A stretch of DNA of 64,000 nt. Source: Bacillota bacterium. Lineage in GTDB: Bacteria; Bacillota; UBA994. A model generated the notes under the pieces. That model had not been told where the DNA came from and searched no databases. It worked only from the letters and a program-made list of their open reading frames with translations. Positions within the stretch are counted from its first letter, which is position 1; every line of letters starts with the position of its first letter. Shown piece after piece: positions 1 through 64,000 of this stretch. The DNA lies in the NCBI GenBank assembly GCA_018333655.1, contig JAGXTJ010000055.1:103659-167658 (forward strand), in the 5' to 3' direction. The position numbers and the translations under genes were made by a program.

Positions 1-26
1 TACCCCTTAGTACCAAACAACTCCAT
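1..26 (-). CDS. Possible 5' end of a minus-strand gene running out of the window (MELFGTKG...); only 8 codons are visible
   Basis: The reverse complement of 1..26 reads ATGGAGTTGTTTGGTACTAAGGGG, preceded by GAGGCGG at RBS distance. It is too short to classify. A plus-strand C-terminus ending near nt 54 is an alternative reading. Confidence 0.15.
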
Positions 27-154
27 GGCCGCCTCAAGCAATTTTTGGCGGGTTAAATCTCCCTTGGTGAGCGTTTGTGACACATGACTCACCTCTCATA
101 TTTGATAATATTATTCTATTACTAATTGCGCGAAAAGTCAACTAGAGAGTCTAT

Positions 155-187
155 TAAAAAAGCCCCCCTACAAGGGGAGCTTTTGTG
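155..187 (-). terminator. Rho-independent terminator downstream of etfA (hairpin AGCCCCCCT/GGGGAGCT plus a U-run on the minus strand; the A-run on the other side makes it potentially bidirectional)
   Basis: The sequence aaaaaagcccccctacaaggggagcttttgtg has a GC stem flanked by A6 and T4. Confidence 0.55.
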
Positions 188-199
188 AATTAACGCTGA

Positions 200-1405
200 C
201 TATGGCTGTTTTTTGGCATTTTGCTCGTCTATGGCGGCGATAAGTAGCGGCACCACCTGATGCACGTCCCCCACTATGCCATAGTCGGCAACTTTGAAGA
301 TGGGCGCGGCTGGGTTCTTGTTGATGGCCACGATCACCTGGGAGCCTTGCATACCCGCAACATGCTGGATAGCACCCGAAATGCCGCAGGCAATGTAGAG
401 CTTGGGGTGGACAGTTTTTCCGGTTTGGCCAACTTGATGCGCTGACGGGAGCAACCCGGCATCGACTGCCCCACGCGAGGCACCAACCACGCCGCCGAGT
501 TTGGCCGCGAGCTTTTCGAGCAGAGCACGACCTTCCGCGCTCCCCATGCCGCGTCCACCAGAGACGACTATTTTGGCATCCTCGAGATTGACCACTTTGC
601 CCGCTTCTTTGACAATCTCCCTGACGATGGTACGCACGGTGACTTCCTGGCTGTGGTAGCTCTCGCGCACTAACTGACCGCTCTTTTGGTAGTCAGGCGT
701 GATCTTCTTCATGACGCCAGGGCGCACGGTTGCCATTTGTGGGCGGTGGGCTGGGCAAAGAATGGTAGCCATCAAATTTCCGCCAAAGGCAGGGCGCGTC
801 TGTAGTAAAATGCGCTCTTCTAAGTCAACACTTAGCTCTGTGCAATCCGCGGTAAGCCCGGTAACAAGGCGTCCGGCCACACGCGGGGCGAGGTCGCGAC
901 CAATATTGGTGGCACCCATGAGAATAATCTCTGGCAGATGCTTCTTCACCAAGCTGACGAAGGCGGCTGTGTAAGTCTCGGTGCGATAAAGCTCAAGCTC
1001 TTTATCTTCTACGAGGTAGACTTTGTCCGCGCCATAAGCGAAAAGGTCTGGCGCCAAGTTAGAAACGTCGGCCCCAATGAGTACTGCTGAAAGTTCTACA
1101 CCGAGAGCGCCGGCCAGTTTTTTGCCTTCGCCGAGCAATTCGTAGGCGATGTTTAGCATTTGTCCTTGGCGTTGCTCGGCAAAAACCCACACTCCCTGGT
1201 AGGACTGGGGAGTGCATTCCTCACAAGCCTGCTCTTCCTCGCGATAGATGGCCGTGACGGGGCAAATCTCTAGACATGCTCCACAGAGAGTGCACTGATC
1301 GTTAATGACCGCAATCCCCTTGACCATGTCAATGGCAGCAAAGGGACAGGCAGGCACACATAGGGTACACCCGACGCATTTATTCTTGTCAATAATAACA
1401 GCCAT
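200..1405 (-). CDS. etfA: Electron transfer flavoprotein alpha subunit with an N-terminal 2x[4Fe-4S] ferredoxin domain (FixB/CarE-like)
   Basis: The ORF carries CxxCxxCxxxCP twice at its N-terminus, then an EtfA FAD-binding fold (…[10 protein letters not shown]…[11 protein letters not shown]…). I trimmed the start to the Met of [10 protein letters not shown] (nt 1405), which sits 8 nt after the etfB stop behind an AGGAGGA RBS. Confidence 0.85.
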
Positions 1406-1415
1406 TGTCTTCCTC

Positions 1416-2204
1416 CTACAGCAACTGCTTGGCAGCAAGTTCTTGCACGAGCTGCTGCACAGCATCTTTGTGAGTACCAGTTAGAATTTTGCCGGTCCCT
1501 TTCACAGGAGGGGTGAAGGTGCGTTTGACTTGCGTAGGTGAGCCTTTTAGACCTATTTTGGCGGGGTCAGCACCTACGGCTTCTGCCGTCCACACCTGTA
1601 CCTTCTTCTCGTCAAAGGCAGTGACGATACCAGAGGCTGAAGGAAAACGTGGCACATTGAGCTCCTTAAGGGTGGTTAGGAGTGCGGGCAGCTGGCATTC
1701 GACAACTTCATACCCATCTTCTAGCGCTCGCTCAACCACCACACACTTGTCGTCAAGCGATACTATGCGCCGCACATAGGTGACATGGGGAATATCAAGA
1801 TGCTCGGCGAGCTCTGGTCCCACTTGCGCCGTATCACCATCGATAGCTTGACGCCCGCAAAAAATGAGAGAATACTCCCCTATCTTTTCTACGGCTTTGG
1901 CCAAGGCATAAGAAGTAGCCCAGGTGTCGGCGCCCGCAAAGGCGCGGTCACTAAGGAGGATGGCCTCTGTTGCCCCCATGGCCAAGGTTTCACGCAGGGC
2001 GTAATCGGCTTGTGCCGGCCCCATCGAAAGAGCCGTGACCTGACCGCCAACCCTAGAGGCAATGGATACTGCCTCTTCTAATGCATTCTTGTCTTCGGGG
2101 TTAATGATGGTCGGCAGCCCCTCACGAATGAGTGTGCCGGTTTTTGGGTCGAATTTTACCTCGGTAGTGTTTGGCACTTGCTTAATGCAGACAACAATTT
2201 TCAT
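1416..2204 (-). CDS. etfB: Electron transfer flavoprotein beta subunit
   Basis: MKIVVCIKQVPNTTEVKFDPKTGTLIREGLPTIINPEDKNALEEA is the canonical EtfB N-terminus. The gene lies directly upstream of etfA. Confidence 0.9.
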   Translation of the reverse strand: MKIVVCIKQVPNTTEVKFDPKTGTLIREGLPTIINPEDKNALEEAVSIASRVGGQVTALSMGPAQADYALRETLAMGATEAILLSDRAFAGADTWATSYALAKAVEKIGEYSLIFCGRQAIDGDTAQVGPELAEHLDIPHVTYVRRIVSLDDKCVVVERALEDGYEVVECQLPALLTTLKELNVPRFPSASGIVTAFDEKKVQVWTAEAVGADPAKIGLKGSPTQVKRTFTPPVKGTGKILTGTHKDAVQQLVQELAAKQLL

Positions 2205-2218
2205 ACCTTGTCCTCCGC

Positions 2219-3358
2219 CTACTTCAGGAGACTTGCTGAAATAACCATGCGTTGCACTTCAGAAGTCCCTTCGTATATTTCAGTGATTTTGGCATCGCGC
2301 ATTAAGCGCTCCACTTTGTAATCCTTCATGTAGCCATAGCCACCATGTATTTGGATGGCCTTGACTGTATGCTTCATAGCAGTCTCGGAGGCGTATAGTT
2401 TGGCCATCGCCGCTTCCTTGCTAAAGGGCTTGCGCATATCCTTCAGCCAGGCTGCGCGGTAAACCAGCAGGCGCGCTGCTTCTATCTCTGTTCCCATATC
2501 GGCAATCATCCACTGTATCGCCTGGAAAGTGCCAATGGGTTTAGCGAACTGCTGACGCTCCTTAGCATAGCGCAGACTCTCATCTAGGGCAGCCTGAGCT
2601 ATACCTAAGGCCTGTGCCGCGATGCCAATTCTTCCGCCATCTAGGGTCTGCATAGCTATCTTGAAACCATCGCCCTCCTTGCCGAGCAAGTTGGTAGCGG
2701 GGATGCGACAATCCTCAAAGATGAGCTCGGTCGTGCTAGAAGCGCGAATACCGAGCTTGTTCTCCTGCGGGCCAAAGGTAAATCCGGGGGTGCCCTTTTC
2801 CACCACGAAGGCACTAATGCCCTTCAGGCCCTTGCTCCTGTCGGTCATGGCGAATACGATGTAGATGTCGGCTACTTCGCCATTGGTAATAAAGATTTTT
2901 GAACCATTTAAGATGTACTCCCCACCATCCAAAAGGGCAGTGGTCTGTTGCCCGGCCGCATCTGTGCCGGCATTCGGTTCTGTCAGAGCAAAGGCGCCTA
3001 ACTTCTCGCCCTTAGCTTGCGGCACGAGAAAGCGCGTCTTTTGCTCGGGCGTGCCGAATTGGTAGATAGGGTGCGCACCAAGCGAAACGTGGGCCGACAG
3101 TATCACTCCCGTTGCGGCACAAGCCCGCGAAACCTCTTCCACGGCCATCGTGTAGGCCAAGTTGTCTGCGCCAGCACCACCGACTTCACGCGGGAAAGGG
3201 AGCCCCAAGAAACCAAGGGCAGCCATTTTCTTTACCGTTAGCCAGGGAAACTCGCCGCTCTCATCTATTTCTGCAGCAAGTGGGGCCACTTCTTGCATGG
3301 CAAAATCCTGAAAGAGCGTCCTGAACATTTCATGCTTCTTGCTTAGGGCAAAATCCAT
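2219..3358 (-). CDS. Acyl-CoA dehydrogenase (butyryl-CoA dehydrogenase-like)
   Basis: The ACAD fold extends to C-terminal …[36 protein letters not shown] trimmed the start to [10 protein letters not shown] (nt 3358), which has a GGAGTGA RBS. It is operonic with etfBA. Confidence 0.85.
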
Positions 3359-3455
3359 GTCTTCATCACTCCATGTAGCTATTCTCGCAGTATTTGTGCG
3401 ACATTTCACTTACGATGTTAATATTTTCACTATTGTTTCTGAAAAAAGGAATGTA

Positions 3456-3863
3456 CTAGCCGCGCTTAGGATACATCACGAGGGCCTCGCCCTCAACCAC
3501 CATTCCAGCTTGCTCAGTGCGTCCGGTTGTCTTTAAGCGAGCGCGACGCTTCTCTGTATCTATTTCTAGTACTTCCACTTCGACTACTACGGTCTCGCCA
3601 ATACGAACGGGCGCTAAGAATTTGAGCGACTGACTGAGGTAGATTGTCCCTTCCCCTGGGAGTTGTGTTCCTAGTACGGCGGATATAAAGCCAGCAGTCA
3701 TCATGCCATGCGCAATTCGCCCCTTAAAACGAGTGTTCTTGGCATATTCTTCGTCCATATGAATGGGACTAAAGTCACCACTGAGCTCTGCAAAGAACGC
3801 GATATCTTGCTCTGTGATGAGCCTCTCCTTACGTGCGACTGAACCGACCGAAAACTCTACCAC
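3456..3863 (-). CDS. MaoC-like (R)-specific enoyl-CoA hydratase / hot-dog fold dehydratase
   Basis: It is a 135-aa hot-dog protein with …FAELSGDFSPIHMDEEYAKNTRFKGRIAHGMMT… and is the first gene of the maoC-acd-etfBA operon. Confidence 0.75.
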   Translation of the reverse strand: MVEFSVGSVARKERLITEQDIAFFAELSGDFSPIHMDEEYAKNTRFKGRIAHGMMTAGFISAVLGTQLPGEGTIYLSQSLKFLAPVRIGETVVVEVEVLEIDTEKRRARLKTTGRTEQAGMVVEGEALVMYPKRG

Positions 3864-4235
3864 TGCAAACCCTCCCCCATGTTTCTTGTGACGCCTGCTA
3901 ACACAGCCCTAGTATACCACACTGCCTTGACTACCTGCCCCTCCTTCCGAAATGCCTACTAAAAAGTCTACACTCTAAATCTAGAGGTTAGTGCAAAAAA
4001 TAACAAGCAGGAATTTCTCCTCTAGCATTGCACCTGCCCCATGAACCAATTGTCAGACTGTCCGCATCGGCAAACAAAGCTGTCACTAGACGGCCTGTTG
4101 CTGTAGGTCAAGACAGACAAGTAGCCGTGCGGAACGCGCTATTGTGTCTATTTTCACAAGTCGCCTCTAGGCTTGTTACTGTTTTCGCATCATTCACCCA
4201 ATTCTAAAACGGCTTGGTGCGCTTAACAGTATGCT

Positions 4236-4249
4236 ACAATATTGTAGCT
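4236..4249 (+). promoter_or_regulatory. Extended -10 promoter (TGcTACAAT) of EamA paralog 1, embedded in the palindrome GCTACAATATTGTAGC
   Basis: A TGnTACAAT element sits about 30 nt upstream of the RBS, and the same element is conserved upstream of paralog 2. The palindrome could be an operator. Confidence 0.4.
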
Positions 4250-4277
4250 ATCGTGGCAAGGACGGAGTTGACATACA

Positions 4278-5192
4278 TTGCCCACATCAGAGAAATCTAC
4301 CGCCACTCCACGCTCCCAAGCACTGTTGCTGCTGGCTGTTACGGCTGTCATGTGGAGCCTCGGGGGACTACTCATCAAGTCCATTGACCTTAATCCTCTC
4401 GCTGTCACCGGTGTGCGTAGCGCTATTGCCGCCCTGGTGATCCTGGCCTTCGTGCCCAGACCCAAGTTCACATGGTCTAAGAGGCAGGTAGGCGCGGCAG
4501 TTGCCTACGCAGCCACGGCCATATTCTTTGTCGCAGCTAATCGCTTTACTACTGCTACTAATGCCATTATGTTGATGTTTACCGCGCCTATATATGTCGC
4601 CTTGCTCTCGCAACGTTTTCTAAAAGAGAAAACTACCTCCACCGACTTGGTGGTGATTTGCACCACGCTCGGCGGCATGACCTTGTTCTTTCTTGACTAC
4701 CTCGGGCCCTCTGGCGTTTTCGGCAATGTACTGGCCATGCTCGGTGGCATCGCTTTCGCCGGCTTTACCATCCTCATGCGCTTACAGAAAGATGGCTCCC
4801 CTCTCGAGTCCGTACTGCTGGGTAATGTCATCACGGCACTTATTGGCATTCCTTTCCTCGTGGGTAGGATGCCTAGCGCACCAGACTGGCCTCCCCTCTT
4901 GCTTCTCGGGGTAGTGCAGCTTGGTCTGCCCTATGTTCTCTACTCGCGCGCCATCAAGCATGTCAGCGCCCTAGACGCCATACTGGTTCCCGTACTGGAG
5001 CCTCTGCTGAGCCCAATGTGGGTATTCTTAATGCTAGGGGAAACGCCTGGCAGCTGGGCTGCCGTAGGTGCCATGGTTATCCTCGTTTCCGCAACTTTCC
5101 GCTACCTAGGACCCCTTCTTAAAGGGCGCACAATTTTTGAGCGCACCTCCTCCCCTCTAAGCAGTGTGAGTAGCGCCAAACTGCGACGCTAA
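4278..5192 (+). CDS. EamA/DMT-family transporter (10 TM, two EamA repeats)
   Basis: The TM1 motif is LLLLAVTAVMWSLGGLLIKS, and there are duplicated EamA halves. It has a TTG start with an AGGACGGAG RBS. Confidence 0.8.
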   Translation: MPTSEKSTATPRSQALLLLAVTAVMWSLGGLLIKSIDLNPLAVTGVRSAIAALVILAFVPRPKFTWSKRQVGAAVAYAATAIFFVAANRFTTATNAIMLMFTAPIYVALLSQRFLKEKTTSTDLVVICTTLGGMTLFFLDYLGPSGVFGNVLAMLGGIAFAGFTILMRLQKDGSPLESVLLGNVITALIGIPFLVGRMPSAPDWPPLLLLGVVQLGLPYVLYSRAIKHVSALDAILVPVLEPLLSPMWVFLMLGETPGSWAAVGAMVILVSATFRYLGPLLKGRTIFERTSSPLSSVSSAKLRR

Positions 5193-5246
5193 AGAGACAC
5201 AAGCTTAGGCTGCGCCGCGAGCTTACAATTCAGCTTTCCTGACTGA

Positions 5247-5258
5247 GCGCATGTTACA
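5247..5258 (+). promoter_or_regulatory. Extended -10 promoter (TGtTACAAT) of EamA paralog 2
   Basis: Its position and sequence are conserved relative to the paralog 1 promoter. Confidence 0.35.
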
Positions 5259-5292
5259 ATGTGGTATTAGACGCAGGGGAGATGGTATCCTA

Positions 5293-6144
5293 GTGAAAAC
5301 AGTAGTAAGTAGACCCCGTGAAAAACGCACCCTCGCTCTCATCATGTTAGCCGCTACGGCTATTATGTGGAGCCTGGGTGGTTTGCTTATTAAATCGGTC
5401 GATATGCACCCCCTTGCGATTTCCGGCACGAGGAGTGCCATCGCCGCAGTAGTGATATGGCTGTATTTACGAAGACCCAAGTTCACATGGTCTAAAACTC
5501 AACTGGCTACAGCCCTAGCCTATGCCGCGACAGTCATGCTCTTTGTCGCCGCGAACCGCCTAACTACAGCTACTAATGCCATCATGCTGCAATTTACCGC
5601 GCCTATTTATGTAGCCTTCCTCGCGCATCACTTTCTCAAGGAAAGAACGACGTGCTTTGACTGGCTAGTTATTCTCGCGACCTTAGGTGGCATGGCTCTG
5701 TTCTTTCTTGAGTATCTCGGTCCCTCCGGCTTGCTCGGCAATGTGTTCGCGGTGCAGAGCGGCATCAGCTTTGCCGTCTTTACCGTACTCATGCGCCTGC
5801 AAAAGGACGGCTCACCCTTAGAGTCCGTGCTACTAGGCAATATACTCAGCGCGCTGATCGGCCTGCCGTTCCTTGTGGGCGCGCCACCCATTGCCGCCGA
5901 CTACCTTCCCCTAATCATTCTAGGTGTGGTGCAACTCGGCATTCCCTACATCCTCTATTCACACGCCATTAAACATGTCGGCGCCCTTGACGCCATCTTG
6001 GTTCCCGTGCTTGAGCCGCTCCTTAATCCCCTCTGGGTCTTTCTCATGCTTGGCGAAACCCCGGGAACCTGGTCGCTCCTAGGCGCGCTAGTAGTGATTA
6101 CTTCGGTAACTATGCGCTACTTGGTCAGCCATATCAAACGCTAG
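5293..6144 (+). CDS. EamA/DMT-family transporter, tandem paralog of 4278..5192
   Basis: It is about 60% identical to the upstream paralog. The ORF-track start at 5251 would read through the promoter, so I trimmed to GTG 5293, where RBS spacing and N-terminal length match paralog 1. Confidence 0.75.
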   Translation: MKTVVSRPREKRTLALIMLAATAIMWSLGGLLIKSVDMHPLAISGTRSAIAAVVIWLYLRRPKFTWSKTQLATALAYAATVMLFVAANRLTTATNAIMLQFTAPIYVAFLAHHFLKERTTCFDWLVILATLGGMALFFLEYLGPSGLLGNVFAVQSGISFAVFTVLMRLQKDGSPLESVLLGNILSALIGLPFLVGAPPIAADYLPLIILGVVQLGIPYILYSHAIKHVGALDAILVPVLEPLLNPLWVFLMLGETPGTWSLLGALVVITSVTMRYLVSHIKR

Positions 6145-6218
6145 CCTTTCCCACCGGAACTATGCTTTGGCGGAAGCGGCCGCCGCAGCAGGTTTAACGC
6201 GAAAGATGTCGAATATGC

Positions 6219-6938
6219 TTGTTATCAGCAACTAGGGAGGACAGATTCTTGATAGAATTTAGAGACGTCACTAAAATTTATAGCAGCAGCAAGACGCCAG
6301 CACTACAAAATGTTTCGTTCCAGATAGAGCGCGGCGAATTTGTTTTTTTGGTGGGGCCAAGCGGCGCGGGCAAGAGCACCATGCTGCGTCTCCTCTTCCG
6401 CGAATATGCTCCTACCTCGGGACAGGTAGGTTTTCTCGGCCGCGATACCGCCAAGTTCACGCCTAGGGAGCTGCTCCGCTATCGTCGCCGCATCGGCATG
6501 GTTTTTCAAGACTTCCGCCTGCTAAAACAGAAGACGGTGTATGAGAATGTGGCTTTCGCCTTGGAGGTAGTCGGACGCGGAGCCCAAGAGATTCGCCAAG
6601 CGGTGCCCGCGGCGCTAGCTGAGGTCGGTTTAGCCGACAAGGGCGGCAAGTTCCCCGGCGAGCTTTCCGGCGGGGAGCAGCAGCGCGTAGGCATTGCCCG
6701 CGCCCTGGTAAGAAAGCCGACACTTATTATCGCTGATGAACCGACCGGCAATGTCGACCCCGATAATGCCTGGCAGCTCATGGAGCTATTTTCGCAAATC
6801 AGCCGTACCGGCACCACGGTGCTGATTGCTACGCATGCCTCAGAGATTGTCGACCGCATGCGCAAGCGAGTTATCGCCCTCGAAAATGGGTGCTTGGTGA
6901 GGGACGCGAAGCGGGGGGCATACACCTATGAATCTTAA
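6219..6938 (+). CDS. ftsE: Cell-division ABC ATPase FtsE
   Basis: It has Walker A GPSGAGKST, the LSGGEQQR signature and Walker B IIADEP, and is followed by ftsX with an 11-nt overlap. Confidence 0.9.
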   Translation: MLSATREDRFLIEFRDVTKIYSSSKTPALQNVSFQIERGEFVFLVGPSGAGKSTMLRLLFREYAPTSGQVGFLGRDTAKFTPRELLRYRRRIGMVFQDFRLLKQKTVYENVAFALEVVGRGAQEIRQAVPAALAEVGLADKGGKFPGELSGGEQQRVGIARALVRKPTLIIADEPTGNVDPDNAWQLMELFSQISRTGTTVLIATHASEIVDRMRKRVIALENGCLVRDAKRGAYTYES

Positions 6939-7812
6939 TGCTTTAACCTACTGCCTGCGCCAGGGCCTTGTTTCTCTGCGCCGCAACATCTGGCTCGCCC
7001 TGGTTACGTCAAGCATGATTGCCGTTTCTTTAGCCATACTAGGCGGCTTTCTCTTGCTCTCGCTCAATGTGGGACAAATCATGCGCAATGTCGACGCCAA
7101 TGTGGAGATCGCTGTTTTCTTAACGGATAAGGCCGACCGGGCCAAAGTAGAGTCTGCACTGACAAATCTAGAGGGCGTAAAGAGCCTCTCCTTTGTCTCG
7201 CGGGAGCAAGGCCTCGCGGAATTTGGCCAATCCTTTGGGGACCAAGGTCTTTTTGCTGTGCTTGAGGGCGAGCACAATCCATTACCGAATATGTTTCGCG
7301 TAAGGGCAGAGCAGGCCGTCTTAGTACCTAACCTGGCTGCCTCCATGCAGGGAATCCCGGGGGTAGATGTAGTCGACTACGGCGAAGACATGGTGGCCCA
7401 ACTGCTCAGCGTCACTAGTTGGCTGAACTCAATGTTCTTGGTCGTTAGCTTGTTCTTAGGGCTAGGGGCAGTTCTCCTCATCGTGACTATCATCAAACTA
7501 TCGGTCATGGCGCGCCAAGAAGAAATAGGCGTCATGAAGTTTCTCGGTGCGAGCGATAGCTTTATCCGCCTACCTTTTATTCTCGAAGGGGCGTCTATGG
7601 GTGCGGTAGGCGCGCTCACGGCTACCTTAGGCCTTGCCTTCGCCTACAATCGCTTAGCCGCCAGTCTGCAAAATGGCGCACTGACTTTTCTCCTGCAGCC
7701 CATAACGGCGCGCGAGGAACTGTGGCCCATCTTCTTTGCTCTGCTCGTTATCGGTTTTTTAATTGGTGGAGTGGGGAGTATATTGTCTGTGCGTAAGTTC
7801 TTGCGGGCATGA
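6928..7812 (+). CDS. ftsX: Cell-division permease-like protein FtsX
   Basis: The four-TM FtsX topology has a large extracellular loop (…ENVEIAVFLTDKADRAKVESALTNLEGVKSL…). Confidence 0.85.
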   Translation: MNLNALTYCLRQGLVSLRRNIWLALVTSSMIAVSLAILGGFLLLSLNVGQIMRNVDANVEIAVFLTDKADRAKVESALTNLEGVKSLSFVSREQGLAEFGQSFGDQGLFAVLEGEHNPLPNMFRVRAEQAVLVPNLAASMQGIPGVDVVDYGEDMVAQLLSVTSWLNSMFLVVSLFLGLGAVLLIVTIIKLSVMARQEEIGVMKFLGASDSFIRLPFILEGASMGAVGALTATLGLAFAYNRLAASLQNGALTFLLQPITAREELWPIFFALLVIGFLIGGVGSILSVRKFLRA

Positions 7813-7830
7813 CAGGGAGAGTGAATTAGC

Positions 7831-9261
7831 ATGCGACGATTGCTTACGGCTTTGACCCTAGTAGCGCTTGTCTTTCTAACTCTGACCGCAGAATACGCCC
7901 CTCGCGCCTTGGGAAGCCCCAGCTCTCCGCGCCAGAGAGTAGAACAGACGGAAAAAGAAGTTCGCGAGCTCGAAAAGGTTCTTAAGGCACTTGAGACTTC
8001 TATCAACGCGCGCACGGAGCGTATGACCGCTATCGAAAAAGACTTGAAAGAAACAGAAGCACGGTTAAGAGATGTGACCCGCACCCTAGCAGTCTCGCAA
8101 AGGCGTATGCAGACTATTACGCAGTCTTTCGCTCTGCGGGTGCGTAGCGCCTACATGACCGGGGGTGCGTCCTACCTCGAAGCCTTACTTAATGCCGACA
8201 GTTTTGGCGACCTCATTGTGCGCCTTGCCTACCTGCGCCGCATACTGACTCGTGACACTGAGCTTATTCGCTCGGTGCAAGAAGAGCAGCGGCAAGTTCG
8301 CGCCATGGCGGAAACGCTTAGTGCGGAGCAAAGTCGCTTGCGCGGGCTCATCGACCAGCGCGATGCCGAGTACCGCAACTTGCTTGACCAGCGCCGCGAA
8401 CAGACGCGGGTGCTTGCGGCGGCCAGAACACGTCTCGCCGCAGATCTGGCACTTATTACGCCTCGTGCAGAACGCCGCCCCGTGTATGCGGTTGTCATTG
8501 ATAACATCGCGCAAGCAAGACCACAGCACGGCTTGGCCCAAGCAACTACTATTTACGAGTACGAAGTCGAGGGGAGAATAACCCGCTACTTGGCTCTCTT
8601 CGCCACTTTTCCCACACGCGTGGGCCCTATTCGCAGCGCACGGTCTCATAGTGCCATGCTCGCCCTAGAAAATGGTGCGCATTTCATCTACTCTAGTGGC
8701 GGTGTCGATGTACTAGACTTGCTACGCGGCTTAAATGTACGCGGTACAGACGCTTTACGCACTAACAACCCCGCCTTTTCTCGCGATAATACACGCCGCG
8801 CTCCACACAACTTATTTGTTAACCTAGCGACGCTAGGGCTTGTCGAACAGTCTAGCGAGGTAAGTATAAGGCCAGCCTATCTCTCCGCGCAGGGCACGGC
8901 TACTACCGAAGTGACTATTGAATACACCCCCACCCATCGCATAACGTATGTGTACGTGCCTGCCTCAGGCGCCTTTCGGCGATATATCAATGGTGCAGTT
9001 CATCGCGACGCCGCTGGCACTGTAATTATGGCGCGAAACATTATCGTCCAGCGTGTTCCGCATAGCACCGATCTCCTGGGCAGACCCACCCCCAACCTAG
9101 TAGGCGAGGGCACCATGGACTTTTACGCCCTGGGGCAGCATTTTACAGGCACCTGGAAAAAAGAAAACGCCGCTTCCCCAACCCGCTTCTACTTCGCAGA
9201 CGGTCGAGAAATCGAGCGTATTTATGGCCAGACTTGGGTGCAAATTGTGCGCACGAGGTAG
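7831..9261 (+). CDS. Secreted coiled-coil protein (PcsB/EnvC-like N-terminal domain) with a DUF3048-like C-terminal domain
   Basis: There is a signal peptide, about 200 aa of heptad-rich coiled coil, then …AVVIDNIAQARPQHGLAQATTIYEYEVEGRITRY…, which matches my recollection of the DUF3048 N-terminal motif. No M23, CHAP or NlpC/P60 catalytic motifs are visible. Confidence 0.6.
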   Translation: MRRLLTALTLVALVFLTLTAEYAPRALGSPSSPRQRVEQTEKEVRELEKVLKALETSINARTERMTAIEKDLKETEARLRDVTRTLAVSQRRMQTITQSFALRVRSAYMTGGASYLEALLNADSFGDLIVRLAYLRRILTRDTELIRSVQEEQRQVRAMAETLSAEQSRLRGLIDQRDAEYRNLLDQRREQTRVLAAARTRLAADLALITPRAERRPVYAVVIDNIAQARPQHGLAQATTIYEYEVEGRITRYLALFATFPTRVGPIRSARSHSAMLALENGAHFIYSSGGVDVLDLLRGLNVRGTDALRTNNPAFSRDNTRRAPHNLFVNLATLGLVEQSSEVSIRPAYLSAQGTATTEVTIEYTPTHRITYVYVPASGAFRRYINGAVHRDAAGTVIMARNIIVQRVPHSTDLLGRPTPNLVGEGTMDFYALGQHFTGTWKKENAASPTRFYFADGREIERIYGQTWVQIVRTR

Positions 9262-9284
9262 CTTTGTTTAGAGCCTGGTGCAAG

Positions 9285-10160
9285 CTAGCGAGGCTCGAGT
9301 GTAATAATGGCCACCTCAGGTCGTGCCAGAAAGCGCAGAGGTAAGATTACCCACCCTATACCCCGAGAAATGTATAGCCACCCCGTGCCTTCCCACGACA
9401 AACCCTCTATATAGTCGCGCGGGAAGAGGCGACGCGAGCCGTTAGTGATAGCGCCCACTAACGGCAATTTTACTTGCCCACCATGCGTGTGCCCACATAG
9501 GGTGAGCGCCACCCGTCGTAGTATGGCGCGCTCCTCGCGAAAGCGCCCTGCCTTGGCGAAAGCCTCAAAGTAGGAAGGCGAGTGCGCCAAGAGCAAGCAC
9601 ACCTCGTTAGGTGACTCCGGCGGCATGGCCTGTGCTAAGTTGCCGCGGCCGCTAAAGGGGTCGCGCACGCCGACGACATACACACGCGCCGCCTGCCGCT
9701 GCAAAACAACATGCGCATCATCTAGCACAGTGACACCCACGCCCTTAAGTTCCGCGGCGACCTCGTCCCAACCCGCATCATGGTCATGATTGCCGCTGAC
9801 CGCATAAATAGGCATCTCTGTCGACAAGGCCCCCAAGAAGGGCAAGAAAGCCTTTATTTCTTGAACCCTATGCGTGACAAAGTCGCCCGAAATAGTGACG
9901 AAATCAACTTGGGCCTCGCGAATTGCGCGCGCTAGCGTACCATCTGGAGATAGCGCTCGTCCGTGCAAATCAGAGATATGGGCTATCTTTAGCCCTGCAA
10001 ACTCGTGCGGCAAACCCTCCACGGGTATAGTCAACTTTTTCACCTGTAGGGAGAGCGAGTACCACCACAAACCGAGAACAAGTAAGACGCCAACTAAGAG
10101 CGCTGTCAATTGCACGCGACTTACTCCTCCTTCATCGCACTTTTTCGGGGTTCCCTTCAT
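9285..10160 (-). CDS. Membrane-anchored calcineurin-like metallophosphoesterase (YkuE-like)
   Basis: It has an N-terminal TM and the motifs ISDLHG, GDFV and GNHDHD. Confidence 0.75.
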   Translation of the reverse strand: MKGTPKKCDEGGVSRVQLTALLVGVLLVLGLWWYSLSLQVKKLTIPVEGLPHEFAGLKIAHISDLHGRALSPDGTLARAIREAQVDFVTISGDFVTHRVQEIKAFLPFLGALSTEMPIYAVSGNHDHDAGWDEVAAELKGVGVTVLDDAHVVLQRQAARVYVVGVRDPFSGRGNLAQAMPPESPNEVCLLLAHSPSYFEAFAKAGRFREERAILRRVALTLCGHTHGGQVKLPLVGAITNGSRRLFPRDYIEGLSWEGTGWLYISRGIGWVILPLRFLARPEVAIITLEPR

Positions 10161-10806
10161 TTTCTATGTAGTGGTTGAGCTCGGCATGCCAGGCATCCGG
10201 CTCAGAGGTGCCTATTTCTGTACTTTCCCCAAACAAAAGGTCTACAATGTAGCGCGGAGTCTTGCCCCCAATGTGCATCGACTTTATGCAAGAGACGCAG
10301 TAGACGACTACTTCTGGCACTGGCATGGCCTCGGCACGCCTACGCATGCGTTCTTTCACCTCATCGACCGGCAAGACGCCATAGAAGCTATCGCCGCAGC
10401 ACACTGCGGTAGCACGCGATGAATCGGTTTCCCTGACAGATATATTCATGCGTTCTAGGAGACGCCGTATGGCGATATGAACGCGATCCTCGGTGCGTGT
10501 GGGACAGGCATCTTGCACAGTCATCATCTGACCGCCATAGTCAGGAAAGGGGAAAGTGTCGTCCTCTGCCAGCACCTCCCACAGCGAAATGGTAGTTAAA
10601 CCTGCGTACTGCGCGCGAAAGCGGCGGTCGCAGCCAGCACAAGTATTTACTAGCTGCGACCCCTCGGGTAAGGGGGGAGCATGCCGGCAACACGCGGTAT
10701 ATAGAGGTATGTCGTCCCCTCCCCTCTGCAAAAAGGTGTGTACCTTCTTAGCTAAGGCAGGCTTGTAGACCATGAGGGCGCAACCAGGAGCATAAACTTT
10801 TTTCAT
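10132..10806 (-). CDS. Cysteine-rich (CCG-like, two repeats) putative Fe-S binding protein
   Basis: Two C…CC…CxxC modules (TACCRH…CAGC and AVCCGD…CVSC) resemble HdrB/LutA CCG domains. Confidence 0.45.
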   Translation of the reverse strand: MKKVYAPGCALMVYKPALAKKVHTFLQRGGDDIPLYTACCRHAPPLPEGSQLVNTCAGCDRRFRAQYAGLTTISLWEVLAEDDTFPFPDYGGQMMTVQDACPTRTEDRVHIAIRRLLERMNISVRETDSSRATAVCCGDSFYGVLPVDEVKERMRRRAEAMPVPEVVVYCVSCIKSMHIGGKTPRYIVDLLFGESTEIGTSEPDAWHAELNHYIENEGNPEKVR

Positions 10807-10817
10807 AGTAACCTCCG

Positions 10818-11180
10818 CTATCTTCTCAGTAATACCACCGTAACGCCGGCATTGCCAGCTATGCTGGCTTCGCAGCTGGCCAGATCGCTACAGATGCCGA
10901 CAAATTCCCGCTTCTTAAGCGACCACTCGTCGCCACCCACAAAGTCGCGCACGACGCCGCACAGACTAGTCTCGCGCAGACTTTTCTTGACGGCACTCTT
11001 GATGGCACCACCCGTGCCCGATGAACCATAGCCATGGATAACAATCACGGCTCGGTATCCCATGCGCTTGTAAGTAAGCAAGGCATTGATCAGCGTTCTG
11101 ATGGCCTCTGCCACTAGCGGCTGCCCTGCCTCTAAGTTTAGCTCGATAACTTTTCCTTTTGGTAGTCCATTACTTCTCAC
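10818..11180 (-). CDS. Smr domain protein
   Basis: VIVIHGYGSSGTGG matches the Smr HGxG motif in a 120-aa protein. Confidence 0.6.
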   Translation of the reverse strand: MRSNGLPKGKVIELNLEAGQPLVAEAIRTLINALLTYKRMGYRAVIVIHGYGSSGTGGAIKSAVKKSLRETSLCGVVRDFVGGDEWSLKKREFVGICSDLASCEASIAGNAGVTVVLLRR

Positions 11181-12547
11181 TTCTCCATCAAGACACCCTT
11201 CTGCAACGCTGTCTCGGACATAGCTACACGGCCCTCAAACTGCAGACCGCGCACCCACAGCGCAGTTACAAACAATAGTACACCGGTAAAAATAAATACG
11301 CCCTGAATTGAGAAGGCCTCGCCAATGGCTCCTCCCACCATCGGGCCTAGGAAAAAGCCAAACTGGGCGAAACTCGAGCTAAAGCCAAAGGCGCGACCGC
11401 GAAAATCTGCCGTCACGGACTTAGCGATCAAAGAATGGCAGGCTGGCATTAGTGCGGCTATAAAGAGACCGTAGGCAAACCTATATAGCCCGAGAGACCA
11501 GAGATCACGGGCGAAGATGTGCAGCAGTGCCAGTATGCCGCCACCCACAAGCCCTGCCGTAAGGACAAAACGAAAACCGCGTTTTTCGCCTACACTTCCC
11601 CAGCGGGGCGCAGCAATAACTGTCGCAATTCCCACGAGAGAGAAGATGGCCCCGGTAGCGAGTTCGCCGCTTCCGCCCCCACCAACTTCCTGCACAAAGA
11701 GGGGTAGCACCGGCTGCAAGAACGAGGCTGCGGCTTGGAACAACAAGACAACCAGCAGCATGCTGAGCAAAAAGCGGTGCGAAAAAGTGAACTTAAGGTC
11801 GCGCCACAAATCTGTCTTCATTTGTGCCTTGCCAACCACCGTCTCACGCACACCCCATACAACTATGGCTGAGGCCGCCAAGAGCATCACGCCCGCCCAG
11901 AGCAAAGTGTACTTGATGCCCAAAAAGTGACTGGTGACCCCACCAATCAAGGGCCCCATTATGGCCCCTAGGGCTCCTCCCGTCTGGAGAAAGCCGAGGG
12001 CTGAGCCTAGCTTTTCGTCTGGAGTGTTGCAAGCCACTAAGGCTGTGGAGGCCGGAATAAAACCGCTCACCAGTCCATTCAATAATCGCAAGACGATTAC
12101 CTGCCACAATGAAGTGGCATAGGCCATAACTACGTAAATGACGGCCATGCCCAGGCCAGCGCGCACAATCATAACCTTGCGGCCATGTTTATCGGCTAAG
12201 GCCCCCCACACCGGAGCCATAAAACTACTCATTAAGAAACTCGCCGAAATGGCGATGCCTGTCCATAGTTTAAGATTGTGCCCGACACCAACTTCACGCA
12301 AAATGTTCGGCATAAATGGACTGACGATGGAAAAACTCATGCCCGCCACAAAGGTACCCACCCACAAGACGAATAGATTTTTGCGCCACTGCTCCACGCA
12401 CCCTACGCCTCCCTGCTCTCTGCTGTCTTCAGCTATTGGTTGCCCTGTTGCGGCTGAATTACAAGACAGCGCTTTCGTGTCAAAGTGCTCCGCACTTCTT
12501 CTATATACGAAATTATAACAGAAACAAGTAGACCGCGACAGTAGCAT
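11177..12547 (-). CDS. MFS transporter (12 TM)
   Basis: The hydropathy pattern fits, and there are DHGRK-like loop motifs. The true start is probably downstream of the ORF-track start (a non-ATG start near …WRKNLFVLWVG). Confidence 0.7.
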   Translation of the reverse strand: MLLSRSTCFCYNFVYRRSAEHFDTKALSCNSAATGQPIAEDSREQGGVGCVEQWRKNLFVLWVGTFVAGMSFSIVSPFMPNILREVGVGHNLKLWTGIAISASFLMSSFMAPVWGALADKHGRKVMIVRAGLGMAVIYVVMAYATSLWQVIVLRLLNGLVSGFIPASTALVACNTPDEKLGSALGFLQTGGALGAIMGPLIGGVTSHFLGIKYTLLWAGVMLLAASAIVVWGVRETVVGKAQMKTDLWRDLKFTFSHRFLLSMLLVVLLFQAAASFLQPVLPLFVQEVGGGGSGELATGAIFSLVGIATVIAAPRWGSVGEKRGFRFVLTAGLVGGGILALLHIFARDLWSLGLYRFAYGLFIAALMPACHSLIAKSVTADFRGRAFGFSSSFAQFGFFLGPMVGGAIGEAFSIQGVFIFTGVLLFVTALWVRGLQFEGRVAMSETALQKGVLMEK

Positions 12548-12577
12548 CTGGCTACAGCGCGGCCTACTTTTCTTTGT

Positions 12578-15500
12578 CTAAGCCTCTTCGGGCTCGTGAC
12601 CATTTCGCCTGCGCAAAGTAACCAAGTCGTAGGCGATGGGAATGATGTAGAGCGTCAAGATGGTGGAGACTGTGAGCCCCCCAATGACCGCAATACCCAG
12701 GGGCTGCTGCATTTCGGCACCAGAACCAGGCATAACGGCTAGGGGCACCAGCGCCAGTACCGTTGTGGCGGTTGTCATAAGAATCGGCCTTAGACGCACA
12801 CCGGCCGCCTCTACAATAGCCTCTTCCACTCCCTTACCCCGCTCACGCAACTGATTGATGTAGTCAACAAGCACGATGGCATTATTGACCACGATGCCGG
12901 CCAGGACGATAATGCCCATAACTGAGGGCACGCTGAGCGTAGTTCCAGTAAAGAACAAGGCAAGTAGCACCCCAATGATCGCTAAGGGCAGGCTGAACAT
13001 CACGATAAGTGGGTACAGCAAGGACTCAAATTGTGCGGCCATGACCATGTACACCAATACTATGGCCAGCACCAACGCTAGAGTCAAGCCATCAAAGGCC
13101 TCTCTCATTTCAGACATTTCGCCGGCAATTTCGTAACTGTAGTCATCAGGCAGCGAGAGTGTCTGCAGTTTTTGCTCTACATCGCGCGACACGCTTTGTA
13201 GGTCGCGCTCGGCAATGCTAGCAGAAATTGACACTACTCTTTGGTTGTTCAGACGTCTAATAGCCGCCGGGCCAACGCCGGGCTCTACACTGGCGACGTC
13301 TTTGAGTCTGACAATACGGCCCTGTGGAGCTGCCACCATAAGATTTTCGAGGGCACTTAGATTTTGGCGAGCCGCTTCGGTTAGCCTAACGGTGACATCA
13401 ATCTCTCGCCCCTCACGCGAAACACGGGCCACCGTCTCTCCTTGGAAAGCAGTGCGCACCGCACTAGCTACAGCCATGGGCGAGACACCTAGCTCGGCCG
13501 CTTCTGTCCTCTTGACCCGAATGACGAATTCAGAGGCACCCACCCCCATATTGTCCGTCACTTCGGTGATGCCCTCCACTTCGGCTAAGGCGTTCTTAAT
13601 CTCGTCCGCATGTAGGCGCAGACCCTCAAGACTCGGGCCAGAAAGATTGACTTGCACTGGCGAACCCGTGCCAAACATGCCCCCACCCATGCCGGCCACG
13701 CTATCGGCAACCACTGTGGCCCCGGCAAAAGTGGCATACTGCTCATTAAGGTCTGCGGCTAAGTCTGCCCCGCTTTGCCCGGGGTGCAGCACCACAGTCA
13801 TGGTGGCCCTATTACGCCTTGCGCTACCGCCACCCATGATGGGGCCACGAGTTCCCGTCACCCCGATAGACGTGGCCACTGACAAAACTTCGCCCCGGGC
13901 TATAAGCTCTGCTTCAATTTCTCGAGCCACCCTGTCTGTCTCCGCGAACGCACTGCCACTTGGCAGGGTCACGGTTACGCGTAGTTCCCCTTGATCCATA
14001 GGGGGGATAAACTCACCTCCAAGGTGAGGAAAAGTCAGCAAGCTACCTCCCAAGAGAACGAGAGTGACCAACATGACCAGCGGCTTCCTCTGTAACGCCC
14101 ACCTTAGGCTGCGCTGGTAAGGGGAATAACGCGCTTGGCGTTCCGTACTAATTTTGGGACGGGCTCGAAGCAAGGTGGCTGCCAGCATGGGCACCACTAA
14201 GAGCGCTACCGCCAAACTGGCTATTAGCGAGAAACTAACGGTCAAAGCGAGCTCTCTAAACATCAGCCCCGTAATGCCCCCGACAAAGGCTACGGGCAAG
14301 AAGACGGCCACTGTCGTCAGCGTAGACGCAGATATGGCCATGGCCACCTCTTCAGCCCCCCGCCGCGCCGCGAGCAAACTGTCGACGCCCTCCTCTTGCA
14401 GACGAAAGATGTTCTCGAGCACGACGATAGAGTTATCAACGAGCATCCCTATGCCTAGCGCTAGCCCCATAAGAGTCATGAGGTTGAGTGTCAGGTTGCC
14501 AAAGTAGATAAGCACAAAGGTCGCCACCACCGATATTGGTACTGCCAAGGCGATAATAAGAGTAGTGGTAATGCTCTTTAAGAAGACGAATAACACCAGC
14601 ACGGCAATGATGCCACCGTACAGGGCATTTGTGCCGACTGAGCCAATGGCCTGCTCGATAAAGCGCGACTGATCCTGGGTCGCAACTATAGCCAAGTCCG
14701 GATAATCAGTCCGCATCATATCTAGCTCAGCTTTGACTAGGTTCGCTACTAGGACTGTATTAGCGCCAGACTCTTTTTGCATGCGCAGCGACACCGCTGG
14801 CAAAGAATTTAAGCGCATAACTGACTGAGCAAAGGGGTTAGCCAGAGCCACTGTAGCGACCTGCTTTAAGAGCACCGGCTCGAGGCTGGTTGTAAACTGC
14901 GGCTCCATTAAGGCAGGGGGTAGATTTACACCCGCCGGCAAAGGCAGGCGCACAGCCACGGGGGCTGGCGTGCGTATAGTTCGCATACCCACGACTAAAT
15001 TCTCTACTTCGGTCAAAGAAACTAGTTGCCCGACACTCCTAATTAACACTTCTTCGCCCTCGATGTTAAGGACACCGCCAGGCATACTCATGCTCGCGGT
15101 GCGCAAGCTGCCGGTAATCTGGGCGAGAGTTATACCTAGGGCCTCGCTCCTCGCGGGGTCGACACTGACTTCGATGACCGACTGCTGGCCCCCGACCACC
15201 GTCACTGAGGCCACGCCAGGCAGCCTTTCGATACGAGCGGCTAGAGTGCGGTCGGCCAAGTCGCGTAATTCGGCCGAAGTTAGTTTGTCCGAACCGATGT
15301 CCGTCACCATGATGGGCATCATCGCGGGGTCAAACTTAAGGACGGTGGGCGTGCCGACTTCGGCGGGGAAGAATCGCTTGGCTAAATCGACTTTTTCACG
15401 CATCTCTAGCGTGGCAAAATCCATATTAGTTCCCCAGTTAAAAGAAATGGTGATGACCGCTTGCCCTTCGGAGGATGTCGACTCTACCTCGCGCATATTG

Positions 15501-15724
15501 CTCACCGTGGCGAGAGTGGCCTCTAGGGGCCGCGTGACCAGGGCTTCAATTTCTTGCGGAGCGGCCCCAGGGAAGGTGACCACAACCGCGGCCATGGGAA
15601 ACTCCATGTTGGGGAGCAGGTCGACGGGGGTGCGCGTGTAAGACATCACCCCAAGGACGAGAGTAACTAAGACCATCATCAACACGGTAATGCGTTTTTT
15701 GGTGGCAAAAGCGGGGATAGACAA
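12578..15724 (-). CDS. RND (AcrB/SwrC-family) efflux transporter
   Basis: It is a 1048-aa 12-TM protein with two large periplasmic loops. No membrane-fusion-protein gene is adjacent, as is typical for Firmicute SwrC-like RND pumps. Confidence 0.85.
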   Translation of the reverse strand: MSIPAFATKKRITVLMMVLVTLVLGVMSYTRTPVDLLPNMEFPMAAVVVTFPGAAPQEIEALVTRPLEATLATVSNMREVESTSSEGQAVITISFNWGTNMDFATLEMREKVDLAKRFFPAEVGTPTVLKFDPAMMPIMVTDIGSDKLTSAELRDLADRTLAARIERLPGVASVTVVGGQQSVIEVSVDPARSEALGITLAQITGSLRTASMSMPGGVLNIEGEEVLIRSVGQLVSLTEVENLVVGMRTIRTPAPVAVRLPLPAGVNLPPALMEPQFTTSLEPVLLKQVATVALANPFAQSVMRLNSLPAVSLRMQKESGANTVLVANLVKAELDMMRTDYPDLAIVATQDQSRFIEQAIGSVGTNALYGGIIAVLVLFVFLKSITTTLIIALAVPISVVATFVLIYFGNLTLNLMTLMGLALGIGMLVDNSIVVLENIFRLQEEGVDSLLAARRGAEEVAMAISASTLTTVAVFLPVAFVGGITGLMFRELALTVSFSLIASLAVALLVVPMLAATLLRARPKISTERQARYSPYQRSLRWALQRKPLVMLVTLVLLGGSLLTFPHLGGEFIPPMDQGELRVTVTLPSGSAFAETDRVAREIEAELIARGEVLSVATSIGVTGTRGPIMGGGSARRNRATMTVVLHPGQSGADLAADLNEQYATFAGATVVADSVAGMGGGMFGTGSPVQVNLSGPSLEGLRLHADEIKNALAEVEGITEVTDNMGVGASEFVIRVKRTEAAELGVSPMAVASAVRTAFQGETVARVSREGREIDVTVRLTEAARQNLSALENLMVAAPQGRIVRLKDVASVEPGVGPAAIRRLNNQRVVSISASIAERDLQSVSRDVEQKLQTLSLPDDYSYEIAGEMSEMREAFDGLTLALVLAIVLVYMVMAAQFESLLYPLIVMFSLPLAIIGVLLALFFTGTTLSVPSVMGIIVLAGIVVNNAIVLVDYINQLRERGKGVEEAIVEAAGVRLRPILMTTATTVLALVPLAVMPGSGAEMQQPLGIAVIGGLTVSTILTLYIIPIAYDLVTLRRRNGHEPEEA

Positions 15725-16309
15725 TTATATTCCTCCTGACTTAACAATGCCGCTGGTTACTAACTTGGTCAGTGTAGCGATTACCGAGTCGAGATCGGCA
15801 ACCGGATCCGCCTTGTCAAAGGCAAAAATAGAATGATTGATGCTGCCGGCAATGGCTCGCGCCATGATCGCAGCGTCAAACTCTGCCAACACACCTAACG
15901 CTTGCCCGCGCTCAAGTATACCGTGGACAAAAGTGAAGTACTGCTGATAACTAGCCATCAGCTCCTGGCTAAACTCCTTGGGGAGAGTCACCAAGTCGGA
16001 CTGGCTCATCAGCACTTTAGCAAAACCGATATGTCGATATGTCTGTGTGGCATGCTCTTTGATAAGAGCTTCAATTTGTTTTACCGGGGATACCTCACTA
16101 TCCACTTTCTCTTTGATGGCTGCCCCCATTCCCTCAATGCCTCGGCGAAAAAGAGCAGCTAGGAGGCTATCTTTACTGCGAAAGTAAAGATACACCGTAC
16201 CCTTGGCCACACCTGCCCTCTCGGCAATTTCTTCAATAGAAGCTTCGTGACAACCTTTTTCTGTGACCACTTCTAGTGCCGCCTGGAGAATAAGCTCTTG
16301 CTTGCCCAT
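15725..16309 (-). CDS. TetR/AcrR-family transcriptional regulator
   Basis: The N-terminal HTH reads …GCHEASIEEIAERAGVAKGTVYLYFRSKDSLL. It lies immediately upstream of the RND gene. Confidence 0.85.
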   Translation of the reverse strand: MGKQELILQAALEVVTEKGCHEASIEEIAERAGVAKGTVYLYFRSKDSLLAALFRRGIEGMGAAIKEKVDSEVSPVKQIEALIKEHATQTYRHIGFAKVLMSQSDLVTLPKEFSQELMASYQQYFTFVHGILERGQALGVLAEFDAAIMARAIAGSINHSIFAFDKADPVADLDSVIATLTKLVTSGIVKSGGI

Positions 16310-16318
16310 GCGCCCTCC

Positions 16319-16342
16319 TTATGACTGACTGGTCAGTCATAA
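16319..16342. promoter_or_regulatory. 24-bp near-perfect palindrome TTATGACTGACTGGTCAGTCATAA, a candidate TetR operator
   Basis: It is seen directly 10 nt upstream of the tetR start codon, in the tetR / prolyl-oligopeptidase divergent region. Confidence 0.6.
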
Positions 16343-16440
16343 CTATTCTAAGCGGAGTCAAAACGAAAGTCAATTTACGAGAGGAATATCTGACCTAGCG
16401 GCGAATCTAACCATAGTTTCTTAAATACGGGAGGTGGCTT

Positions 16441-18465
16441 ATGCGAAGACAAGATGTAGTTGTCGATGATTTTCATGGTACGAAGGTAAGAGACCCCTAT
16501 CGTTATCTGGAGGACGAAAAAGACCCCGCCACTCTAAGCTTTATTGCCGAACATGCGGCTCGTGCCGCGGACTTTTTGTCGGCCCTTCCTAGCCGGGAGG
16601 AAATCAAAAAAAGGCTCACCGAGCTATGGGACTACCCCAAGCACGGTGCGCCAAGAAAAGTGGCAGACAAGTATTACTATCTGAAGAACGATGGTCTGCA
16701 AAACCAAGCCGTATTCTACCGGCTAGACACCTTAGGTGGCACACCAGAAATAATCCTCGACCCCAACACTTTAAGCAGCGATGGCACTGTTGCCCTCGCG
16801 ACCACTTCCGTCTCTCGTGACGGCAAGCTTCTGGCGTATGCCTGCTCGTCCAGCGGCAGCGACTGGCAAGAAGTGCGCGTCAAGGATTTAGAAAGTGGCC
16901 AGACCTACGCTGATGTACTGCACCACGTCAAATATACCAGTCTATCGTGGCTGCCTGATAGTAGCGGCTTCTTTTACAGCCGTTTTCCTGACCCTGCAAC
17001 CGTACCGCCAGAGGAGCAAAGCTACCACAGCAAAATATACTTTCATCGAGTAGGTACGGATCAGCTCTGCGATGAGCTGATTTACGAACGTCCTGACGCC
17101 AAGGAACTAGGCTTCGCGGCACAGGTGTCTGAAGACGGTGCTTACCTATACATCTATGTGTGGCATGGCACGGACCCCGAAAACAGATTCTACTACCAGA
17201 GCCTCGCCCCACGGGGCGAAACTGTCCGCCTCCTCGATGACGCCGATGCCAGCTACGAAGTACTAGGCAATGATGGCCATATGTTTTACTTTTTGACCAA
17301 CCTTGAGGCCCCACATGGCAGGGTCATTGCCATAGATATTTTGCGCCCTGAACGAGCCAACTGGAAAGAAATCATTGCCGCGACAGGCGACACCATCGCC
17401 GACGCCAAGTTCTACAACCGCAAATTTGTCGTGACCTACCTCACTCACGCGCATCACCAAGTTGCAATATATAGCCAAAGCGGCCGGCGCGAAAGGGGCA
17501 TCGAACTCCCCACCCTAGGCTCGCTCATCAGCACTACAGGGCAGATGAAGGATAGCGAAATGTTCCTTAGTTTTACTTCTTTTCTGTTTCCCACCACTGT
17601 CTATCGCTATGATTTTACCGACCATACTCTCTCCCCCCTGTGGGCGGGAAACGTAAAATTCGACCCCACGGACTATGAAACCAAGCAAGAGTTTTGTATC
17701 TCGCCGGACGGCACGCGTATTCCGCTCTTTATCACTCACAAGAAGGGGCTGGCGCGTTCTCATCAGACACCCACCCTTCTCTACGGCTATGGCGGCTTCA
17801 ATGTCAACATGACCCCCTTCTTTTCCGTCGACAACCTCGTCTGGATGGAGCGCGGCGGGGTCTATGCCCTAGCTGTTCTCCGCGGCGGAGGCGAGTACGG
17901 CGAAAACTGGCACCGTGCTGGCATGTTGGCTAAGAAGCAGAATGTCTTTGACGATTTTCATGCCGCGGCAAGGCACCTTGTAAGCGCTGGGTATACCTCG
18001 CCTCGCCACCTCGCCATTATGGGGGGTAGCAATGGCGGCCTGCTGGTAGCTGCCTGCATGCTGCAGCGGCCCGAGCTATATGGCGCAGTTATCTGCCAGG
18101 TGCCGGTCATAGATATGTTACGCTACCATAAATTTACCGTCGGTCGCTACTGGGTAGGCGAGTACGGCAACGCCGAAGCAAGCGAGGAGCACTTTAAATT
18201 CATGCATGCCTACTCGCCACTGCACAATGTAAAGTCTGGCGTGGACTACCCGCCCACCCTCATTATGACCGCCGACACCGACGACCGCGTGGTGCCAGCC
18301 CATGCTTTTAAGTTCATGGCCACCCTAGAAGAGCACTACCAAGGCCAGAACCCTCTGCTTTTACGCATAGAAATAAAGGCCGGCCATGGAGCTGGCAAGC
18401 CTACCGCAAAAATTATTGATGAAGATGCCGATATCTATGCCTTTCTAACCGCTACCATCTGCTAA
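16441..18465 (+). CDS. Prolyl oligopeptidase (S9A family)
   Basis: There is an N-terminal beta-propeller region and a C-terminal alpha/beta hydrolase with the GGSNGGLL nucleophile elbow, plus D and H residues. Confidence 0.85.
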   Translation: MRRQDVVVDDFHGTKVRDPYRYLEDEKDPATLSFIAEHAARAADFLSALPSREEIKKRLTELWDYPKHGAPRKVADKYYYLKNDGLQNQAVFYRLDTLGGTPEIILDPNTLSSDGTVALATTSVSRDGKLLAYACSSSGSDWQEVRVKDLESGQTYADVLHHVKYTSLSWLPDSSGFFYSRFPDPATVPPEEQSYHSKIYFHRVGTDQLCDELIYERPDAKELGFAAQVSEDGAYLYIYVWHGTDPENRFYYQSLAPRGETVRLLDDADASYEVLGNDGHMFYFLTNLEAPHGRVIAIDILRPERANWKEIIAATGDTIADAKFYNRKFVVTYLTHAHHQVAIYSQSGRRERGIELPTLGSLISTTGQMKDSEMFLSFTSFLFPTTVYRYDFTDHTLSPLWAGNVKFDPTDYETKQEFCISPDGTRIPLFITHKKGLARSHQTPTLLYGYGGFNVNMTPFFSVDNLVWMERGGVYALAVLRGGGEYGENWHRAGMLAKKQNVFDDFHAAARHLVSAGYTSPRHLAIMGGSNGGLLVAACMLQRPELYGAVICQVPVIDMLRYHKFTVGRYWVGEYGNAEASEEHFKFMHAYSPLHNVKSGVDYPPTLIMTADTDDRVVPAHAFKFMATLEEHYQGQNPLLLRIEIKAGHGAGKPTAKIIDEDADIYAFLTATIC

Positions 18466-18476
18466 AGTACAGTCAC

Positions 18477-19211
18477 TTAGGCGAGAGTCTCGGTGCGCGA
18501 CCCCACAGAGACAAAATCGCGCAGAAAACCTGGCCGAGGGTTCGCCAGCACCACACTCGGTGGGCCGTCAGCTATGATACGGCCATCATTCATGACCAAC
18601 AGGCGATCGGCGAGATGAGCGACCTCACTGTAAGAGTGAGTCACCAACACGCCGGTCGTCCTGCTTTCTGTCAGCCAACCACGCAAATGACGCAGGATGT
18701 AGGCTTGCGACTCCACGTCGAGGCCAGAAAATGGTTCGTCAAGAAATAGTATTTGTGGGCTAGTGATTAGTGCGCGCGCCAAACTCACCCTTGCTCCTTC
18801 GCCGCCGCTCAGCGTCTGTGGGAGACGTGCGGCCAGGTTTTCTGCCTGCACGAGGGAGAGCCACTTGCGCGCGGCAATTTCAGCCTCACCGCGCCCCATA
18901 CCCCTAAGGAGCAAAGGAAGGGCGACATTGTAGAGCACATCTCCCCGCAAGAAGGCAGGGCTTTGGAAACCATGGGCATACTGACGCATAATTGCCAGAC
19001 GTTCATGCTGTAGGTTTTTCACTTGCCCATGCAGCACGTAAGCAGAACAAGAAAAGGCGGCCAACAGGCCTAAGGCCTTAACGAGGGAAGACTTGCCCGC
19101 GCCATTTCGCCCAATAATGGCCACAAATGGCCCCTCGCTCAAACAAATTCTCTCAATGCCGAGAATCTTACGTTCGTGGCGTACCATATTAATATCACGC
19201 ACTTCAAGCAC
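18477..19211 (-). CDS. ABC transporter ATPase of a molybdate/tungstate-type (ModC/TupC-like) system
   Basis: It has Walker A GRNGAGKSS, LSGGE and LFLDEP. I trimmed the start to GTG 19211 (an AAGGAGA RBS), which overlaps the permease stop by 8 nt. Confidence 0.7.
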   Translation of the reverse strand: MLEVRDINMVRHERKILGIERICLSEGPFVAIIGRNGAGKSSLVKALGLLAAFSCSAYVLHGQVKNLQHERLAIMRQYAHGFQSPAFLRGDVLYNVALPLLLRGMGRGEAEIAARKWLSLVQAENLAARLPQTLSGGEGARVSLARALITSPQILFLDEPFSGLDVESQAYILRHLRGWLTESRTTGVLVTHSYSEVAHLADRLLVMNDGRIIADGPPSVVLANPRPGFLRDFVSVGSRTETLA

Positions 19212-19905
19212 CCCGGTATCTCCTTTGCTGCATAAAAGTGAGCACCATGGCCACCACATAAGAAAAGGTCATGAGTATAAAGCTCAAGGCGAGGGCTAGG
19301 TCGAAGTTGCCGCGATTTACTTCGAGCACAATGGCTGTGCTCAAAATGCGCGTTTGCCCGCGGATATTTCCCCCCACGGCCATGGCCGCGCCAACTTCAG
19401 CAACCACAGCCCCAAAACCAGCCAGACAGGCCGCGATAATGCTAAGGTGCGATTCGCGAATTACGAGCCATAGTAGCTGCCAACGATTCGCCCCCATCCC
19501 GGATAGTTGCGCCGAAACAGCATCATCTACCTGCATCACCCCTGCCATGGTGAGAGCCGCCACCCGCGGCATGGCGATAACCACCTGTGCTATTACCAGA
19601 GCAGTGGGCGTGTACATGAGACCGAGAAAGCCGAGCGGCCCGCTGCGCCAGAGGAGCAAACTAACCCATAGGCCCACCACTACGGGCGGCAGGCCTAAGG
19701 TAGAATTCAGAAGGCTCTGCACCACCTTTCGTCCGGGGAAGGCGGATAGCCCCAGAAGTGTACCCAAGGGAATGCCTAAAAAAATGCTGACTAAGGTCGC
19801 CGTGCCGGTGACTTGTACCGTGAGCCAGGCAATTTGATAGAGCTCACGGTCACCATAGATCATCATTTCAAAAGCTTGTACGATCCCCTGCCAAATTAGC
19901 CCCAT
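19204..19905 (-). CDS. ABC transporter permease (ModB/TupB-like, binding-protein-dependent fold)
   Basis: It is a 233-aa 5-6 TM protein with an EAA-like loop. No substrate-binding protein gene is adjacent. Confidence 0.65.
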   Translation of the reverse strand: MGLIWQGIVQAFEMMIYGDRELYQIAWLTVQVTGTATLVSIFLGIPLGTLLGLSAFPGRKVVQSLLNSTLGLPPVVVGLWVSLLLWRSGPLGFLGLMYTPTALVIAQVVIAMPRVAALTMAGVMQVDDAVSAQLSGMGANRWQLLWLVIRESHLSIIAACLAGFGAVVAEVGAAMAVGGNIRGQTRILSTAIVLEVNRGNFDLALALSFILMTFSYVVAMVLTFMQQRRYRGA

Positions 19906-19948
19906 TGCCGCTCACCTCATCTCAATGCCCTGGGGAAAAGCAAAGCGC

Positions 19949-21163
19949 CTACTCTTGTGGCAGCAACTGATTTAGTAAGATCCCCACAATCGCCGCGAGG
20001 CCAATGCCTTCGAATTTTACGCCGCCCCCCAAGTTAAAGGCCGCGCCCCCTATCCCTAGGACAAAGATTACCGAACTGACGATAAGATTGCGGGACTTAG
20101 ACATATCAACTTTGTTTTCGACGACGGTTCTTACGCCGATAGCCGCAATCATGCCGAATAATATGATGGCGATGCCCCCCACAACCGCCGTAGGTATTGT
20201 GGATATAAAGCCGCCTATTTTTTGTACAAAGGCGATGCCGATAGCTAGTACGGCAGCCCAGCGCATAATGACAGGATGCCAGACACGGGTCAAGGCCAAG
20301 ACTCCAGTGTTCTCAGAGTAGGTCGTATTCGCTGGCCCGCCAAAAAAGCCCGCAATGGCTGTGGCTATGCCGTCACCGATAAGGGTGCGATGGAGCCCTG
20401 GGTCTTTAACAAAGTCATTTTCGACTGTCGTGCCCACAGCCATAATGTCCCCAAAATGCTCTACCGCAGTGGCAATCGCAATGGGTGCCATAATGGCAAT
20501 GGCAGCTAGGTTAAAGGTCGGCCAAGTGAAAGGGGGTACGGCCAACCAGGCTGCCTCTTGTATGGGTGTAAAGTCGACTAGACCAAAGACAAGAGCCGCG
20601 AGATACCCTCCCGCCAAGCCAAAGAGGACAGGTACCATTTTGAAGAAACCCTTAAAAAACATCGACACAGAGACGACTATAGAAAGAGAGAAAATAGCAA
20701 GACCCCAGTTCCCTGTCGACATTTTAATGGCCACGGGTGCTAGACTAAGACCGATAACGGCGATGACCGGGCCGATAACTATAGGTGGAAAGAGACGATG
20801 AAGAATACCTGGGCCCACAAAGTAGACGAGCGCGGCCACGCCCAAGTAGACAAGCCCTGCCGCTATAATACCACCTTGTGCCGCTCCCAGCCCATGCTCC
20901 TTAATGACTAACTGCAGCGCTGCGATGAAGGCAAAAGAACTACCGAGAAAGACCGGCACTTTGCCCTTCGTAACCCAATGAAAGAAGAGCGTCCCCACCC
21001 CAGCGGTAAAGAGGGCGACTGAGATATTGAGACCGGTGAGTATAGGCACGAGCACGGTGGCGCCGAACATGGTAAAGAGATGCTGCAAGCCAAAAACGAG
21101 TTGTTTGTTTAAAGAAATCTCGTCTCCCGCACGTATGGCGGGTTCTCTCTGTAGGTCTGACAT
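19949..21163 (-). CDS. NCS2-family nucleobase permease, UraA/PyrP (uracil permease)-like
   Basis: LQHLFTMFGATVLVPIL and GKVPVFLGSSFAFI closely match the E. coli UraA motifs LQHLFAMFGATVLVPVL and GKIPAYLGSSFAFI. Confidence 0.75.
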   Translation of the reverse strand: MSDLQREPAIRAGDEISLNKQLVFGLQHLFTMFGATVLVPILTGLNISVALFTAGVGTLFFHWVTKGKVPVFLGSSFAFIAALQLVIKEHGLGAAQGGIIAAGLVYLGVAALVYFVGPGILHRLFPPIVIGPVIAVIGLSLAPVAIKMSTGNWGLAIFSLSIVVSVSMFFKGFFKMVPVLFGLAGGYLAALVFGLVDFTPIQEAAWLAVPPFTWPTFNLAAIAIMAPIAIATAVEHFGDIMAVGTTVENDFVKDPGLHRTLIGDGIATAIAGFFGGPANTTYSENTGVLALTRVWHPVIMRWAAVLAIGIAFVQKIGGFISTIPTAVVGGIAIILFGMIAAIGVRTVVENKVDMSKSRNLIVSSVIFVLGIGGAAFNLGGGVKFEGIGLAAIVGILLNQLLPQE

Positions 21164-21223
21164 CAGTAATTCACCCTTTCTCTTGGTATATCTCCGTTCG
21201 CGCCAGGCAGCTAATCTCTCACC

Positions 21224-23593
21224 CTATCCCCCCACCTCATGGTCCAGTGGCTCTATGCCGACTAACATAGTATCATGTACTGGTCTTAATTTCTCTAGTT
21301 CTTTAAGAGCCGCGAGAATTTTCTCTGGTGTGATCGGCAAGTCTGTAATGCGCACCCCAACGGCGGCATAAACGGCATTGGCGATAGCGGGTGCGGTAGG
21401 CACCATGGTGTGCTCGCCAAAACCACGCGCCCCGTAAGGGCCATCCTCAAGCGGTGTTTCCACAAAACTTACGAGCATCTCTGGTACTTCCGCTGCGGTG
21501 ACGATCTTGTAATCCACAAAAGATGGGTTCTGTACGCGCCCCCCATGCATTCTTAGTTCTTCATAGAGCGCGACACTAATCCCCTGCATGATACCGCCCT
21601 CCACCTGCCCGAGCGCCAGCAAGGGGTTTAGCACAAAGCCGGTGTCGTAAACGGCGGCCACGCGCAGAACATCCACCTTGCCTGTCTCTACATCTACCGC
21701 TACTTCTGCCGCTTGTGCGCCAAAAGTCCAGTGTGACGTAACCTTAGGCGTCTGCCCTGTGGCGGGGTCCATGCCATGTATGCCATCGGGTATAAAGTAG
21801 CCCGTCCCCATAATGGGGCCGCCTAGGCCTGCACCACTTGGCAAAGATAACCCTAAAGACAATTCCTTAACACTAGTCTTCGCGCCCTCGCCGCTTCGAC
21901 GTGCGATAGCACCCTTGGCTATCGTCAGCTCCTCAGGCAGTGCACCGAGCTTCTCTGCCGCCAACGCCAGGAGCTTATGCCTAGCCTCTGCTGCGGCACG
22001 GCGCACGGCATTCCCCGTGGAGTAGGTAATCCTGCTGGCCACAGTCTGCCATTCATAGGGACAGTAATCTGTATCGGGCGCATTTACATGCACCATGTCC
22101 GGAGTAATGCCCAGCTCTTCAGCCACAATTTGCGCCATCACCGTCTGCATGCCTTGGCCTATTTCGGTCGCACTAAGCGATAAGTTGACACTGCCGTCCT
22201 CGTTAACTTTCAGAAACGCGGCTGAGGCGGCTGTCCCCGGTGTTGAGGGCCCTTTGACCATGCAGGCAATACCCTTGCCACGATGTTTTTCTATGGGCGG
22301 CGTATCCATTCCAATAAGGCGGGCCGTTTCGGCAATGCATTTATCTAGACCGATGTCTCTGAGCACTTCACCTGTAGCATTGGTCGTGCCATCGCGAGCC
22401 GCATTGAGCTCCCTAATGGCCACGGGGTCCATGCCAAGCTTGTTGGCAATCATGTCAATCTGCTGCTCTAAGGCCCAATGCAATTCTCCCATGCCAAAAC
22501 CGCGAAAAGGGCCACCCACAGGCGAATTAGTGTAGATGCAGTACGAATCTGTTTTTACATGGGTGATGTCGTAGGGGCCAGCCGACGAATAAGCCGCCGC
22601 CCGGACTATGTTGACGCCGTACTCCGTGTAGGCGCCACCGTCCCAAAGAAGTTCTGCCTCTTGCGCCAGTAGGCGCCCGGCCTTGGAGTAGCCCGTCTTT
22701 ATTCTGGCTTTAAGGCCCTGCCTGACAGAGGTGCCAAAAAACACTTCTTCCCTGTCCAAGATCAACCGGACAGGGTACGGCGCCGCACGAATGGCCAAAG
22801 CAATAACTATCCCTTCAAGGCCAATGCCCGCTTTACCGCCGAAACCTCCCCCCACCTCTGGGGTGATCACGCGTATACGTCCTTCTGGCAGGCCAAAAGC
22901 GACCGCCGCCAACTTGCGCACAGCATTAGGCGACTGGCAGCTGCTCCAAACGGTAATCTTGCCTGTCATATCCATCTGTGCCACCGAGCCGTGCGGCTCA
23001 ATGGGCACATGCTGCATCTGCGGCACATGATAGCTGTGCTCAAAAACAAAATCGCTCAAACGAAAACCATCTTCAACACTGCCTTTTCTCACCTTGGCAT
23101 GGTTGGCGATATTCGTATGAGCGACCGGAAAGAAGACATTGGGGATGTAGGAGTACTCGTGCAAGTTTTCATGCACCAGGGGGGCGTTACTAGCTAGCGC
23201 TGTTTGTAGGTCGAGTACAGGGGGTAGCAGCTCATACTCGACTAGGATAAGCTTTACGGCCTGCTCGGCTAGGCGCAGGCTTGTCGCCGCTACTGCCGCC
23301 ACAGGCTCGCCCACAAAACGCACTTTGTCCACTGCAAAAATAGGGCGATCCACGAGGTACAGACCTAATTTTTGCGGGCACTCCCGCCCAGAAAGCACGG
23401 CCTGCACGCCTGGCAGACTCTCTGCCTGGCTGAGATCAATCTTAACTAGGCGCGCATGTGGGTGTGGGCTCCTAAGCACTTTCACATATAGCATATTAGG
23501 CAACTTAAGGTCGGCGATGTATTTCGCGGCACCTAAAGCCTTGGCCGGGCCATCAATACGGGGATGACTCTTACCGACATAGGACCTCTCCAT
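21224..23593 (-). CDS. Molybdenum hydroxylase large (molybdopterin-binding) subunit, xanthine dehydrogenase family
   Basis: It is 789 aa with Ald_Xan_dh_C / C2 domain architecture, and sits in an operon with the 2Fe-2S and FAD subunits. Confidence 0.85.
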   Translation of the reverse strand: MERSYVGKSHPRIDGPAKALGAAKYIADLKLPNMLYVKVLRSPHPHARLVKIDLSQAESLPGVQAVLSGRECPQKLGLYLVDRPIFAVDKVRFVGEPVAAVAATSLRLAEQAVKLILVEYELLPPVLDLQTALASNAPLVHENLHEYSYIPNVFFPVAHTNIANHAKVRKGSVEDGFRLSDFVFEHSYHVPQMQHVPIEPHGSVAQMDMTGKITVWSSCQSPNAVRKLAAVAFGLPEGRIRVITPEVGGGFGGKAGIGLEGIVIALAIRAAPYPVRLILDREEVFFGTSVRQGLKARIKTGYSKAGRLLAQEAELLWDGGAYTEYGVNIVRAAAYSSAGPYDITHVKTDSYCIYTNSPVGGPFRGFGMGELHWALEQQIDMIANKLGMDPVAIRELNAARDGTTNATGEVLRDIGLDKCIAETARLIGMDTPPIEKHRGKGIACMVKGPSTPGTAASAAFLKVNEDGSVNLSLSATEIGQGMQTVMAQIVAEELGITPDMVHVNAPDTDYCPYEWQTVASRITYSTGNAVRRAAAEARHKLLALAAEKLGALPEELTIAKGAIARRSGEGAKTSVKELSLGLSLPSGAGLGGPIMGTGYFIPDGIHGMDPATGQTPKVTSHWTFGAQAAEVAVDVETGKVDVLRVAAVYDTGFVLNPLLALGQVEGGIMQGISVALYEELRMHGGRVQNPSFVDYKIVTAAEVPEMLVSFVETPLEDGPYGARGFGEHTMVPTAPAIANAVYAAVGVRITDLPITPEKILAALKELEKLRPVHDTMLVGIEPLDHEVGG

Positions 23594-23619
23594 GCTGACC
23601 CCTCCGCTCTGTTGTGTGG

Positions 23620-24087
23620 TTAATTATCTTTGGCGCAGGCTTTACTCACTGCCACCACAATGCGTTCGTAGCCTGTACAGCGACAGAGATTGCCACTTAA
23701 GCCGTCTCTTATTTCTTGCACCGTAGGTGCTTTCTGACGCGCGAGCAAAGCTTTAGCCGAAAGTAACATGCCGGGCGTACAGAAACCGCACTGTATGGCG
23801 CCTTCATCGATAAACGCTTGCTGCAGTCTATCTAGCTCCAAGTGATTCGAGAGCCCCTCAACCGTCACCACGCTTTTTCCCATAACCTCAAGCGCCAGGA
23901 CAAGACACGAGTTCACGCTCTCGCCATCAAGAAGTACGGTGCAAGCCCCGCACTCCCCACCCCCGCACCCTTCTTTGGTGCCGGTGAGATCAAGGTCATC
24001 CCGCAGCACATCCAAGAGTCGGGCAAAAGGCTCGACCATAAGCCCTACAGCTCGCCCATTCAGCGTGAAACTAAGTTGTCTCTTCAC
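23620..24087 (-). CDS. Molybdenum hydroxylase [2Fe-2S] small subunit
   Basis: It has CGGGECGAC and CGFCTPG motifs in a 155-aa protein. Confidence 0.85.
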   Translation of the reverse strand: MKRQLSFTLNGRAVGLMVEPFARLLDVLRDDLDLTGTKEGCGGGECGACTVLLDGESVNSCLVLALEVMGKSVVTVEGLSNHLELDRLQQAFIDEGAIQCGFCTPGMLLSAKALLARQKAPTVQEIRDGLSGNLCRCTGYERIVVAVSKACAKDN

Positions 24088-24964
24088 TCGACATGCCTCC
24101 GTTTTCTCGCGGTGAACAAAGCGACAAAAGCTCCCTAAGTGCGCGCCCCGTTTGCACGGCCACTAAGTGGCGACGGTATTCTGCCGTGGCACGTAAATCA
24201 GTTATCGGCGATGCCGCGGCCACTACTTGGGACACGACTATTTCTAGGTCTTCCTTCGTCCAGACGGCCTGTGGCCTTATCTCTTCCACCGCCAGCACGC
24301 GCAAAGGTTTTGGCGCAACAGCGCCTAGGGCGACGCTGATCCTCCTGCCTGGCAGTAGTAGCATGGCGACCCCTACTTGGGCTAGGTCGACGGCCTTAGT
24401 GCGCGCTGTCTTAATATATACACTGACCGCTCTCTCATCTAAGAAAGGCAGTTCAATGCTCTTAACGATTTCACCCTGCTTAAGAACAGTTTTGCCCGGT
24501 CCAAGGAAGAAGTCACACAGGGGCACACTCCGCTCTCCAATAGCGCCTACTATGGACAAAGCTGCTCCCAAGATGAGCAAGGCGGGCACAGTGTCAGCCG
24601 CAGGGGAGGCATTACATATATTACCCCCTAGACTGGCCCGATTTCTGATTTGGTAGCTGCCTACAGAATGAACGGCCTGTCGCAAAGCCTGAAACCCTAG
24701 TCTATCTGGCAGAAATCGCTCAATCTCATTAAGGGGGGTAGCGGCACCAATACTGATTCCCCCGTCGCTATTCGCGCCTATTGCTCGTGACCCAGGTAGA
24801 TGCTTGATGTCAACGAGGTATTCCGGCTTAAGATGCCCCTCGCGACAGCGGACTAAGATATCTGTTCCTCCGGCATAAACCTTCGCTGTGTACGGGTTAG
24901 AGGCGAGAAAATTACAAGCTTCAGCCCATGAGTTCGGCACCAGGTACTCAAATTCATTCCACAT
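24071..24964 (-). CDS. Molybdenum hydroxylase FAD-binding medium subunit (CoxM/XdhB-like)
   Basis: It is a 297-aa FAD_binding_5-type protein (…AGGTDILV…) whose 3' end overlaps the 2Fe-2S gene. Confidence 0.8.
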   Translation of the reverse strand: MWNEFEYLVPNSWAEACNFLASNPYTAKVYAGGTDILVRCREGHLKPEYLVDIKHLPGSRAIGANSDGGISIGAATPLNEIERFLPDRLGFQALRQAVHSVGSYQIRNRASLGGNICNASPAADTVPALLILGAALSIVGAIGERSVPLCDFFLGPGKTVLKQGEIVKSIELPFLDERAVSVYIKTARTKAVDLAQVGVAMLLLPGRRISVALGAVAPKPLRVLAVEEIRPQAVWTKEDLEIVVSQVVAAASPITDLRATAEYRRHLVAVQTGRALRELLSLCSPRENGGMSSEETT

Positions 24965-24968
24965 GCGC

Positions 24969-25889
24969 TCACTCCTTACGCACGGGCTTAAAGGGGCTTG
25001 GGGCCTTAACTAAAATGCCCTGGTAACTCAGGATATTTCGGTCCTCCAGATGATTAAAGAGCATGGGGGAGTCTATGCCATAGCTCGCATACTGCAGAGG
25101 GTCCGGGTCAAGCTCCGCGTAGAGCAATTCTTCTTGTGTTCGCGCCTGTGCTAAGCGCTCGGCTATGGGGCTGACTATCATGCTATTGCCAAAGTAATGT
25201 ACATTTCCGGCATCTGTTCCCACCGCATTGACGGCGATGACATAGACATGGTTGTCGTAGGCGCGTGCGGTCGTGGTTAAATTCCAGATGTCGAAGCTGC
25301 GCAAAAAGGCAGAGGGTCTGACAATAATTTCGGCGCCCTGCATGGCCAACACTCGCGATAACTCCGGAAAGTCGCCATCGTAGCAGATAATCATGCCCAC
25401 TTTGCCGAAGAGAGTGTCATAGACCTTAGCTTCGGTGCCTGCTGTCGTCCACCCACCGCGCTCCACCTGCTCGCCGGGGAAAGGATGCGTTTTGCGGTAG
25501 ACACCCACTACTGCGCCTTGTGGGTCGATAAGCGCTGCCGAATTATAGACCACCCCGCGCTCCTGCCCACGCTCATAAGTAGGAAAGACTACATAGACCC
25601 CTAGGCGCTTGGCAGCGCTACATATGGGGTCGGTAAGTCGACCGGGGATGAAATCTACTCTATCCCACAAGTCTTCGGCAGACATCGCCGGCATAAAACC
25701 GGTGGTGACAGACTCGGGGAAGACGATTAGCTCTGCCCCCGTCTTAGCCACTGCTTTATCCATCCACGCCACAACCTTGTTTAGGCTACCCGGTATGTCA
25801 TTAGGCAGGGGGGCTATTTGCACCCCTGCGACTTTCACCCTACGCACCAAACATCTCCCCCTCAGATGCCAGACTATGGGTGCACCCAC
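24969..25889 (-). CDS. Carbon-nitrogen hydrolase (nitrilase superfamily) amidohydrolase
   Basis: The catalytic triad context is FPE…YRKTHPF…ICYDGDFPE. It is the first gene of the hydroxylase operon. Confidence 0.8.
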   Translation of the reverse strand: MGAPIVWHLRGRCLVRRVKVAGVQIAPLPNDIPGSLNKVVAWMDKAVAKTGAELIVFPESVTTGFMPAMSAEDLWDRVDFIPGRLTDPICSAAKRLGVYVVFPTYERGQERGVVYNSAALIDPQGAVVGVYRKTHPFPGEQVERGGWTTAGTEAKVYDTLFGKVGMIICYDGDFPELSRVLAMQGAEIIVRPSAFLRSFDIWNLTTTARAYDNHVYVIAVNAVGTDAGNVHYFGNSMIVSPIAERLAQARTQEELLYAELDPDPLQYASYGIDSPMLFNHLEDRNILSYQGILVKAPSPFKPVRKE

Positions 25890-26085
25890 AGGCCAGCACA
25901 GAATGCTCCCCTAATCTATGTCAATTATTAATAATTAATTCGCCCCACAGGCTTGCAATCCTCTGTGATGGAGACCAAAAATTCTTAATTCGCGCAACTT
26001 TGCTCGGCCAAACTTATCTCTTGCGCAATCTGGTGGCTAGTGTCACAATACTCTTGAAAAAGACTTTAAGGGGAGGGGATTTGCC

Positions 26086-26874
26086 ATGCTAAACAATTGG
26101 AACCAAGTCAAAATGTACGACCTCACGCAGCCGCTCAGTCACCTCACTCCAGCCTGGCCCACCTACGAGCCACTGCAGATTAAATTCTTTAAGCGCCTCT
26201 GCCCAAACGGCGCTAACGGCCAAATCATTACCACGAGCAACCATGTCGGCACACACCTAGACGGCTCCCTGCATTTTTGTACGAACGGTCGTGACATCGC
26301 CTCTATTCCCCTGACCGATTTAATCGGCCCCGGCGTGGTCGTCGATTTAAGCGACATGGCCGAAGACTATGGTCTCTATACGTCGAAGGACATTACTGAC
26401 CGCGTGGAGGTCAAAGAAGGCGACATCTTACTTATACATACGGGCTATATAAAATACTCCTGGGACCAGCCAGGAGCAGATGAAGTGCGGTACATGGTAA
26501 AGCACCCTGGGCCAACGCGCGAATTCGCCGCTTGGTGCCGCAAAATGAAACTGAAGTGGATCGGTGTTGACTGCGGCAGCGCCGACCACCCCATGAACAC
26601 CAAGATTCGCGAATGGGCTCCCCGCGAGGCCAAAGAAGCCGACCTTTACTTAAGACGCAAGTACGGACGCTCGCTCGAAGAAACTTTCCCCGGGGAAGAC
26701 TACCAGCTCATGCACCTTGACCTCTTCCCGGACGACATTATCCACGCCGAGAACGTCGGCGGTGAGCTAAGCAAAATATTAAATCGTCGCCTTATTATTG
26801 GCTGCTTCCCCTGGCGTCTCGTGGGCGGTGAGTCTTCTATCTGCCGCATCGTCGCCTTTGATGCCCCCGAGTAG
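26086..26874 (+). CDS. Cyclase-family (kynurenine formamidase / isatin hydrolase-like) metal-dependent hydrolase
   Basis: It is a 262-aa protein with HxGTHxD…H motifs (SNHVGTHLDGSLHF). It is transcribed divergently from the hydroxylase operon. Confidence 0.65.
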   Translation: MLNNWNQVKMYDLTQPLSHLTPAWPTYEPLQIKFFKRLCPNGANGQIITTSNHVGTHLDGSLHFCTNGRDIASIPLTDLIGPGVVVDLSDMAEDYGLYTSKDITDRVEVKEGDILLIHTGYIKYSWDQPGADEVRYMVKHPGPTREFAAWCRKMKLKWIGVDCGSADHPMNTKIREWAPREAKEADLYLRRKYGRSLEETFPGEDYQLMHLDLFPDDIIHAENVGGELSKILNRRLIIGCFPWRLVGGESSICRIVAFDAPE

Positions 26875-26901
26875 TAGCCTTTGATTCACTTTAGAGGAAG
26901 C

Positions 26902-27921
26902 CTACTTGCCGAAAGGGCAGACAGGGTAGCGACATACTTCGCAAGCAAGGCACAGTCCCCCATGCCCTAGGGCGACGAAATCGTCGCGGCTCACTCGCTC
27001 GCCGGCTAAGAGGCGCGGTAGAACCAGGTCAAGTATGGTCGTGGCACAGTACATAACGCAGCCCGGCAGACCAACAATGGGCACATCGCCTAGGTAGGCC
27101 AAAAGAAACATGGAGCCAGGCAAGACCGGCGCACCGTAGGAGACAAGCTCTGCCCCTGCTAGAGAGATTCCTCTCGGCGTGACATCGTCGGGGTCTACCG
27201 ACATGCCTCCACTCACCGCTACTATCTCTGCCCCCTCGTGGAGCAGGGATAGTATTTTTTTCGCTATTATCTCGCTATCATCTGGCACAATGATTTGGGG
27301 CAGCATGGGGCAATCGAAGGCCGCCATCTTGGCCGCCATAACTGGACCGAACTTGTCGGCAATGCGCCCATGGTAGACTTCATTGCCGGTGGTAATAAGA
27401 CCTACTGTTTTTCGCAGCAAGGGCTTAGTCCATAGCACTGGGCCCTGGCGAGAGCACAGCTCTTCGACTTGGGCAATGCGCGCTAGGGGAATAACCAAGG
27501 GTATGACGCGCGTTCCCGCTAGCACCGTCCCCGCCTGAACTACTTGGTTACTATGGCGTGTAGCGACAATGACCTCGGGCACGGAGTTAACACTGTGCAA
27601 GGCGGGCACATTGACTTTTAGTAAGGAGCGCTCGCGCGCTAAGAAGTTAATCTTTCCTTCGGAGGCGCCCGTCAAGGTTATCCCTTCCCCTGCACAAGCC
27701 ATGGCAATGCGCCGCGCCGCTTCATTCTCATGCAACAGCCCTACTTCCTCGCGCCAGACAAAAATATGCTCTTTGCCCAGATCCTGCAGCAGGGGTATGT
27801 CTTCAGCCCTCACTTGATGGCCCTTCTTAAAAGCCACCCCCTTAAATTCGCCGGGCACTATTCTCGTAATGTCATGGGCGAGGATAGCCCCCACCGCGTC
27901 CTGCACTCTAATCTTTTGCAT
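26902..27921 (-). CDS. Molybdopterin-binding (MogA/MoeA MoCF_biosynth-like) domain protein
   Basis: GLITTGNEV…VSGGMSVDPDDVT resembles the MoCF domain. The C-terminus is Cys-rich, and it is the last gene of the maturation operon. Confidence 0.5.
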   Translation of the reverse strand: MQKIRVQDAVGAILAHDITRIVPGEFKGVAFKKGHQVRAEDIPLLQDLGKEHIFVWREEVGLLHENEAARRIAMACAGEGITLTGASEGKINFLARERSLLKVNVPALHSVNSVPEVIVATRHSNQVVQAGTVLAGTRVIPLVIPLARIAQVEELCSRQGPVLWTKPLLRKTVGLITTGNEVYHGRIADKFGPVMAAKMAAFDCPMLPQIIVPDDSEIIAKKILSLLHEGAEIVAVSGGMSVDPDDVTPRGISLAGAELVSYGAPVLPGSMFLLAYLGDVPIVGLPGCVMYCATTILDLVLPRLLAGERVSRDDFVALGHGGLCLACEVCRYPVCPFGK

Positions 27922-27948
27922 GCTTGCCGCCTCCCTAGCTCACAGCAC

Positions 27949-29331
27949 CTATAGCCCATTCTCGACTAATTTCACGTAGTCCTCTCGGCAATCAACGTCC
28001 TCTATCACAGCCTTATCGTCCACCGCCACCCCAAACAGGCGCTCACTATGGCGGCTCATCACTTCTTTACCGCCTGTATCGCCCTGCAGAAGGCGCAGCT
28101 CGCCATAGAGATCGGGGGGAAAGATGACGGGGTTGCCACGCCTTCCGTCAAAGAGAGGGTAGACAATAGCCCTCTCCTGCGACCAATATTCGCTTAGCAA
28201 GGTATCCACCGTGCTCCATCTCAGGCCGGGCTGATCACCTAGTGCAAATAAGACCCCGCAACGAGGACTAGTGATGTCGCTTTCTATGTGGGCTAGCGCG
28301 GCACGCACCGAGAGACCTAGGCCAGAGCGGTACTCCCTATTGTCGACTACCTCCACGGGTAGACCAAGTAGCGCATTGCGCACTTCCTCACCGCGATGGC
28401 CCACCACCACTAGCACCCTGCCCAAAGAAGACCAGAGCAGCGCTTCCACACTATGCCGCACTAAGGGCTTGCCTTGCCAGGGCAAGAGTAGCTTTTCTCC
28501 GTTTAAGCGACTCGATAAACCAGCGGCCAAGACCACACCTACCACCGCAGTCTCCGGGGGCCACACTTCCTCTACGGGGCGAGGAGCACGCGCCTCACCA
28601 ATGGCGACAGATAACGGAGCCAGGTAGCGCGCCACCAGCCGACCATCTTTCAGCAAATCATTGGCTGCCTCTGTCTGCATGGCACCCGTGTTAAGCCAAA
28701 CAAGATGTCGTGCCGAGGGGGCTTGCCCTTTAGCCAAAGAGACAGCTCGCTCAACTACCTGGGCCAGCACTAGGGGTGTTAGCCGCTCGCCTAGCGCTGC
28801 ACCAATTAGTTCTGCCACGACTTCAGGGCGGTGCACCACAGCGGCGTCGAGCGGTTTTCGCAGAGCCAGAAGGGAGGCCACCGTGACAACTAGAGTGGCG
28901 CTTGGCGGTACGACAGGTTCGTGAGGAAGGTGCCCCTTAAGAAGCCTGCCTGCGGCGCCGTCTGCTTCAACCAGTATCACGCACTGCGGAAAAGCACTCT
29001 GTAGCCGAGCAACCCAAGCACTGGGGATGCCAAAGAGCTTCTGCTCATGGTCCTGCCCTGCCCCGAGGACCACGATATTCTTGTCTAGCCACTTCGCTTG
29101 TAGCCCTGCGACAGCATCCTCTATGGTAGTCGCCAAGATAGTGGCGTCGGCAAAAGTGCCCTCCGGAAAGGTGCGGTCAGGATGATACATTTTAGTCGTA
29201 GTGGTTACAAGGACCGGGCCCTGGCTGGCTAGCTCACTAGCCAGTCGAAACATCAGGGTGGTCTTGCCGCCGGCACCTATAAAGGCGACAATGTCGCCCT
29301 GCTCTACTCGCATACTTTGCCTAATATTCAC
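27949..29331 (-). CDS. Fusion of a YqeC-like selenium-dependent hydroxylase accessory protein (P-loop GAGGKTT) and a MocA/MobA-like molybdenum cofactor nucleotidyltransferase
   Basis: The N-terminus has a P-loop (IVAFIGAGGKTTLMFRLA), and the C-terminus has an LAAGLSSRLNG… NTP-transferase domain. Confidence 0.65.
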   Translation of the reverse strand: MNIRQSMRVEQGDIVAFIGAGGKTTLMFRLASELASQGPVLVTTTTKMYHPDRTFPEGTFADATILATTIEDAVAGLQAKWLDKNIVVLGAGQDHEQKLFGIPSAWVARLQSAFPQCVILVEADGAAGRLLKGHLPHEPVVPPSATLVVTVASLLALRKPLDAAVVHRPEVVAELIGAALGERLTPLVLAQVVERAVSLAKGQAPSARHLVWLNTGAMQTEAANDLLKDGRLVARYLAPLSVAIGEARAPRPVEEVWPPETAVVGVVLAAGLSSRLNGEKLLLPWQGKPLVRHSVEALLWSSLGRVLVVVGHRGEEVRNALLGLPVEVVDNREYRSGLGLSVRAALAHIESDITSPRCGVLFALGDQPGLRWSTVDTLLSEYWSQERAIVYPLFDGRRGNPVIFPPDLYGELRLLQGDTGGKEVMSRHSERLFGVAVDDKAVIEDVDCREDYVKLVENGL

Positions 29332-29352
29332 CTTGGCACCGCCTTTAGGCCC

Positions 29353-30444
29353 TTACACCCGCTCTATTAAGACCAGCATCTTACCACCGCAGGCTAAACC
29401 TTCGTCTTCCATCACCGGGCCTGTCATATCGATGGCATACCACTCCGGGCAGCCATCTGCTATGACTGTTAGAGCCTTACGGCGCACGTCGGCCTCTACA
29501 CAGCCCCCGCCAATCGTACCCACTGTCCTACCGTCAGGATAGATGAGCATCTGCGCCCCTGCCTTACGCGGTGCAGACCCCCATGTACTGACGATGGTGG
29601 CTACTGCGAGAGGCGTGGCTTGGTCTTCCTTCGTAACTGCTTGTACCACCGCCAGATCAGCGGCACATCCCCCTGCCCACGGGGCTATCGACCGCGAGGG
29701 ACGATTCTTGAGGCTAGTAATCTCAGCCAGAATACTAACGGCGATTTCGGCAGGTGTCTCAGCATTGATTTCTAACCCAATAGGGGCGTAGAGAGCAGCC
29801 ACTCTTTCGTTAGCGAAGCCCTCAGCGAGGAACACTTCGCGCATTTCACGCACCCTGCGGCGACTACCGATCATGCCAAGGTAAGCAATGTTTGCCAGGA
29901 TAAGTTGACGCACGCACATGGCATCATGGCGATGCCCGCGCGTGACGACCACGGCGTAAGTTTGGCGAGTCAAGATGAGGGAGGCGAGTGCTTGGTCAAA
30001 CGGCCCGCAAATCACCTCTGCCGCCTCGGGGAAACGCGCAGCGTTAGCAAAGAAAGGGCGGTCATCAATGACCGTGACTACAAAGTCGAGCAAGGCTGCC
30101 ATCTTAACGAGAGGCTGCGAAATATGACCGCCCCCACAGACAATGAGCCGCGCTGGTGGTGAATACACTATGGCCACATAGGTGTCGGTATCGCCAGGAG
30201 CAAGTTGAAACTGCACCACAAGCTGTGGAGCGCGTGCCTGCGACAAGAGCGCACTGCGCGTCTTAGTCTCTAAGGGGGGCAGCACAGCGTCCCCGAAAGT
30301 AGTGCCGAGCAGCTCTAAGGTGACTTCCTTGGCGCTACCGGATAGAGAATAAAGTGCTCTCTGCCGCGCCGAACTGACCAGCACGGCAGATTTCCCCTGC
30401 CTAAGCTGCTCCCACAAGGCTCCGTAAATCTCCCTGTCAGTCAT
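29353..30444 (-). CDS. xdhC: XdhC/CoxI-family molybdenum hydroxylase maturation protein
   Basis: There is an XdhC_CoxI N-domain and a Rossmann C-domain (LIVCGGGHISQPL). Confidence 0.75.
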   Translation of the reverse strand: MTDREIYGALWEQLRQGKSAVLVSSARQRALYSLSGSAKEVTLELLGTTFGDAVLPPLETKTRSALLSQARAPQLVVQFQLAPGDTDTYVAIVYSPPARLIVCGGGHISQPLVKMAALLDFVVTVIDDRPFFANAARFPEAAEVICGPFDQALASLILTRQTYAVVVTRGHRHDAMCVRQLILANIAYLGMIGSRRRVREMREVFLAEGFANERVAALYAPIGLEINAETPAEIAVSILAEITSLKNRPSRSIAPWAGGCAADLAVVQAVTKEDQATPLAVATIVSTWGSAPRKAGAQMLIYPDGRTVGTIGGGCVEADVRRKALTVIADGCPEWYAIDMTGPVMEDEGLACGGKMLVLIERV

Positions 30445-31301
30445 GAACGACTACTCTCCTCTCGCTCTTCTAGTTGCTCTAACCACATTACGGCCTCCAG
30501 CACTCCTCCACCAATGGCGCGAGCCTTGTCCGAGATAGTAAAACAGTCTTCATAAGAGGCAGAGGGGTCTATATCACCTATCTTCTGGCCCGCCGCGACC
30601 CATAGACGGGGGAAGAGCAAGCCCCTAATTCTGCCTGCCCATGCGGCGAGCACCTCTTGGTGCACACCATCACGACACACTAGGCCTACCCTCTCTCCAC
30701 AAGCGACTAGGTCGCCGATGCTCTTCTCTGGCCACCACTCCCCGTCGCGCGGTGCGCGCAAGAGCCTTTGCCAACTTGCACCCGCCACGGGAGCCGGGCA
30801 ACCGGTGTTCGCCTCTGCACTACCCGCTAATAGAACGCGCCCTAAGTGATGCCCACGGTTAGTCTCTACTACGGCATGCACATCGACCCCAGCGGTAAAA
30901 CCCGGGCCTAGTGCCACCACTCTTGGCGCTAACCCACGGTGCGTACCGGTGGCCTGCTTGGCCATTATGGCATCTACGACCACCTGTGGCTTTAACGCTT
31001 CTATAGTGTGTGTGGTAGCATCAATAATCAGGGGAATCTGCCCTGCGGACCAATAGCTATGCAAAAAAGCCCACGCGTCCTTAGAATCGGTAGGCAATCT
31101 GTCTTTAACTAGTACGCCACAAAGGTCTTCCACCTGCACCTGCCCACAGTAGCAAGCAGAAGCCAAAGATACCGTCCGCCTAACTACCGTAGGCAATTCT
31201 TGCTCTAGCAGGAGGAGCCCAAAACCTGCCCGCCACAGCCTCTGGGCAACACCTGTGGCGAGGTCACCTGCACCGCGTATGACGACAAGTGGCTTTTTCA
31301 A
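30441..31301 (-). CDS. YqeB-like selenium-dependent molybdenum hydroxylase system protein
   Basis: It has a Rossmann-like N-terminus (VVIRGAGDLATGVAQRL). The context is XdhC / YqeC, and it overlaps xdhC by 4 nt. Confidence 0.5.
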   Translation of the reverse strand: MKKPLVVIRGAGDLATGVAQRLWRAGFGLLLLEQELPTVVRRTVSLASACYCGQVQVEDLCGVLVKDRLPTDSKDAWAFLHSYWSAGQIPLIIDATTHTIEALKPQVVVDAIMAKQATGTHRGLAPRVVALGPGFTAGVDVHAVVETNRGHHLGRVLLAGSAEANTGCPAPVAGASWQRLLRAPRDGEWWPEKSIGDLVACGERVGLVCRDGVHQEVLAAWAGRIRGLLFPRLWVAAGQKIGDIDPSASYEDCFTISDKARAIGGGVLEAVMWLEQLEEREESSRS

Positions 31302-32491
31302 ATGGCGCCAACATCCTTAAGCCGCCTAATCTCGGCCTCGCTCAGCCCTAAATCGCGTTCCAGTACCTCGGCCGTGTGCTGCCCAAGCAAGGGCGAGGGC
31401 CTGCGCACCTTGCCCACAGGGGTGCCCGAAAGTTTAATCGGACAGGCTGCCATTTTCAGCTTGCCGGCAAGGGGGTGAACTACTTCTTCAATCATCTCAC
31501 GCGCCGCCACCTGCGGGTCAAGCAGCACTTTGTCAATAGCGTTGATGGGACCACAGGGTATTCCCGCCCCGTCAAGCAGGGCGAGCCACTCTTTTGCCGG
31601 GCGTAGGGCGAAAATGTCCCCGAGTAGCGTTTCGAGTACCCCCCAGTTTTGACACCGCCCCGCGTTCGTGCTAAAGCGTGCATCAGCAATTAGCTCCTGC
31701 CTACCTACTAGGCGACAAAACTGCGCCCACAAATTATCATTACCGATGGCTATGACGAAAGGCTCGTCCGCGCCCTGCACGGTGGTGAAAGGCGCGATAG
31801 AGGGATGCCTGTTGCCAATGCGACTAGGCACCACACCGCTCACTTCGTACCGCGTAATGGCGTTCTCTAGAACAGCCACCTGTGAATCTAGCATGGCGAC
31901 ATCGACCATTTGGCCTAGCCCCGTAACATGGCGATGACTGAGTGCTGCCAAAATACCGATCGCGGCAAATAGCGCCGCGTTTATGTCGCCGATAGACGCA
32001 CCCACCCGCGTGGGAGGACCCTCGGGCGTACCGGTGATACTCATGATGCCACCCATGCCCTGCACCACTACGTCGTAAGCCGCTTTATGCATGTAAGGCC
32101 CCGAATGACCAAAGCCCGAAATGGCGGCATAGATCAGCCGCGGGTTTATCTGTCGCAAGACATCGTAACCTAGCCCTAGCTTCTCCATCGTCCCCGGGCG
32201 AAAGTTCTCGACCAAGATATCGTACTGCCCGATCATTTGTCTGAATATGTCTTGTGCTTCAGGCAATTTGAGGTTTAGAGTTATGCTCTGCTTATTGCGA
32301 TTAATGCTCATAAAGTAGGCGCTTTCCGTGCCCAAAAATGGCCCAAATGCTCGCGCGTCGTCGCCAACGTCAGGCATCTCTACTTTGACCACCTCGGCAC
32401 CTAAATCAGCCAAAAGCATGGTGCAATATGGCCCTGCCAGCACCCGCGATAAGTCGAGAACCTTAATCCCCTCTAATGTCATAGCGCACAT
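31298..32491 (-). CDS. Family III CoA-transferase (CaiB/BaiF family)
   Basis: LSRVLAGPYCTMLLADLGAEVVKVE is the classic family III N-terminal motif. It overlaps yqeB by 4 nt. Confidence 0.85.
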   Translation of the reverse strand: MCAMTLEGIKVLDLSRVLAGPYCTMLLADLGAEVVKVEMPDVGDDARAFGPFLGTESAYFMSINRNKQSITLNLKLPEAQDIFRQMIGQYDILVENFRPGTMEKLGLGYDVLRQINPRLIYAAISGFGHSGPYMHKAAYDVVVQGMGGIMSITGTPEGPPTRVGASIGDINAALFAAIGILAALSHRHVTGLGQMVDVAMLDSQVAVLENAITRYEVSGVVPSRIGNRHPSIAPFTTVQGADEPFVIAIGNDNLWAQFCRLVGRQELIADARFSTNAGRCQNWGVLETLLGDIFALRPAKEWLALLDGAGIPCGPINAIDKVLLDPQVAAREMIEEVVHPLAGKLKMAACPIKLSGTPVGKVRRPSPLLGQHTAEVLERDLGLSEAEIRRLKDVGAI

Positions 32492-32642
32492 CAGGCGTTC
32501 CGCCTCCCCTCAAATTCTAATGCTGAACTATTCTAACAATTTATCTTGCCCGCTGCCTACTGTCAATTGTTATCAAAACTTAGGCGCCTTGCCGCTACTT
32601 GTATCGCCGCCTGCACGACACAAGGGGCATCTCCAGGCCTTG

Positions 32643-33818
32643 CTAAAAGTAATCCAAAAAGGCACAGGGTTTCTTGGGCACTAGGGTCTGCAGGGTTTCT
32701 AAGGCTCGCTTGCTACCGCGAATCAAGCCGCTTTCATGCAGAAATTCCGGCCGCTGACTGCCCAAAAAGGCAGCGGTAAAGGCGTTGATGTCCATAGACA
32801 GACCATCAGCATGCTGACAGGCGGTCTCAAGCGTTGCCGCTTCTTGTGCCGAGTACGTGACCCCTTGCGGCGAAATCGTAAAGAGTGCGTTGTTACAGTG
32901 GACACTCGTATCACGCACGCCCAAAGTCAAGTTCACGTGCTTTTGTGCTAGGTACTGCTCCAAAAACTCTTTCACCATGACCACCTTGCCCATAAAATCC
33001 GGCATAATCTCCATTTTAGCTGCCGGATTGCGCCAGAGAAATGGCATTGATTCAGGGCCAGCGAGAGTGATTTCTACCCTGGTGACCATCGAATCATGAT
33101 TAGCGATGAAGTTCCACAGACCCCGCCGGCTCTCTTCGTCAAGATAGACATACTCGTCAACCTGCAGCATCTCGCCGCTAATTTGATACTGCAAGTAGCC
33201 CCTTGGTTCGCGGGCTTCGTTAAAGTAGATGGCGAAAGTTGTATTGTTGAACTTAGTGTAATGCCACCATTTTTCGGAGCGCACCAGCATGCCACTGTAT
33301 TTCTCGGCGAATTTATGATAGATCAAATTTAGAATGCTAATATTTTCCTCCGAACTTATCCTCTCCACCTGCCCCGGAATACCTTGATAGTGAAAGAGAT
33401 CTTGTCTTGCCACGACAGCCTTCCTCACGTCGTTGATGATTTCATAGCCATAGCGACGATAGAAACTAATGTCAAAGGGATGGAGGTAGCTAAGCACCTG
33501 TCCGCTCTCACGCATGGCCAGCTCTGCCTCGCCTATCAGCCGATGGACTAAGCCCCGCCTCCTGTGTTCGGGATAGGTGGAAATGCTAGCCACACCACCC
33601 ATGCGGTAATCCTGCCCCTCTAGGCGTACTGCCAAGGGAATGACGTGGAGCTTAGCTACCATCTCCCCCTGGAAGTAGGCCCCCAAAATACGATGATCCT
33701 CCATGAAACGCGCCCGCGCTTGCCGCTTCTCGCCCTCCAGAACATACTTAAACGAGTATTCTGATAATTTAATGGCATCATCAAATTCGCTCTGACCGAT
33801 GCTTCTTACTTCATACAC
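32643..33818 (-). CDS. GNAT acetyltransferase, Eis-like three-domain architecture
   Basis: The N-terminal GNAT region (…HRRRGLVHRLIGEA…) is followed by a second GNAT-like and an SCP2-like C-terminal region, in a 391-aa protein. Confidence 0.6.
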   Translation of the reverse strand: MYEVRSIGQSEFDDAIKLSEYSFKYVLEGEKRQARARFMEDHRILGAYFQGEMVAKLHVIPLAVRLEGQDYRMGGVASISTYPEHRRRGLVHRLIGEAELAMRESGQVLSYLHPFDISFYRRYGYEIINDVRKAVVARQDLFHYQGIPGQVERISSEENISILNLIYHKFAEKYSGMLVRSEKWWHYTKFNNTTFAIYFNEAREPRGYLQYQISGEMLQVDEYVYLDEESRRGLWNFIANHDSMVTRVEITLAGPESMPFLWRNPAAKMEIMPDFMGKVVMVKEFLEQYLAQKHVNLTLGVRDTSVHCNNALFTISPQGVTYSAQEAATLETACQHADGLSMDINAFTAAFLGSQRPEFLHESGLIRGSKRALETLQTLVPKKPCAFLDYF

Positions 33819-33981
33819 CGCTTCTCCACGCTCGCTCTCAAATCATACTTTTCTAAATCCCAACTCAATTCTATCATCTTCATATTAACATGAGCAGTAG
33901 CCGCAGGTGAATGATATTGCACGACCTGAGCAAGAAGCAAGAGGCAAGAGAGAAGACGCAAGAGAGAAGAAGTAACGCCTA

Positions 33982-34049
33982 TTGCGACAGCGGGGATGGT
34001 TCTTTTTGTCGCAAAATGCCGACAAAAAGAACCATCCCCGCTGTCGCAA
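33982..34049. repeat. Perfect 30-bp inverted repeat (TTGCGACAGCGGGGATGGTTCTTTTTGTCG / 8-nt loop / reverse complement), one copy of a dispersed motif GGGATGRTTCTTTTTGTCGCAA
   Basis: It is seen directly, and related copies occur at 38395-38416 and 48516-48550. It probably also acts as the terminator of the ABC-2 permease gene. Confidence 0.7.
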
Positions 34050-34080
34050 CGTCTCCGCTATAGAAGGGCACCTGCCTAAG

Positions 34081-34860
34081 CTAGTAGTGCCCTAGCAACC
34101 CCTTGCTACGGGCTATGCGTTCACTGACGCCGAAAAGCAGCACGCCTAGCCCTAAGTAAAATACTCCCACACCGACCAAGGTCACGAGGTGGACGGACTC
34201 TAATTCCCACAGGCGCTTGCCATGAATCATAACCTCGCGCAGCAGGAAGTTGGCCATAGAAAGGGGCAAGAAGCGAGCCCAGGGGAACTGTGCCCACGGC
34301 ACAGTGAGAAAGGCCAAGAAAACGAATTGAAAAATGGAGAAAAAGGCTTGTATGCGCTTGTAAACGAGGGCTAAGCCCCCCACGGCAAAACCGACGCCGT
34401 AGGCCGACATCAATGCGAGGGCAAAGATAGGCACAATGCTAACTAAATCGATGTGGAGCTCTTTTCCCGTGCTAACTAAGAGCAGCCCCAACATAATCGC
34501 TGCGTAGCCAAACTGTAGTACCAAGTTGCAGAGCAGGCTGTAGGCATTAAGCAGACTAAAACCAAAGGGAGAAATATATAGTTGCTCTAGCGTTCCTACT
34601 TGCGCTTGGGCATTTAAGTCCCAGGAAAGCTCACTGTAGGCCATGATCGACAGCGTCCACAAAAGGTAGCCGACGAGCATGCCCTCTAGAGTGTTCCCTG
34701 CGGCTAGTGCTGCGCCGCCTAAGTGCTGCGCTCCAAAAAACAGGATCATGAACATGGCATACATGGACACGATCATCGAGAGCGTGTTAAAGGCATAGCG
34801 CTTAAGCTCAATAATATTGCGGTAGAGAATCACTCTAAAGGCTACGAGGTGCCGTTGCAT
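34081..34860 (-). CDS. ABC-2 type exporter permease
   Basis: It is a 259-aa 6-TM ABC-2 fold protein overlapping the upstream ATPase gene. Confidence 0.7.
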   Translation of the reverse strand: MQRHLVAFRVILYRNIIELKRYAFNTLSMIVSMYAMFMILFFGAQHLGGAALAAGNTLEGMLVGYLLWTLSIMAYSELSWDLNAQAQVGTLEQLYISPFGFSLLNAYSLLCNLVLQFGYAAIMLGLLLVSTGKELHIDLVSIVPIFALALMSAYGVGFAVGGLALVYKRIQAFFSIFQFVFLAFLTVPWAQFPWARFLPLSMANFLLREVMIHGKRLWELESVHLVTLVGVGVFYLGLGVLLFGVSERIARSKGLLGHY

Positions 34861-35807
34861 TTCTCGCGCTCCTTTCTCACTAAGGATAAAAAGGCCCGTT
34901 CTAGATCTACTTCCTGCTGATTTATTGTTTCTACGGCTAACTGCTGTGCCCGCAGGAAATCCATTAAGTCATACAACATCTTGGCCTGTGGGAGATTTAC
35001 GAAGAGGGTTGACTGCCTATCTTCAACTTTAAGGTCAACATTGCCAAAAGAATGCCGCAGTGCCTGTTCGGCTTCTTCGGCCAGAATACCGTCTAGCACC
35101 AACCTGTAGGTACGGCTGCGCAAGACGGCCAAAAGATCGGCAATCTTATCGTCGGCGATGATGCGCCCACCCGACATAATGATGACACGCTGACAAATGT
35201 CTTGAATTACGGCCATGTCATGGCTACTAACGACTAGCGTACGCCCTTCGTCAGCGGCTAAGCGCTTAAGGGTCTCACGCAGTTCATAAGAGGTCTCAAT
35301 GTCTAGCCCTACGGTAGGTTCGTCGAGGAACACGAGTGGTGTTTTCTTGGCGAGAACAGCGCAGATGGCTACCTTCTGTTTCATACCCTGAGAGAGTTGT
35401 CGCACCTCGGTGTGGCGCTTATCGGACAACCTAAACTGGTCTACTAAGTGGGCAAAGTAGTCCTTCTCCCGCTGCACAGAGACTCCATGTATGCCCGCGA
35501 AAAAGACTATGTTTTCCCATGTCGTCATGCGCCAGTAAATGTTACGGCTGCCCTCAAGCACCGCTGCCACCCGCGAAAGGGCCGCGCCCGGATGGGTGAA
35601 AGGGTCGTAACCCCCGACGGAGATCTTTCCGGCAGTGGGCAGCATAATACCCAGCACAGACTTAATGGTCGTAGTCTTACCGGCCCCGTTTGGACCAAGC
35701 AGTCCAACCACCTCCCCAGTGCTAACTGAAAAGGTAATGTCGTCAACTGCCTTGACCTCTTTCTTGCCACTGACAAAAACTTTGCTCAAATGGCTGACTG
35801 CTAGCAA
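34842..35807 (-). CDS. ABC transporter ATPase (ABC-2 exporter partner)
   Basis: It has Walker A GPNGAGKTTT, LSQGMKQK and VFLDEPT. I trimmed the start to TTG 35807 (a GGGGAGGA RBS), because the longer ORF would run across the psuK promoter. Confidence 0.75.
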   Translation of the reverse strand: MLAVSHLSKVFVSGKKEVKAVDDITFSVSTGEVVGLLGPNGAGKTTTIKSVLGIMLPTAGKISVGGYDPFTHPGAALSRVAAVLEGSRNIYWRMTTWENIVFFAGIHGVSVQREKDYFAHLVDQFRLSDKRHTEVRQLSQGMKQKVAICAVLAKKTPLVFLDEPTVGLDIETSYELRETLKRLAADEGRTLVVSSHDMAVIQDICQRVIIMSGGRIIADDKIADLLAVLRSRTYRLVLDGILAEEAEQALRHSFGNVDLKVEDRQSTLFVNLPQAKMLYDLMDFLRAQQLAVETINQQEVDLERAFLSLVRKEREKCNGTS

Positions 35808-35990
35808 ATCTTCATCCTCCCCATAGTCCACGGCCCTACTGCCAGACCGCGAAGCCCTAACATCTTTGTACGTGCGCTGACAGAACAAGTTTCCTGGCTT
35901 GCTCACCTTGACAAGCTTACGAGAGCAGACATACAATCCATCATAAGCTAATCTAGACAAGTCACTTGCCAAGAAAGGAGGTAGCCTAGC

Positions 35991-36968
35991 ATGCCCATGT
36001 CGCGACCAGACCCTTATGTAGTGGTTATCGGCGGTGCAGCCATCGATATTACCGGCTTCCCGCGGGGGCCTTTTCACCTCGGCGACTCAAACCCCGGGCG
36101 CATAAGTACGGCGTCGGGAGGCGTGGGCCGCAACATCGCGGAGAACCTCGCTCGCCTCGGCATCCCTGTTAAAATGTTAACTGCTCTAGGTGATGATGAC
36201 CTTGGTCACCGCCTACGTGAAGAGAGCGAAAGAATCGGCATAGACCTTACTCACGCACTTATGCCTAAAGACGAGTGCACGGCTACCTACCTAGCCATTG
36301 TGGACGAAGAGGGAGATATGAAGGCGGCTATCGCCAGCATGGATATCTTCGAGCACATTACCCCCGACTATGTGCGCGGGCACGACAGTCTGCTACGCAG
36401 TGCGGCGGCCATTGTCGTAGACGCTAATCTCAGCCAGCCCGTACTGACAATGATTGCCGAGGAGTATGGCGACTGCCCACTATTCGTGGACACTGTTTCT
36501 TCAAGTAAAGCCGCGAAACTAAAGCCTGTGCTGGGGGCCTTTCACACCATAAAACCAAACAGGTACGAGGCGGAGTTTCTTTCCGGCCAAGGCATCCATA
36601 CTGCAGACGACCTCTTAGCCGTAAAGAATTGGTTTATCACGCAGGGTGTCAAACGGGTATTCATCAGTCTAGGGCCAGGCGGTGTAGTGTATGGCGACGA
36701 GCTGACCTACGCCCAAATTAGCCCTGCCCCTCTCAAAATGGTAAACTCCACTGGCGCCGGAGACGCCTTTATGGCCGGACTAGTATACGGATACCTGCAC
36801 AATTACACACTTGAGGCCACCGCCCTGTTCGCACAGGCCATGGCCGCCTTGACAGCGCGCTCACCTAGAACCGTACACCCCGAGATGTCATTAACACGCG
36901 TGCAGAGTATGCTACCAAGCGAAAATCCCCTAGGAGAAGAGAGGAGTAATACTAATGCTCATGCATAA
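35991..36968 (+). CDS. psuK: Pseudouridine kinase (PfkB family)
   Basis: There is strong similarity to E. coli YeiC/PsuK (YVVVIGGAAIDI…DSNPGRI…GGVGRNIAENLARLG…IKPNRYEAEFLSG). Confidence 0.85.
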   Translation: MPMSRPDPYVVVIGGAAIDITGFPRGPFHLGDSNPGRISTASGGVGRNIAENLARLGIPVKMLTALGDDDLGHRLREESERIGIDLTHALMPKDECTATYLAIVDEEGDMKAAIASMDIFEHITPDYVRGHDSLLRSAAAIVVDANLSQPVLTMIAEEYGDCPLFVDTVSSSKAAKLKPVLGAFHTIKPNRYEAEFLSGQGIHTADDLLAVKNWFITQGVKRVFISLGPGGVVYGDELTYAQISPAPLKMVNSTGAGDAFMAGLVYGYLHNYTLEATALFAQAMAALTARSPRTVHPEMSLTRVQSMLPSENPLGEERSNTNAHA

Positions 36969-38394
36969 ACACTTAGATCTCAGCCCGGAAGTGCAAGCTG
37001 CCCTAGCGGCAGGCAGGCCTGTGGTCGCTTTAGAGAGTACGATAATTTCTCACGGCATGCCTTTCCCGCACAATGTAGAAACTGCCCGGCGCGTGGAGGA
37101 CATAGTGCGCTCTGGCGGCGCTGTCCCCGCAACCTGCGCTGTTGTCAAGGGCCGACTGAAGGCCGGCCTGACGGAAGAAGAAATGCTGCATCTCGCTCAA
37201 TCTAATTCTGTGATCAAAGCCTCACGGCGCGACCTACCCTACCTCATCGCGGAGGGCCTAGACGGGGCTACGACTGTGGCCTCGACGATGATTATCGCTG
37301 CCCTCGCTGGTATACAGGTTTTTGTTACCGGCGGCATTGGGGGCGTACACCGCGGTGCGACGGAGACTTTTGATATTTCGGCAGACTTGGCAGAATTAGC
37401 ACAGACAAATGTAGTTGTTGTCTGCGCCGGCTGCAAATCAATTTTAGACATCGGGCTGACCCTAGAATACTTAGAGACACAGGGGGTGCCTGTACTCGGC
37501 TACCAAACACCCGACTTCCCTGCCTTTTACACCAGGAAGAGCGGCTTTGCCGTTGATTACATGGCCGAAAGCGCTCTAGCAGTTGCCAAGACGGCGCAAG
37601 CGAAATGGGAGCTAGGGCTACAAGGCGGTATTGTCGTGGCCAACCCCATTCCCGCAGAATTTGCCATGGACGAGGCGGAAATAGCGCGGGCTATCGACAG
37701 CGCGCTACGCGAAGCAGAGGTGCGTGGCATAAGGGGCAAAGAAGCCACCCCCTTCTTACTCTCCCAAGTCACTGAAGTCACGGGTGGCCAGAGCCTTAAC
37801 GCAAATATGGAGTTAATCTACAACAATGCCGCGGTCGGTGCCCAAATTGCCGCCGAACTGGCCGCACTGCGCTTTCCGCGACAAAAAGAACCGTCCCTTT
37901 TGTCGGATGTTGAGGCCTTTATCGAGATACCCAAGGGTAGCACCAACAAGTATGAATTCTCTACCGAGCGCAATATGTTCTTCCTCGACCGAGCACTATT
38001 CTCGCCCATGCATTATCCCGCAGAGTACGGCTTCATCCCTGAAACATTGGCTGACGATGGGGACCCTATGGATATCATGGTGCTGATGATGAACTCTACT
38101 TTCCCGGGCTGTGTAATCAGAGCACGCGTTATCGGCATGTTTCTCATGGAGGACGATAAGGGTACCGATGTAAAAGTAATAAGCGTCCCCGTCAATGATC
38201 CCCGATTCACCGAAATGACCGATATTTCTCACATGGGTTCTCATCTTAAAAAAGAGTTTGAGCACTTTTTCTCACAGTACAAACAACTAGAGGGCAAGGC
38301 CGTCACCGTGCATGGCTGGGCTGACCGTGAGCATGCCATAGCCGAGATTGAGCGAGCCCGCGCCGGATATCTGGAATTTGCCGCACGGCGCTAA
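36955..38394 (+). CDS. psuG: Pseudouridine-5'-phosphate glycosidase fused in frame to a family I inorganic pyrophosphatase
   Basis: Residues 1-300 match E. coli YeiN/PsuG (PVVALESTIISHGMPFP…VASTMIIAALAGI…). Residues about 315-479 match family I PPase (…YEFSTERNMFFLDRALFSPMHYPAEYGFIPETLADDGDPMDIMVLM…). It overlaps psuK by 14 nt. Confidence 0.85.
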   Translation: MLMHKHLDLSPEVQAALAAGRPVVALESTIISHGMPFPHNVETARRVEDIVRSGGAVPATCAVVKGRLKAGLTEEEMLHLAQSNSVIKASRRDLPYLIAEGLDGATTVASTMIIAALAGIQVFVTGGIGGVHRGATETFDISADLAELAQTNVVVVCAGCKSILDIGLTLEYLETQGVPVLGYQTPDFPAFYTRKSGFAVDYMAESALAVAKTAQAKWELGLQGGIVVANPIPAEFAMDEAEIARAIDSALREAEVRGIRGKEATPFLLSQVTEVTGGQSLNANMELIYNNAAVGAQIAAELAALRFPRQKEPSLLSDVEAFIEIPKGSTNKYEFSTERNMFFLDRALFSPMHYPAEYGFIPETLADDGDPMDIMVLMMNSTFPGCVIRARVIGMFLMEDDKGTDVKVISVPVNDPRFTEMTDISHMGSHLKKEFEHFFSQYKQLEGKAVTVHGWADREHAIAEIERARAGYLEFAARR

Positions 38395-38409
38395 TTGCGA
38401 CAAAAAGAA

Positions 38410-39825
38410 TCATCCCTTGTCAAGGGTCGCAGCAAAGTCCACGAGGGCGTCGCGAAAGCACTTAAAGGGTGGCGACACAAGCCCTGCCCCCACTTGTCCT
38501 ACGCCCGGCTCCTTATGCGCCATGCCCGTGTTAATGATGGGCAAGACCCCGGTTTCGACAACCTTGATGATATCTATGCCGAGGGGAGTGGGCTTGAAAT
38601 CAAGCGCAGGTAGGGTGAAGGCGCTGTTTTCACCATGGCAGATTTCGTGCATCTTGAGTGAATAGTTATGGGCATCTTGCACGCTACCACCCACAAATTT
38701 TACGATCGCCGGTGCGCCACCCATCGCAAAGCCACCGATCCCTAGGGTCTCGGTAATGGCGCTGTCGCCGATATCTGGCGCAGCGTCTTCTTTGCTGAAC
38801 CCGGGAAAGAGCAAGCCGGAAATATAGTTGGCAGGCCCAGTAAACCACTGATCGGAGCTGCTTATTTTTATACCAAACTCAAAGCCGTTGCGCGCCATAA
38901 TGGTGATGATACTCGCTTTTGGCACGCCGTGACCTGCTTGCAAGGTCACTTTGCAGTAGGGCATGGACAAGTTAAGAAAGTAATGGTCATTGGCCTTGAT
39001 AAACTCGAGGACGGCTTGTTTTTGCGGCAAAGAGAAAGTGGTTTTTAGCACCCAGCCCATAATTTCACGCAGAAACAAGCCGGTAGAAGCTTTATTGCGG
39101 TTGTGGCACTCATCGCCCATGTGCAGTGCCTGCGCGACAATCCCCCCCACGTCGATGCCGCCCGCAAGAGTTAGGGCTTGGTCTAGTACTGGTGCGAACT
39201 CTTTTTCAATCCACCCAAGTCTCGCCAAGACCTCTTCGCTGTAAGCCCCATAGCGCAGCACCTTGCCTAGCCCTTCGTTTATAGTGCAGTAGGCATAATT
39301 GCCATGCACTGGGTCATGCAAGATATGCACGGGCATGGAGGGCGATACAATGCCCGCCATCGGCCCTACCGCCCCGTGCTCATGGCAGGGGGCAAAGCGC
39401 ACCTCGCCACTTTTGGCGAGATTAGCCGCCTCGTCTTTATCTTTAGCCCAGCCCTCGTAAACTAAGGCTCCCATGATAGCTCCCCGCATAGGACCCACCA
39501 TGTTTTCCCAGTCAACAGGTGGTCCAGCATGCAAGATAGTCCGCTCGCCCATACCCACGACCACATCGCGAGCACGCTTGACCCCCACTAACCGTCCTGT
39601 CGCAGCCTTAACATGGCGCAGCACCTCGTCGTTGGCGCTCTCGATCTCCGCTCTATGCTGCGCCAGGCGTGATAATACCGCCAACAGTTCGACATCGCCC
39701 TCGGCGGGTGGTCGCCAGTCCAAGTGCACATGGGGAACCCCCTGTAGCCGCAAATCTGCGTTAAAGGCGGGAGTACCAACATTGATGACTTTGAGTGTTT
39801 GTCCCAGTAAACTTTGCTGCCCCAT
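38410..39825 (-). CDS. DUF1116 (YlbE/AllG-like) protein
   Basis: I assign it by position immediately downstream of fdrA, matching E. coli fdrA-ylbE synteny. I cannot verify a sequence-level match. Confidence 0.5.
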   Translation of the reverse strand: MGQQSLLGQTLKVINVGTPAFNADLRLQGVPHVHLDWRPPAEGDVELLAVLSRLAQHRAEIESANDEVLRHVKAATGRLVGVKRARDVVVGMGERTILHAGPPVDWENMVGPMRGAIMGALVYEGWAKDKDEAANLAKSGEVRFAPCHEHGAVGPMAGIVSPSMPVHILHDPVHGNYAYCTINEGLGKVLRYGAYSEEVLARLGWIEKEFAPVLDQALTLAGGIDVGGIVAQALHMGDECHNRNKASTGLFLREIMGWVLKTTFSLPQKQAVLEFIKANDHYFLNLSMPYCKVTLQAGHGVPKASIITIMARNGFEFGIKISSSDQWFTGPANYISGLLFPGFSKEDAAPDIGDSAITETLGIGGFAMGGAPAIVKFVGGSVQDAHNYSLKMHEICHGENSAFTLPALDFKPTPLGIDIIKVVETGVLPIINTGMAHKEPGVGQVGAGLVSPPFKCFRDALVDFAATLDKG

Positions 39826-41382
39826 CTAAACTCCCCCCGCCACTATTTTACAGGCCAGTTCGGCAGCCTGAGCAGTACTCGTAGCCGTTAGCACCCCAGC
39901 CGACTCTAGCTTCTTGCACTGTGCGTCATAACCCTGCTTGTCGAGGTCGGTGCCGCAAACATAGCCGACTACAGCCAGATGCCTGCCACTTTGCGCGGCT
40001 ATTTCCCGGGCAATATGAAGCGTGGGCAACGTCACGCCCACTGGGTCTGCATGCGAGCCGTACCCTAGCACAAAATCTAGGATGAGCACGGCTACTTCGG
40101 GGTCACTGGCCTCTTGCAAGATGCGCTCTAACCTGATGCTAGGGTCAATCATGGGGTGGGGTCTACCCTGCGTGAAGATGTCATCGCCTAGGTCTATAAA
40201 ACAATGCCCACTGCTCACCAGGGGATTCAACAGTTTTTCATTGTCACGCTTAGCCACATTACTAAACACAGGCTGCACGCGAGCACGAGAGAGCATAAGC
40301 GCCTCCGCACAGAGCGTCCCCCCACAGTAAAGGCCGCGTATAAAGCGCTGCGTGGGCATTAACTTGCGACCTTCTTCCCTGGCGAGCGCAGCAAAGAGAC
40401 TGTTATCAACGCCCTCGCCCTGAGCCCGCGCCCCGGCCAAGCCTAGCGCTACTTTCGCTGCTCCCTCGAGAGTCGCGACAAAATGCCACCTCGCTTCAGG
40501 ATTATCTACAGGTTCGCCATCCAAGAAACAAACTACTACCGGCTTCTCTACGCCAACGAGAGCCTCTAGAATAGCCCCCTGCACCTCGCGCGCTGGCGGC
40601 TTAGAAAGGAGCACTACGACCAGAGTCGCGGCATCCTCCGCTAACGCCCTAATGCCTGCGAGCATCATCAGCCCGCCCACGTCACCGCTCAAATCGCGTC
40701 CACCCACTCCTATAGCTTGCGAAATGCCGCCGCCTAGGCGATGAATGAGCACGCTTACCTCCTGCAGGCCTGTCCCCGAGGCCGCCACCAAGCCAATGTT
40801 TCCCGCCCGCACACGGTTGGCAAAGCCCAGCCCCACACCATTAATAATCGCTGTGCCGCAGTCCGGCCCCATGAGCAGCAAACCTTTCTCTTTCGCTAGC
40901 GCCTTGAGCCGCACCTCTTCTGGCACGGAAACATTATCGCTAAAGATCATGACATTTAAGCCTTGTCGCAAGGCCAACTCTGCTTCCCGGGCCGCATACT
41001 CCCCTGGGGTGGAGATAACAACGAGGTTAGCGTCAAATTGTCGCAGTGCACTACTAATGGTCGCCGGGCTGATACCCTGCCCCTTTCTCTCTTGCTTGCC
41101 GCCACCCTTAAGTGCATTCTCAAGCTGCGCCACAATAGACGGGCTAGGCACCTTGGTGGTAACACCGATAACGCAGTCGTTAGCTGAGGCGGCACGAAGC
41201 TCAGTCGAGTCAAAACCCCTCTCCACTAGCATGGTTTTATTCATCGCTGTGGCCATGAGCATGACTACCAGTTCGGCCCCAGTCTCCTCTTTTACTTTGG
41301 CAGCGACAGACATCAGGGTCACTGAATCGAAATACTCATTTCGCAACACTTTTAGATATACAGGCATGTAGCGACCTCCCAC
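39826..41382 (-). CDS. fdrA: FdrA/AllF-like acyl-CoA synthetase-fold protein
   Basis: …NVMIFSDNVSVPEEVRLKALAKEKGLLLMGPDCGTAIINGVGLGFAN…GNIGLVAASGTGLQE… closely parallels the E. coli FdrA core. Confidence 0.8.
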   Translation of the reverse strand: MGGRYMPVYLKVLRNEYFDSVTLMSVAAKVKEETGAELVVMLMATAMNKTMLVERGFDSTELRAASANDCVIGVTTKVPSPSIVAQLENALKGGGKQERKGQGISPATISSALRQFDANLVVISTPGEYAAREAELALRQGLNVMIFSDNVSVPEEVRLKALAKEKGLLLMGPDCGTAIINGVGLGFANRVRAGNIGLVAASGTGLQEVSVLIHRLGGGISQAIGVGGRDLSGDVGGLMMLAGIRALAEDAATLVVVLLSKPPAREVQGAILEALVGVEKPVVVCFLDGEPVDNPEARWHFVATLEGAAKVALGLAGARAQGEGVDNSLFAALAREEGRKLMPTQRFIRGLYCGGTLCAEALMLSRARVQPVFSNVAKRDNEKLLNPLVSSGHCFIDLGDDIFTQGRPHPMIDPSIRLERILQEASDPEVAVLILDFVLGYGSHADPVGVTLPTLHIAREIAAQSGRHLAVVGYVCGTDLDKQGYDAQCKKLESAGVLTATSTAQAAELACKIVAGGV

Positions 41383-41460
41383 TCTTGTGCTTGGCGCCCT
41401 TGCGCAATATTCAGACGACCAACTAGTTCTAGACTAGGGGGGCAAAATCCTTCGCCTCAT

Positions 41461-41498
41461 TAAAAAAGCAACATCCTCCCGTAGGGAGGATGTTGCTC
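41461..41498 (-). terminator. Rho-independent terminator of the ABC-F gene (14-bp stem AGCAACATCCTCCC/GGGAGGATGTTGCT, loop GTAG, U6 on the minus strand)
   Basis: The hairpin and U-run are seen directly. Confidence 0.75.
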
Positions 41499-41505
41499 TA
41501 GTTCT

Positions 41506-43086
41506 TTAGGCAGTAACTTTTTGTAGGTACTCATCGTAGGTACCGCGTAAATCCAAAAGGCCTTGCGGTGTAATCTCTAGAATGCGATTGGCAATGGTTT
41601 GCAAGAGCTGATGATCATGCGAAGTCATAAGAATGTTGCCGTTATAATCTGTCAAGCCATTATTTAAGGCCGTGATGGCTTCTAGATCAAGGTGATTGGT
41701 CGGGTGGTCAAACAGCAGCAAGTTCGGATTAATTATCATCATCTTAGCCAGCATCAGGCGCACCTTCTCGCCCCCCGACAGCACCTTAACCTGCTTCTCG
41801 CCGTCCTCGCCAGAAAACAACACCCTACCGAGGAAGCTACGCACATGATTGTCGGTCTTAATAGGCGAATACTCACGCAGCCAGTCCACCAAATTAGTGG
41901 TGACACCTTCAAACAGAGCTGAATTGTCCTTGGGAAAGTAGGCCTTAGAGATGGTAATACCCCACTTGTAATAACCAGAGTCGGCCTCCATCTCTCCGGA
42001 AAGAATCTTAAGCAAGGTGGAGTTAGCCGCTTCGTTCATACCGACAAGCGCAATCTTGTCTCCCTTGGTCATGGTGAAGCTAATATTGTCGAGCACCTTG
42101 ACTCCATCTACCGTCTTGGTGAGTCCCTTAACAGTGAGTATGTCCTTGCCGGGCTCTCTCTCGGGCTTAAAGCCTAGGTATGGATAGCGGCGGGTGGAGG
42201 GAGTGATGTCATCAAGGGTAATCTTCTCGAGCAGGCGCTTACGTGAAGTGGCCTGTTTAGACTTAGAAGCATTAGCGCTAAAACGCGCTATAAACTCCTG
42301 CAGATGCTTGATGTGCTCTTCTTTTTTCTTGTTTTCGTCCTTCATCATGCGTAGGGCAAGTTGGCTAGACTCGTACCAGAAATCGTAATTACCAACATAC
42401 AGCTTAATTTTGCCGTGATCCACATCTGCCATATGCGTACAGACTTCATTCAAAAAGTGCCTATCATGGGAGACGACAATAATCGTGCCCTCGTAGTCGG
42501 CAAAAAAGTTCTCTAACCACCGTATTGACCGCGCGTCAAGGTTGTTAGTAGGCTCATCTAGAACAAGAATTCCCGGGTTGCCAAAAAGCGCTTGCGCCAA
42601 GAGCACTTTCACCTTATCAGCGCCTTGGAGTTCTTTCATCAAAGCCTGATGCAGGTCCACGCCTATGCCTAGGCCCTGCAAGAGCGACGCCGCGTCTGAC
42701 TCGGCTTCCCAACCGTTCATTTCGGCAAATTCGCACTCTAGCTCGGCCGCCTTTATACCATCTGCATCGGTAAAATCAGGCTTGGCATAGAGGTCGTTCC
42801 TAGCCGTAATGTTCTCAAAAATTCTGGGGTTACCCATGATCACCGTCTCCAGCACTGCTTTGTTGTCATACTGGTACTGGTCTTGCTTGAGTACCGACAT
42901 GCGCACGCCACGACCCACGCTAACCTCGCCTGTACTAGGCTCGAGATCGCCCGAGAGAATGCGCAAGAAAGTGCTCTTACCCGCACCGTTCGCCCCAATA
43001 ACGCCATAGCAGTTGCCTGGCGTGAACTTAAGATTGACATCGGCAAATAACTTCTGCCCGCCAAAATGCAGGCTAACATTGCTCAC
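41506..43086 (-). CDS. ABC-F family ATPase, YbiT-like (translation-associated, two ABC domains, no TMD)
   Basis: It matches E. coli YbiT closely (…HMADVDHGKIKLYVGNYDFW…RFSANASKSKQATSRKR…). Confidence 0.8.
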   Translation of the reverse strand: MSNVSLHFGGQKLFADVNLKFTPGNCYGVIGANGAGKSTFLRILSGDLEPSTGEVSVGRGVRMSVLKQDQYQYDNKAVLETVIMGNPRIFENITARNDLYAKPDFTDADGIKAAELECEFAEMNGWEAESDAASLLQGLGIGVDLHQALMKELQGADKVKVLLAQALFGNPGILVLDEPTNNLDARSIRWLENFFADYEGTIIVVSHDRHFLNEVCTHMADVDHGKIKLYVGNYDFWYESSQLALRMMKDENKKKEEHIKHLQEFIARFSANASKSKQATSRKRLLEKITLDDITPSTRRYPYLGFKPEREPGKDILTVKGLTKTVDGVKVLDNISFTMTKGDKIALVGMNEAANSTLLKILSGEMEADSGYYKWGITISKAYFPKDNSALFEGVTTNLVDWLREYSPIKTDNHVRSFLGRVLFSGEDGEKQVKVLSGGEKVRLMLAKMMIINPNLLLFDHPTNHLDLEAITALNNGLTDYNGNILMTSHDHQLLQTIANRILEITPQGLLDLRGTYDEYLQKVTA

Positions 43087-43185
43087 GTTAAGAATGGTCT
43101 ACCGCCCCTTACATGTTTTAGACATACCTTTTAATAATAGCACAAAGTCAAGCCTGTTGCTCGCTTTAGCAACAATACTTTCTCT

Positions 43186-43217
43186 AACGAAAAGAAAGGC
43201 CTAGCGCATGCTAGGCC
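43186..43217 (-). terminator. Rho-independent terminator downstream of the GNAT gene (GGCCTAGCGCATGCTAGGCC palindrome plus a U-rich tail on the minus strand)
   Basis: The hairpin and T-rich tail are seen directly. Confidence 0.6.
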
Positions 43218-43231
43218 AATTTACCTACAAC

Positions 43232-43795
43232 TTACACCACGCGCCCAATCCTCTTGGCCATGATGATGTCCGGCTGGCCAAAGCCGTTGGCGTCGGGCAT
43301 TATGCCGACCACCACGTAGCCAAGTTTACGGTAGAAGGCCAGGGGGTGATTGTTGATACTCTCGAGGTTCTGAGCATGCAGCAGGGGGTCGGGATAAACG
43401 TCAAGGCCAAAAATATTAGTCCCGTTACTGACATCGTCGGTGCCAAGATAAATGGTCAGGGCGCCAAGCTCGCGCACTCGCTGTTCAAGCTTCTCGACAA
43501 GCAGGGTGCCTAAATTGTGCCCGCGGCTATCCTCCCTGATGACTAGCGGATGCAGCTCGTAGACATTGCCATTATATGTCTCTATACCGCCAATCCAACC
43601 CACAATATCGCCCAGTTCATTTAAAGCCACAAAGTTAATTCTGCCCTCTTCGCAGGCCTCGACCACCTCGGTGCGGGCGGACTCCATCGTCGGATACCCA
43701 TCTGCACCCGGAAAAGCCATGTGGATGAGAGTAGCTAACTGCTCGGCACGGTTTTCCGTATAAACGTCGCGTAAATCCACTATTTTCACGGTCAT
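43232..43795 (-). CDS. GNAT acetyltransferase, AAC(6')-Ii-like (aminoglycoside 6'-N-acetyltransferase family)
   Basis: …YELHPLVIREDSRGHNLGTLLVEKLEQRVRELGALTIYLGTDD…FYRKLGYVVVGIMPDANGFGQPDIIMAKRI parallels E. faecium AAC(6')-Ii (…WELHPLVVESSRRKNQIGTRLVNYLEKEV…ITIYLGTDD…[28 protein letters not shown]). Confidence 0.65.
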   Translation of the reverse strand: MTVKIVDLRDVYTENRAEQLATLIHMAFPGADGYPTMESARTEVVEACEEGRINFVALNELGDIVGWIGGIETYNGNVYELHPLVIREDSRGHNLGTLLVEKLEQRVRELGALTIYLGTDDVSNGTNIFGLDVYPDPLLHAQNLESINNHPLAFYRKLGYVVVGIMPDANGFGQPDIIMAKRIGRVV

Positions 43796-43813
43796 TTCCC
43801 CATCACTCCTTAG

Positions 43814-44530
43814 TTACGCCAGTTCGAGAGCAATCTCCATCATCTGCGTAAAGGTGTTCTGCCGCTCCTCGGCCGAAAGCGCCTCGTGCGTGACCAGGGA
43901 GTCTGAGACCGTTAAAATACACAGCGCTTGCACACCGGCCCTTGCCGCATTCATGTAGAGCGCGGCCGCTTCCATCTCCACAGCCATTACGCCCATTTTT
44001 GCCCACTTCTGCCATGAAGTTGGGTTGTCGTCGTAGAAAATATCTGAGGAGAACACATTGCCCACCTTGACGGCAATGCCCTTCTGCTCCGCTGTAGCGA
44101 CTGCCTTTTTCAGCAAAGCCCAAGATGCGGTTGGCGCATAAGTACCGGGCAAGGCATACTGACTAGCGTAGTTAGAGTTAGTCGACGCCGCCATGGCGAT
44201 GACAATGTCGCGCACCTTGACGTCTTCGAGAAATGAACCGCATGACCCCACTCTAATTAAGTTCTTGACCCCATAAAAGTGAATCAACTCATAGGAGTAA
44301 ATACCTATGGAAGGCATGCCCATGCCGCTTCCCATAACGGAAATCTTCTTACCCTGGTAAGTGCCTGTATACCCGAACATATTACGCACCGTATTAAATT
44401 GCACCGCATCCGCAAGGAAATTATCGGCAATAAACTTTGCGCGCAATGGGTCGCCGGGCAAGAGCACCGTCTCGGCAATAATGCCCTTTTCGCGCACCCC
44501 GATATGTGGCGTCGGAATCATGTGGAACAC
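43814..44530 (-). CDS. deoD: Purine nucleoside phosphorylase, DeoD type
   Basis: The DeoD N-terminal motifs are [12 protein letters not shown]…[10 protein letters not shown]…[22 protein letters not shown]. Confidence 0.85.
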
Positions 44531-44599
44531 ACTCCTTTAAACTTTCTTCTGCCCTATTATAACCTCACACACGCGCCAAGCATAGCCTGTACTAGGGTC

Positions 44600-45844
44600 T
44601 CACTTGTCTACAGGTTCGAGTCTCAGCAGCTGCAGACCCATGTTGCGGATCTCTACCTTTGTCTGCACGCCAAAGGTCGCCGTCTTAAGCTGGTCGCGCC
44701 ACCCCTTGCTGTCCCACTCTGCGGGGTATTTTAGGCGCACCAATTGGCCTAGACTTAAGGCGTCGCTGCCGGTAGAAACCAGTCTTTGCAGGGCCTCCAG
44801 CATGTTTTGCTCAAACGTGCTCGCGATGATCTTTTCAAAAAGCTCGCTATTCTCCTGCTTACTCAGGTCTACAGTGCCGGCATAGTTGTGCAGACTGAGC
44901 CTCACATCTAGTCGTAAAGTGTAATGTGGCCGTCCCTCGGCTAGGTCGAGACTCCAATCGGCGCGAGCGCCCTCTATACTAAGGGTCATGACGCTGCCCC
45001 CGGGGAAAAATCTCTCGTCTGGGGCAAACAAGACCTTCATGAGCATGGCGTCAGCAATCCCCATTGCTACGAAGACATGCTGTGCCATGGGCAAGGTCAG
45101 TTCCCCTACCATGGTATCGCCTTGCCACAGGGCTGCCCCCACCACCTGAACATCTTCAGGAGGGGGACTTGGCAAGGCATTTTTGCCACCGCCCTCGGCC
45201 TGCTGGCCACCGCCCCCCGCGCCCTCTGCGCCTTGCCCCGGCGGAGGACGATGCTCGAGAGTGCCTATGGGACTAAGGAGAGCGGTGATGGCATCTGCGC
45301 CTGGCGTCATGACATGTGTGACAAAGTCGTACAGAGTCGTGGCTGGTGCGTCGCTCCGCCGCACAGCTCTGTGCAGAATATCTCTCAGGTGCACAGCGAT
45401 GCGCTGATGATCGGGCGGAGTAACAGCTAGTAATTCCTGCGCTGTGCCACTGGCCACGAGGACATAGGCACCAAGACGCAGGTCGGGGTGAGCCATGAGG
45501 TCGTTCACAAACGAGGAGAGAGGCTGCTCGGCCGCTTGCCGACCTATGACGATGACCGAAAGGACGCCGAGAGACAACTGCTGCCCACTGCTGTGGTGCA
45601 ACATGGCCAGAGCTTCACCAAAACTATGAGCGCGAAAGGTCAGCACGCGATTCTCTCGGGCGCGCTTTTCTTCCATTAACGGGTGTATTACAGTCACTGT
45701 AAGGTGTGGTTGTTCGGGCACCCAGTCTAGCCCTATAGCAGTGGCAAAAATTCGCTTTTCTACGGGCAGGGCATCCCAGCAACCGGTCATGAGCAGGGAG
45801 CAAATTGTTAAAGTCAGCACCAGCAGCCGCCTAGCCGTAATCAT
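44600..45844 (-). CDS. gerAC: Spore germination receptor C subunit (Ger(x)C lipoprotein)
   Basis: There is a lipobox (LLMTGC) and a GerxC C-terminal region. I trimmed the start to MITARRLL (nt 45844), which overlaps the gerAB stop by 4 nt. There is a low-complexity Gly/Pro/Gln-rich insert. Confidence 0.75.
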   Translation of the reverse strand: MITARRLLVLTLTICSLLMTGCWDALPVEKRIFATAIGLDWVPEQPHLTVTVIHPLMEEKRARENRVLTFRAHSFGEALAMLHHSSGQQLSLGVLSVIVIGRQAAEQPLSSFVNDLMAHPDLRLGAYVLVASGTAQELLAVTPPDHQRIAVHLRDILHRAVRRSDAPATTLYDFVTHVMTPGADAITALLSPIGTLEHRPPPGQGAEGAGGGGQQAEGGGKNALPSPPPEDVQVVGAALWQGDTMVGELTLPMAQHVFVAMGIADAMLMKVLFAPDERFFPGGSVMTLSIEGARADWSLDLAEGRPHYTLRLDVRLSLHNYAGTVDLSKQENSELFEKIIASTFEQNMLEALQRLVSTGSDALSLGQLVRLKYPAEWDSKGWRDQLKTATFGVQTKVEIRNMGLQLLRLEPVDK

Positions 45845-46935
45845 CGCCCGAGCCTGCGCTCTCTCTTGTTGACGAAGTAGGCGAGGGGCAGCAAAAGCAC
45901 CGCGCTTAGTGTGACAAACAAAATGTCGAAGGTGCCAAAATAATCGGCGAAGGTGATTAGCCTCCTTAGTGGTGTCTCTCCCCAAGTGGATACGAGAAGA
46001 AAGGCGCCCAGAAACACTGCTGTTTTCTCAAAGTTCGCCTTGGGGATTAACCCCTGAATGAGCCGCGTGCCCATGTAGAGCTGGGTTCCCGACGTTACCA
46101 CGACCATGCCGAGCCACATAAAGAGGGCCAAGCTATCAAACCGCTCTATGACCGAGGTCTCGGCGATACTTAGCATCACTAGCGTCGGCACTAGAAGGCG
46201 AGTCAGATGTTCTACGCCAAAAAACGCGAGTGCCGCCACGGTAGTCAGGGTGTAAATAGCGGTGACAAAGACCATGGCCCAAAACACTGCGCGGGCAGAA
46301 TTCTGGGGTTTTTCGAGATGCGGGTAGCTAAACAGCAGTATGTCAAAACCTGCGAAGCTAAAGGAAGCCGACTTGGCGCCGGCGAGGAGGGCGCTAAGAT
46401 CTGTGTCCCCAATTACTGGTTGAAGATGAAAGAGATGCCCCCGCAAAAGGGTGGCTACAACCAGCAGCATGAAGGGCAACCACACCATAAAGCTAATTTC
46501 TGCAAAGCGAGCTAGGCCGCTTATGCCTATTACAGCGGCCAGCACTGACAAGAGCAGCACTATGCCCGCCAAGACGCTGCTTGGCGTATGCATGAGCATG
46601 CGGTTAGTAATAATGGCGGCAAAAATACGCATTGTTAACACTATAAAGAAGCAGCATTTTAGAAAGTAGAGCAGCAGCCACACGCGCCCCACGATGGGCC
46701 CCATAAGCCTTAGCCCCCAGCCTGCTGGGTCTTCCTCCGGAAAGTAACTGGCTAGTCGGTTAGAAAGGAGCGCCACTATGAGGAGCACCAGCCCGGCAAA
46801 GGCCACGACCACCCAAGCGGAGCGTCCCGCATCTTGTGCCGCCACGCGCGGCAAGGAAAAAATGCCATTGGCAATTAAGGCACCGATAATGAGTACGCCA
46901 TGCTGGAACGATGTGAGCCGATTTCTCACCCGCAT
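45841..46935 (-). CDS. gerAB: Spore germination receptor B subunit (APC-like 10-TM permease)
   Basis: The GerAB-family topology fits. I trimmed the start to MRVRNRLTSFQHGVLIIG (nt 46935). Confidence 0.75.
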   Translation of the reverse strand: MRVRNRLTSFQHGVLIIGALIANGIFSLPRVAAQDAGRSAWVVVAFAGLVLLIVALLSNRLASYFPEEDPAGWGLRLMGPIVGRVWLLLYFLKCCFFIVLTMRIFAAIITNRMLMHTPSSVLAGIVLLLSVLAAVIGISGLARFAEISFMVWLPFMLLVVATLLRGHLFHLQPVIGDTDLSALLAGAKSASFSFAGFDILLFSYPHLEKPQNSARAVFWAMVFVTAIYTLTTVAALAFFGVEHLTRLLVPTLVMLSIAETSVIERFDSLALFMWLGMVVVTSGTQLYMGTRLIQGLIPKANFEKTAVFLGAFLLVSTWGETPLRRLITFADYFGTFDILFVTLSAVLLLPLAYFVNKRERRLGR

Positions 46936-46939
46936 GAGT

Positions 46940-48562
46940 TCATGACTCCTCTCGCAGGCGCTTAGCTTGGCGGGGGTCAGCACTGCGGTAGGGCTTACGA
47001 AAGACAAAGTCAGAAAGACTGCTAAGGCGTAGCGGGGCCAGAGGGCGCAAGTAGGGTTCGCCCAAAATTTCTAGTGAGGCCATGTGGATAACCACCCCTA
47101 CCCATACGGCTGCAATGCCTATCCCCGAAAGGGCTCCCGCCGCCGCTAGCAAGGTGTAGCGCAAGAGCCTCGCTAGGCCAACGACACGGTAGTCGGGTGT
47201 CGCAAAAGAGCTAATGACGGAGACCGACACCACAATAACTAAGAGCGGGCTCACGAGTCGAGCGAGAATAACAGCTTGCCCCAACACAAAGCCCCCTACC
47301 ACACCGACAGTCTGACCAATCTTGGCCGGTATCCGCAAAGCGCCCTCTTGCAGGATATCGACTAGCACCAACATCAGCACAGTCTCAATGACAGGCGGGA
47401 AGGGAATGCCCGCCCTAGCGGAAGCCACGGCAAAAAGGAGATCGGTTGGCAGCACTTCGTAGTTAAAAGTGGTGATAGCCACATAGAAGGCGGGAAGAGT
47501 GGTAGATAAAAGAAAGGCCACCATGCGCAGCGCCCGCATTAGCGTGGTCACGAGGTGATGCTCATAGTAGTCTCCCGGGCTTTGGAAAAGGTCGCTAAAC
47601 CCCGTAGGCAGGATCATGGCCTCTGGTGAGCCATCGAGCAGGAGAGCGATACGACCCTCCAGGAGGTTGCCTGAAACGCGGTCGGGGCGCTCGGTGTGAA
47701 TGGCTTGCGGAAAGGGCGACCAAGGGCTTTTGCCAATGAGCGTATGCAAGTACTCTGTCTCTAGCAGGCTGCCGACATCTATGTCCTTGATTTTCTGGCG
47801 CAACTCGGCGACCGTCTCGCGCGTCGCTAGATCGGTAAGGTAGAACATCATCACTCGCCTAGGGTTCCTGCGGCCGAGGTCAAAAGTCTCAATACGCAGA
47901 GTGGGTGCTGGCACCTGTTGCCGAATTAAGGCGAGATTGGTCTCTAGAGACTCCACAAAAGCCACTTTTGGGCCAAACACCGTCGTCTCTATTTCGGGAG
48001 TGGAAGTAGTGCGGCCAATACTGGCGCGTGTGCCGACCACTAAGGCTACCTTAAGTCCTTCTGCAAGTAGTACCGTTTCGCCAAGCAGTATGCGCTCCAT
48101 GGCTACGCCTAGGTCAGACAAGTCGGCGACTGAAGCTGACGATAAGAGGTTGCGGACCGCGTCTACACTGGTGTTACGCGTGGCAATGTCTACTAAGGCC
48201 GCTATGCTGGAAAGCGGCATAATAATAGAGTTCGCGATGCTCTTTTCATCCGCCAAACTCCGCAGATAGAGGGCCGCAACTCTACTACCGTTAACTCCGA
48301 GACGAAACTCGCGCGCCGCGAAATCAGGGGCATGCCCTAGCTGCTCCTGTAGGTACAGTACGTCATGCTCATAACCTTGCAGGGGAATACGGCTTGTCTC
48401 TGACACTAGCTTGTCCCCACCGGTAAGCCAGGCCCTGATTTTGTCCCACCACTCTGCCACTTTAATCACCACCGCTTTTATTCTCTGCAATAAATACCAT
48501 TTAATGCAGAGAGCAGCGACAGCGACAAAGGGGAAGGTTCTTTTTGTTTCAAGGCGCAGCAC
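46940..48562 (-). CDS. gerAA: Spore germination receptor A subunit
   Basis: …GPKVAFVESLETNLALIRQQ… and the C-terminal TM block match B. subtilis GerAA. The likely true start is GTG near 48460 (a GGTGGTGA RBS), which leaves the repeat motif at 48516-48550 intergenic. Confidence 0.8.
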   Translation of the reverse strand: MLRLETKRTFPFVAVAALCIKWYLLQRIKAVVIKVAEWWDKIRAWLTGGDKLVSETSRIPLQGYEHDVLYLQEQLGHAPDFAAREFRLGVNGSRVAALYLRSLADEKSIANSIIMPLSSIAALVDIATRNTSVDAVRNLLSSASVADLSDLGVAMERILLGETVLLAEGLKVALVVGTRASIGRTTSTPEIETTVFGPKVAFVESLETNLALIRQQVPAPTLRIETFDLGRRNPRRVMMFYLTDLATRETVAELRQKIKDIDVGSLLETEYLHTLIGKSPWSPFPQAIHTERPDRVSGNLLEGRIALLLDGSPEAMILPTGFSDLFQSPGDYYEHHLVTTLMRALRMVAFLLSTTLPAFYVAITTFNYEVLPTDLLFAVASARAGIPFPPVIETVLMLVLVDILQEGALRIPAKIGQTVGVVGGFVLGQAVILARLVSPLLVIVVSVSVISSFATPDYRVVGLARLLRYTLLAAAGALSGIGIAAVWVGVVIHMASLEILGEPYLRPLAPLRLSSLSDFVFRKPYRSADPRQAKRLREES

Positions 48563-48577
48563 TTTCAGCCCCGCGTA

Positions 48578-49129
48578 CTAGTGCTGCGGACTTATGCCTG
48601 TACGAGAAGCTCCCCCTCCTAGTAGGCTCTGCAAAATCACCCTGTAAGCAGGCGAATATGCCTGCCGATACTCTGCGCTGTGGCGTGCGGCCGGGTAGCC
48701 CTGCTCCCTATACCCCACAAGATATCGCCCGAGCTCTTGTTCGGTAAAGGAGAAAATCGCTTCGTGCGTCAGCGTTTTAAGTAACTCTAACTTCACCAAG
48801 AAATTGCTTGTGCTGCCCGTTCTCGCGGCGGCTGTAGCAACAAACATGTTATTTACTTCCTCGAGCGTGTAACAAGCGTTGTCAAGGGCGGCTAAGTATA
48901 GCCGCACATACCCATTGCCTATGTCTTCATATAGTTCAGCCCCTGCACCCTTCGCAATTGCGGCATATTCTTGGCACAAAAACTGCAACGAACTCTGCGG
49001 GTCTTTCACTAAGTGCCCGCTGCCAAATTCGTTTTGGTAAAGAAGTTTGACGGCGTCACAGGCCTGCATTAAAGGGTAGCGCGCAACATGCCAGCGCAGC
49101 ACGGACTCTAATGATCTATCTTCACTCAC
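48578..49129 (-). CDS. Hypothetical protein (183 aa), no family recognised
   Basis: It has a clean ORF with coding-like composition, and is co-directional between the GGDEF gene and gerAA. Confidence 0.4.
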   Translation of the reverse strand: MSEDRSLESVLRWHVARYPLMQACDAVKLLYQNEFGSGHLVKDPQSSLQFLCQEYAAIAKGAGAELYEDIGNGYVRLYLAALDNACYTLEEVNNMFVATAAARTGSTSNFLVKLELLKTLTHEAIFSFTEQELGRYLVGYREQGYPAARHSAEYRQAYSPAYRVILQSLLGGGASRTGISPQH

Positions 49130-49171
49130 GGTGCACCTCCCTGCAGAAGAGGTAGGCCTAGGTTCGTCTTC

Positions 49172-50611
49172 TTAGCTAGATCTACCCTTATCACTAAACA
49201 TGCGGCTATCGGCGACGGCGATGAGCGTTTCGATTGTCTCTCCATCGTCAGGAAAACTAGCTACACCGTAACTATAGGTGCAGGGGACCACGCTGCCCCC
49301 CTCTAAAAGGGGGTCGGTTAGCAAGGCGACAAGACTTTGCCTGAATTTTTCGCACAAGGCCTCCGCGGAAGCGTTGAAGAATATACCGATAAACTCATCA
49401 CCGCCCAATCTAGCCAAGACATCGCTCTTGCGAGTTTCGGCAAACAGGGCCGCGGCAATTTTTCTTAGCACTTGGTCACCCACTAAGTGTCCATAGGCGT
49501 CATTAACATACTTAAGCCTATCTACGTCGAAAAGCACGATATGAAAACTCTCTTTATACCTCCGCGCCCGCTCGAGCAGGGCCCCCGCTTGCCCATCAAA
49601 GTACCACCTATTATTGAGTCCGGTCAGCTGGTCGTGCCTAGCGAGGTAGGCTTTCTCTTGATAGAGAAAGTGGTTGGTGACCGCGATCTCTATATTGTCG
49701 CGAATAAAGATCATGGACTGTAAATCATCATCATCAAAAGCGGCCAATTCAACCGAGTCCACACTTACACAGCCGATAAGTTCTCCTTGAACATATATAG
49801 GCGCGATGACGGTAGAACAGATGCACCGCCCGCCTTTGTCTTCCGTGTTGACAAAGTAAAAGGTGTCAATCAGACGCAGATCAGGCACATTGACGACGCG
49901 GTCCATCTTGCCGCGTGTGGCGCGGTAAAGAAAAGACTCCTTAATCGGCACTTTAAAGGATCTCAAATCGTCCGCAAAGCCGGCCCCGGCTCCAAAAACA
50001 AAGTATTCGCCTTCCTTGAGCAGCACCGAGCCAATGGCAGCCCTCGGAATCGCCTGTAGCGCTTTAGTCAAAATAACCTGGCACAGCTTCTTAAAGTCTT
50101 CCACCTCGAGCACCGTCTGCGTAACCTCGAGCATCAGTTCGCGTAGCCGAGAGAAACGCCTCAGTTTTCGTTCGGTGGATTTTTTCGCTGTTACATCGAA
50201 CAAATGAATTAGTGCCAGGGTTATCCCCTCTGAAGATACACTCCTACACCGGCACTCTAACCACAACTCCTGTGTGCCGTCACGCCAAAGCCTGCCCTCG
50301 GCGAAAGACTCACCCTCCTCTAGCGCCCCCGACCAGAGAACATCAAGTGGCAGCTCCCGTAGAGCATCGTTTGCTTCTGCTGCATTTTCCGCGCAATCGG
50401 CTATGGTTTTGTCCATGCTTAGTAGCTGCCGGCACTTTTCATTCAGCGCGACAACTTTGCTGCCGTCAAAGAGCAAAGTGGCCACCGGCAGTAGCCCAAT
50501 AGCCCAGCAGAGATCACTCCTATTCACCGGAGCGGCAATACGAGGCGACTGCAACACAATACCCCCCGCCCTAGGTCCTCTTCCTAGTGTCCAAGCCCTG
50601 TGTCCTAGCAC
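49172..50611 (-). CDS. PAS-GAF-GGDEF diguanylate cyclase
   Basis: The GGDEF motif is …VLARLGGDEFIGIF, with the upstream RxxD-containing …RHDQLTGLNNRWYF. The N-terminal region is PAS/GAF-like. The start is uncertain. Confidence 0.8.
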   Translation of the reverse strand: MLGHRAWTLGRGPRAGGIVLQSPRIAAPVNRSDLCWAIGLLPVATLLFDGSKVVALNEKCRQLLSMDKTIADCAENAAEANDALRELPLDVLWSGALEEGESFAEGRLWRDGTQELWLECRCRSVSSEGITLALIHLFDVTAKKSTERKLRRFSRLRELMLEVTQTVLEVEDFKKLCQVILTKALQAIPRAAIGSVLLKEGEYFVFGAGAGFADDLRSFKVPIKESFLYRATRGKMDRVVNVPDLRLIDTFYFVNTEDKGGRCICSTVIAPIYVQGELIGCVSVDSVELAAFDDDDLQSMIFIRDNIEIAVTNHFLYQEKAYLARHDQLTGLNNRWYFDGQAGALLERARRYKESFHIVLFDVDRLKYVNDAYGHLVGDQVLRKIAAALFAETRKSDVLARLGGDEFIGIFFNASAEALCEKFRQSLVALLTDPLLEGGSVVPCTYSYGVASFPDDGETIETLIAVADSRMFSDKGRSS

Positions 50612-50716
50612 TCATTACCTATGCTCATACTAACATATTTTATGCTTTTTTCACATGAGGGAGCCTACTTACGCCTCTTCTACTTGCAGGACCTACTCCC
50701 AGGCCAACGGCGTGAC

Positions 50717-51115
50717 TTACTCGCCAAAACCTTGCTGGCAGCGCTTGGCGATAGGAACATCGGCCGGAAGCAGGCTGTACGTAAGCAGCTCGCTCGGCCT
50801 TACCCATCTATAGGCGTCGTGCACAGACATAGTGAGATGGCCGGCTATAATCTCGCACCTATAGGCCAGTAGGCGAATAGCGCCACCAGCGGTCAGGTAA
50901 ACACTTTCGGCTACAAAAGACTTAATGCCAACACGAACGCCACATTCTTCCATCATTTCTCTCACCAAACACTCTTCGGGCGTCTCACGGGCCTCCACTT
51001 TTCCACCGGGGAATTCCCAGCTACCGGCATGCTTTTCACTAGGGGCGCGGCGCGCCAGCAGCACCTCTCCCGCCTCATTCAACACAATCGCCGCCGTAAC
51101 ATCCTGCATTTTCAC
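50717..51115 (-). CDS. NUDIX hydrolase
   Basis: The Nudix box is GGKVEARETPEECLVREMMEECGV. Confidence 0.8.
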   Translation of the reverse strand: MKMQDVTAAIVLNEAGEVLLARRAPSEKHAGSWEFPGGKVEARETPEECLVREMMEECGVRVGIKSFVAESVYLTAGGAIRLLAYRCEIIAGHLTMSVHDAYRWVRPSELLTYSLLPADVPIAKRCQQGFGE

Positions 51116-51249
51116 ACCTTCTTTTTTCTTAAGGTACTGCCGCTACCGAGGCTATTTCAAGGCCGGCGCGCCAGTATTGACAAGAGACGGTACATCACCT
51201 AAACTAGTTAGTAGCATACCCTAGGGGGTATCTGAAGGAGGAGTTTTCC

Positions 51250-51570
51250 ATGTTGCATGTAACTGACAAAAATTTTACCGAAGAAGTACTCGCCGCTCAA
51301 GGCGTGACTGTGGTGGATTTTTGGGCGCCATGGTGCATGCCCTGTCGCATGCTCGGCCCCATCATTGATCGTCTGGCCGAGTCCTATACCGGCAAAGCCA
51401 AAGTAACAAAAGTCAATGTCGATGAGAACCAAGTCACTGCGGGCAAGTACAATATTATGGCCATTCCGACCGTGCTAATTTTCAAAAATGGCCAAGAAAT
51501 GCACCGTATCCCTGGTGTCATGCCAGAAGCCGCACTGAAACAATTGCTTGATAAGACACTCTCCAGTTAA
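51250..51570 (+). CDS. trxA: Thioredoxin
   Basis: It has a WCMPC active site (a WCGPC variant) and a 106-aa thioredoxin fold. Confidence 0.85.
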   Translation: MLHVTDKNFTEEVLAAQGVTVVDFWAPWCMPCRMLGPIIDRLAESYTGKAKVTKVNVDENQVTAGKYNIMAIPTVLIFKNGQEMHRIPGVMPEAALKQLLDKTLSS

Positions 51571-51621
51571 GACCCATTGTCTAGCACTGTGTCATAGTAA
51601 CCTGCGAACCAGCCCTCTGTC

Positions 51622-52872
51622 CTAGACGGTACCCTGTTTAGCTTTATCAGGCTGTGACACGAAGAACATGAGCCCTGCGGAAACAAAGCAGAGCAGCCCG
51701 AGAAAGACGAAAGCAGCTGCGTAATTATTATTTGTCGTTTGCAAAATAAGCCCAGTTGCTACGGGACCTAGCAGGCCAGAAACAAAGCCGAAAGACGTAA
51801 AAACTAAGCCAAAGATGACGCCGAAGTGCTTGAGGCCGAAACATTCGGCGATAAGCGGCGCAGAACAGGCAAACAGTGTGCCGTAGCCAAAGCCAATGGC
51901 TGCGGCGAGAAACAATATCAGGCTTAGAGAACTAACGGAGGCTAGCATCAAGTAGGCCACACCAGCTAGCACAAAACTAAGCGCTAAAGTTAACTTCCGC
52001 CCCAAAACATCAGAGAGTGCCCCCGAAACTAAGCGACTCAGTCCATTCGTTAGATTGAAGGCGGCCAAAATACTAGACGCACCCGCGAGGCCAAGCCCGA
52101 GGTAGAGTCCATAGCGCACCGATTGCGTGACCATGGTAATGCCAGCGGCACCCATAAACGACCACACCAGCCATAGTAGCCAAAAATCCTTCGTGCGTAC
52201 GGCTTGCGCCGGGGTCAAAGTTAGGTTAATGGCCTCGGCTTGGCTCGCTGCTGCACTAGACGGGCTACGGCCCTCGCTCGATGCGGGCTCCGAAATAAGC
52301 TGCGCGGCCAGTAGACCGATGACCAAGGTGAAGGCGCTAATAGCAAGACCAAGAGTAGCGTGCCCATAAGTATCGAGCCACAGACGATATAGAGGCACTA
52401 GTAGGGCCGAAGATATGCCAAAGGTCAGATTGACGATGCCTGAGACCGTTCCTTTAATATGAGGATAACACCGCTGCACAATGCCGATACCCGGAGAGTA
52501 GATGAAGCAGGTTGCCGTCCCGATAAGAAACGCCCAGCCGTAAATCATCCAGACATTTGTAACCACCGCCGTCATGGCTGCAGCCAACGCGGCGAGCACT
52601 GTACCGAGCATAATCAAGGACTTAGCGCCTAGCCTGTTCGTCCACTTACCGACGACAAACATGAAAATGCCAAGTGCGGCTAAGAGAAAGAACATCACAT
52701 AACTCAGAGCACCTGCACTTACCCCTAGGCTACTACCCCACACGGTGGACATCAGCCCTGGCAGCCCGAACACCAGTGACCCTGGGAAAAAGATGGCCGC
52801 TGCCGCCCCTACTACCACCCACATCTTGCCTTGCCCTGCCAATTTCTGCGTTGCCTGCGTTGTTTTAGTCAA
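51622..52872 (-). CDS. MFS transporter (oxalate:formate antiporter-like family)
   Basis: It is a 12-TM MFS protein with an OFA-like N-terminus. Confidence 0.6.
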   Translation of the reverse strand: MTKTTQATQKLAGQGKMWVVVGAAAAIFFPGSLVFGLPGLMSTVWGSSLGVSAGALSYVMFFLLAALGIFMFVVGKWTNRLGAKSLIMLGTVLAALAAAMTAVVTNVWMIYGWAFLIGTATCFIYSPGIGIVQRCYPHIKGTVSGIVNLTFGISSALLVPLYRLWLDTYGHATLGLAISAFTLVIGLLAAQLISEPASSEGRSPSSAAASQAEAINLTLTPAQAVRTKDFWLLWLVWSFMGAAGITMVTQSVRYGLYLGLGLAGASSILAAFNLTNGLSRLVSGALSDVLGRKLTLALSFVLAGVAYLMLASVSSLSLILFLAAAIGFGYGTLFACSAPLIAECFGLKHFGVIFGLVFTSFGFVSGLLGPVATGLILQTTNNNYAAAFVFLGLLCFVSAGLMFFVSQPDKAKQGTV

Positions 52873-52940
52873 GTAACATCCCCCTTAATCTTCTCCCTCC
52901 TCACTTCGCCACCGAGGAGCGATAACCTCTTTGCACAGGT

Positions 52941-54425
52941 ATGTCCAAAAAAGCAATAAAGGAGGCTGCTATGCGTACATTCAATATCAAAACAAAGCGC
53001 ACGTTTTCTGCTCTTCGCCAGTATGGGTGGTTATTCACGCTGACCGTGGCTTTTGGCGGCCTATGGTACCCCCGACTTGGCCTCTTGGTTTTCGGTGTAA
53101 TATTTTCGTTAGCGGTTATGTCGCTGTTTAAGGGCCGCTACTGGTGCGGCAACTACTGTGCCCACGGCAGTCTTTTTGACCATATTTTGCTGCCACTCAG
53201 TCGAAATCGTAAGATACCTAATGCGCTTAAATCAGTGTACGTACAAGCGGCCGTCATGACTTGGTTTATGTACAACCTAGGCTCGCGTTTTGTGCGCGTG
53301 GCCGGTCTCTGGGGCGAGCTACACTTTTGGGATCGCCTAGGGTTTGTTTTTGTCATGAGCTACCTCATGGTGACCATTGTGGGCGGCACGCTGGGCCTTT
53401 TATTTGCGCCACGCAGTTGGTGTCAGTTCTGCCCCATGGGCACCATGCAAGTGCTCATGTACAAACTTGGCAAGATTTTGGGCTGGACTAAGAGGAACGA
53501 CCGCAAAATTACGCTCGAAGCCGCGGTCAAGTGCCACAAGTGCGCTAAGTGTGGACGCGTCTGCCCCATGCAGCTCATGCCGCACACAGCCTTTTCGGCA
53601 GAGGGACAGTTTAACGACGAAAACTGCATCCGCTGCCTGACATGTGTAGAGAACTGCCCTGCGAAAGCGCTCACGCTCTCTACGACAGATGAAGCACGCC
53701 TTGTGGTGGGACAGAGCAACACTACGGGCTACAAAGGACGTCTGAAAATCACGGCGACGATTACACGCATCGAACAATTGTCTAAGGATGTGCGCGAGTT
53801 TACCTTCTCTTTCGTAGAGCCGCCCACTGTCGCCTACCTGCCTGGCCAGTACTTCGTAGTCAAAGTAGAGGATAGGCCTGAGGTCTATCGCGCCTACTCT
53901 GCCGCCAGCGGAGAAAACAACCAGAGTGTGCGCCTCAGCATTAAGTACATGCCTGGCGGGTACGGCACGAGCAAAATATTTGACGAATTTAAGGTGGGTC
54001 AATCGCACCAACTCGAGGGTCCTATGGGGAATGCGTTACTCGTTGACCTTACGGCGAAGAAATTCCTCTTAGTGGCCGGCGGTATCGGCATTACACCCTT
54101 CATCCCCATAGTCGATCAACTCTTGGCAGCAAACAAGCAGGTCACACTTATTTACGGCGTGAACACCCCTGACGAGTTCATCTACGATGAGATTCTAGCC
54201 AGCGCGGCACAGAAATCGGGCAACTTGCGCTACCTGAAGGTTGTGGCTTCTCCTACTCCCAATTACACCGAACGCAAAGGTCTAGTCACCGATCTACTGG
54301 CCGAGCTAGACTTAACTGATCACAGGATCTACATGTGCGGCTCAAAAGGCATGGTCACAGCGACTACGAAAGCTCTTATGACTCGCGGCATAAAGGAAGA
54401 GCACATTTCCGCGGAAAGCGCCTAA
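52941..54425 (+). CDS. Membrane NapH/MauN-like polyferredoxin domain fused to an FNR-like FAD/NAD(P)-binding oxidoreductase module
   Basis: The N-terminus has TM segments and CxxC clusters (YWCGNYCAHG, CQFCPMG, CHKCAKCGRVCP, CIRCLTCVENCP). The C-terminus reads RAYS…GGYGTS…LVAGGIGITP, an FNR fold. Confidence 0.65.
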   Translation: MSKKAIKEAAMRTFNIKTKRTFSALRQYGWLFTLTVAFGGLWYPRLGLLVFGVIFSLAVMSLFKGRYWCGNYCAHGSLFDHILLPLSRNRKIPNALKSVYVQAAVMTWFMYNLGSRFVRVAGLWGELHFWDRLGFVFVMSYLMVTIVGGTLGLLFAPRSWCQFCPMGTMQVLMYKLGKILGWTKRNDRKITLEAAVKCHKCAKCGRVCPMQLMPHTAFSAEGQFNDENCIRCLTCVENCPAKALTLSTTDEARLVVGQSNTTGYKGRLKITATITRIEQLSKDVREFTFSFVEPPTVAYLPGQYFVVKVEDRPEVYRAYSAASGENNQSVRLSIKYMPGGYGTSKIFDEFKVGQSHQLEGPMGNALLVDLTAKKFLLVAGGIGITPFIPIVDQLLAANKQVTLIYGVNTPDEFIYDEILASAAQKSGNLRYLKVVASPTPNYTERKGLVTDLLAELDLTDHRIYMCGSKGMVTATTKALMTRGIKEEHISAESA

Positions 54426-54447
54426 TACTTTGACCGACAAAACCACC

Positions 54448-54478
54448 AAATCCCCCTGGCCTTTAGCCAGGGGGATTT
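54448..54478. terminator. Bidirectional terminator hairpin between convergent genes (AAATCCCCCTGGC / CTTTA / GCCAGGGGGATTT)
   Basis: A perfect 13-bp inverted repeat is seen directly. Confidence 0.65.
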
Positions 54479-54487
54479 ATCATAAAC

Positions 54488-55759
54488 TTAGCCCAGCCCG
54501 GCAATCGGTCGCCCATCCCTACGGGAAAAAGGCAGCCCTAGCAAGTTGGCCATGGTGGGTGCGATATCCACCATCTCTAAAGCGCCTAAATCGCCACGCC
54601 TTAACACGCCATTGCCCGCAGCTATAAAGAGACAAGTATAGTCCGGTTTGTGTGGCGAGTACCCATGGGTGGCATACTGCTTGCCGGGCGCAGTAATGTA
54701 GTGCACAGTTGGTTCGGCGATGGCTTCGTCGAAGTAGTAACCTTGGCGCGCTTCTATCACTGCCGCAATACCATGTGCCCCACACAGGTCGGGAAAAGCT
54801 GCCGGACCGTGCACTGCCTCTATACCATACTTGTCTTCGCCCGCAGCTTCTAAGAGTATCGCCATAGCTTTTTCATGCGCTGCCAAGTCACCCTCACGCA
54901 CATAGAGGTAGGCACTGCCACCCGAACATTGCACATAGGCGCGCCATTCGCTCTTCCCGCCATCAAGATTAATTAGGCCCTGCTCACGCAGCAAATTGTT
55001 GGGTCGCACTCGGTAGTCGACATTTAGTTGGCCGTGGTCGCCAATGACCAAGAAAGCGGTCTCCGCAAAAGTACCGGCCGCCTTTGTCGCCCCGATAATG
55101 GCGGCCAAGCGGCTATCCATGCGCTCTAAGGCCTGCCTGGCTTCAAGGCTGTCTGTTCCGAAGTAGTGCTTTTTGTCGTCAAGATCGATTAAGTGTATGA
55201 GCATCAGGTCCGGCCGCTTAGTCCTTAGGGTATGCACAGCGCTTGCGGTGACAAAGTTGTCGAGCGCAGGCTGACTTGCCCCCGAGCGCAAACGTCCAAA
55301 ACGTAGCTCTAGCTCAAGGCAAAACAAGGGGCTCCCATGGCGCATTACTTTGAGCGCTTGGTTTTCTCCTGGTAGTGCCGCAATTTCTGGCAAATTGTAA
55401 TTGATGTTAGCACCGCCCGTGACCGGCCACAGTAGCGCTGCAGTACGTAAGCCATGCACAGAGGCTACCTCGTAGATGGTCTGTGCCCTTATAACGCGGC
55501 TATACCAATACCAGGCCTTTTCTTTCTCTGGCACTAAAGGCTGCAGGGGATTGTTGTGCAAAATACCGTGTGTCGCGGGGTGCACCCCTGTGACCATGGT
55601 CGTGTGTACCGCATAAGTAAGCGTAGGAAAGACACTGCGCAGCTCTCGGCTAAAAGCACCTTGTTCCAGCAGGGCACGAAAAGTGGGGAGGCTATTCACT
55701 TGCTCCCAGTTGTCGACTGACAGAGCATCTACAGATATGACGACTAAGCGTTTAGACAT
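54488..55759 (-). CDS. Nucleotide pyrophosphatase/phosphodiesterase (NPP, alkaline-phosphatase superfamily)
   Basis: VVISVDALSVDNW…FPTLTYAVHTTMVTGVHPATHGI is the typical NPP metal-site region. Confidence 0.75.
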   Translation of the reverse strand: MSKRLVVISVDALSVDNWEQVNSLPTFRALLEQGAFSRELRSVFPTLTYAVHTTMVTGVHPATHGILHNNPLQPLVPEKEKAWYWYSRVIRAQTIYEVASVHGLRTAALLWPVTGGANINYNLPEIAALPGENQALKVMRHGSPLFCLELELRFGRLRSGASQPALDNFVTASAVHTLRTKRPDLMLIHLIDLDDKKHYFGTDSLEARQALERMDSRLAAIIGATKAAGTFAETAFLVIGDHGQLNVDYRVRPNNLLREQGLINLDGGKSEWRAYVQCSGGSAYLYVREGDLAAHEKAMAILLEAAGEDKYGIEAVHGPAAFPDLCGAHGIAAVIEARQGYYFDEAIAEPTVHYITAPGKQYATHGYSPHKPDYTCLFIAAGNGVLRRGDLGALEMVDIAPTMANLLGLPFSRRDGRPIAGLG

Positions 55760-55769
55760 ATGCCCTCCT

Positions 55770-57038
55770 CTACATAGCTACTTTTACGGCAGCTGTACCT
55801 CTCTCCGACCACCAGAAAAGGATGGCCCCCACAGTAAACTGAAACATGACGCTCAGCACCCCAAAGCGTGGGTTGCCCGTAGCCTGAGTAAGCATGGCGA
55901 ACATCGCGGGACCAAGAATTGCGGAGAATCGAGCGAAAATATCGTACATACCAAAAAACTCATTAGAGCGATTCTTAGGGATCATTTTGCCAAAATGCGA
56001 GCGAGAGATGGCCTGGATGCCTCCCTGTGCGGTGGCCACGAGCAGGGCGATGCCCCAAAAATCCGCCGCTGTCGTCATGCGAAAACCGAGGATGCTGATG
56101 ACCATGTAGATGCCGATACCTGCTAAAATCATAGTCGCACTGCCGAGTTTTTCGGCTAGACGCCCAAAGATAATAGCGCAGGGAAAGGCTACTATTTGAA
56201 TGACTACTAACGCAGCTAGCATGGTCTCCGTGCCGATGCCCACGCTCGCGCCGTAAATAGTGGCCATGCGGATAATCGTACCGACGCCGTCAATATAGAA
56301 GAAGTACGCCGCAAGGAACAAGAACACCCGCCGATGCTCCTTGGCGTTACTTAGGGTGGCCTTTATACGGCGAAAGCTGGCAGCGATGGGGTCAGCCACT
56401 GGTTCAAGAAAATGCACTTGCTTGACGTTGCGTAAGAGTGGCAGAGAAAACACTGCCCACCAGAGAGCCGTAATTATAAAAGAAATCTGGGTAGCTAAGA
56501 GGCGTGGCACACCTATGCGCTCGCCAAACATAATCAAGGCAATAGAGCCAACAAAGGGAATCGTGCTGCCCCCAATGTAACCTAGGGCAAAACCGTAGCT
56601 CGAGACCTTATCCATACGCTCAGAAGTAGTGACATCCACGAGAGACGCATCATAGAAGATGGAAGCACCGGCGAACCCAATGGCAGTGACAATCGAAATG
56701 CCTAAAACAATTTGCCACTGCGTGGACAAAGCGAGAGCAGCAGTCGAGAGCACCCCAATGGCCAAGAATACTTTGAAAAGACGCATCTTCATGCCCTTGT
56801 AGTCCCCGAGAGCCCCGAGTAAAGGCGCCATCATTGCAATAATCAGAGAGGCGGCTGCGGTAGCATATCCCCAGTAGACACTTGACGTAGTAGAAGAAAT
56901 CCCAGCGGCGCCAGTCAGCGAAGTAAAAAACAGCGGCAAAATCGCGGCCGTCACCACCGCTGAGTATACGGAATTGGCCCAGTCATACATCATCCAACTG
57001 CGTTCTTCGAGCGAGAAACCCTTGAGCAAAACTCGCAC
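55770..57038 (-). CDS. MFS transporter (UMF1/Atg22-like)
   Basis: It is a 12-TM protein whose N-terminus (…WMMYDWANSVYSAVV…) is typical of the UMF1 family. Confidence 0.6.
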   Translation of the reverse strand: MRVLLKGFSLEERSWMMYDWANSVYSAVVTAAILPLFFTSLTGAAGISSTTSSVYWGYATAAASLIIAMMAPLLGALGDYKGMKMRLFKVFLAIGVLSTAALALSTQWQIVLGISIVTAIGFAGASIFYDASLVDVTTSERMDKVSSYGFALGYIGGSTIPFVGSIALIMFGERIGVPRLLATQISFIITALWWAVFSLPLLRNVKQVHFLEPVADPIAASFRRIKATLSNAKEHRRVFLFLAAYFFYIDGVGTIIRMATIYGASVGIGTETMLAALVVIQIVAFPCAIIFGRLAEKLGSATMILAGIGIYMVISILGFRMTTAADFWGIALLVATAQGGIQAISRSHFGKMIPKNRSNEFFGMYDIFARFSAILGPAMFAMLTQATGNPRFGVLSVMFQFTVGAILFWWSERGTAAVKVAM

Positions 57039-57202
57039 CCTCTTTCGCGTTCAGCTTAACTACAGCTTACACGATAAGCGATAACACAGTAGTTTGACAA
57101 GTGTTAATTGGACGAAGCGCTAGGGACGGTTCTCCGCGCTTCACTTCACTAGAACTACTGTCTGGCGCAAGCACTGCCTTCGCCCCCACCGCACTTTTAC
57201 TA

Positions 57203-58924
57203 CTAGAAACCGAGATTATCGAAGGCTGCTAAAGGCACCACTGCTTCATCTGTGTCCAGATAAGAAAGCGATACGCGGTCGCCCACCGCAGTCACCGCAA
57301 TTTCTGCGCTAAGCGAGGCCGTAGCGGTAAATATGCGCTCCGAACCTGTGACCCGCAGGAAGAACACCGTTTGTCCGTCGGAAGTTGCAGAGCCAATCCG
57401 CGACACCACGCCCTCATGGGTCTGTAGCGCGGCTATGCCAGTCGGTACGATGCCGCCAATGCCCTGCCCTAGGTACTGCTTGTAGGCCATCACTGCTTGC
57501 AACATGGTCGGTTCCACGATGGTGCGCCCAGTACGGGCGTTGACGATACCTACTGCCTTTAAGATATTTGTTTCTGACAAGACAGGCACTACGTAGGACT
57601 CCGCGCCGTAGAGGTTGTAGAGCAGAGGCTGCGCCCCCCTCCACCCCACGAAGTCTGCCACTGCTGCATTGACCGAGGCTACCGCTGCGGCCTCATTAAA
57701 TATGCCCACGGCATCTTTGTAGTAAACAATTTCACCTGTGCGACCATCCATCATGGTGTAACCCATGAGCGAGTCGTCTTCACCCGGTGAAGTATGCCCG
57801 GTAAACCAGTAAAACCGCCCGTCTGGGCCCACCACACCAAAGACATCTACCTCGCCCTCCCACGCGGTCGGCAGATGCACATCGCGCTGACCAATGACAG
57901 AGTTCCAGTAACCATGTACAAATCGGCCAAACCAAGAATTGTGCGCTTCGGCAACTTGTTCGGGGATTACTTGGTCAACCCAAGTGGGCACCTCAGCCAG
58001 AGCATACTCACGCATTTCTCCCGTGGCGGGGTCAACAATTACTACGCCTGTCACCACTGTGCCCGTCTTACCAACTGTAGGACGCCCAATGCTCATGACC
58101 CACCTAGGATTGCGTTCGTCGTCCAACTCAAAACTAGGGCCAAGTAGCAGCACGTCTCCATACTGCCCATAGACGTGACGGAAGAGGTCGCTGGCAAAGA
58201 AGGCCCCACGGGTGTACTTTAGTGGTGCGGGCACAAACTCGGCTGGCGCACCCGCATCCTCAGCGTCTACCATGACAAAGCCCGGCGCCTCGCGAAAGCT
58301 CCACCAGCGCATCAGGCCGCGAAAGTCTAGCGGCGCGACCCAGTAGAGCTCCCCATCTACCATCTGTATATTTAAGTGCCCTATTTCAAAGCCTGCGCCC
58401 ATGCCGCCTAGGATTTTGTCCGCGCGCCATCTGGCGTTCTCAATAGGCACCAGCCTGATATGCTCAAGGTGCATGACGGGCAAGGGCTCTGTGGCTAGCC
58501 TGACCACCGGTGTGTCTCTAAGCTCGGTAGCGTGAAACGGCACCACCAGTACATTGAGATAGAATGACACTCCTAGGGTACCAACAAAGAGCAGCGACAG
58601 TAGCCAGCCAACCCTCTTTGCTGGCTTCTTTTTCCCCGTCCATACTTCAAGCATGGTGGCAGTAATATTGAGGGCCAGTGGCAGTAGCACCACAGTGTAG
58701 CCCACGTTCGGCACAAGGGCGGGCAAAGTTAAGTACACCCACAACAGACAAAGCGGCGCACCAACAACTAAGCGCCAGACCTGCCCATGCAGGTAGCGCT
58801 TCATATTACCAAGCAACAAGTCAAACCGCAGATTAATCAGGCCAAGCAGCATGATTAGGAACACATTAAACACGCTAATCCCCCCTTGTATGGTTACAAA
58901 CCTACTACGCAGCGTTCTGCCCAT
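57203..58924 (-). CDS. Hypothetical polytopic membrane protein with a large extracytoplasmic domain (573 aa)
   Basis: There are 4-5 N-terminal TM helices, then about 430 aa soluble and a C-terminal Ala/Thr/Ser-rich region. No family is recognised. The start may be at the internal Met of MKRYLHG. Confidence 0.45.
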   Translation of the reverse strand: MGRTLRSRFVTIQGGISVFNVFLIMLLGLINLRFDLLLGNMKRYLHGQVWRLVVGAPLCLLWVYLTLPALVPNVGYTVVLLPLALNITATMLEVWTGKKKPAKRVGWLLSLLFVGTLGVSFYLNVLVVPFHATELRDTPVVRLATEPLPVMHLEHIRLVPIENARWRADKILGGMGAGFEIGHLNIQMVDGELYWVAPLDFRGLMRWWSFREAPGFVMVDAEDAGAPAEFVPAPLKYTRGAFFASDLFRHVYGQYGDVLLLGPSFELDDERNPRWVMSIGRPTVGKTGTVVTGVVIVDPATGEMREYALAEVPTWVDQVIPEQVAEAHNSWFGRFVHGYWNSVIGQRDVHLPTAWEGEVDVFGVVGPDGRFYWFTGHTSPGEDDSLMGYTMMDGRTGEIVYYKDAVGIFNEAAAVASVNAAVADFVGWRGAQPLLYNLYGAESYVVPVLSETNILKAVGIVNARTGRTIVEPTMLQAVMAYKQYLGQGIGGIVPTGIAALQTHEGVVSRIGSATSDGQTVFFLRVTGSERIFTATASLSAEIAVTAVGDRVSLSYLDTDEAVVPLAAFDNLGF

Positions 58925-59021
58925 AGTTTCAGCTCCACAATTCTTGCAGGACTAAGTTATTCGCGTGGCGAAATACTCTGATTTAGAAGTCACCACCAAG
59001 TACAGGTAAGGGGGAGCTACT

Positions 59022-60815
59022 TTGTCTAAACAACTGACACGAGCCGAGATACGGGAGCAGGAAACCTGGAACTTAAACGACATTTTTTCTTCTGTAGAGG
59101 AGTGGGAGGCCGAAATGGCCGCTTTGCCGCCCCTCATTTCTGCTGTCACACAGTACAAAGGCCTCCTAGATAGAGGCGCACTGACACTTCTCGACTGTCT
59201 TCTGGCTCACGAGGCCTTGCAGAAACGTGCTACCAAAGTCTTTGCTTACGCCTCTCTAAGTATTTCTAGCGACGGCACCAACCCCTCGTTCCAGGTGATG
59301 GCCAGTAAAGCCGGAGCCGCCATGGCACATCTTCAGGCGCAAACCTCTTTCGTGCTCTCTGAAGCCCTGTCACTTCCTGCGGGACGACTCGAGCAATATC
59401 TAGAAGACGAACCCGCCCTAGACCCTTTTCGTATTACCATAGAAAAGTGGCTAGAAAAAAGACCCCACATGCTTAGCCCCGAGACGGAGATGGCACTCGC
59501 GGCCTTCGGGCAGGTTCTTAACGCTCCCGCCGAGGTGTATGAGACCTCGCGCACGGCAGACCTCGCCTTTGATGCGGTGGCAGACAGCACTGGCAAGCTC
59601 TACCCCATGTCACTAGGCAGGCATGAAACCGCTGCAGACACATTCCTGCGTAGAAATGCCTACGCGGAGCAAACCAAGGGGCTTAAAAGATACCTACACA
59701 CCTACGGCACCGCTTGGGGCACCGAAGTAAAAAAGAATGTAGTAGCCGCTAAACTGCGAGGCTATGACTCTGCCGTGCACATGCTTCTTGATCAGCAAGA
59801 AGTGAACATCGATATCTACAACAACATTCATGATGTCATTCTCACTGAGTTAGCCCCCCATATGCGCCGCTATGCTAGTCTACGTAAGCGCGTGCTCAAA
59901 CTTGAGCAACTGCTCTACTGCGACATCGAGGCGCCGCTCGACCCTAGCTACAACCCCGAGACCACCTATGAAGAAGCCTGCCAACTCGTGCTCGAAGGCC
60001 TCCGTGTACTTGGCCCCGAGTACGCACAAATCATGGCAGACGGGCTGCAAAACCGCTGGATAGACAGGGCCGACAACATCGGCAAGCGAACAGGAGCCTT
60101 CTGCAATTCTGTTTATGGCGTGCACCCCTACATCAGCATGAGCTGGGGCAACCGCATGCGCAATGCCTTAACACTAGCGCATGAGCTAGGCCATGCGGGG
60201 CAAGGCGTACTGGCGCAGCGCTACCAAAGGCTAGCCAACACCAGGCCCACCATGTTCTTTATCGAGGCACCATCAACCATTAATGAACTGCTCGTCGCGG
60301 ATCGTATTTTGGCTTTAAGCACGAGCAATGAGATGCGCCGCTGGCTTATGATGCAGCTACTCATGACCTACTACCATAACTTTGTGCGCCACCTCATTGA
60401 AGGCGAGTTGCAGCGCCGCACTTACGGCCTAGCAGAGGCAGGGCAGCCCATCACCGCCACCGTCCTTAACAAAGTGCAAGGCGAGATACTGGCCGAGTTC
60501 TGGGGCGACGAAGTCACACTTGACGAAGGAGCAGAGATGGTATGGATGCGACAAGCTCACTACTACCGCGGGCTCTACCCCTACAGCTATGCCGCAGGGC
60601 TCACCATCGGCACGGCAGTAGCCCAGGCTATCCAAAGCGAAGGCGCCGCGGCAGCCGAGCGCTGGGTTAATGTGCTTAAGGCTGGCGGCACTCTCAAGCC
60701 CCTCGCCCTAGCCAAAATGGCCGGCGTCGACATGACCAACAAAAAAGCCATCCAGCAGGCCGTGGCCTATGTGGGATGGCTGGTTGACGAGGTGGAGAAG
60801 AGTTTTTCGTGTTGA
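59022..60815 (+). CDS. pepF: Oligoendopeptidase F (M3B family)
   Basis: It has the HELGHAGQ zinc motif in a roughly 600-aa M3B architecture. Confidence 0.85.
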   Translation: MSKQLTRAEIREQETWNLNDIFSSVEEWEAEMAALPPLISAVTQYKGLLDRGALTLLDCLLAHEALQKRATKVFAYASLSISSDGTNPSFQVMASKAGAAMAHLQAQTSFVLSEALSLPAGRLEQYLEDEPALDPFRITIEKWLEKRPHMLSPETEMALAAFGQVLNAPAEVYETSRTADLAFDAVADSTGKLYPMSLGRHETAADTFLRRNAYAEQTKGLKRYLHTYGTAWGTEVKKNVVAAKLRGYDSAVHMLLDQQEVNIDIYNNIHDVILTELAPHMRRYASLRKRVLKLEQLLYCDIEAPLDPSYNPETTYEEACQLVLEGLRVLGPEYAQIMADGLQNRWIDRADNIGKRTGAFCNSVYGVHPYISMSWGNRMRNALTLAHELGHAGQGVLAQRYQRLANTRPTMFFIEAPSTINELLVADRILALSTSNEMRRWLMMQLLMTYYHNFVRHLIEGELQRRTYGLAEAGQPITATVLNKVQGEILAEFWGDEVTLDEGAEMVWMRQAHYYRGLYPYSYAAGLTIGTAVAQAIQSEGAAAAERWVNVLKAGGTLKPLALAKMAGVDMTNKKAIQQAVAYVGWLVDEVEKSFSC

Positions 60816-60828
60816 AGACGACTACGTT

Positions 60829-61620
60829 CTAACCCTTAGTCGCAATGACAAGCATCTCAAAGTCCTTAGTCGTAAGCTTGTCGTTACGGCTGAAAGCGCC
60901 GAGTTTAGCCCCGAAGATTTCGATGCTGTGAAAACCGAGGGATTTTAGTAGCCAAGTCATCTCGGAGGGCACATAGTATCTTTCGTTACACTCTAGTTCT
61001 CTTTTGAGGCCTGCGTCGTCTTCGAAAGTGGTCACATTGTGGTCGCGAAAAGTCATAAGATCGAAGCTATGGTCCGCATACTGCGCGTCAGTACTCTTAG
61101 AGTCGGCAGAAAAGAATTGTTGCATCGAATTAAAGAGAGGGAACAGACCATTCAAGGTCGTCAAAATAAACTTGCCGCCGGGGGCAAGGGCTTTGGCGGC
61201 CTTGCTGAGGATTTCATAGTTCATCTCATCTGTCTCCATTAAAGGAAAGGCGCCCTCGCACAGCATAATAGCGAGATCAAACTCTTGGCAGAAGGCGAGC
61301 TGCCTGGCATCTCCTTGGCGAAAGTCGACCTCTACGCCAAGAGCCGCAGCCTTTTCTCGGGCGCGCTTAAGCTGAGATAGTGACAAGTCGACGCCTACCA
61401 CGCTGTAGCCGCGCCGCGCCAGTTCAATTGAGTGCCTGCCCGTCCCGCAGCCAATGTCTAGGATGCGAGTTGCTTTGTTATGCTGCACTTCTTGCTCTAT
61501 GAAGTCGCACTCACCAAGCGTCCCTTGTGCGAAGCTTTCTTGGTCATACTTCTGTCCGTAATTGGCGAAGAGCTCTTCGTACCACTGTTTCAAACTATCA
61601 CTCCTAACATCATCGTTCAA
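60829..61620 (-). CDS. Class I SAM-dependent methyltransferase
   Basis: Motif I is ILDIGCGTGRHS, and there is a downstream acidic loop. Confidence 0.75.
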   Translation of the reverse strand: MNDDVRSDSLKQWYEELFANYGQKYDQESFAQGTLGECDFIEQEVQHNKATRILDIGCGTGRHSIELARRGYSVVGVDLSLSQLKRAREKAAALGVEVDFRQGDARQLAFCQEFDLAIMLCEGAFPLMETDEMNYEILSKAAKALAPGGKFILTTLNGLFPLFNSMQQFFSADSKSTDAQYADHSFDLMTFRDHNVTTFEDDAGLKRELECNERYYVPSEMTWLLKSLGFHSIEIFGAKLGAFSRNDKLTTKDFEMLVIATKG

Positions 61621-61625
61621 ATCGC

Positions 61626-62900
61626 CTAGTCAACTTTTACAAAGGCGGCTAGCACGCTCACCATTACCGCTGCCACGATGCCGCCCGCAAAGCCGTTGTT
61701 GTAAAGATTCATACCGCCATGCAGGAAACCAACATTCATAACGACTGATAGGTGGATAAACCCCGCAATTACACCAGCGATAATTCCGAATTTACCAGCT
61801 ATAGGCGCCAAAGTAGTGCCGAAAAGGGCTGCTAAGACGGCTCCGGGGTCAGAAGGAGCCCATGTTTGCACCATTGTTCCCATGTAGACACCGAGCATAA
61901 TCGGAACAATATTCTTGATGTGCTTACCAAAGGCACCAAAACCAACCATGGTCAGCACGCCACCTAGCGTGGGGCCATTTAGTTCTGCACCACAGAGCAA
62001 GAGGTAGGCTATGCCGATTAAACCAACCAGACCCATATTGACAAATGTAGCCCCGGTGCCATTCAGACTCGTAAAGTCTGAGGGCACGACGCCCGTACTA
62101 CCTACTAATTTACCCAGTAACTTGAATGAGTTCGCATCAAGCCACAGGCCAAGCAAGACCAATGACACAAAGTAGGCCACGAAAATTGGCACAAGAGTAG
62201 CGTTGTAGCCCTCACCCCAGATAAGCGTCGCCTTATTCTGCAAGCCATAGCCGCGAAACAGGGCCATAAAAACGGTGCCTGCAATTCCGCCGGTAACCCC
62301 AATATTGTATATATTGTAGCCCTTGTGGAATGTCAGGCAGTGCGCTGCCAATGGCGGCAGTATGAACCCGGCAATGGTGCCAAAGAGAACGCCTAGCGCG
62401 ACCCCCACGGCCGGGCTGAAATCAAAGCCCACGGCGAGCTGGCTCACCATCGGCGCTAGGGTAGTGCCAAAGAGGGCTGGCGCGATGAACTTCTTAAAGG
62501 GCTCTTTTTTTATCACGGCAAAGAGATATACCCCCAAGAAGATGGGCCATACGTTCACTATATTTTTACCAAACAAGGCAAAGCCAGCCATGGTGAAGAT
62601 GGCGGCAATTACTGCGCCAGAGATAGTTGCCTTAGAGACAGCGACTACAGCTAGGCCGATCAAAGCGACCAAGCCGCTATTTACTAGGGCCGCTCCCACG
62701 CCACCGACAACCATGTAATCGGTAAGGAGAATGCCGGGGGATTGCAAAATAGCCAATATCCCACTATACACTTCCGCAGAATCAACCATAAATAGACCGA
62801 GAAGTACTAACGCCGTAGCGTATGCCGCGAGAATGCGAAATTTCACTTGATCGCCAATCATTTTCGCTTCCTGAACGGCCGCTAAACCCACATGAGACAT
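61626..62900 (-). CDS. Polytopic membrane protein with an internal duplication (DUF1576-like)
   Basis: It has about 12 TM segments, and its two halves are similar (…NIYNIGVTGGIAG… / …NLYNNGFAGGIVA…). Confidence 0.45.
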   Translation of the reverse strand: MSHVGLAAVQEAKMIGDQVKFRILAAYATALVLLGLFMVDSAEVYSGILAILQSPGILLTDYMVVGGVGAALVNSGLVALIGLAVVAVSKATISGAVIAAIFTMAGFALFGKNIVNVWPIFLGVYLFAVIKKEPFKKFIAPALFGTTLAPMVSQLAVGFDFSPAVGVALGVLFGTIAGFILPPLAAHCLTFHKGYNIYNIGVTGGIAGTVFMALFRGYGLQNKATLIWGEGYNATLVPIFVAYFVSLVLLGLWLDANSFKLLGKLVGSTGVVPSDFTSLNGTGATFVNMGLVGLIGIAYLLLCGAELNGPTLGGVLTMVGFGAFGKHIKNIVPIMLGVYMGTMVQTWAPSDPGAVLAALFGTTLAPIAGKFGIIAGVIAGFIHLSVVMNVGFLHGGMNLYNNGFAGGIVAAVMVSVLAAFVKVD

Positions 62901-63289
62901 TTTTTATCTCCCCTTATACCATTCTAGATGCCTCGTCAGCCGCACATATATCTTCCTTGAACACTCCTACGTAGACCTCGGAGTAACAGCAAACACATCA
63001 ATTCTACTTGTTTGCCTAGCTGCATACAAGTAGATTCTGTCCCCTCTTTGTAAAGTAAATTTTGCAATTTGCGTTGATGGGTGCCTCCACCTAGATAGTG
63101 CGGGTGAACAAGAGGAATGTGAAGTCCTCTTGTCAATCGAACATGTACATGAATCCGGTCAACCCGCGCGAGGCACAACTCACCGCCCTCACCCGCGACG
63201 GCTTTTTCCGCCGCGAGGGGCATGATACTTAATAGTACAGCAACGGCACCTGTGGCTCCCTACATGGTACAGCCAAGAAGGAGGACGAA

Positions 63290-64000
63290 ATGAATACTAC
63301 CGGATGGAACTTTGACCACACTTATGCCCTTCTTCCGCCAAAGTTCTATGAGTTAAGGTCCCCCACACCTGTGCGCACTCCGGAATTAGTGCTAATTAAC
63401 GCAGAACTAGCCGCGGAGCTAGGGCTCTGCCCAGAAGCTTTGCGCAGTAAAGAGGGCACCTTGGAGCTTGCTGGCAATAAGATGCCAGAGGGCGCCCTAA
63501 CGCTGGCACAGGCCTATGCAGGGCATCAGTATGGGCATTTCACTATGTTAGGAGACGGGCGCGCGCTCCTACTGGGCGAGCAAATTGCCCCAAGCGGCGA
63601 GCGCTTTGATATCGGGCTTAAAGGTTCTGGTCGCACCGCATTTTCACGCGGTGGAGATGGACGAGCTCATCTTGCCCCCATGCTGCGCGAATACGTGATT
63701 AGCGAGGCCATGCATGCTCTTGGCATACCCACCACACGCAGCCTAGCAGTTGTGCGCACTGGCGAAGTGGTAAGGCGCGAAACTGCGCTGCCCGGCGCAA
63801 TTCTTACGCGCATAGCGCGAAGCCATCTTCGCGTCGGCACTGTGCAGTACGCCGCTCAGTGGGGAGAAGGAGACGACCTGCGCGCCCTAGCAGACTACGC
63901 CATCAAGCGACACTTCCCTGAGCTACTAGGGGAGGCAGGACGCTACTTGCTCCTCCTTAAGGAAGTTGTGAAACGCCAAGCGGCCCTCGTAGCCAAGTGG
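63290..64000 (+). CDS. selO: Protein adenylyltransferase SelO (YdiU/UPF0061), N-terminal part; continues beyond the window
   Basis: It has the SelO kinase-like motifs [17 protein letters not shown] and …[13 protein letters not shown]…, with an ATG at 63290 behind an AAGGAGGA RBS. It is absent from the ORF track because there is no in-window stop. Confidence 0.8.

Follow-up and report, generated by a model that had tools for sequence, protein, structure and literature searches.

A molybdenum hydroxylase gene cluster from a Bacillota bacterium with a putative role in oxygen-independent uracil oxidation

Gene content of the locus

The window analyzed here is a 64-kb stretch of DNA from a Bacillota bacterium, and its genes were assigned from ORF calls, Pfam and NCBIfam profile scans, comparison with solved structures and gene-neighborhood counts (Table 1). 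Every gene that a preliminary description had named between positions 18477 and 33818 was recovered at its coordinates. An array on the minus strand runs from 25889 down to 18477 and encodes a C–N hydrolase, the FAD, 2Fe–2S and Mo subunits of a hydroxylase, an NCS2 permease, an ABC permease and an ABC ATPase, with gaps or overlaps of no more than 60 nt throughout. The gene for a cyclase-fold hydrolase is divergent from this array. A second minus-strand operon, from 32491 down to 26902, encodes a family-III CoA-transferase, YqeB, XdhC, a YqeC–MocA fusion and a MoCF_biosynth protein. The CoA-transferase gene that heads it, which the preliminary description had omitted, overlaps yqeB by 4 nt and the two are translationally coupled. 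Also omitted was an Eis-like GNAT gene at 32643–33818; 151 nt and a promoter-like site (32566–32538) set it apart from the CoA-transferase operon, and it is probably not part of the system.

The system reaches past this region to AllG- and AllF-type genes, which lie 4.6 kb off behind unrelated ABC exporter genes and are adjoined by PsuK/PsuG genes. The hydrolases, the CoA-transferase and AllF/G form separate transcription units within the window. A DeoD-type purine nucleoside phosphorylase is encoded at 43814–44530. Profile searches of the window (HMMs, E ≤ 10) found no AllH, carbamate kinase, PucR regulator or decarboxylase. Because AllH, the kinase and the decarboxylase are missing there, the pathway proposed below is incomplete in the window, unless the genes lie elsewhere in the genome.

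Table 1. Predicted features of the locus, in window coordinates
Feature	Position	Strand	Profile match
ABC ATPase paired with ABC permease	18477..19259	-	ABC_tran
ModB/TupB/CysT-type ABC permease	19204..19905	-	NF038017, 246 bits (cutoff 100)
NCS2 nucleobase permease, UraA-like (proposed uracil/thymine uptake)	19949..21163	-	PF00860, 308 bits
Molybdopterin-binding large subunit, XOR family (proposed uracil/thymine dehydrogenase)	21224..23593	-	Ald_Xan_dh_C, MoCoBD_1, MoCoBD_2
2x[2Fe-2S] small subunit	23620..24087	-	Fer2_2, Fer2
FAD-binding medium subunit	24071..24964	-	FAD_binding_5, CO_deh_flav_C
Nitrilase-superfamily C–N hydrolase (proposed malonamate amidase)	24969..25889	-	PF00795, 187 bits
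Cyclase-fold metal hydrolase (proposed barbiturate ring-opening amidohydrolase)	26086..26874	+	PF04199, 123 bits
MoCF_biosynth-domain protein (Moco maturation)	26902..27921	-	PF00994, 77 bits, residues 175–305
YqeC fused to MocA-type molybdenum cofactor cytidylyltransferase	27949..29331	-	PF19842, PF12804
XdhC-family Moco insertion chaperone	29353..30444	-	XdhC_C, XdhC_CoxI
YqeB, selenium-dependent Mo hydroxylase marker	30441..31301	-	TIGR03309, 307 bits (cutoff 220)
Family-III CoA-transferase (proposed malonate CoA-transferase)	31298..32491	-	PF02515, 445 bits
PfkB kinase (pseudouridine-kinase-like) + PsuG (Indigoidine_A) fused to pyrophosphatase	35991..38394	+	PfkB, 171 bits; Indigoidine_A, 443 bits
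AllG/YlbE-type subunit	38410..39825	-	PF06545, 303 bits
AllF/FdrA-type subunit (proposed ureidomalonate carbamoyltransferase subunit)	39826..41382	-	NF004760 FdrA, 473 bits (cutoff 433)

Sequence features of the encoded proteins

The Mo subunit ORF comprises 789 aa, but its true start probably lies ~16 codons inside the ORF, since homologues are 768–776 aa long. It falls under the cutoff of every NCBIfam XDH equivalog model scanned; scores are 567 bits (cutoff 994) for 4-hydroxybenzoyl-CoA reductase (4-HBCR) alpha and 553 (780) for XdhA. The closest solved structure is 4-HBCR (1rm6, 365 bits), whereas the bovine and R. capsulatus XDH structures are distant. E727 aligns with the catalytic Glu1261, and R364 and F366 align with R912 and F914, but Glu802 of true XDHs has no equivalent and no acidic residue is found at that position. 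Given the invariant catalytic Glu, the missing Glu802 and the sub-cutoff scores in all XDH models, the enzyme is most likely a hydroxylase, neither a reductase nor a true XDH, and its large subunit falls outside the bona fide XDHs. The FAD subunit (297 aa) matches the 4-HBCR beta model at residues 117–279 only (114 bits, cutoff 404), and the extra Fe–S insertion of that protein is therefore not indicated. Enzymes of the XOR-type class are known to hydroxylate uracil at C6, and the Rhodococcus uracil/thymine dehydrogenase is a Mo/FAD/Fe–S enzyme. The YqeC–MocA fusion exceeds the YqeC cutoff (TIGR03172, 151 bits versus 73) and is below that for MocA (TIGR03310, 151 versus 186). As YqeB also scores above its cutoff, both selenium markers of the preliminary description are present, and their adjacency is the sole basis on which we regard the hydroxylase as probably selenium-dependent.

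The permease was described as of uracil rather than xanthine type, and several observations agree: (i) its best NCBIfam model is uracil permease (UraA, 372 bits, below the cutoff of 477), followed by RutG (288) and PbuX (219); (ii) it scores 288 bits against the E. coli UraA structure versus 50 against the xanthine/urate permease UapA and (iii) its TM10 motif is E-N, and among the NCS2 permeases linked to related clusters this motif is E-N in all 56 that can be aligned and Q-N in none, one further permease (n = 57) being gapped there and left out. UraA residues F73, E241 and E290 are retained, whereas H245 is replaced by Asp and G289 by Ser. At least two sequence types are present among the linked permeases. 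The label TupBC-like for the ABC pair holds at the level of the generic subfamily (NF038017) but not for TupB itself (154 bits, cutoff 320), and the permease is likewise under the ModB cutoff (98 versus 183). The ATPase matches generic models best and scores far short of the WtpC and ModC cutoffs, and no binding-protein gene adjoins the pair. The ABC permease is present solely in the closest relatives (related loci L001, L002 and L007); it could possibly import an oxyanion for the cofactor, although its role is uncertain.

The locus had been credited with two ring-opening amidohydrolases. CN-hydrolases, however, cleave linear amides or carbamoyl groups, which leaves the cyclase-fold enzyme as the sole plausible ring opener. 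This protein carries the metal motif HVGTHLDGSLH, and its AF2 model (pLDDT 79, pTM 0.82) resembles kynurenine formamidases and isatin hydrolases with TM values of 0.58–0.65. For this fold, isatin hydrolase provides a precedent for cyclic-amide opening (PMC6117287). The best matches listed for the cyclase are 69–96% identical, Thermotogota and one Bathyarchaeia MAG among them, and linked copies in related loci extend down to ~60% identity. The CN-hydrolase, whose real start is probably near 25847, contains the Glu–Lys–Cys motifs FPE, YRKTH and IICYD. It is short of the cutoff of every NCBIfam equivalog, and the solved structures most similar to it are those of PH0642 and the P. abyssi 'nitrilase/beta-ureidopropionase' (112–118 bits).

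Among solved structures, the CoA-transferase matches SUGCT (319 bits) and YfdE (317 bits) best. Its orthologues occur in CoAT–MadL–MadM(–decarboxylase) operons in L090 (69% identity) and L088 (65%), where both MadL and MadM exceed their equivalog cutoffs. MadL–MadM operons serve malonate uptake, which makes malonate the likely intermediate. Beyond MadL–MadM, L088 encodes an MmdA-type carboxyltransferase, a biotin carrier and OAD-beta, and L090 the biotin carrier alone; the MmdA-type set is also found within XDH clusters L005, L010, L053, L055, L060 and L066.

The window AllF is 38.6% identical to E. coli AllF (511 aa) and 48% to the cluster-linked AllF of L003; the corresponding values for AllG are 45.5% and 57%. 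In E. coli, AllFGH is an oxalurate carbamoyltransferase (PMC11326118). The best NCBIfam model for the adjoining PfkB kinase is pseudouridine kinase (237 bits, below the cutoff of 540). PsuK and PsuG are possible feeder genes, converting pseudouridine to uracil and ribose 5-phosphate, and PsuG likewise lies beside the cluster in L007, an 80%-identical relative.

Conservation of the gene neighborhood

Neighborhoods were counted around the Mo subunit in 44 non-redundant related genomes of Bacillota, Chloroflexota and Atribacterota, with at least 8 kb on each side. The cyclase is nearby in 38/44, any of AllF/G/H in 37/44 and both in 32/44, and just 3/44 have neither; an NCS2 permease is nearby in 31/44 and the CN-hydrolase in 5/44. 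A second count was centered on the cyclase in 57 metagenome loci. Among the 24 with full flanks, AllF/G is found in 22, the Mo subunit in 18, the CoA-transferase in 12 and the CN-hydrolase in 10, and AllG is directly upstream of the cyclase in 34/57. The linkage expected of the two hydrolases is therefore strong for the cyclase and less frequent for the CN-hydrolase, which in related loci again stands beside the cyclase and CoA-transferase. Members of the cyclase clade are also found in Bathyarchaeia (L094) and Omnitrophota (L095), where no Mo enzyme is encoded nearby, and in one Thermotogota locus (L093) an adenine deaminase gene adjoins cyclase–FAD–FeS–Mo.

The CoA-transferase, CN-hydrolase, carbamate kinase (TIGR00746, 412 bits, cutoff 358, in several clusters) and MmdA-type Na+ decarboxylase are frequent further members. 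A co-directional array that is close to complete is found in Carboxydothermus islandicus (L010), AllG–CoAT–cyclase–carbamate kinase–CN-hydrolase–MmdA–BCCP–OAD-beta–FAD–FeS–Mo–NCS2, and L003 and L011 likewise have the nearly full co-directional order AllH–AllF–AllG–CoAT–cyclase–carbamate kinase–CN-hydrolase–FAD–FeS–Mo–NCS2. The window arrangement is syntenic in a relative with 91% Mo-subunit identity and the core recurs across phyla, which argues that it is not due to chance. In about one-third of clusters a trio takes the place of the CoA-transferase: one 230-aa protein without an assigned family, one thiolase-like and one DUF35 protein. Five loci have a cytosine-deaminase-like gene immediately after the Mo gene, and in a sixth it lies two genes downstream; Bmp nucleoside ABC genes are present in six loci, and the Moorella cluster adjoins pyrK/pyrD/pyrE. 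Besides C. islandicus, carriers of the cluster include Moorella thermoacetica, Acidaminobacter hydrogenoformans and Anoxybacter fermentans.

A candidate pathway and its alternatives

We consider it fairly probable (roughly 60%), judging from sequence and gene context, that the cluster encodes oxygen-independent oxidative breakdown of uracil and probably also thymine. Uracil would most likely be oxidized via barbiturate to malonate and acetyl-CoA, and we infer each step as follows. The UraA-like permease would import the base, which may also be supplied by PsuK/PsuG cleavage of pseudouridine in this genome and by the cytosine-deaminase-like enzyme in some relatives. The hydroxylase, matured by YqeB, YqeC–MocA and XdhC, would hydroxylate uracil at C6 with water-derived oxygen to give barbiturate, and the cyclase-fold enzyme would open this ring to ureidomalonate, the C3 homologue of oxalurate. 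AllF/AllG-type proteins, joined by AllH in most genomes, would use phosphate to split ureidomalonate into carbamoyl phosphate and malonamate. In related clusters carbamate kinase could then convert carbamoyl phosphate to ATP, CO2 and NH3. The CN-hydrolase, or in some relatives an amidase-signature enzyme, would release malonate from malonamate, the CoA-transferase would form malonyl-CoA and, in related clusters, the MmdA-type biotin-dependent Na+-translocating decarboxylase would yield acetyl-CoA (propionyl-CoA from thymine). Minimal clusters such as L006 have four enzyme types for five chemical steps, so that the amidase or ring-opening step is without an enzyme of its own there. We found no description of such an anaerobic route in the literature searched.

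The oxidative pyrimidine pathway suggested in the preliminary description is thus supported and extended by the pointers to malonate and carbamoyl phosphate, two intermediates that fit a uracil–barbiturate–ureidomalonate sequence. Its analogy to uracil dehydrogenase, barbiturase and ureidomalonase applies as far as ureidomalonate. Beyond this point decarbamoylation is more likely phosphorolytic (AllFGH-type plus carbamate kinase) than hydrolytic, which shifts the likelier role of the CN-hydrolase from ureidomalonase analogue to malonamate amidase; alternatively, it could decarbamoylate ureidomalonate.

The same logic of hydroxylation, acylurea formation, phosphorolysis and a CoA-activated dicarboxylate might serve another N-heterocycle, such as a different pyrimidine derivative. 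The sub-cutoff scores of Mo subunit and permease in all curated equivalogs, the changes at UraA His245 and Gly289, the multiple permease types and the cyclases without a Mo enzyme are compatible with this unlikely possibility. However, the combination of malonate with a ureido group is specifically indicative of barbiturate-type rings, C6 hydroxylation of uracil is established for the enzyme class and uracil-yielding genes lie beside the clusters.

Somewhat less likely still is a purine pathway in which the Mo enzyme is a xanthine/hypoxanthine dehydrogenase, the cyclase corresponds to the long-sought xanthine amidohydrolase or has a urate product as its substrate, and AllFG removes the ureido group from 4-ureido-5-imidazolecarboxylate or oxalurate. 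To our knowledge, purines and nicotinate are the only substrates of the selenium-dependent Mo hydroxylases characterized so far. C. difficile requires YqeB to use xanthine and urate (PMC11448449), and the oxalurate on which AllFGH is known to act derives from purines (PMC11326118). Many clusters come with PucR-family regulators, and the adenine deaminase of L093 and the DeoD-type phosphorylase of the window would also suit purines. Nevertheless, allantoinase, AllC, AllD and AllE are absent among the recurrent linked families of all loci, the aligned permeases are uniformly of the uracil E-N type, the large subunit fails the XDH models and lacks Glu802, and a malonate-type CoA-transferase and MmdA-type decarboxylase have no role in purine breakdown.

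It is improbable that the cluster instead represents a reductive pyrimidine variant, with the cyclase as dihydropyrimidinase, AllFG phosphorolyzing N-carbamoyl-beta-alanine and the XOR enzyme oxidizing malonate semialdehyde to malonate ahead of the CoA-transferase and decarboxylase. The dihydropyrimidine dehydrogenase and beta-alanine aminotransferase that it requires are not among the recurrent linked families, although L087 and L092 do have PreA-like and PyrD-like DHO_dh genes beside the cluster. Aldehyde oxidoreductases do belong to the XOR family, and the absence of the xanthine-specific Glu802 would be in keeping with one, but the tightest link of the Mo enzyme is to the permease, suggesting action on an imported base. 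The only AllFGH substrate of which we are aware, oxalurate, is moreover an acylurea and not an alkylurea. That a generic Mo hydroxylase and its maturation genes merely neighbor unrelated hydrolases and transporters, as their separate units and the distance to AllF/G in the window might suggest, is very improbable, because the same families surround Mo subunit and cyclase in dozens of genomes belonging to several phyla, with differing gene orders and often as one co-directional array.

If oxidative uracil breakdown is indeed the function of this cluster, a pyrimidine would be fermentable, yielding both substrate-level ATP and a sodium gradient.

Gene content of the cluster and its surroundings

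An ORF map of the window, together with Pfam and NCBIfam scans, confirmed the list of cluster genes drawn up in the preliminary description. Missing from that list is a family-III CoA-transferase (CoAT), whose gene in the second operon shares 4 nt with yqeB. A TTGACA-17-TAAATT site lies 5′ of the CoAT gene; it is the sole noteworthy site from a promoter and terminator scan of the window, in which the counts were near the shuffled expectation. No RNA family, riboswitches included, reached its Rfam gathering score anywhere in the window. The 70-aa ORF upstream of the cyclase gene occupies the same place as a 72-aa gene called in L001 (handles of this form denote related genome or metagenome loci) and is judged non-coding, on composition only.

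Features of the window, in order of position
Feature	Position	Strand	Remarks
Acyl-CoA dehydrogenase, EtfB, EtfA	200-3409	minus	
ORF	10132-10806	minus	no Pfam match
TetR regulator and RND (ACR_tran) efflux pump	12578-16309	minus	cluster flank
Prolyl oligopeptidase	16441-18465	plus	cluster flank
First array	25889 down to 18477	minus	nitrilase-superfamily C-N hydrolase, FAD, 2x[2Fe-2S] and molybdopterin subunits, NCS2 permease, ModB/TupB-type ABC permease, ABC ATPase; gaps/overlaps of at most 60 nt between genes
70-aa ORF	25880-26092		
Cyclase-family gene	26086-26874	divergent from first array	PF04199
Second operon	32491 to 26902	minus	CoAT, YqeB, XdhC, YqeC fused to MocA-type cytidylyltransferase, MoCF_biosynth protein
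Eis-like GNAT	32643-33818		probably a separate unit
ABC exporter pair			between cluster and AllG/AllF; unrelated
ORF	34081-34860	minus	no Pfam match
DrrA-like ABC ATPase	34842-36077		
PfkB kinase	35991-36968	plus	best model pseudouridine kinase
Indigoidine_A (PsuG; pseudouridine-5′-phosphate glycosidase) fused to inorganic pyrophosphatase	36955-38394	plus	overlaps PfkB gene
AllG	38410-39825	minus, as cluster	PF06545, 303 bits
AllF	39826-41382	minus, as cluster	FdrA model, 473 bits (cutoff 433)
GerA/GerB/GerC-type spore germination receptor operon	44600-48562	minus	
ORF	48578-49129	minus	no Pfam match
ORF	57203-58924	minus	no Pfam match

Several features of the flanks deserve comment. The PfkB kinase and the PsuG–pyrophosphatase fusion, itself unusual, would free uracil from pseudouridine, and PsuG also adjoins the cluster in the 80%-identical relative L007. 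The RND pump with its TetR regulator and the prolyl oligopeptidase are syntenic in L001; nothing suggests that they belong to the pathway. The acyl-CoA dehydrogenase set, in which EtfA carries an N-terminal 2x[4Fe-4S] ferredoxin domain, looks like the Bcd/Etf type and is possibly electron-bifurcating. The germination receptor operon indicates a spore former, in agreement with the Peptococcaceae-like nearest relative. The four ORFs without a Pfam match are 183–573 aa long, and the one adjoining the DrrA-like ATPase gene probably encodes its membrane partner.

The hydroxylase, its permease and the selenium-linked genes

Pfam domains place the FAD, 2x[2Fe-2S] and Moco modules of the xanthine oxidoreductase superfamily in three adjacent genes. 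The large subunit scores below the cutoff of every NCBIfam equivalog scanned, including 4-hydroxybenzoyl-CoA reductase alpha (567 bits, cutoff 994), XdhA (553, cutoff 780), PucD (458, cutoff 784) and, as a difference from the known selenium-dependent xanthine dehydrogenases, the model for those enzymes (397, cutoff 830). The xanthine dehydrogenase set, which also includes XdhB, gave two further values (533, cutoff 916; 296, cutoff 850), and none passed. The nearest solved structure is 4-hydroxybenzoyl-CoA reductase alpha (365 bits), bovine and Rhodobacter xanthine dehydrogenases reaching only ~195 bits; nicotinate dehydrogenase gives 256 bits for the N-terminal half and 188 bits for the C-terminal half.

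Residues of the large subunit were mapped onto bovine xanthine dehydrogenase 795–1285, a stretch verified against PDB 1fo4. E727, corresponding to the catalytic Glu1261, and R364 and F366, corresponding to Arg912 and Phe914, are invariant in 27 sequences. The position of the substrate-binding Glu802 is not acidic after GGGFGGK, being a gap or Ala255, also invariant, and the Phe1009 loop has no counterpart. For Arg880, likewise a substrate-binding residue, the match is ambiguous: the conserved R/K at position 331 aligns one column away. Because Glu1261, Arg912 and Phe914 are kept, and an acidic equivalent of Glu802 and the Phe1009 loop are missing, we regard the protein as a hydroxylase of the family and not a bona fide xanthine dehydrogenase. 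The preliminary description had proposed profile comparisons with xanthine, nicotinate and uracil dehydrogenases and a look at active-site residues; the sub-cutoff xanthine dehydrogenase scores and missing Glu802 came out in its favor. 4-Hydroxybenzoyl-CoA reductase was also considered, on account of the best NCBIfam and PDB matches and the nearby CoAT, and was rejected: the scores are far below cutoff, the catalytic Glu is kept, and the FAD subunit (297 aa) gives no indication of the additional [4Fe-4S] insertion, the beta model matching it at residues 117–279 only (114 bits, cutoff 404).

For the permease, UraA is the best NCBIfam model at 372 bits, ahead of RutG (288) and PbuX (219), and comparison with solved structures gives 288 bits for Escherichia coli UraA and 50 for UapA. 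Phe73, Glu241 and Glu290 of UraA are retained, while His245 is replaced by Asp and Gly289 by Ser; these five are the residues that we take to contact uracil in the E. coli protein. Of the linked NCS2 permeases, the 56 that can be aligned across the TM10 signature all have its E-N form and none has Q-N; in the NAT family, E-N marks uracil carriers and Q-N those for xanthine and urate. The ranking of the models, the structural scores and the motif favor the earlier assignment of a UraA-like rather than a xanthine-type carrier, although the protein falls below the UraA cutoff of 477.

The two selenium markers named in the preliminary description likewise stand: YqeB (TIGR03309, 307 bits, cutoff 220) and YqeC (TIGR03172, 151 bits, cutoff 73) are encoded within 5 kb of the hydroxylase structural genes, and YqeB also adjoins the hydroxylase in five related loci (L007, L021, L051, L053 and L072). 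No selD was found among the annotated ORFs of the window. In Clostridioides difficile, genetic evidence shows that selenium-dependent use of purines needs YqeB (PMC11448449). The arrangement resembles that of the selenium-dependent hydroxylases of purinolytic clostridia and Eubacterium barkeri (xanthine dehydrogenase, purine hydroxylase and nicotinate dehydrogenase), where xanthine oxidoreductase-type subunits likewise have yqeB, yqeC, XdhC and MocA nearby (PMC2276186, PMC11448449). The predicted substrate class here, a pyrimidine, would be new for such enzymes.

Conserved neighborhoods and the downstream enzymes

Alignment with the large subunit retrieved 80 genome loci (the nearest from a Peptococcaceae MAG, 80% identity), which were annotated with family HMMs on six-frame translations; linkage counts refer to the 44 non-redundant loci whose flanks extend 8 kb or more in both directions. 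The cyclase is linked in 38 of the 44, any of AllF, AllG and AllH in 37, the cyclase with AllF or AllG in 32, the NCS2 permease in 31 and PucR in 16; three loci have neither the cyclase nor any AllF/G/H. Retention of the neighborhood across genomes, a check proposed in the preliminary description, is evident from the first, second and fourth of these counts. The closest large subunit in the protein collection, from which the window's own proteins are absent, is 91% identical and lies on a contig syntenic with the window.

The related clusters assemble the same parts in different ways. In a relative at 65% identity the genes run co-directionally as one array (PucR-AllH-AllF-AllG-CoAT-cyclase-carbamate kinase-CN-hydrolase-FAD-FeS-Mo-NCS2), Acidaminobacter hydrogenoformans has XDH-NCS2-PucR-AllH-AllF-AllG-cyclase-CoAT, and Carboxydothermus islandicus encodes almost all proposed steps in one array. 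Anoxybacter fermentans has an MmdA-type carboxyltransferase, OAD-gamma, biotin carrier and OAD-beta inserted between the permease and PucR-AllH-AllF. In Moorella thermoacetica, pyrK-pyrD-pyrE precede AllH-AllF-AllG-cyclase-FAD-FeS-Mo-NCS2-PucR, and three genes (the trio) follow, encoding a protein of ~230 aa, one that resembles thiolases and an OB protein of the DUF35/ChsH2 type. CoAT and the trio are alternative downstream modules that never occur together. The CoAT module is found in 12 loci with variable extras: CN-hydrolase in 5, carbamate kinase in 5, an amidase-signature enzyme in 4 and an MmdA-type decarboxylase set in 4–5. The trio is counted in 15 loci and is found in Chloroflexota, Moorella, Flavonifractor, Lawsonibacter, Christensenella and Anaerocolumna. 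It replaces CoAT in about one-third of related clusters (L028, L031, L038, L049, L061, L062, L073, L075-L077, L080, L083, L084, L092 and L094; e.g. L092:18100-20305). Its 230-aa family, f10, matches nothing in Pfam or the PDB, profile searches included, and shows a GNAT-like RGLRIG motif by eye only.

The view from the cyclase side is similar. Among 80 metagenome loci found by cyclase alignment, the 24 with full flanks contain AllF/G (22), the Mo subunit (18), CoAT (12), NCS2 (12) and CN-hydrolase (10), and AllG lies directly 5′ of the cyclase in 34 of 57. Among the exceptions, a Bathyarchaeia locus has the cyclase together with AllF, AllH, a cytosine-deaminase-like gene and the trio, but no Mo enzyme within 10 kb. 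In an Omnitrophota locus (L095) the cyclase adjoins an ornithine carbamoyltransferase homologue, considered as a possible replacement carbamoyltransferase; its score exceeds the ArgF cutoff, which makes it probably a true ornithine carbamoyltransferase whose position may be mere coincidence.

Other neighbors recur at lower frequency. A cytosine-deaminase-like amidohydrolase (best model PRK07572, 265–268 bits, below cutoff) is present, mostly in Chloroflexota, in L034, L047, L056, L077, L078, L085 and L094 (e.g. L056:9869-11122) and in several metagenome loci; in five of these loci it lies directly 3′ of the Mo gene and in the rest elsewhere in the cluster, and Bmp-type nucleoside ABC genes are often near. 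Dihydroorotate-dehydrogenase-type genes directly upstream of the cluster in Moorella (L092:3321-5765; PyrK-like, PyrD, PyrE) and in L087 (2053-3165; PreA-like DHO_dh/Fer4) may serve a second pyrimidine-related function or be mere neighbors. In a Thermotogota MAG the corresponding locus (L093:7931-14566) lacks AllFGH and has cyclase-FAD-FeS-Mo beside genes for an adenine deaminase and another FAD subunit.

In the window, the AllG/AllF pair lies 4.6 kb beyond the stretch covered by the preliminary description; AllF is 39% and AllG 46% identical to the E. coli proteins. AllH, found in 33 of the 44 loci, is absent from the whole window (46-member HMM, E ≤ 10), and tblastn and family HMMs at the same threshold gave no AllH, carbamate kinase, PucR or MmdA decarboxylase in the 64 kb. 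At its N terminus the window AllG carries ~50 residues that correspond to the C terminus of E. coli AllF (38% identity over 48 aa), and this piece is a separate 54–59-aa ORF between AllF and AllG elsewhere (L006:18496-18675; L087:7597-7767); a small module has moved between the two subunits. AllFGH of E. coli is an established oxamic transcarbamylase (PMC11326118). The present clusters share with the oxamate branch of E. coli allantoin metabolism (AllFGH with AllK) the AllF/AllG homologues and, as predicted for them, the conversion of an acylurea to carbamoyl phosphate and an amide, with ATP made (PMC11326118, PMC9843812), and related clusters often have AllH and carbamate kinase as well, but the window lacks AllH. 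The partners also differ, being a Mo hydroxylase, a cyclase-fold hydrolase, a uracil-type permease and malonate-handling enzymes. In contrast to the E. coli locus, no allantoin gene family (AllB, AllC, AllD or AllE) is linked or found among the recurrent neighbors. The predicted substrate, ureidomalonate, is one carbon longer than the oxalurate of E. coli AllFGH.

The CoAT provides the connection to malonate. Its homologues are very numerous; two orthologues, 69% (L090, a metagenome contig) and 65% (L088, Biomaibacter acetigenes) identical to that of the window, lie directly upstream of MadL and MadM, both of which exceed their equivalog cutoffs. CoATs within other clusters with a Mo hydroxylase are 58–63% identical to the window's, so the MadLM-linked proteins score as high. 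In L088 (10001-16116) CoAT, MadL and MadM are followed by an MmdA-type carboxyltransferase, OAD-gamma, biotin carrier and OAD-beta, and in L090 (10001-12866) by a biotin carrier only. These look like unannotated malonate fermentation operons for uptake, activation and decarboxylation, and the protein named 'oxalate CoA-transferase' is likely the malonate activator. A third homologue, in Sporomusa rhizae, lies beside an NCS2 permease, PucR, AllH and AllF. A CoAT common to both contexts ties the heterocycle clusters to malonate or malonyl-CoA. Decarboxylase subunits (carboxyltransferase, biotin carrier and OAD-beta) are absent from the window and present in related clusters L005, L010, L053, L055, L060 and L066.

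Sporomusa malonica reportedly ferments malonate via malonyl-CoA, and Malonomonas rubra is said to possess the MadLM malonate carrier. The clusters share with malonate fermenters the CoAT family and the MmdA-type carboxyltransferase of the MadL-MadM operons (in L088 also the biotin carrier and OAD-beta), but malonate would arise in the cell from the heterocycle and not by import, and the window holds the CoAT only. We reject a C2 intermediate (parabanate/oxalurate) because the linked CoAT and decarboxylase are of the malonate type and because decarboxylation of oxalyl-CoA depends on thiamine, not biotin.

The cyclase (PF04199, 123 bits) reads HVGTHLDGSLH at the HxGTHxDxPxH metal motif, with Ser for Pro. 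Its AF2 model (pLDDT 79, pTM 0.82) resembles kynurenine formamidases and isatin hydrolases about equally (TM 0.58–0.65, identity 18–21%), and it scores 51.6 bits against the arylformamidase model TIGR03035, whose cutoff is 223. Sequence conservation in this clade is striking: the 120 best homologues listed, among them proteins from Bacillota, Thermotogota and a Bathyarchaeia MAG, are 69–96% identical to the window's cyclase; linked copies in related loci diverge to ~60%. Isatin hydrolase is a precedent for hydrolysis of a cyclic amide by this fold (PMC6117287). Pfam scans of 57 ORFs (every non-overlapped window ORF of at least 150 aa) found neither the AtzD/barbiturase family nor an amidase-signature ureidomalonase, and an amidase-signature gene occurs in five related loci only. 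The minimal clusters have one hydrolytic step beyond those with assigned enzymes. The most economical assignment predicts that the cyclase opens the ring and that the CN-hydrolase acts on malonamate.

A predicted pyrimidine fermentation and its alternatives

The conserved gene set places four demands on a substrate: (i) it would be imported by a uracil-type carrier; (ii) it would be hydroxylated by a Mo enzyme; (iii) its ring would be opened to an acylurea that an oxalurate-type carbamoyltransferase splits to carbamoyl phosphate and an amide and (iv) its end product would be malonate. We propose uracil, degraded via barbiturate and ureidomalonate, because it meets all four. Thymine would yield methylmalonate and would suit the MmdA-type decarboxylase. 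The selenium-linked Mo hydroxylase would then be the orphan uracil/thymine dehydrogenase, the cyclase a non-homologous barbiturase and the AllFGH-type proteins a ureidomalonate carbamoyltransferase that would conserve the ureido bond as ATP, while decarboxylation of malonyl- or methylmalonyl-CoA would generate a Na+ gradient. We put the probability that such a fermentation is widespread and unrecognized, from Peptococcaceae and Moorella to Anaerolineae and gut Oscillospiraceae, at about one half.

A different heterocycle processed by the same logic is a possible but considerably weaker reading. A purine pathway is slightly less probable still: the PucR regulators, the known substrates of selenium-dependent hydroxylases and the adenine deaminase of L093, the sole purine-hinting context, point toward it, but the uracil-type permease, the features of the large subunit, the missing allantoin genes and the malonate enzymes all argue against it. 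The reductive uric acid pathway of E. coli and C. difficile (XdhD, YgfK, SsnA, YgeX) is likewise an anaerobic nucleobase cluster built around a xanthine dehydrogenase homologue with ureido cleavage, but that homologue reduces urate, and the gene set is wholly different, YgfK, SsnA, YgeW, YgeX and YgeY having no counterpart here (PMC12507026). A variant of the reductive pyrimidine pathway, with the Mo enzyme acting as an aldehyde oxidoreductase, is improbable. Coincidental adjacency of the genes is the least credible explanation by far.

Returning to the proposed route from uracil, the closest known system is the aerobic pathway of Rhodococcus and Mycobacterium, which uses uracil/thymine dehydrogenase (EC 1.17.99.4), barbiturase (EC 3.5.2.1) and ureidomalonase (EC 3.5.1.95). 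This oxidative route is old, aerobic and poorly characterized, and we know of no gene assigned to its first enzyme, EC 1.17.99.4. The two would agree as far as ureidomalonate, in hydroxylation of uracil C6 by a Mo/FAD/Fe-S enzyme and hydrolytic ring opening, and in malonate as the carbon product. They would differ in that (i) the ring opener is a cyclase-fold metal hydrolase, with no barbiturase/AtzD match in Pfam scans of the window ORFs; (ii) the predicted exit of the ureido group is as carbamoyl phosphate, handled by AllFG(H) and carbamate kinase, instead of as urea formed by an amidase-signature ureidomalonase; (iii) malonate is further activated and decarboxylated, with energy conserved and (iv) the hosts are strict anaerobes whose hydroxylase is linked to selenium-cofactor genes. 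Comparative genomics gives good support to a predicted oxidative pyrimidine degradation rebuilt from non-homologous, energy-conserving parts. For anaerobes, only the reductive route of uracil degradation is known so far, to our knowledge. The literature searched, which included few subscription-journal papers, contained no anaerobic oxidative uracil pathway, no ureidomalonate phosphorolysis and no AllFGH outside allantoin metabolism.

If the proposal is correct, EC 1.17.99.4 would acquire a sequence, and pyrimidines would be added to the few substrates known for selenium-dependent Mo hydroxylases. Second functions would emerge for three families that are poorly understood, namely AllFGH, the hydrolases of the cyclase fold and a large 'oxalate-type' clade of CoA-transferases. 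Several carriers of the cluster are in culture, which makes the pathway directly testable. Carriers range from subsurface Bacillota and wastewater and sediment Chloroflexota to acetogens and human gut Oscillospiraceae, a breadth that could indicate a role in anoxic nucleic-acid turnover and perhaps in gut metabolism of uracil analogues. For these organisms uracil would serve as a source of energy, through ATP made from carbamoyl phosphate together with a Na+ gradient.
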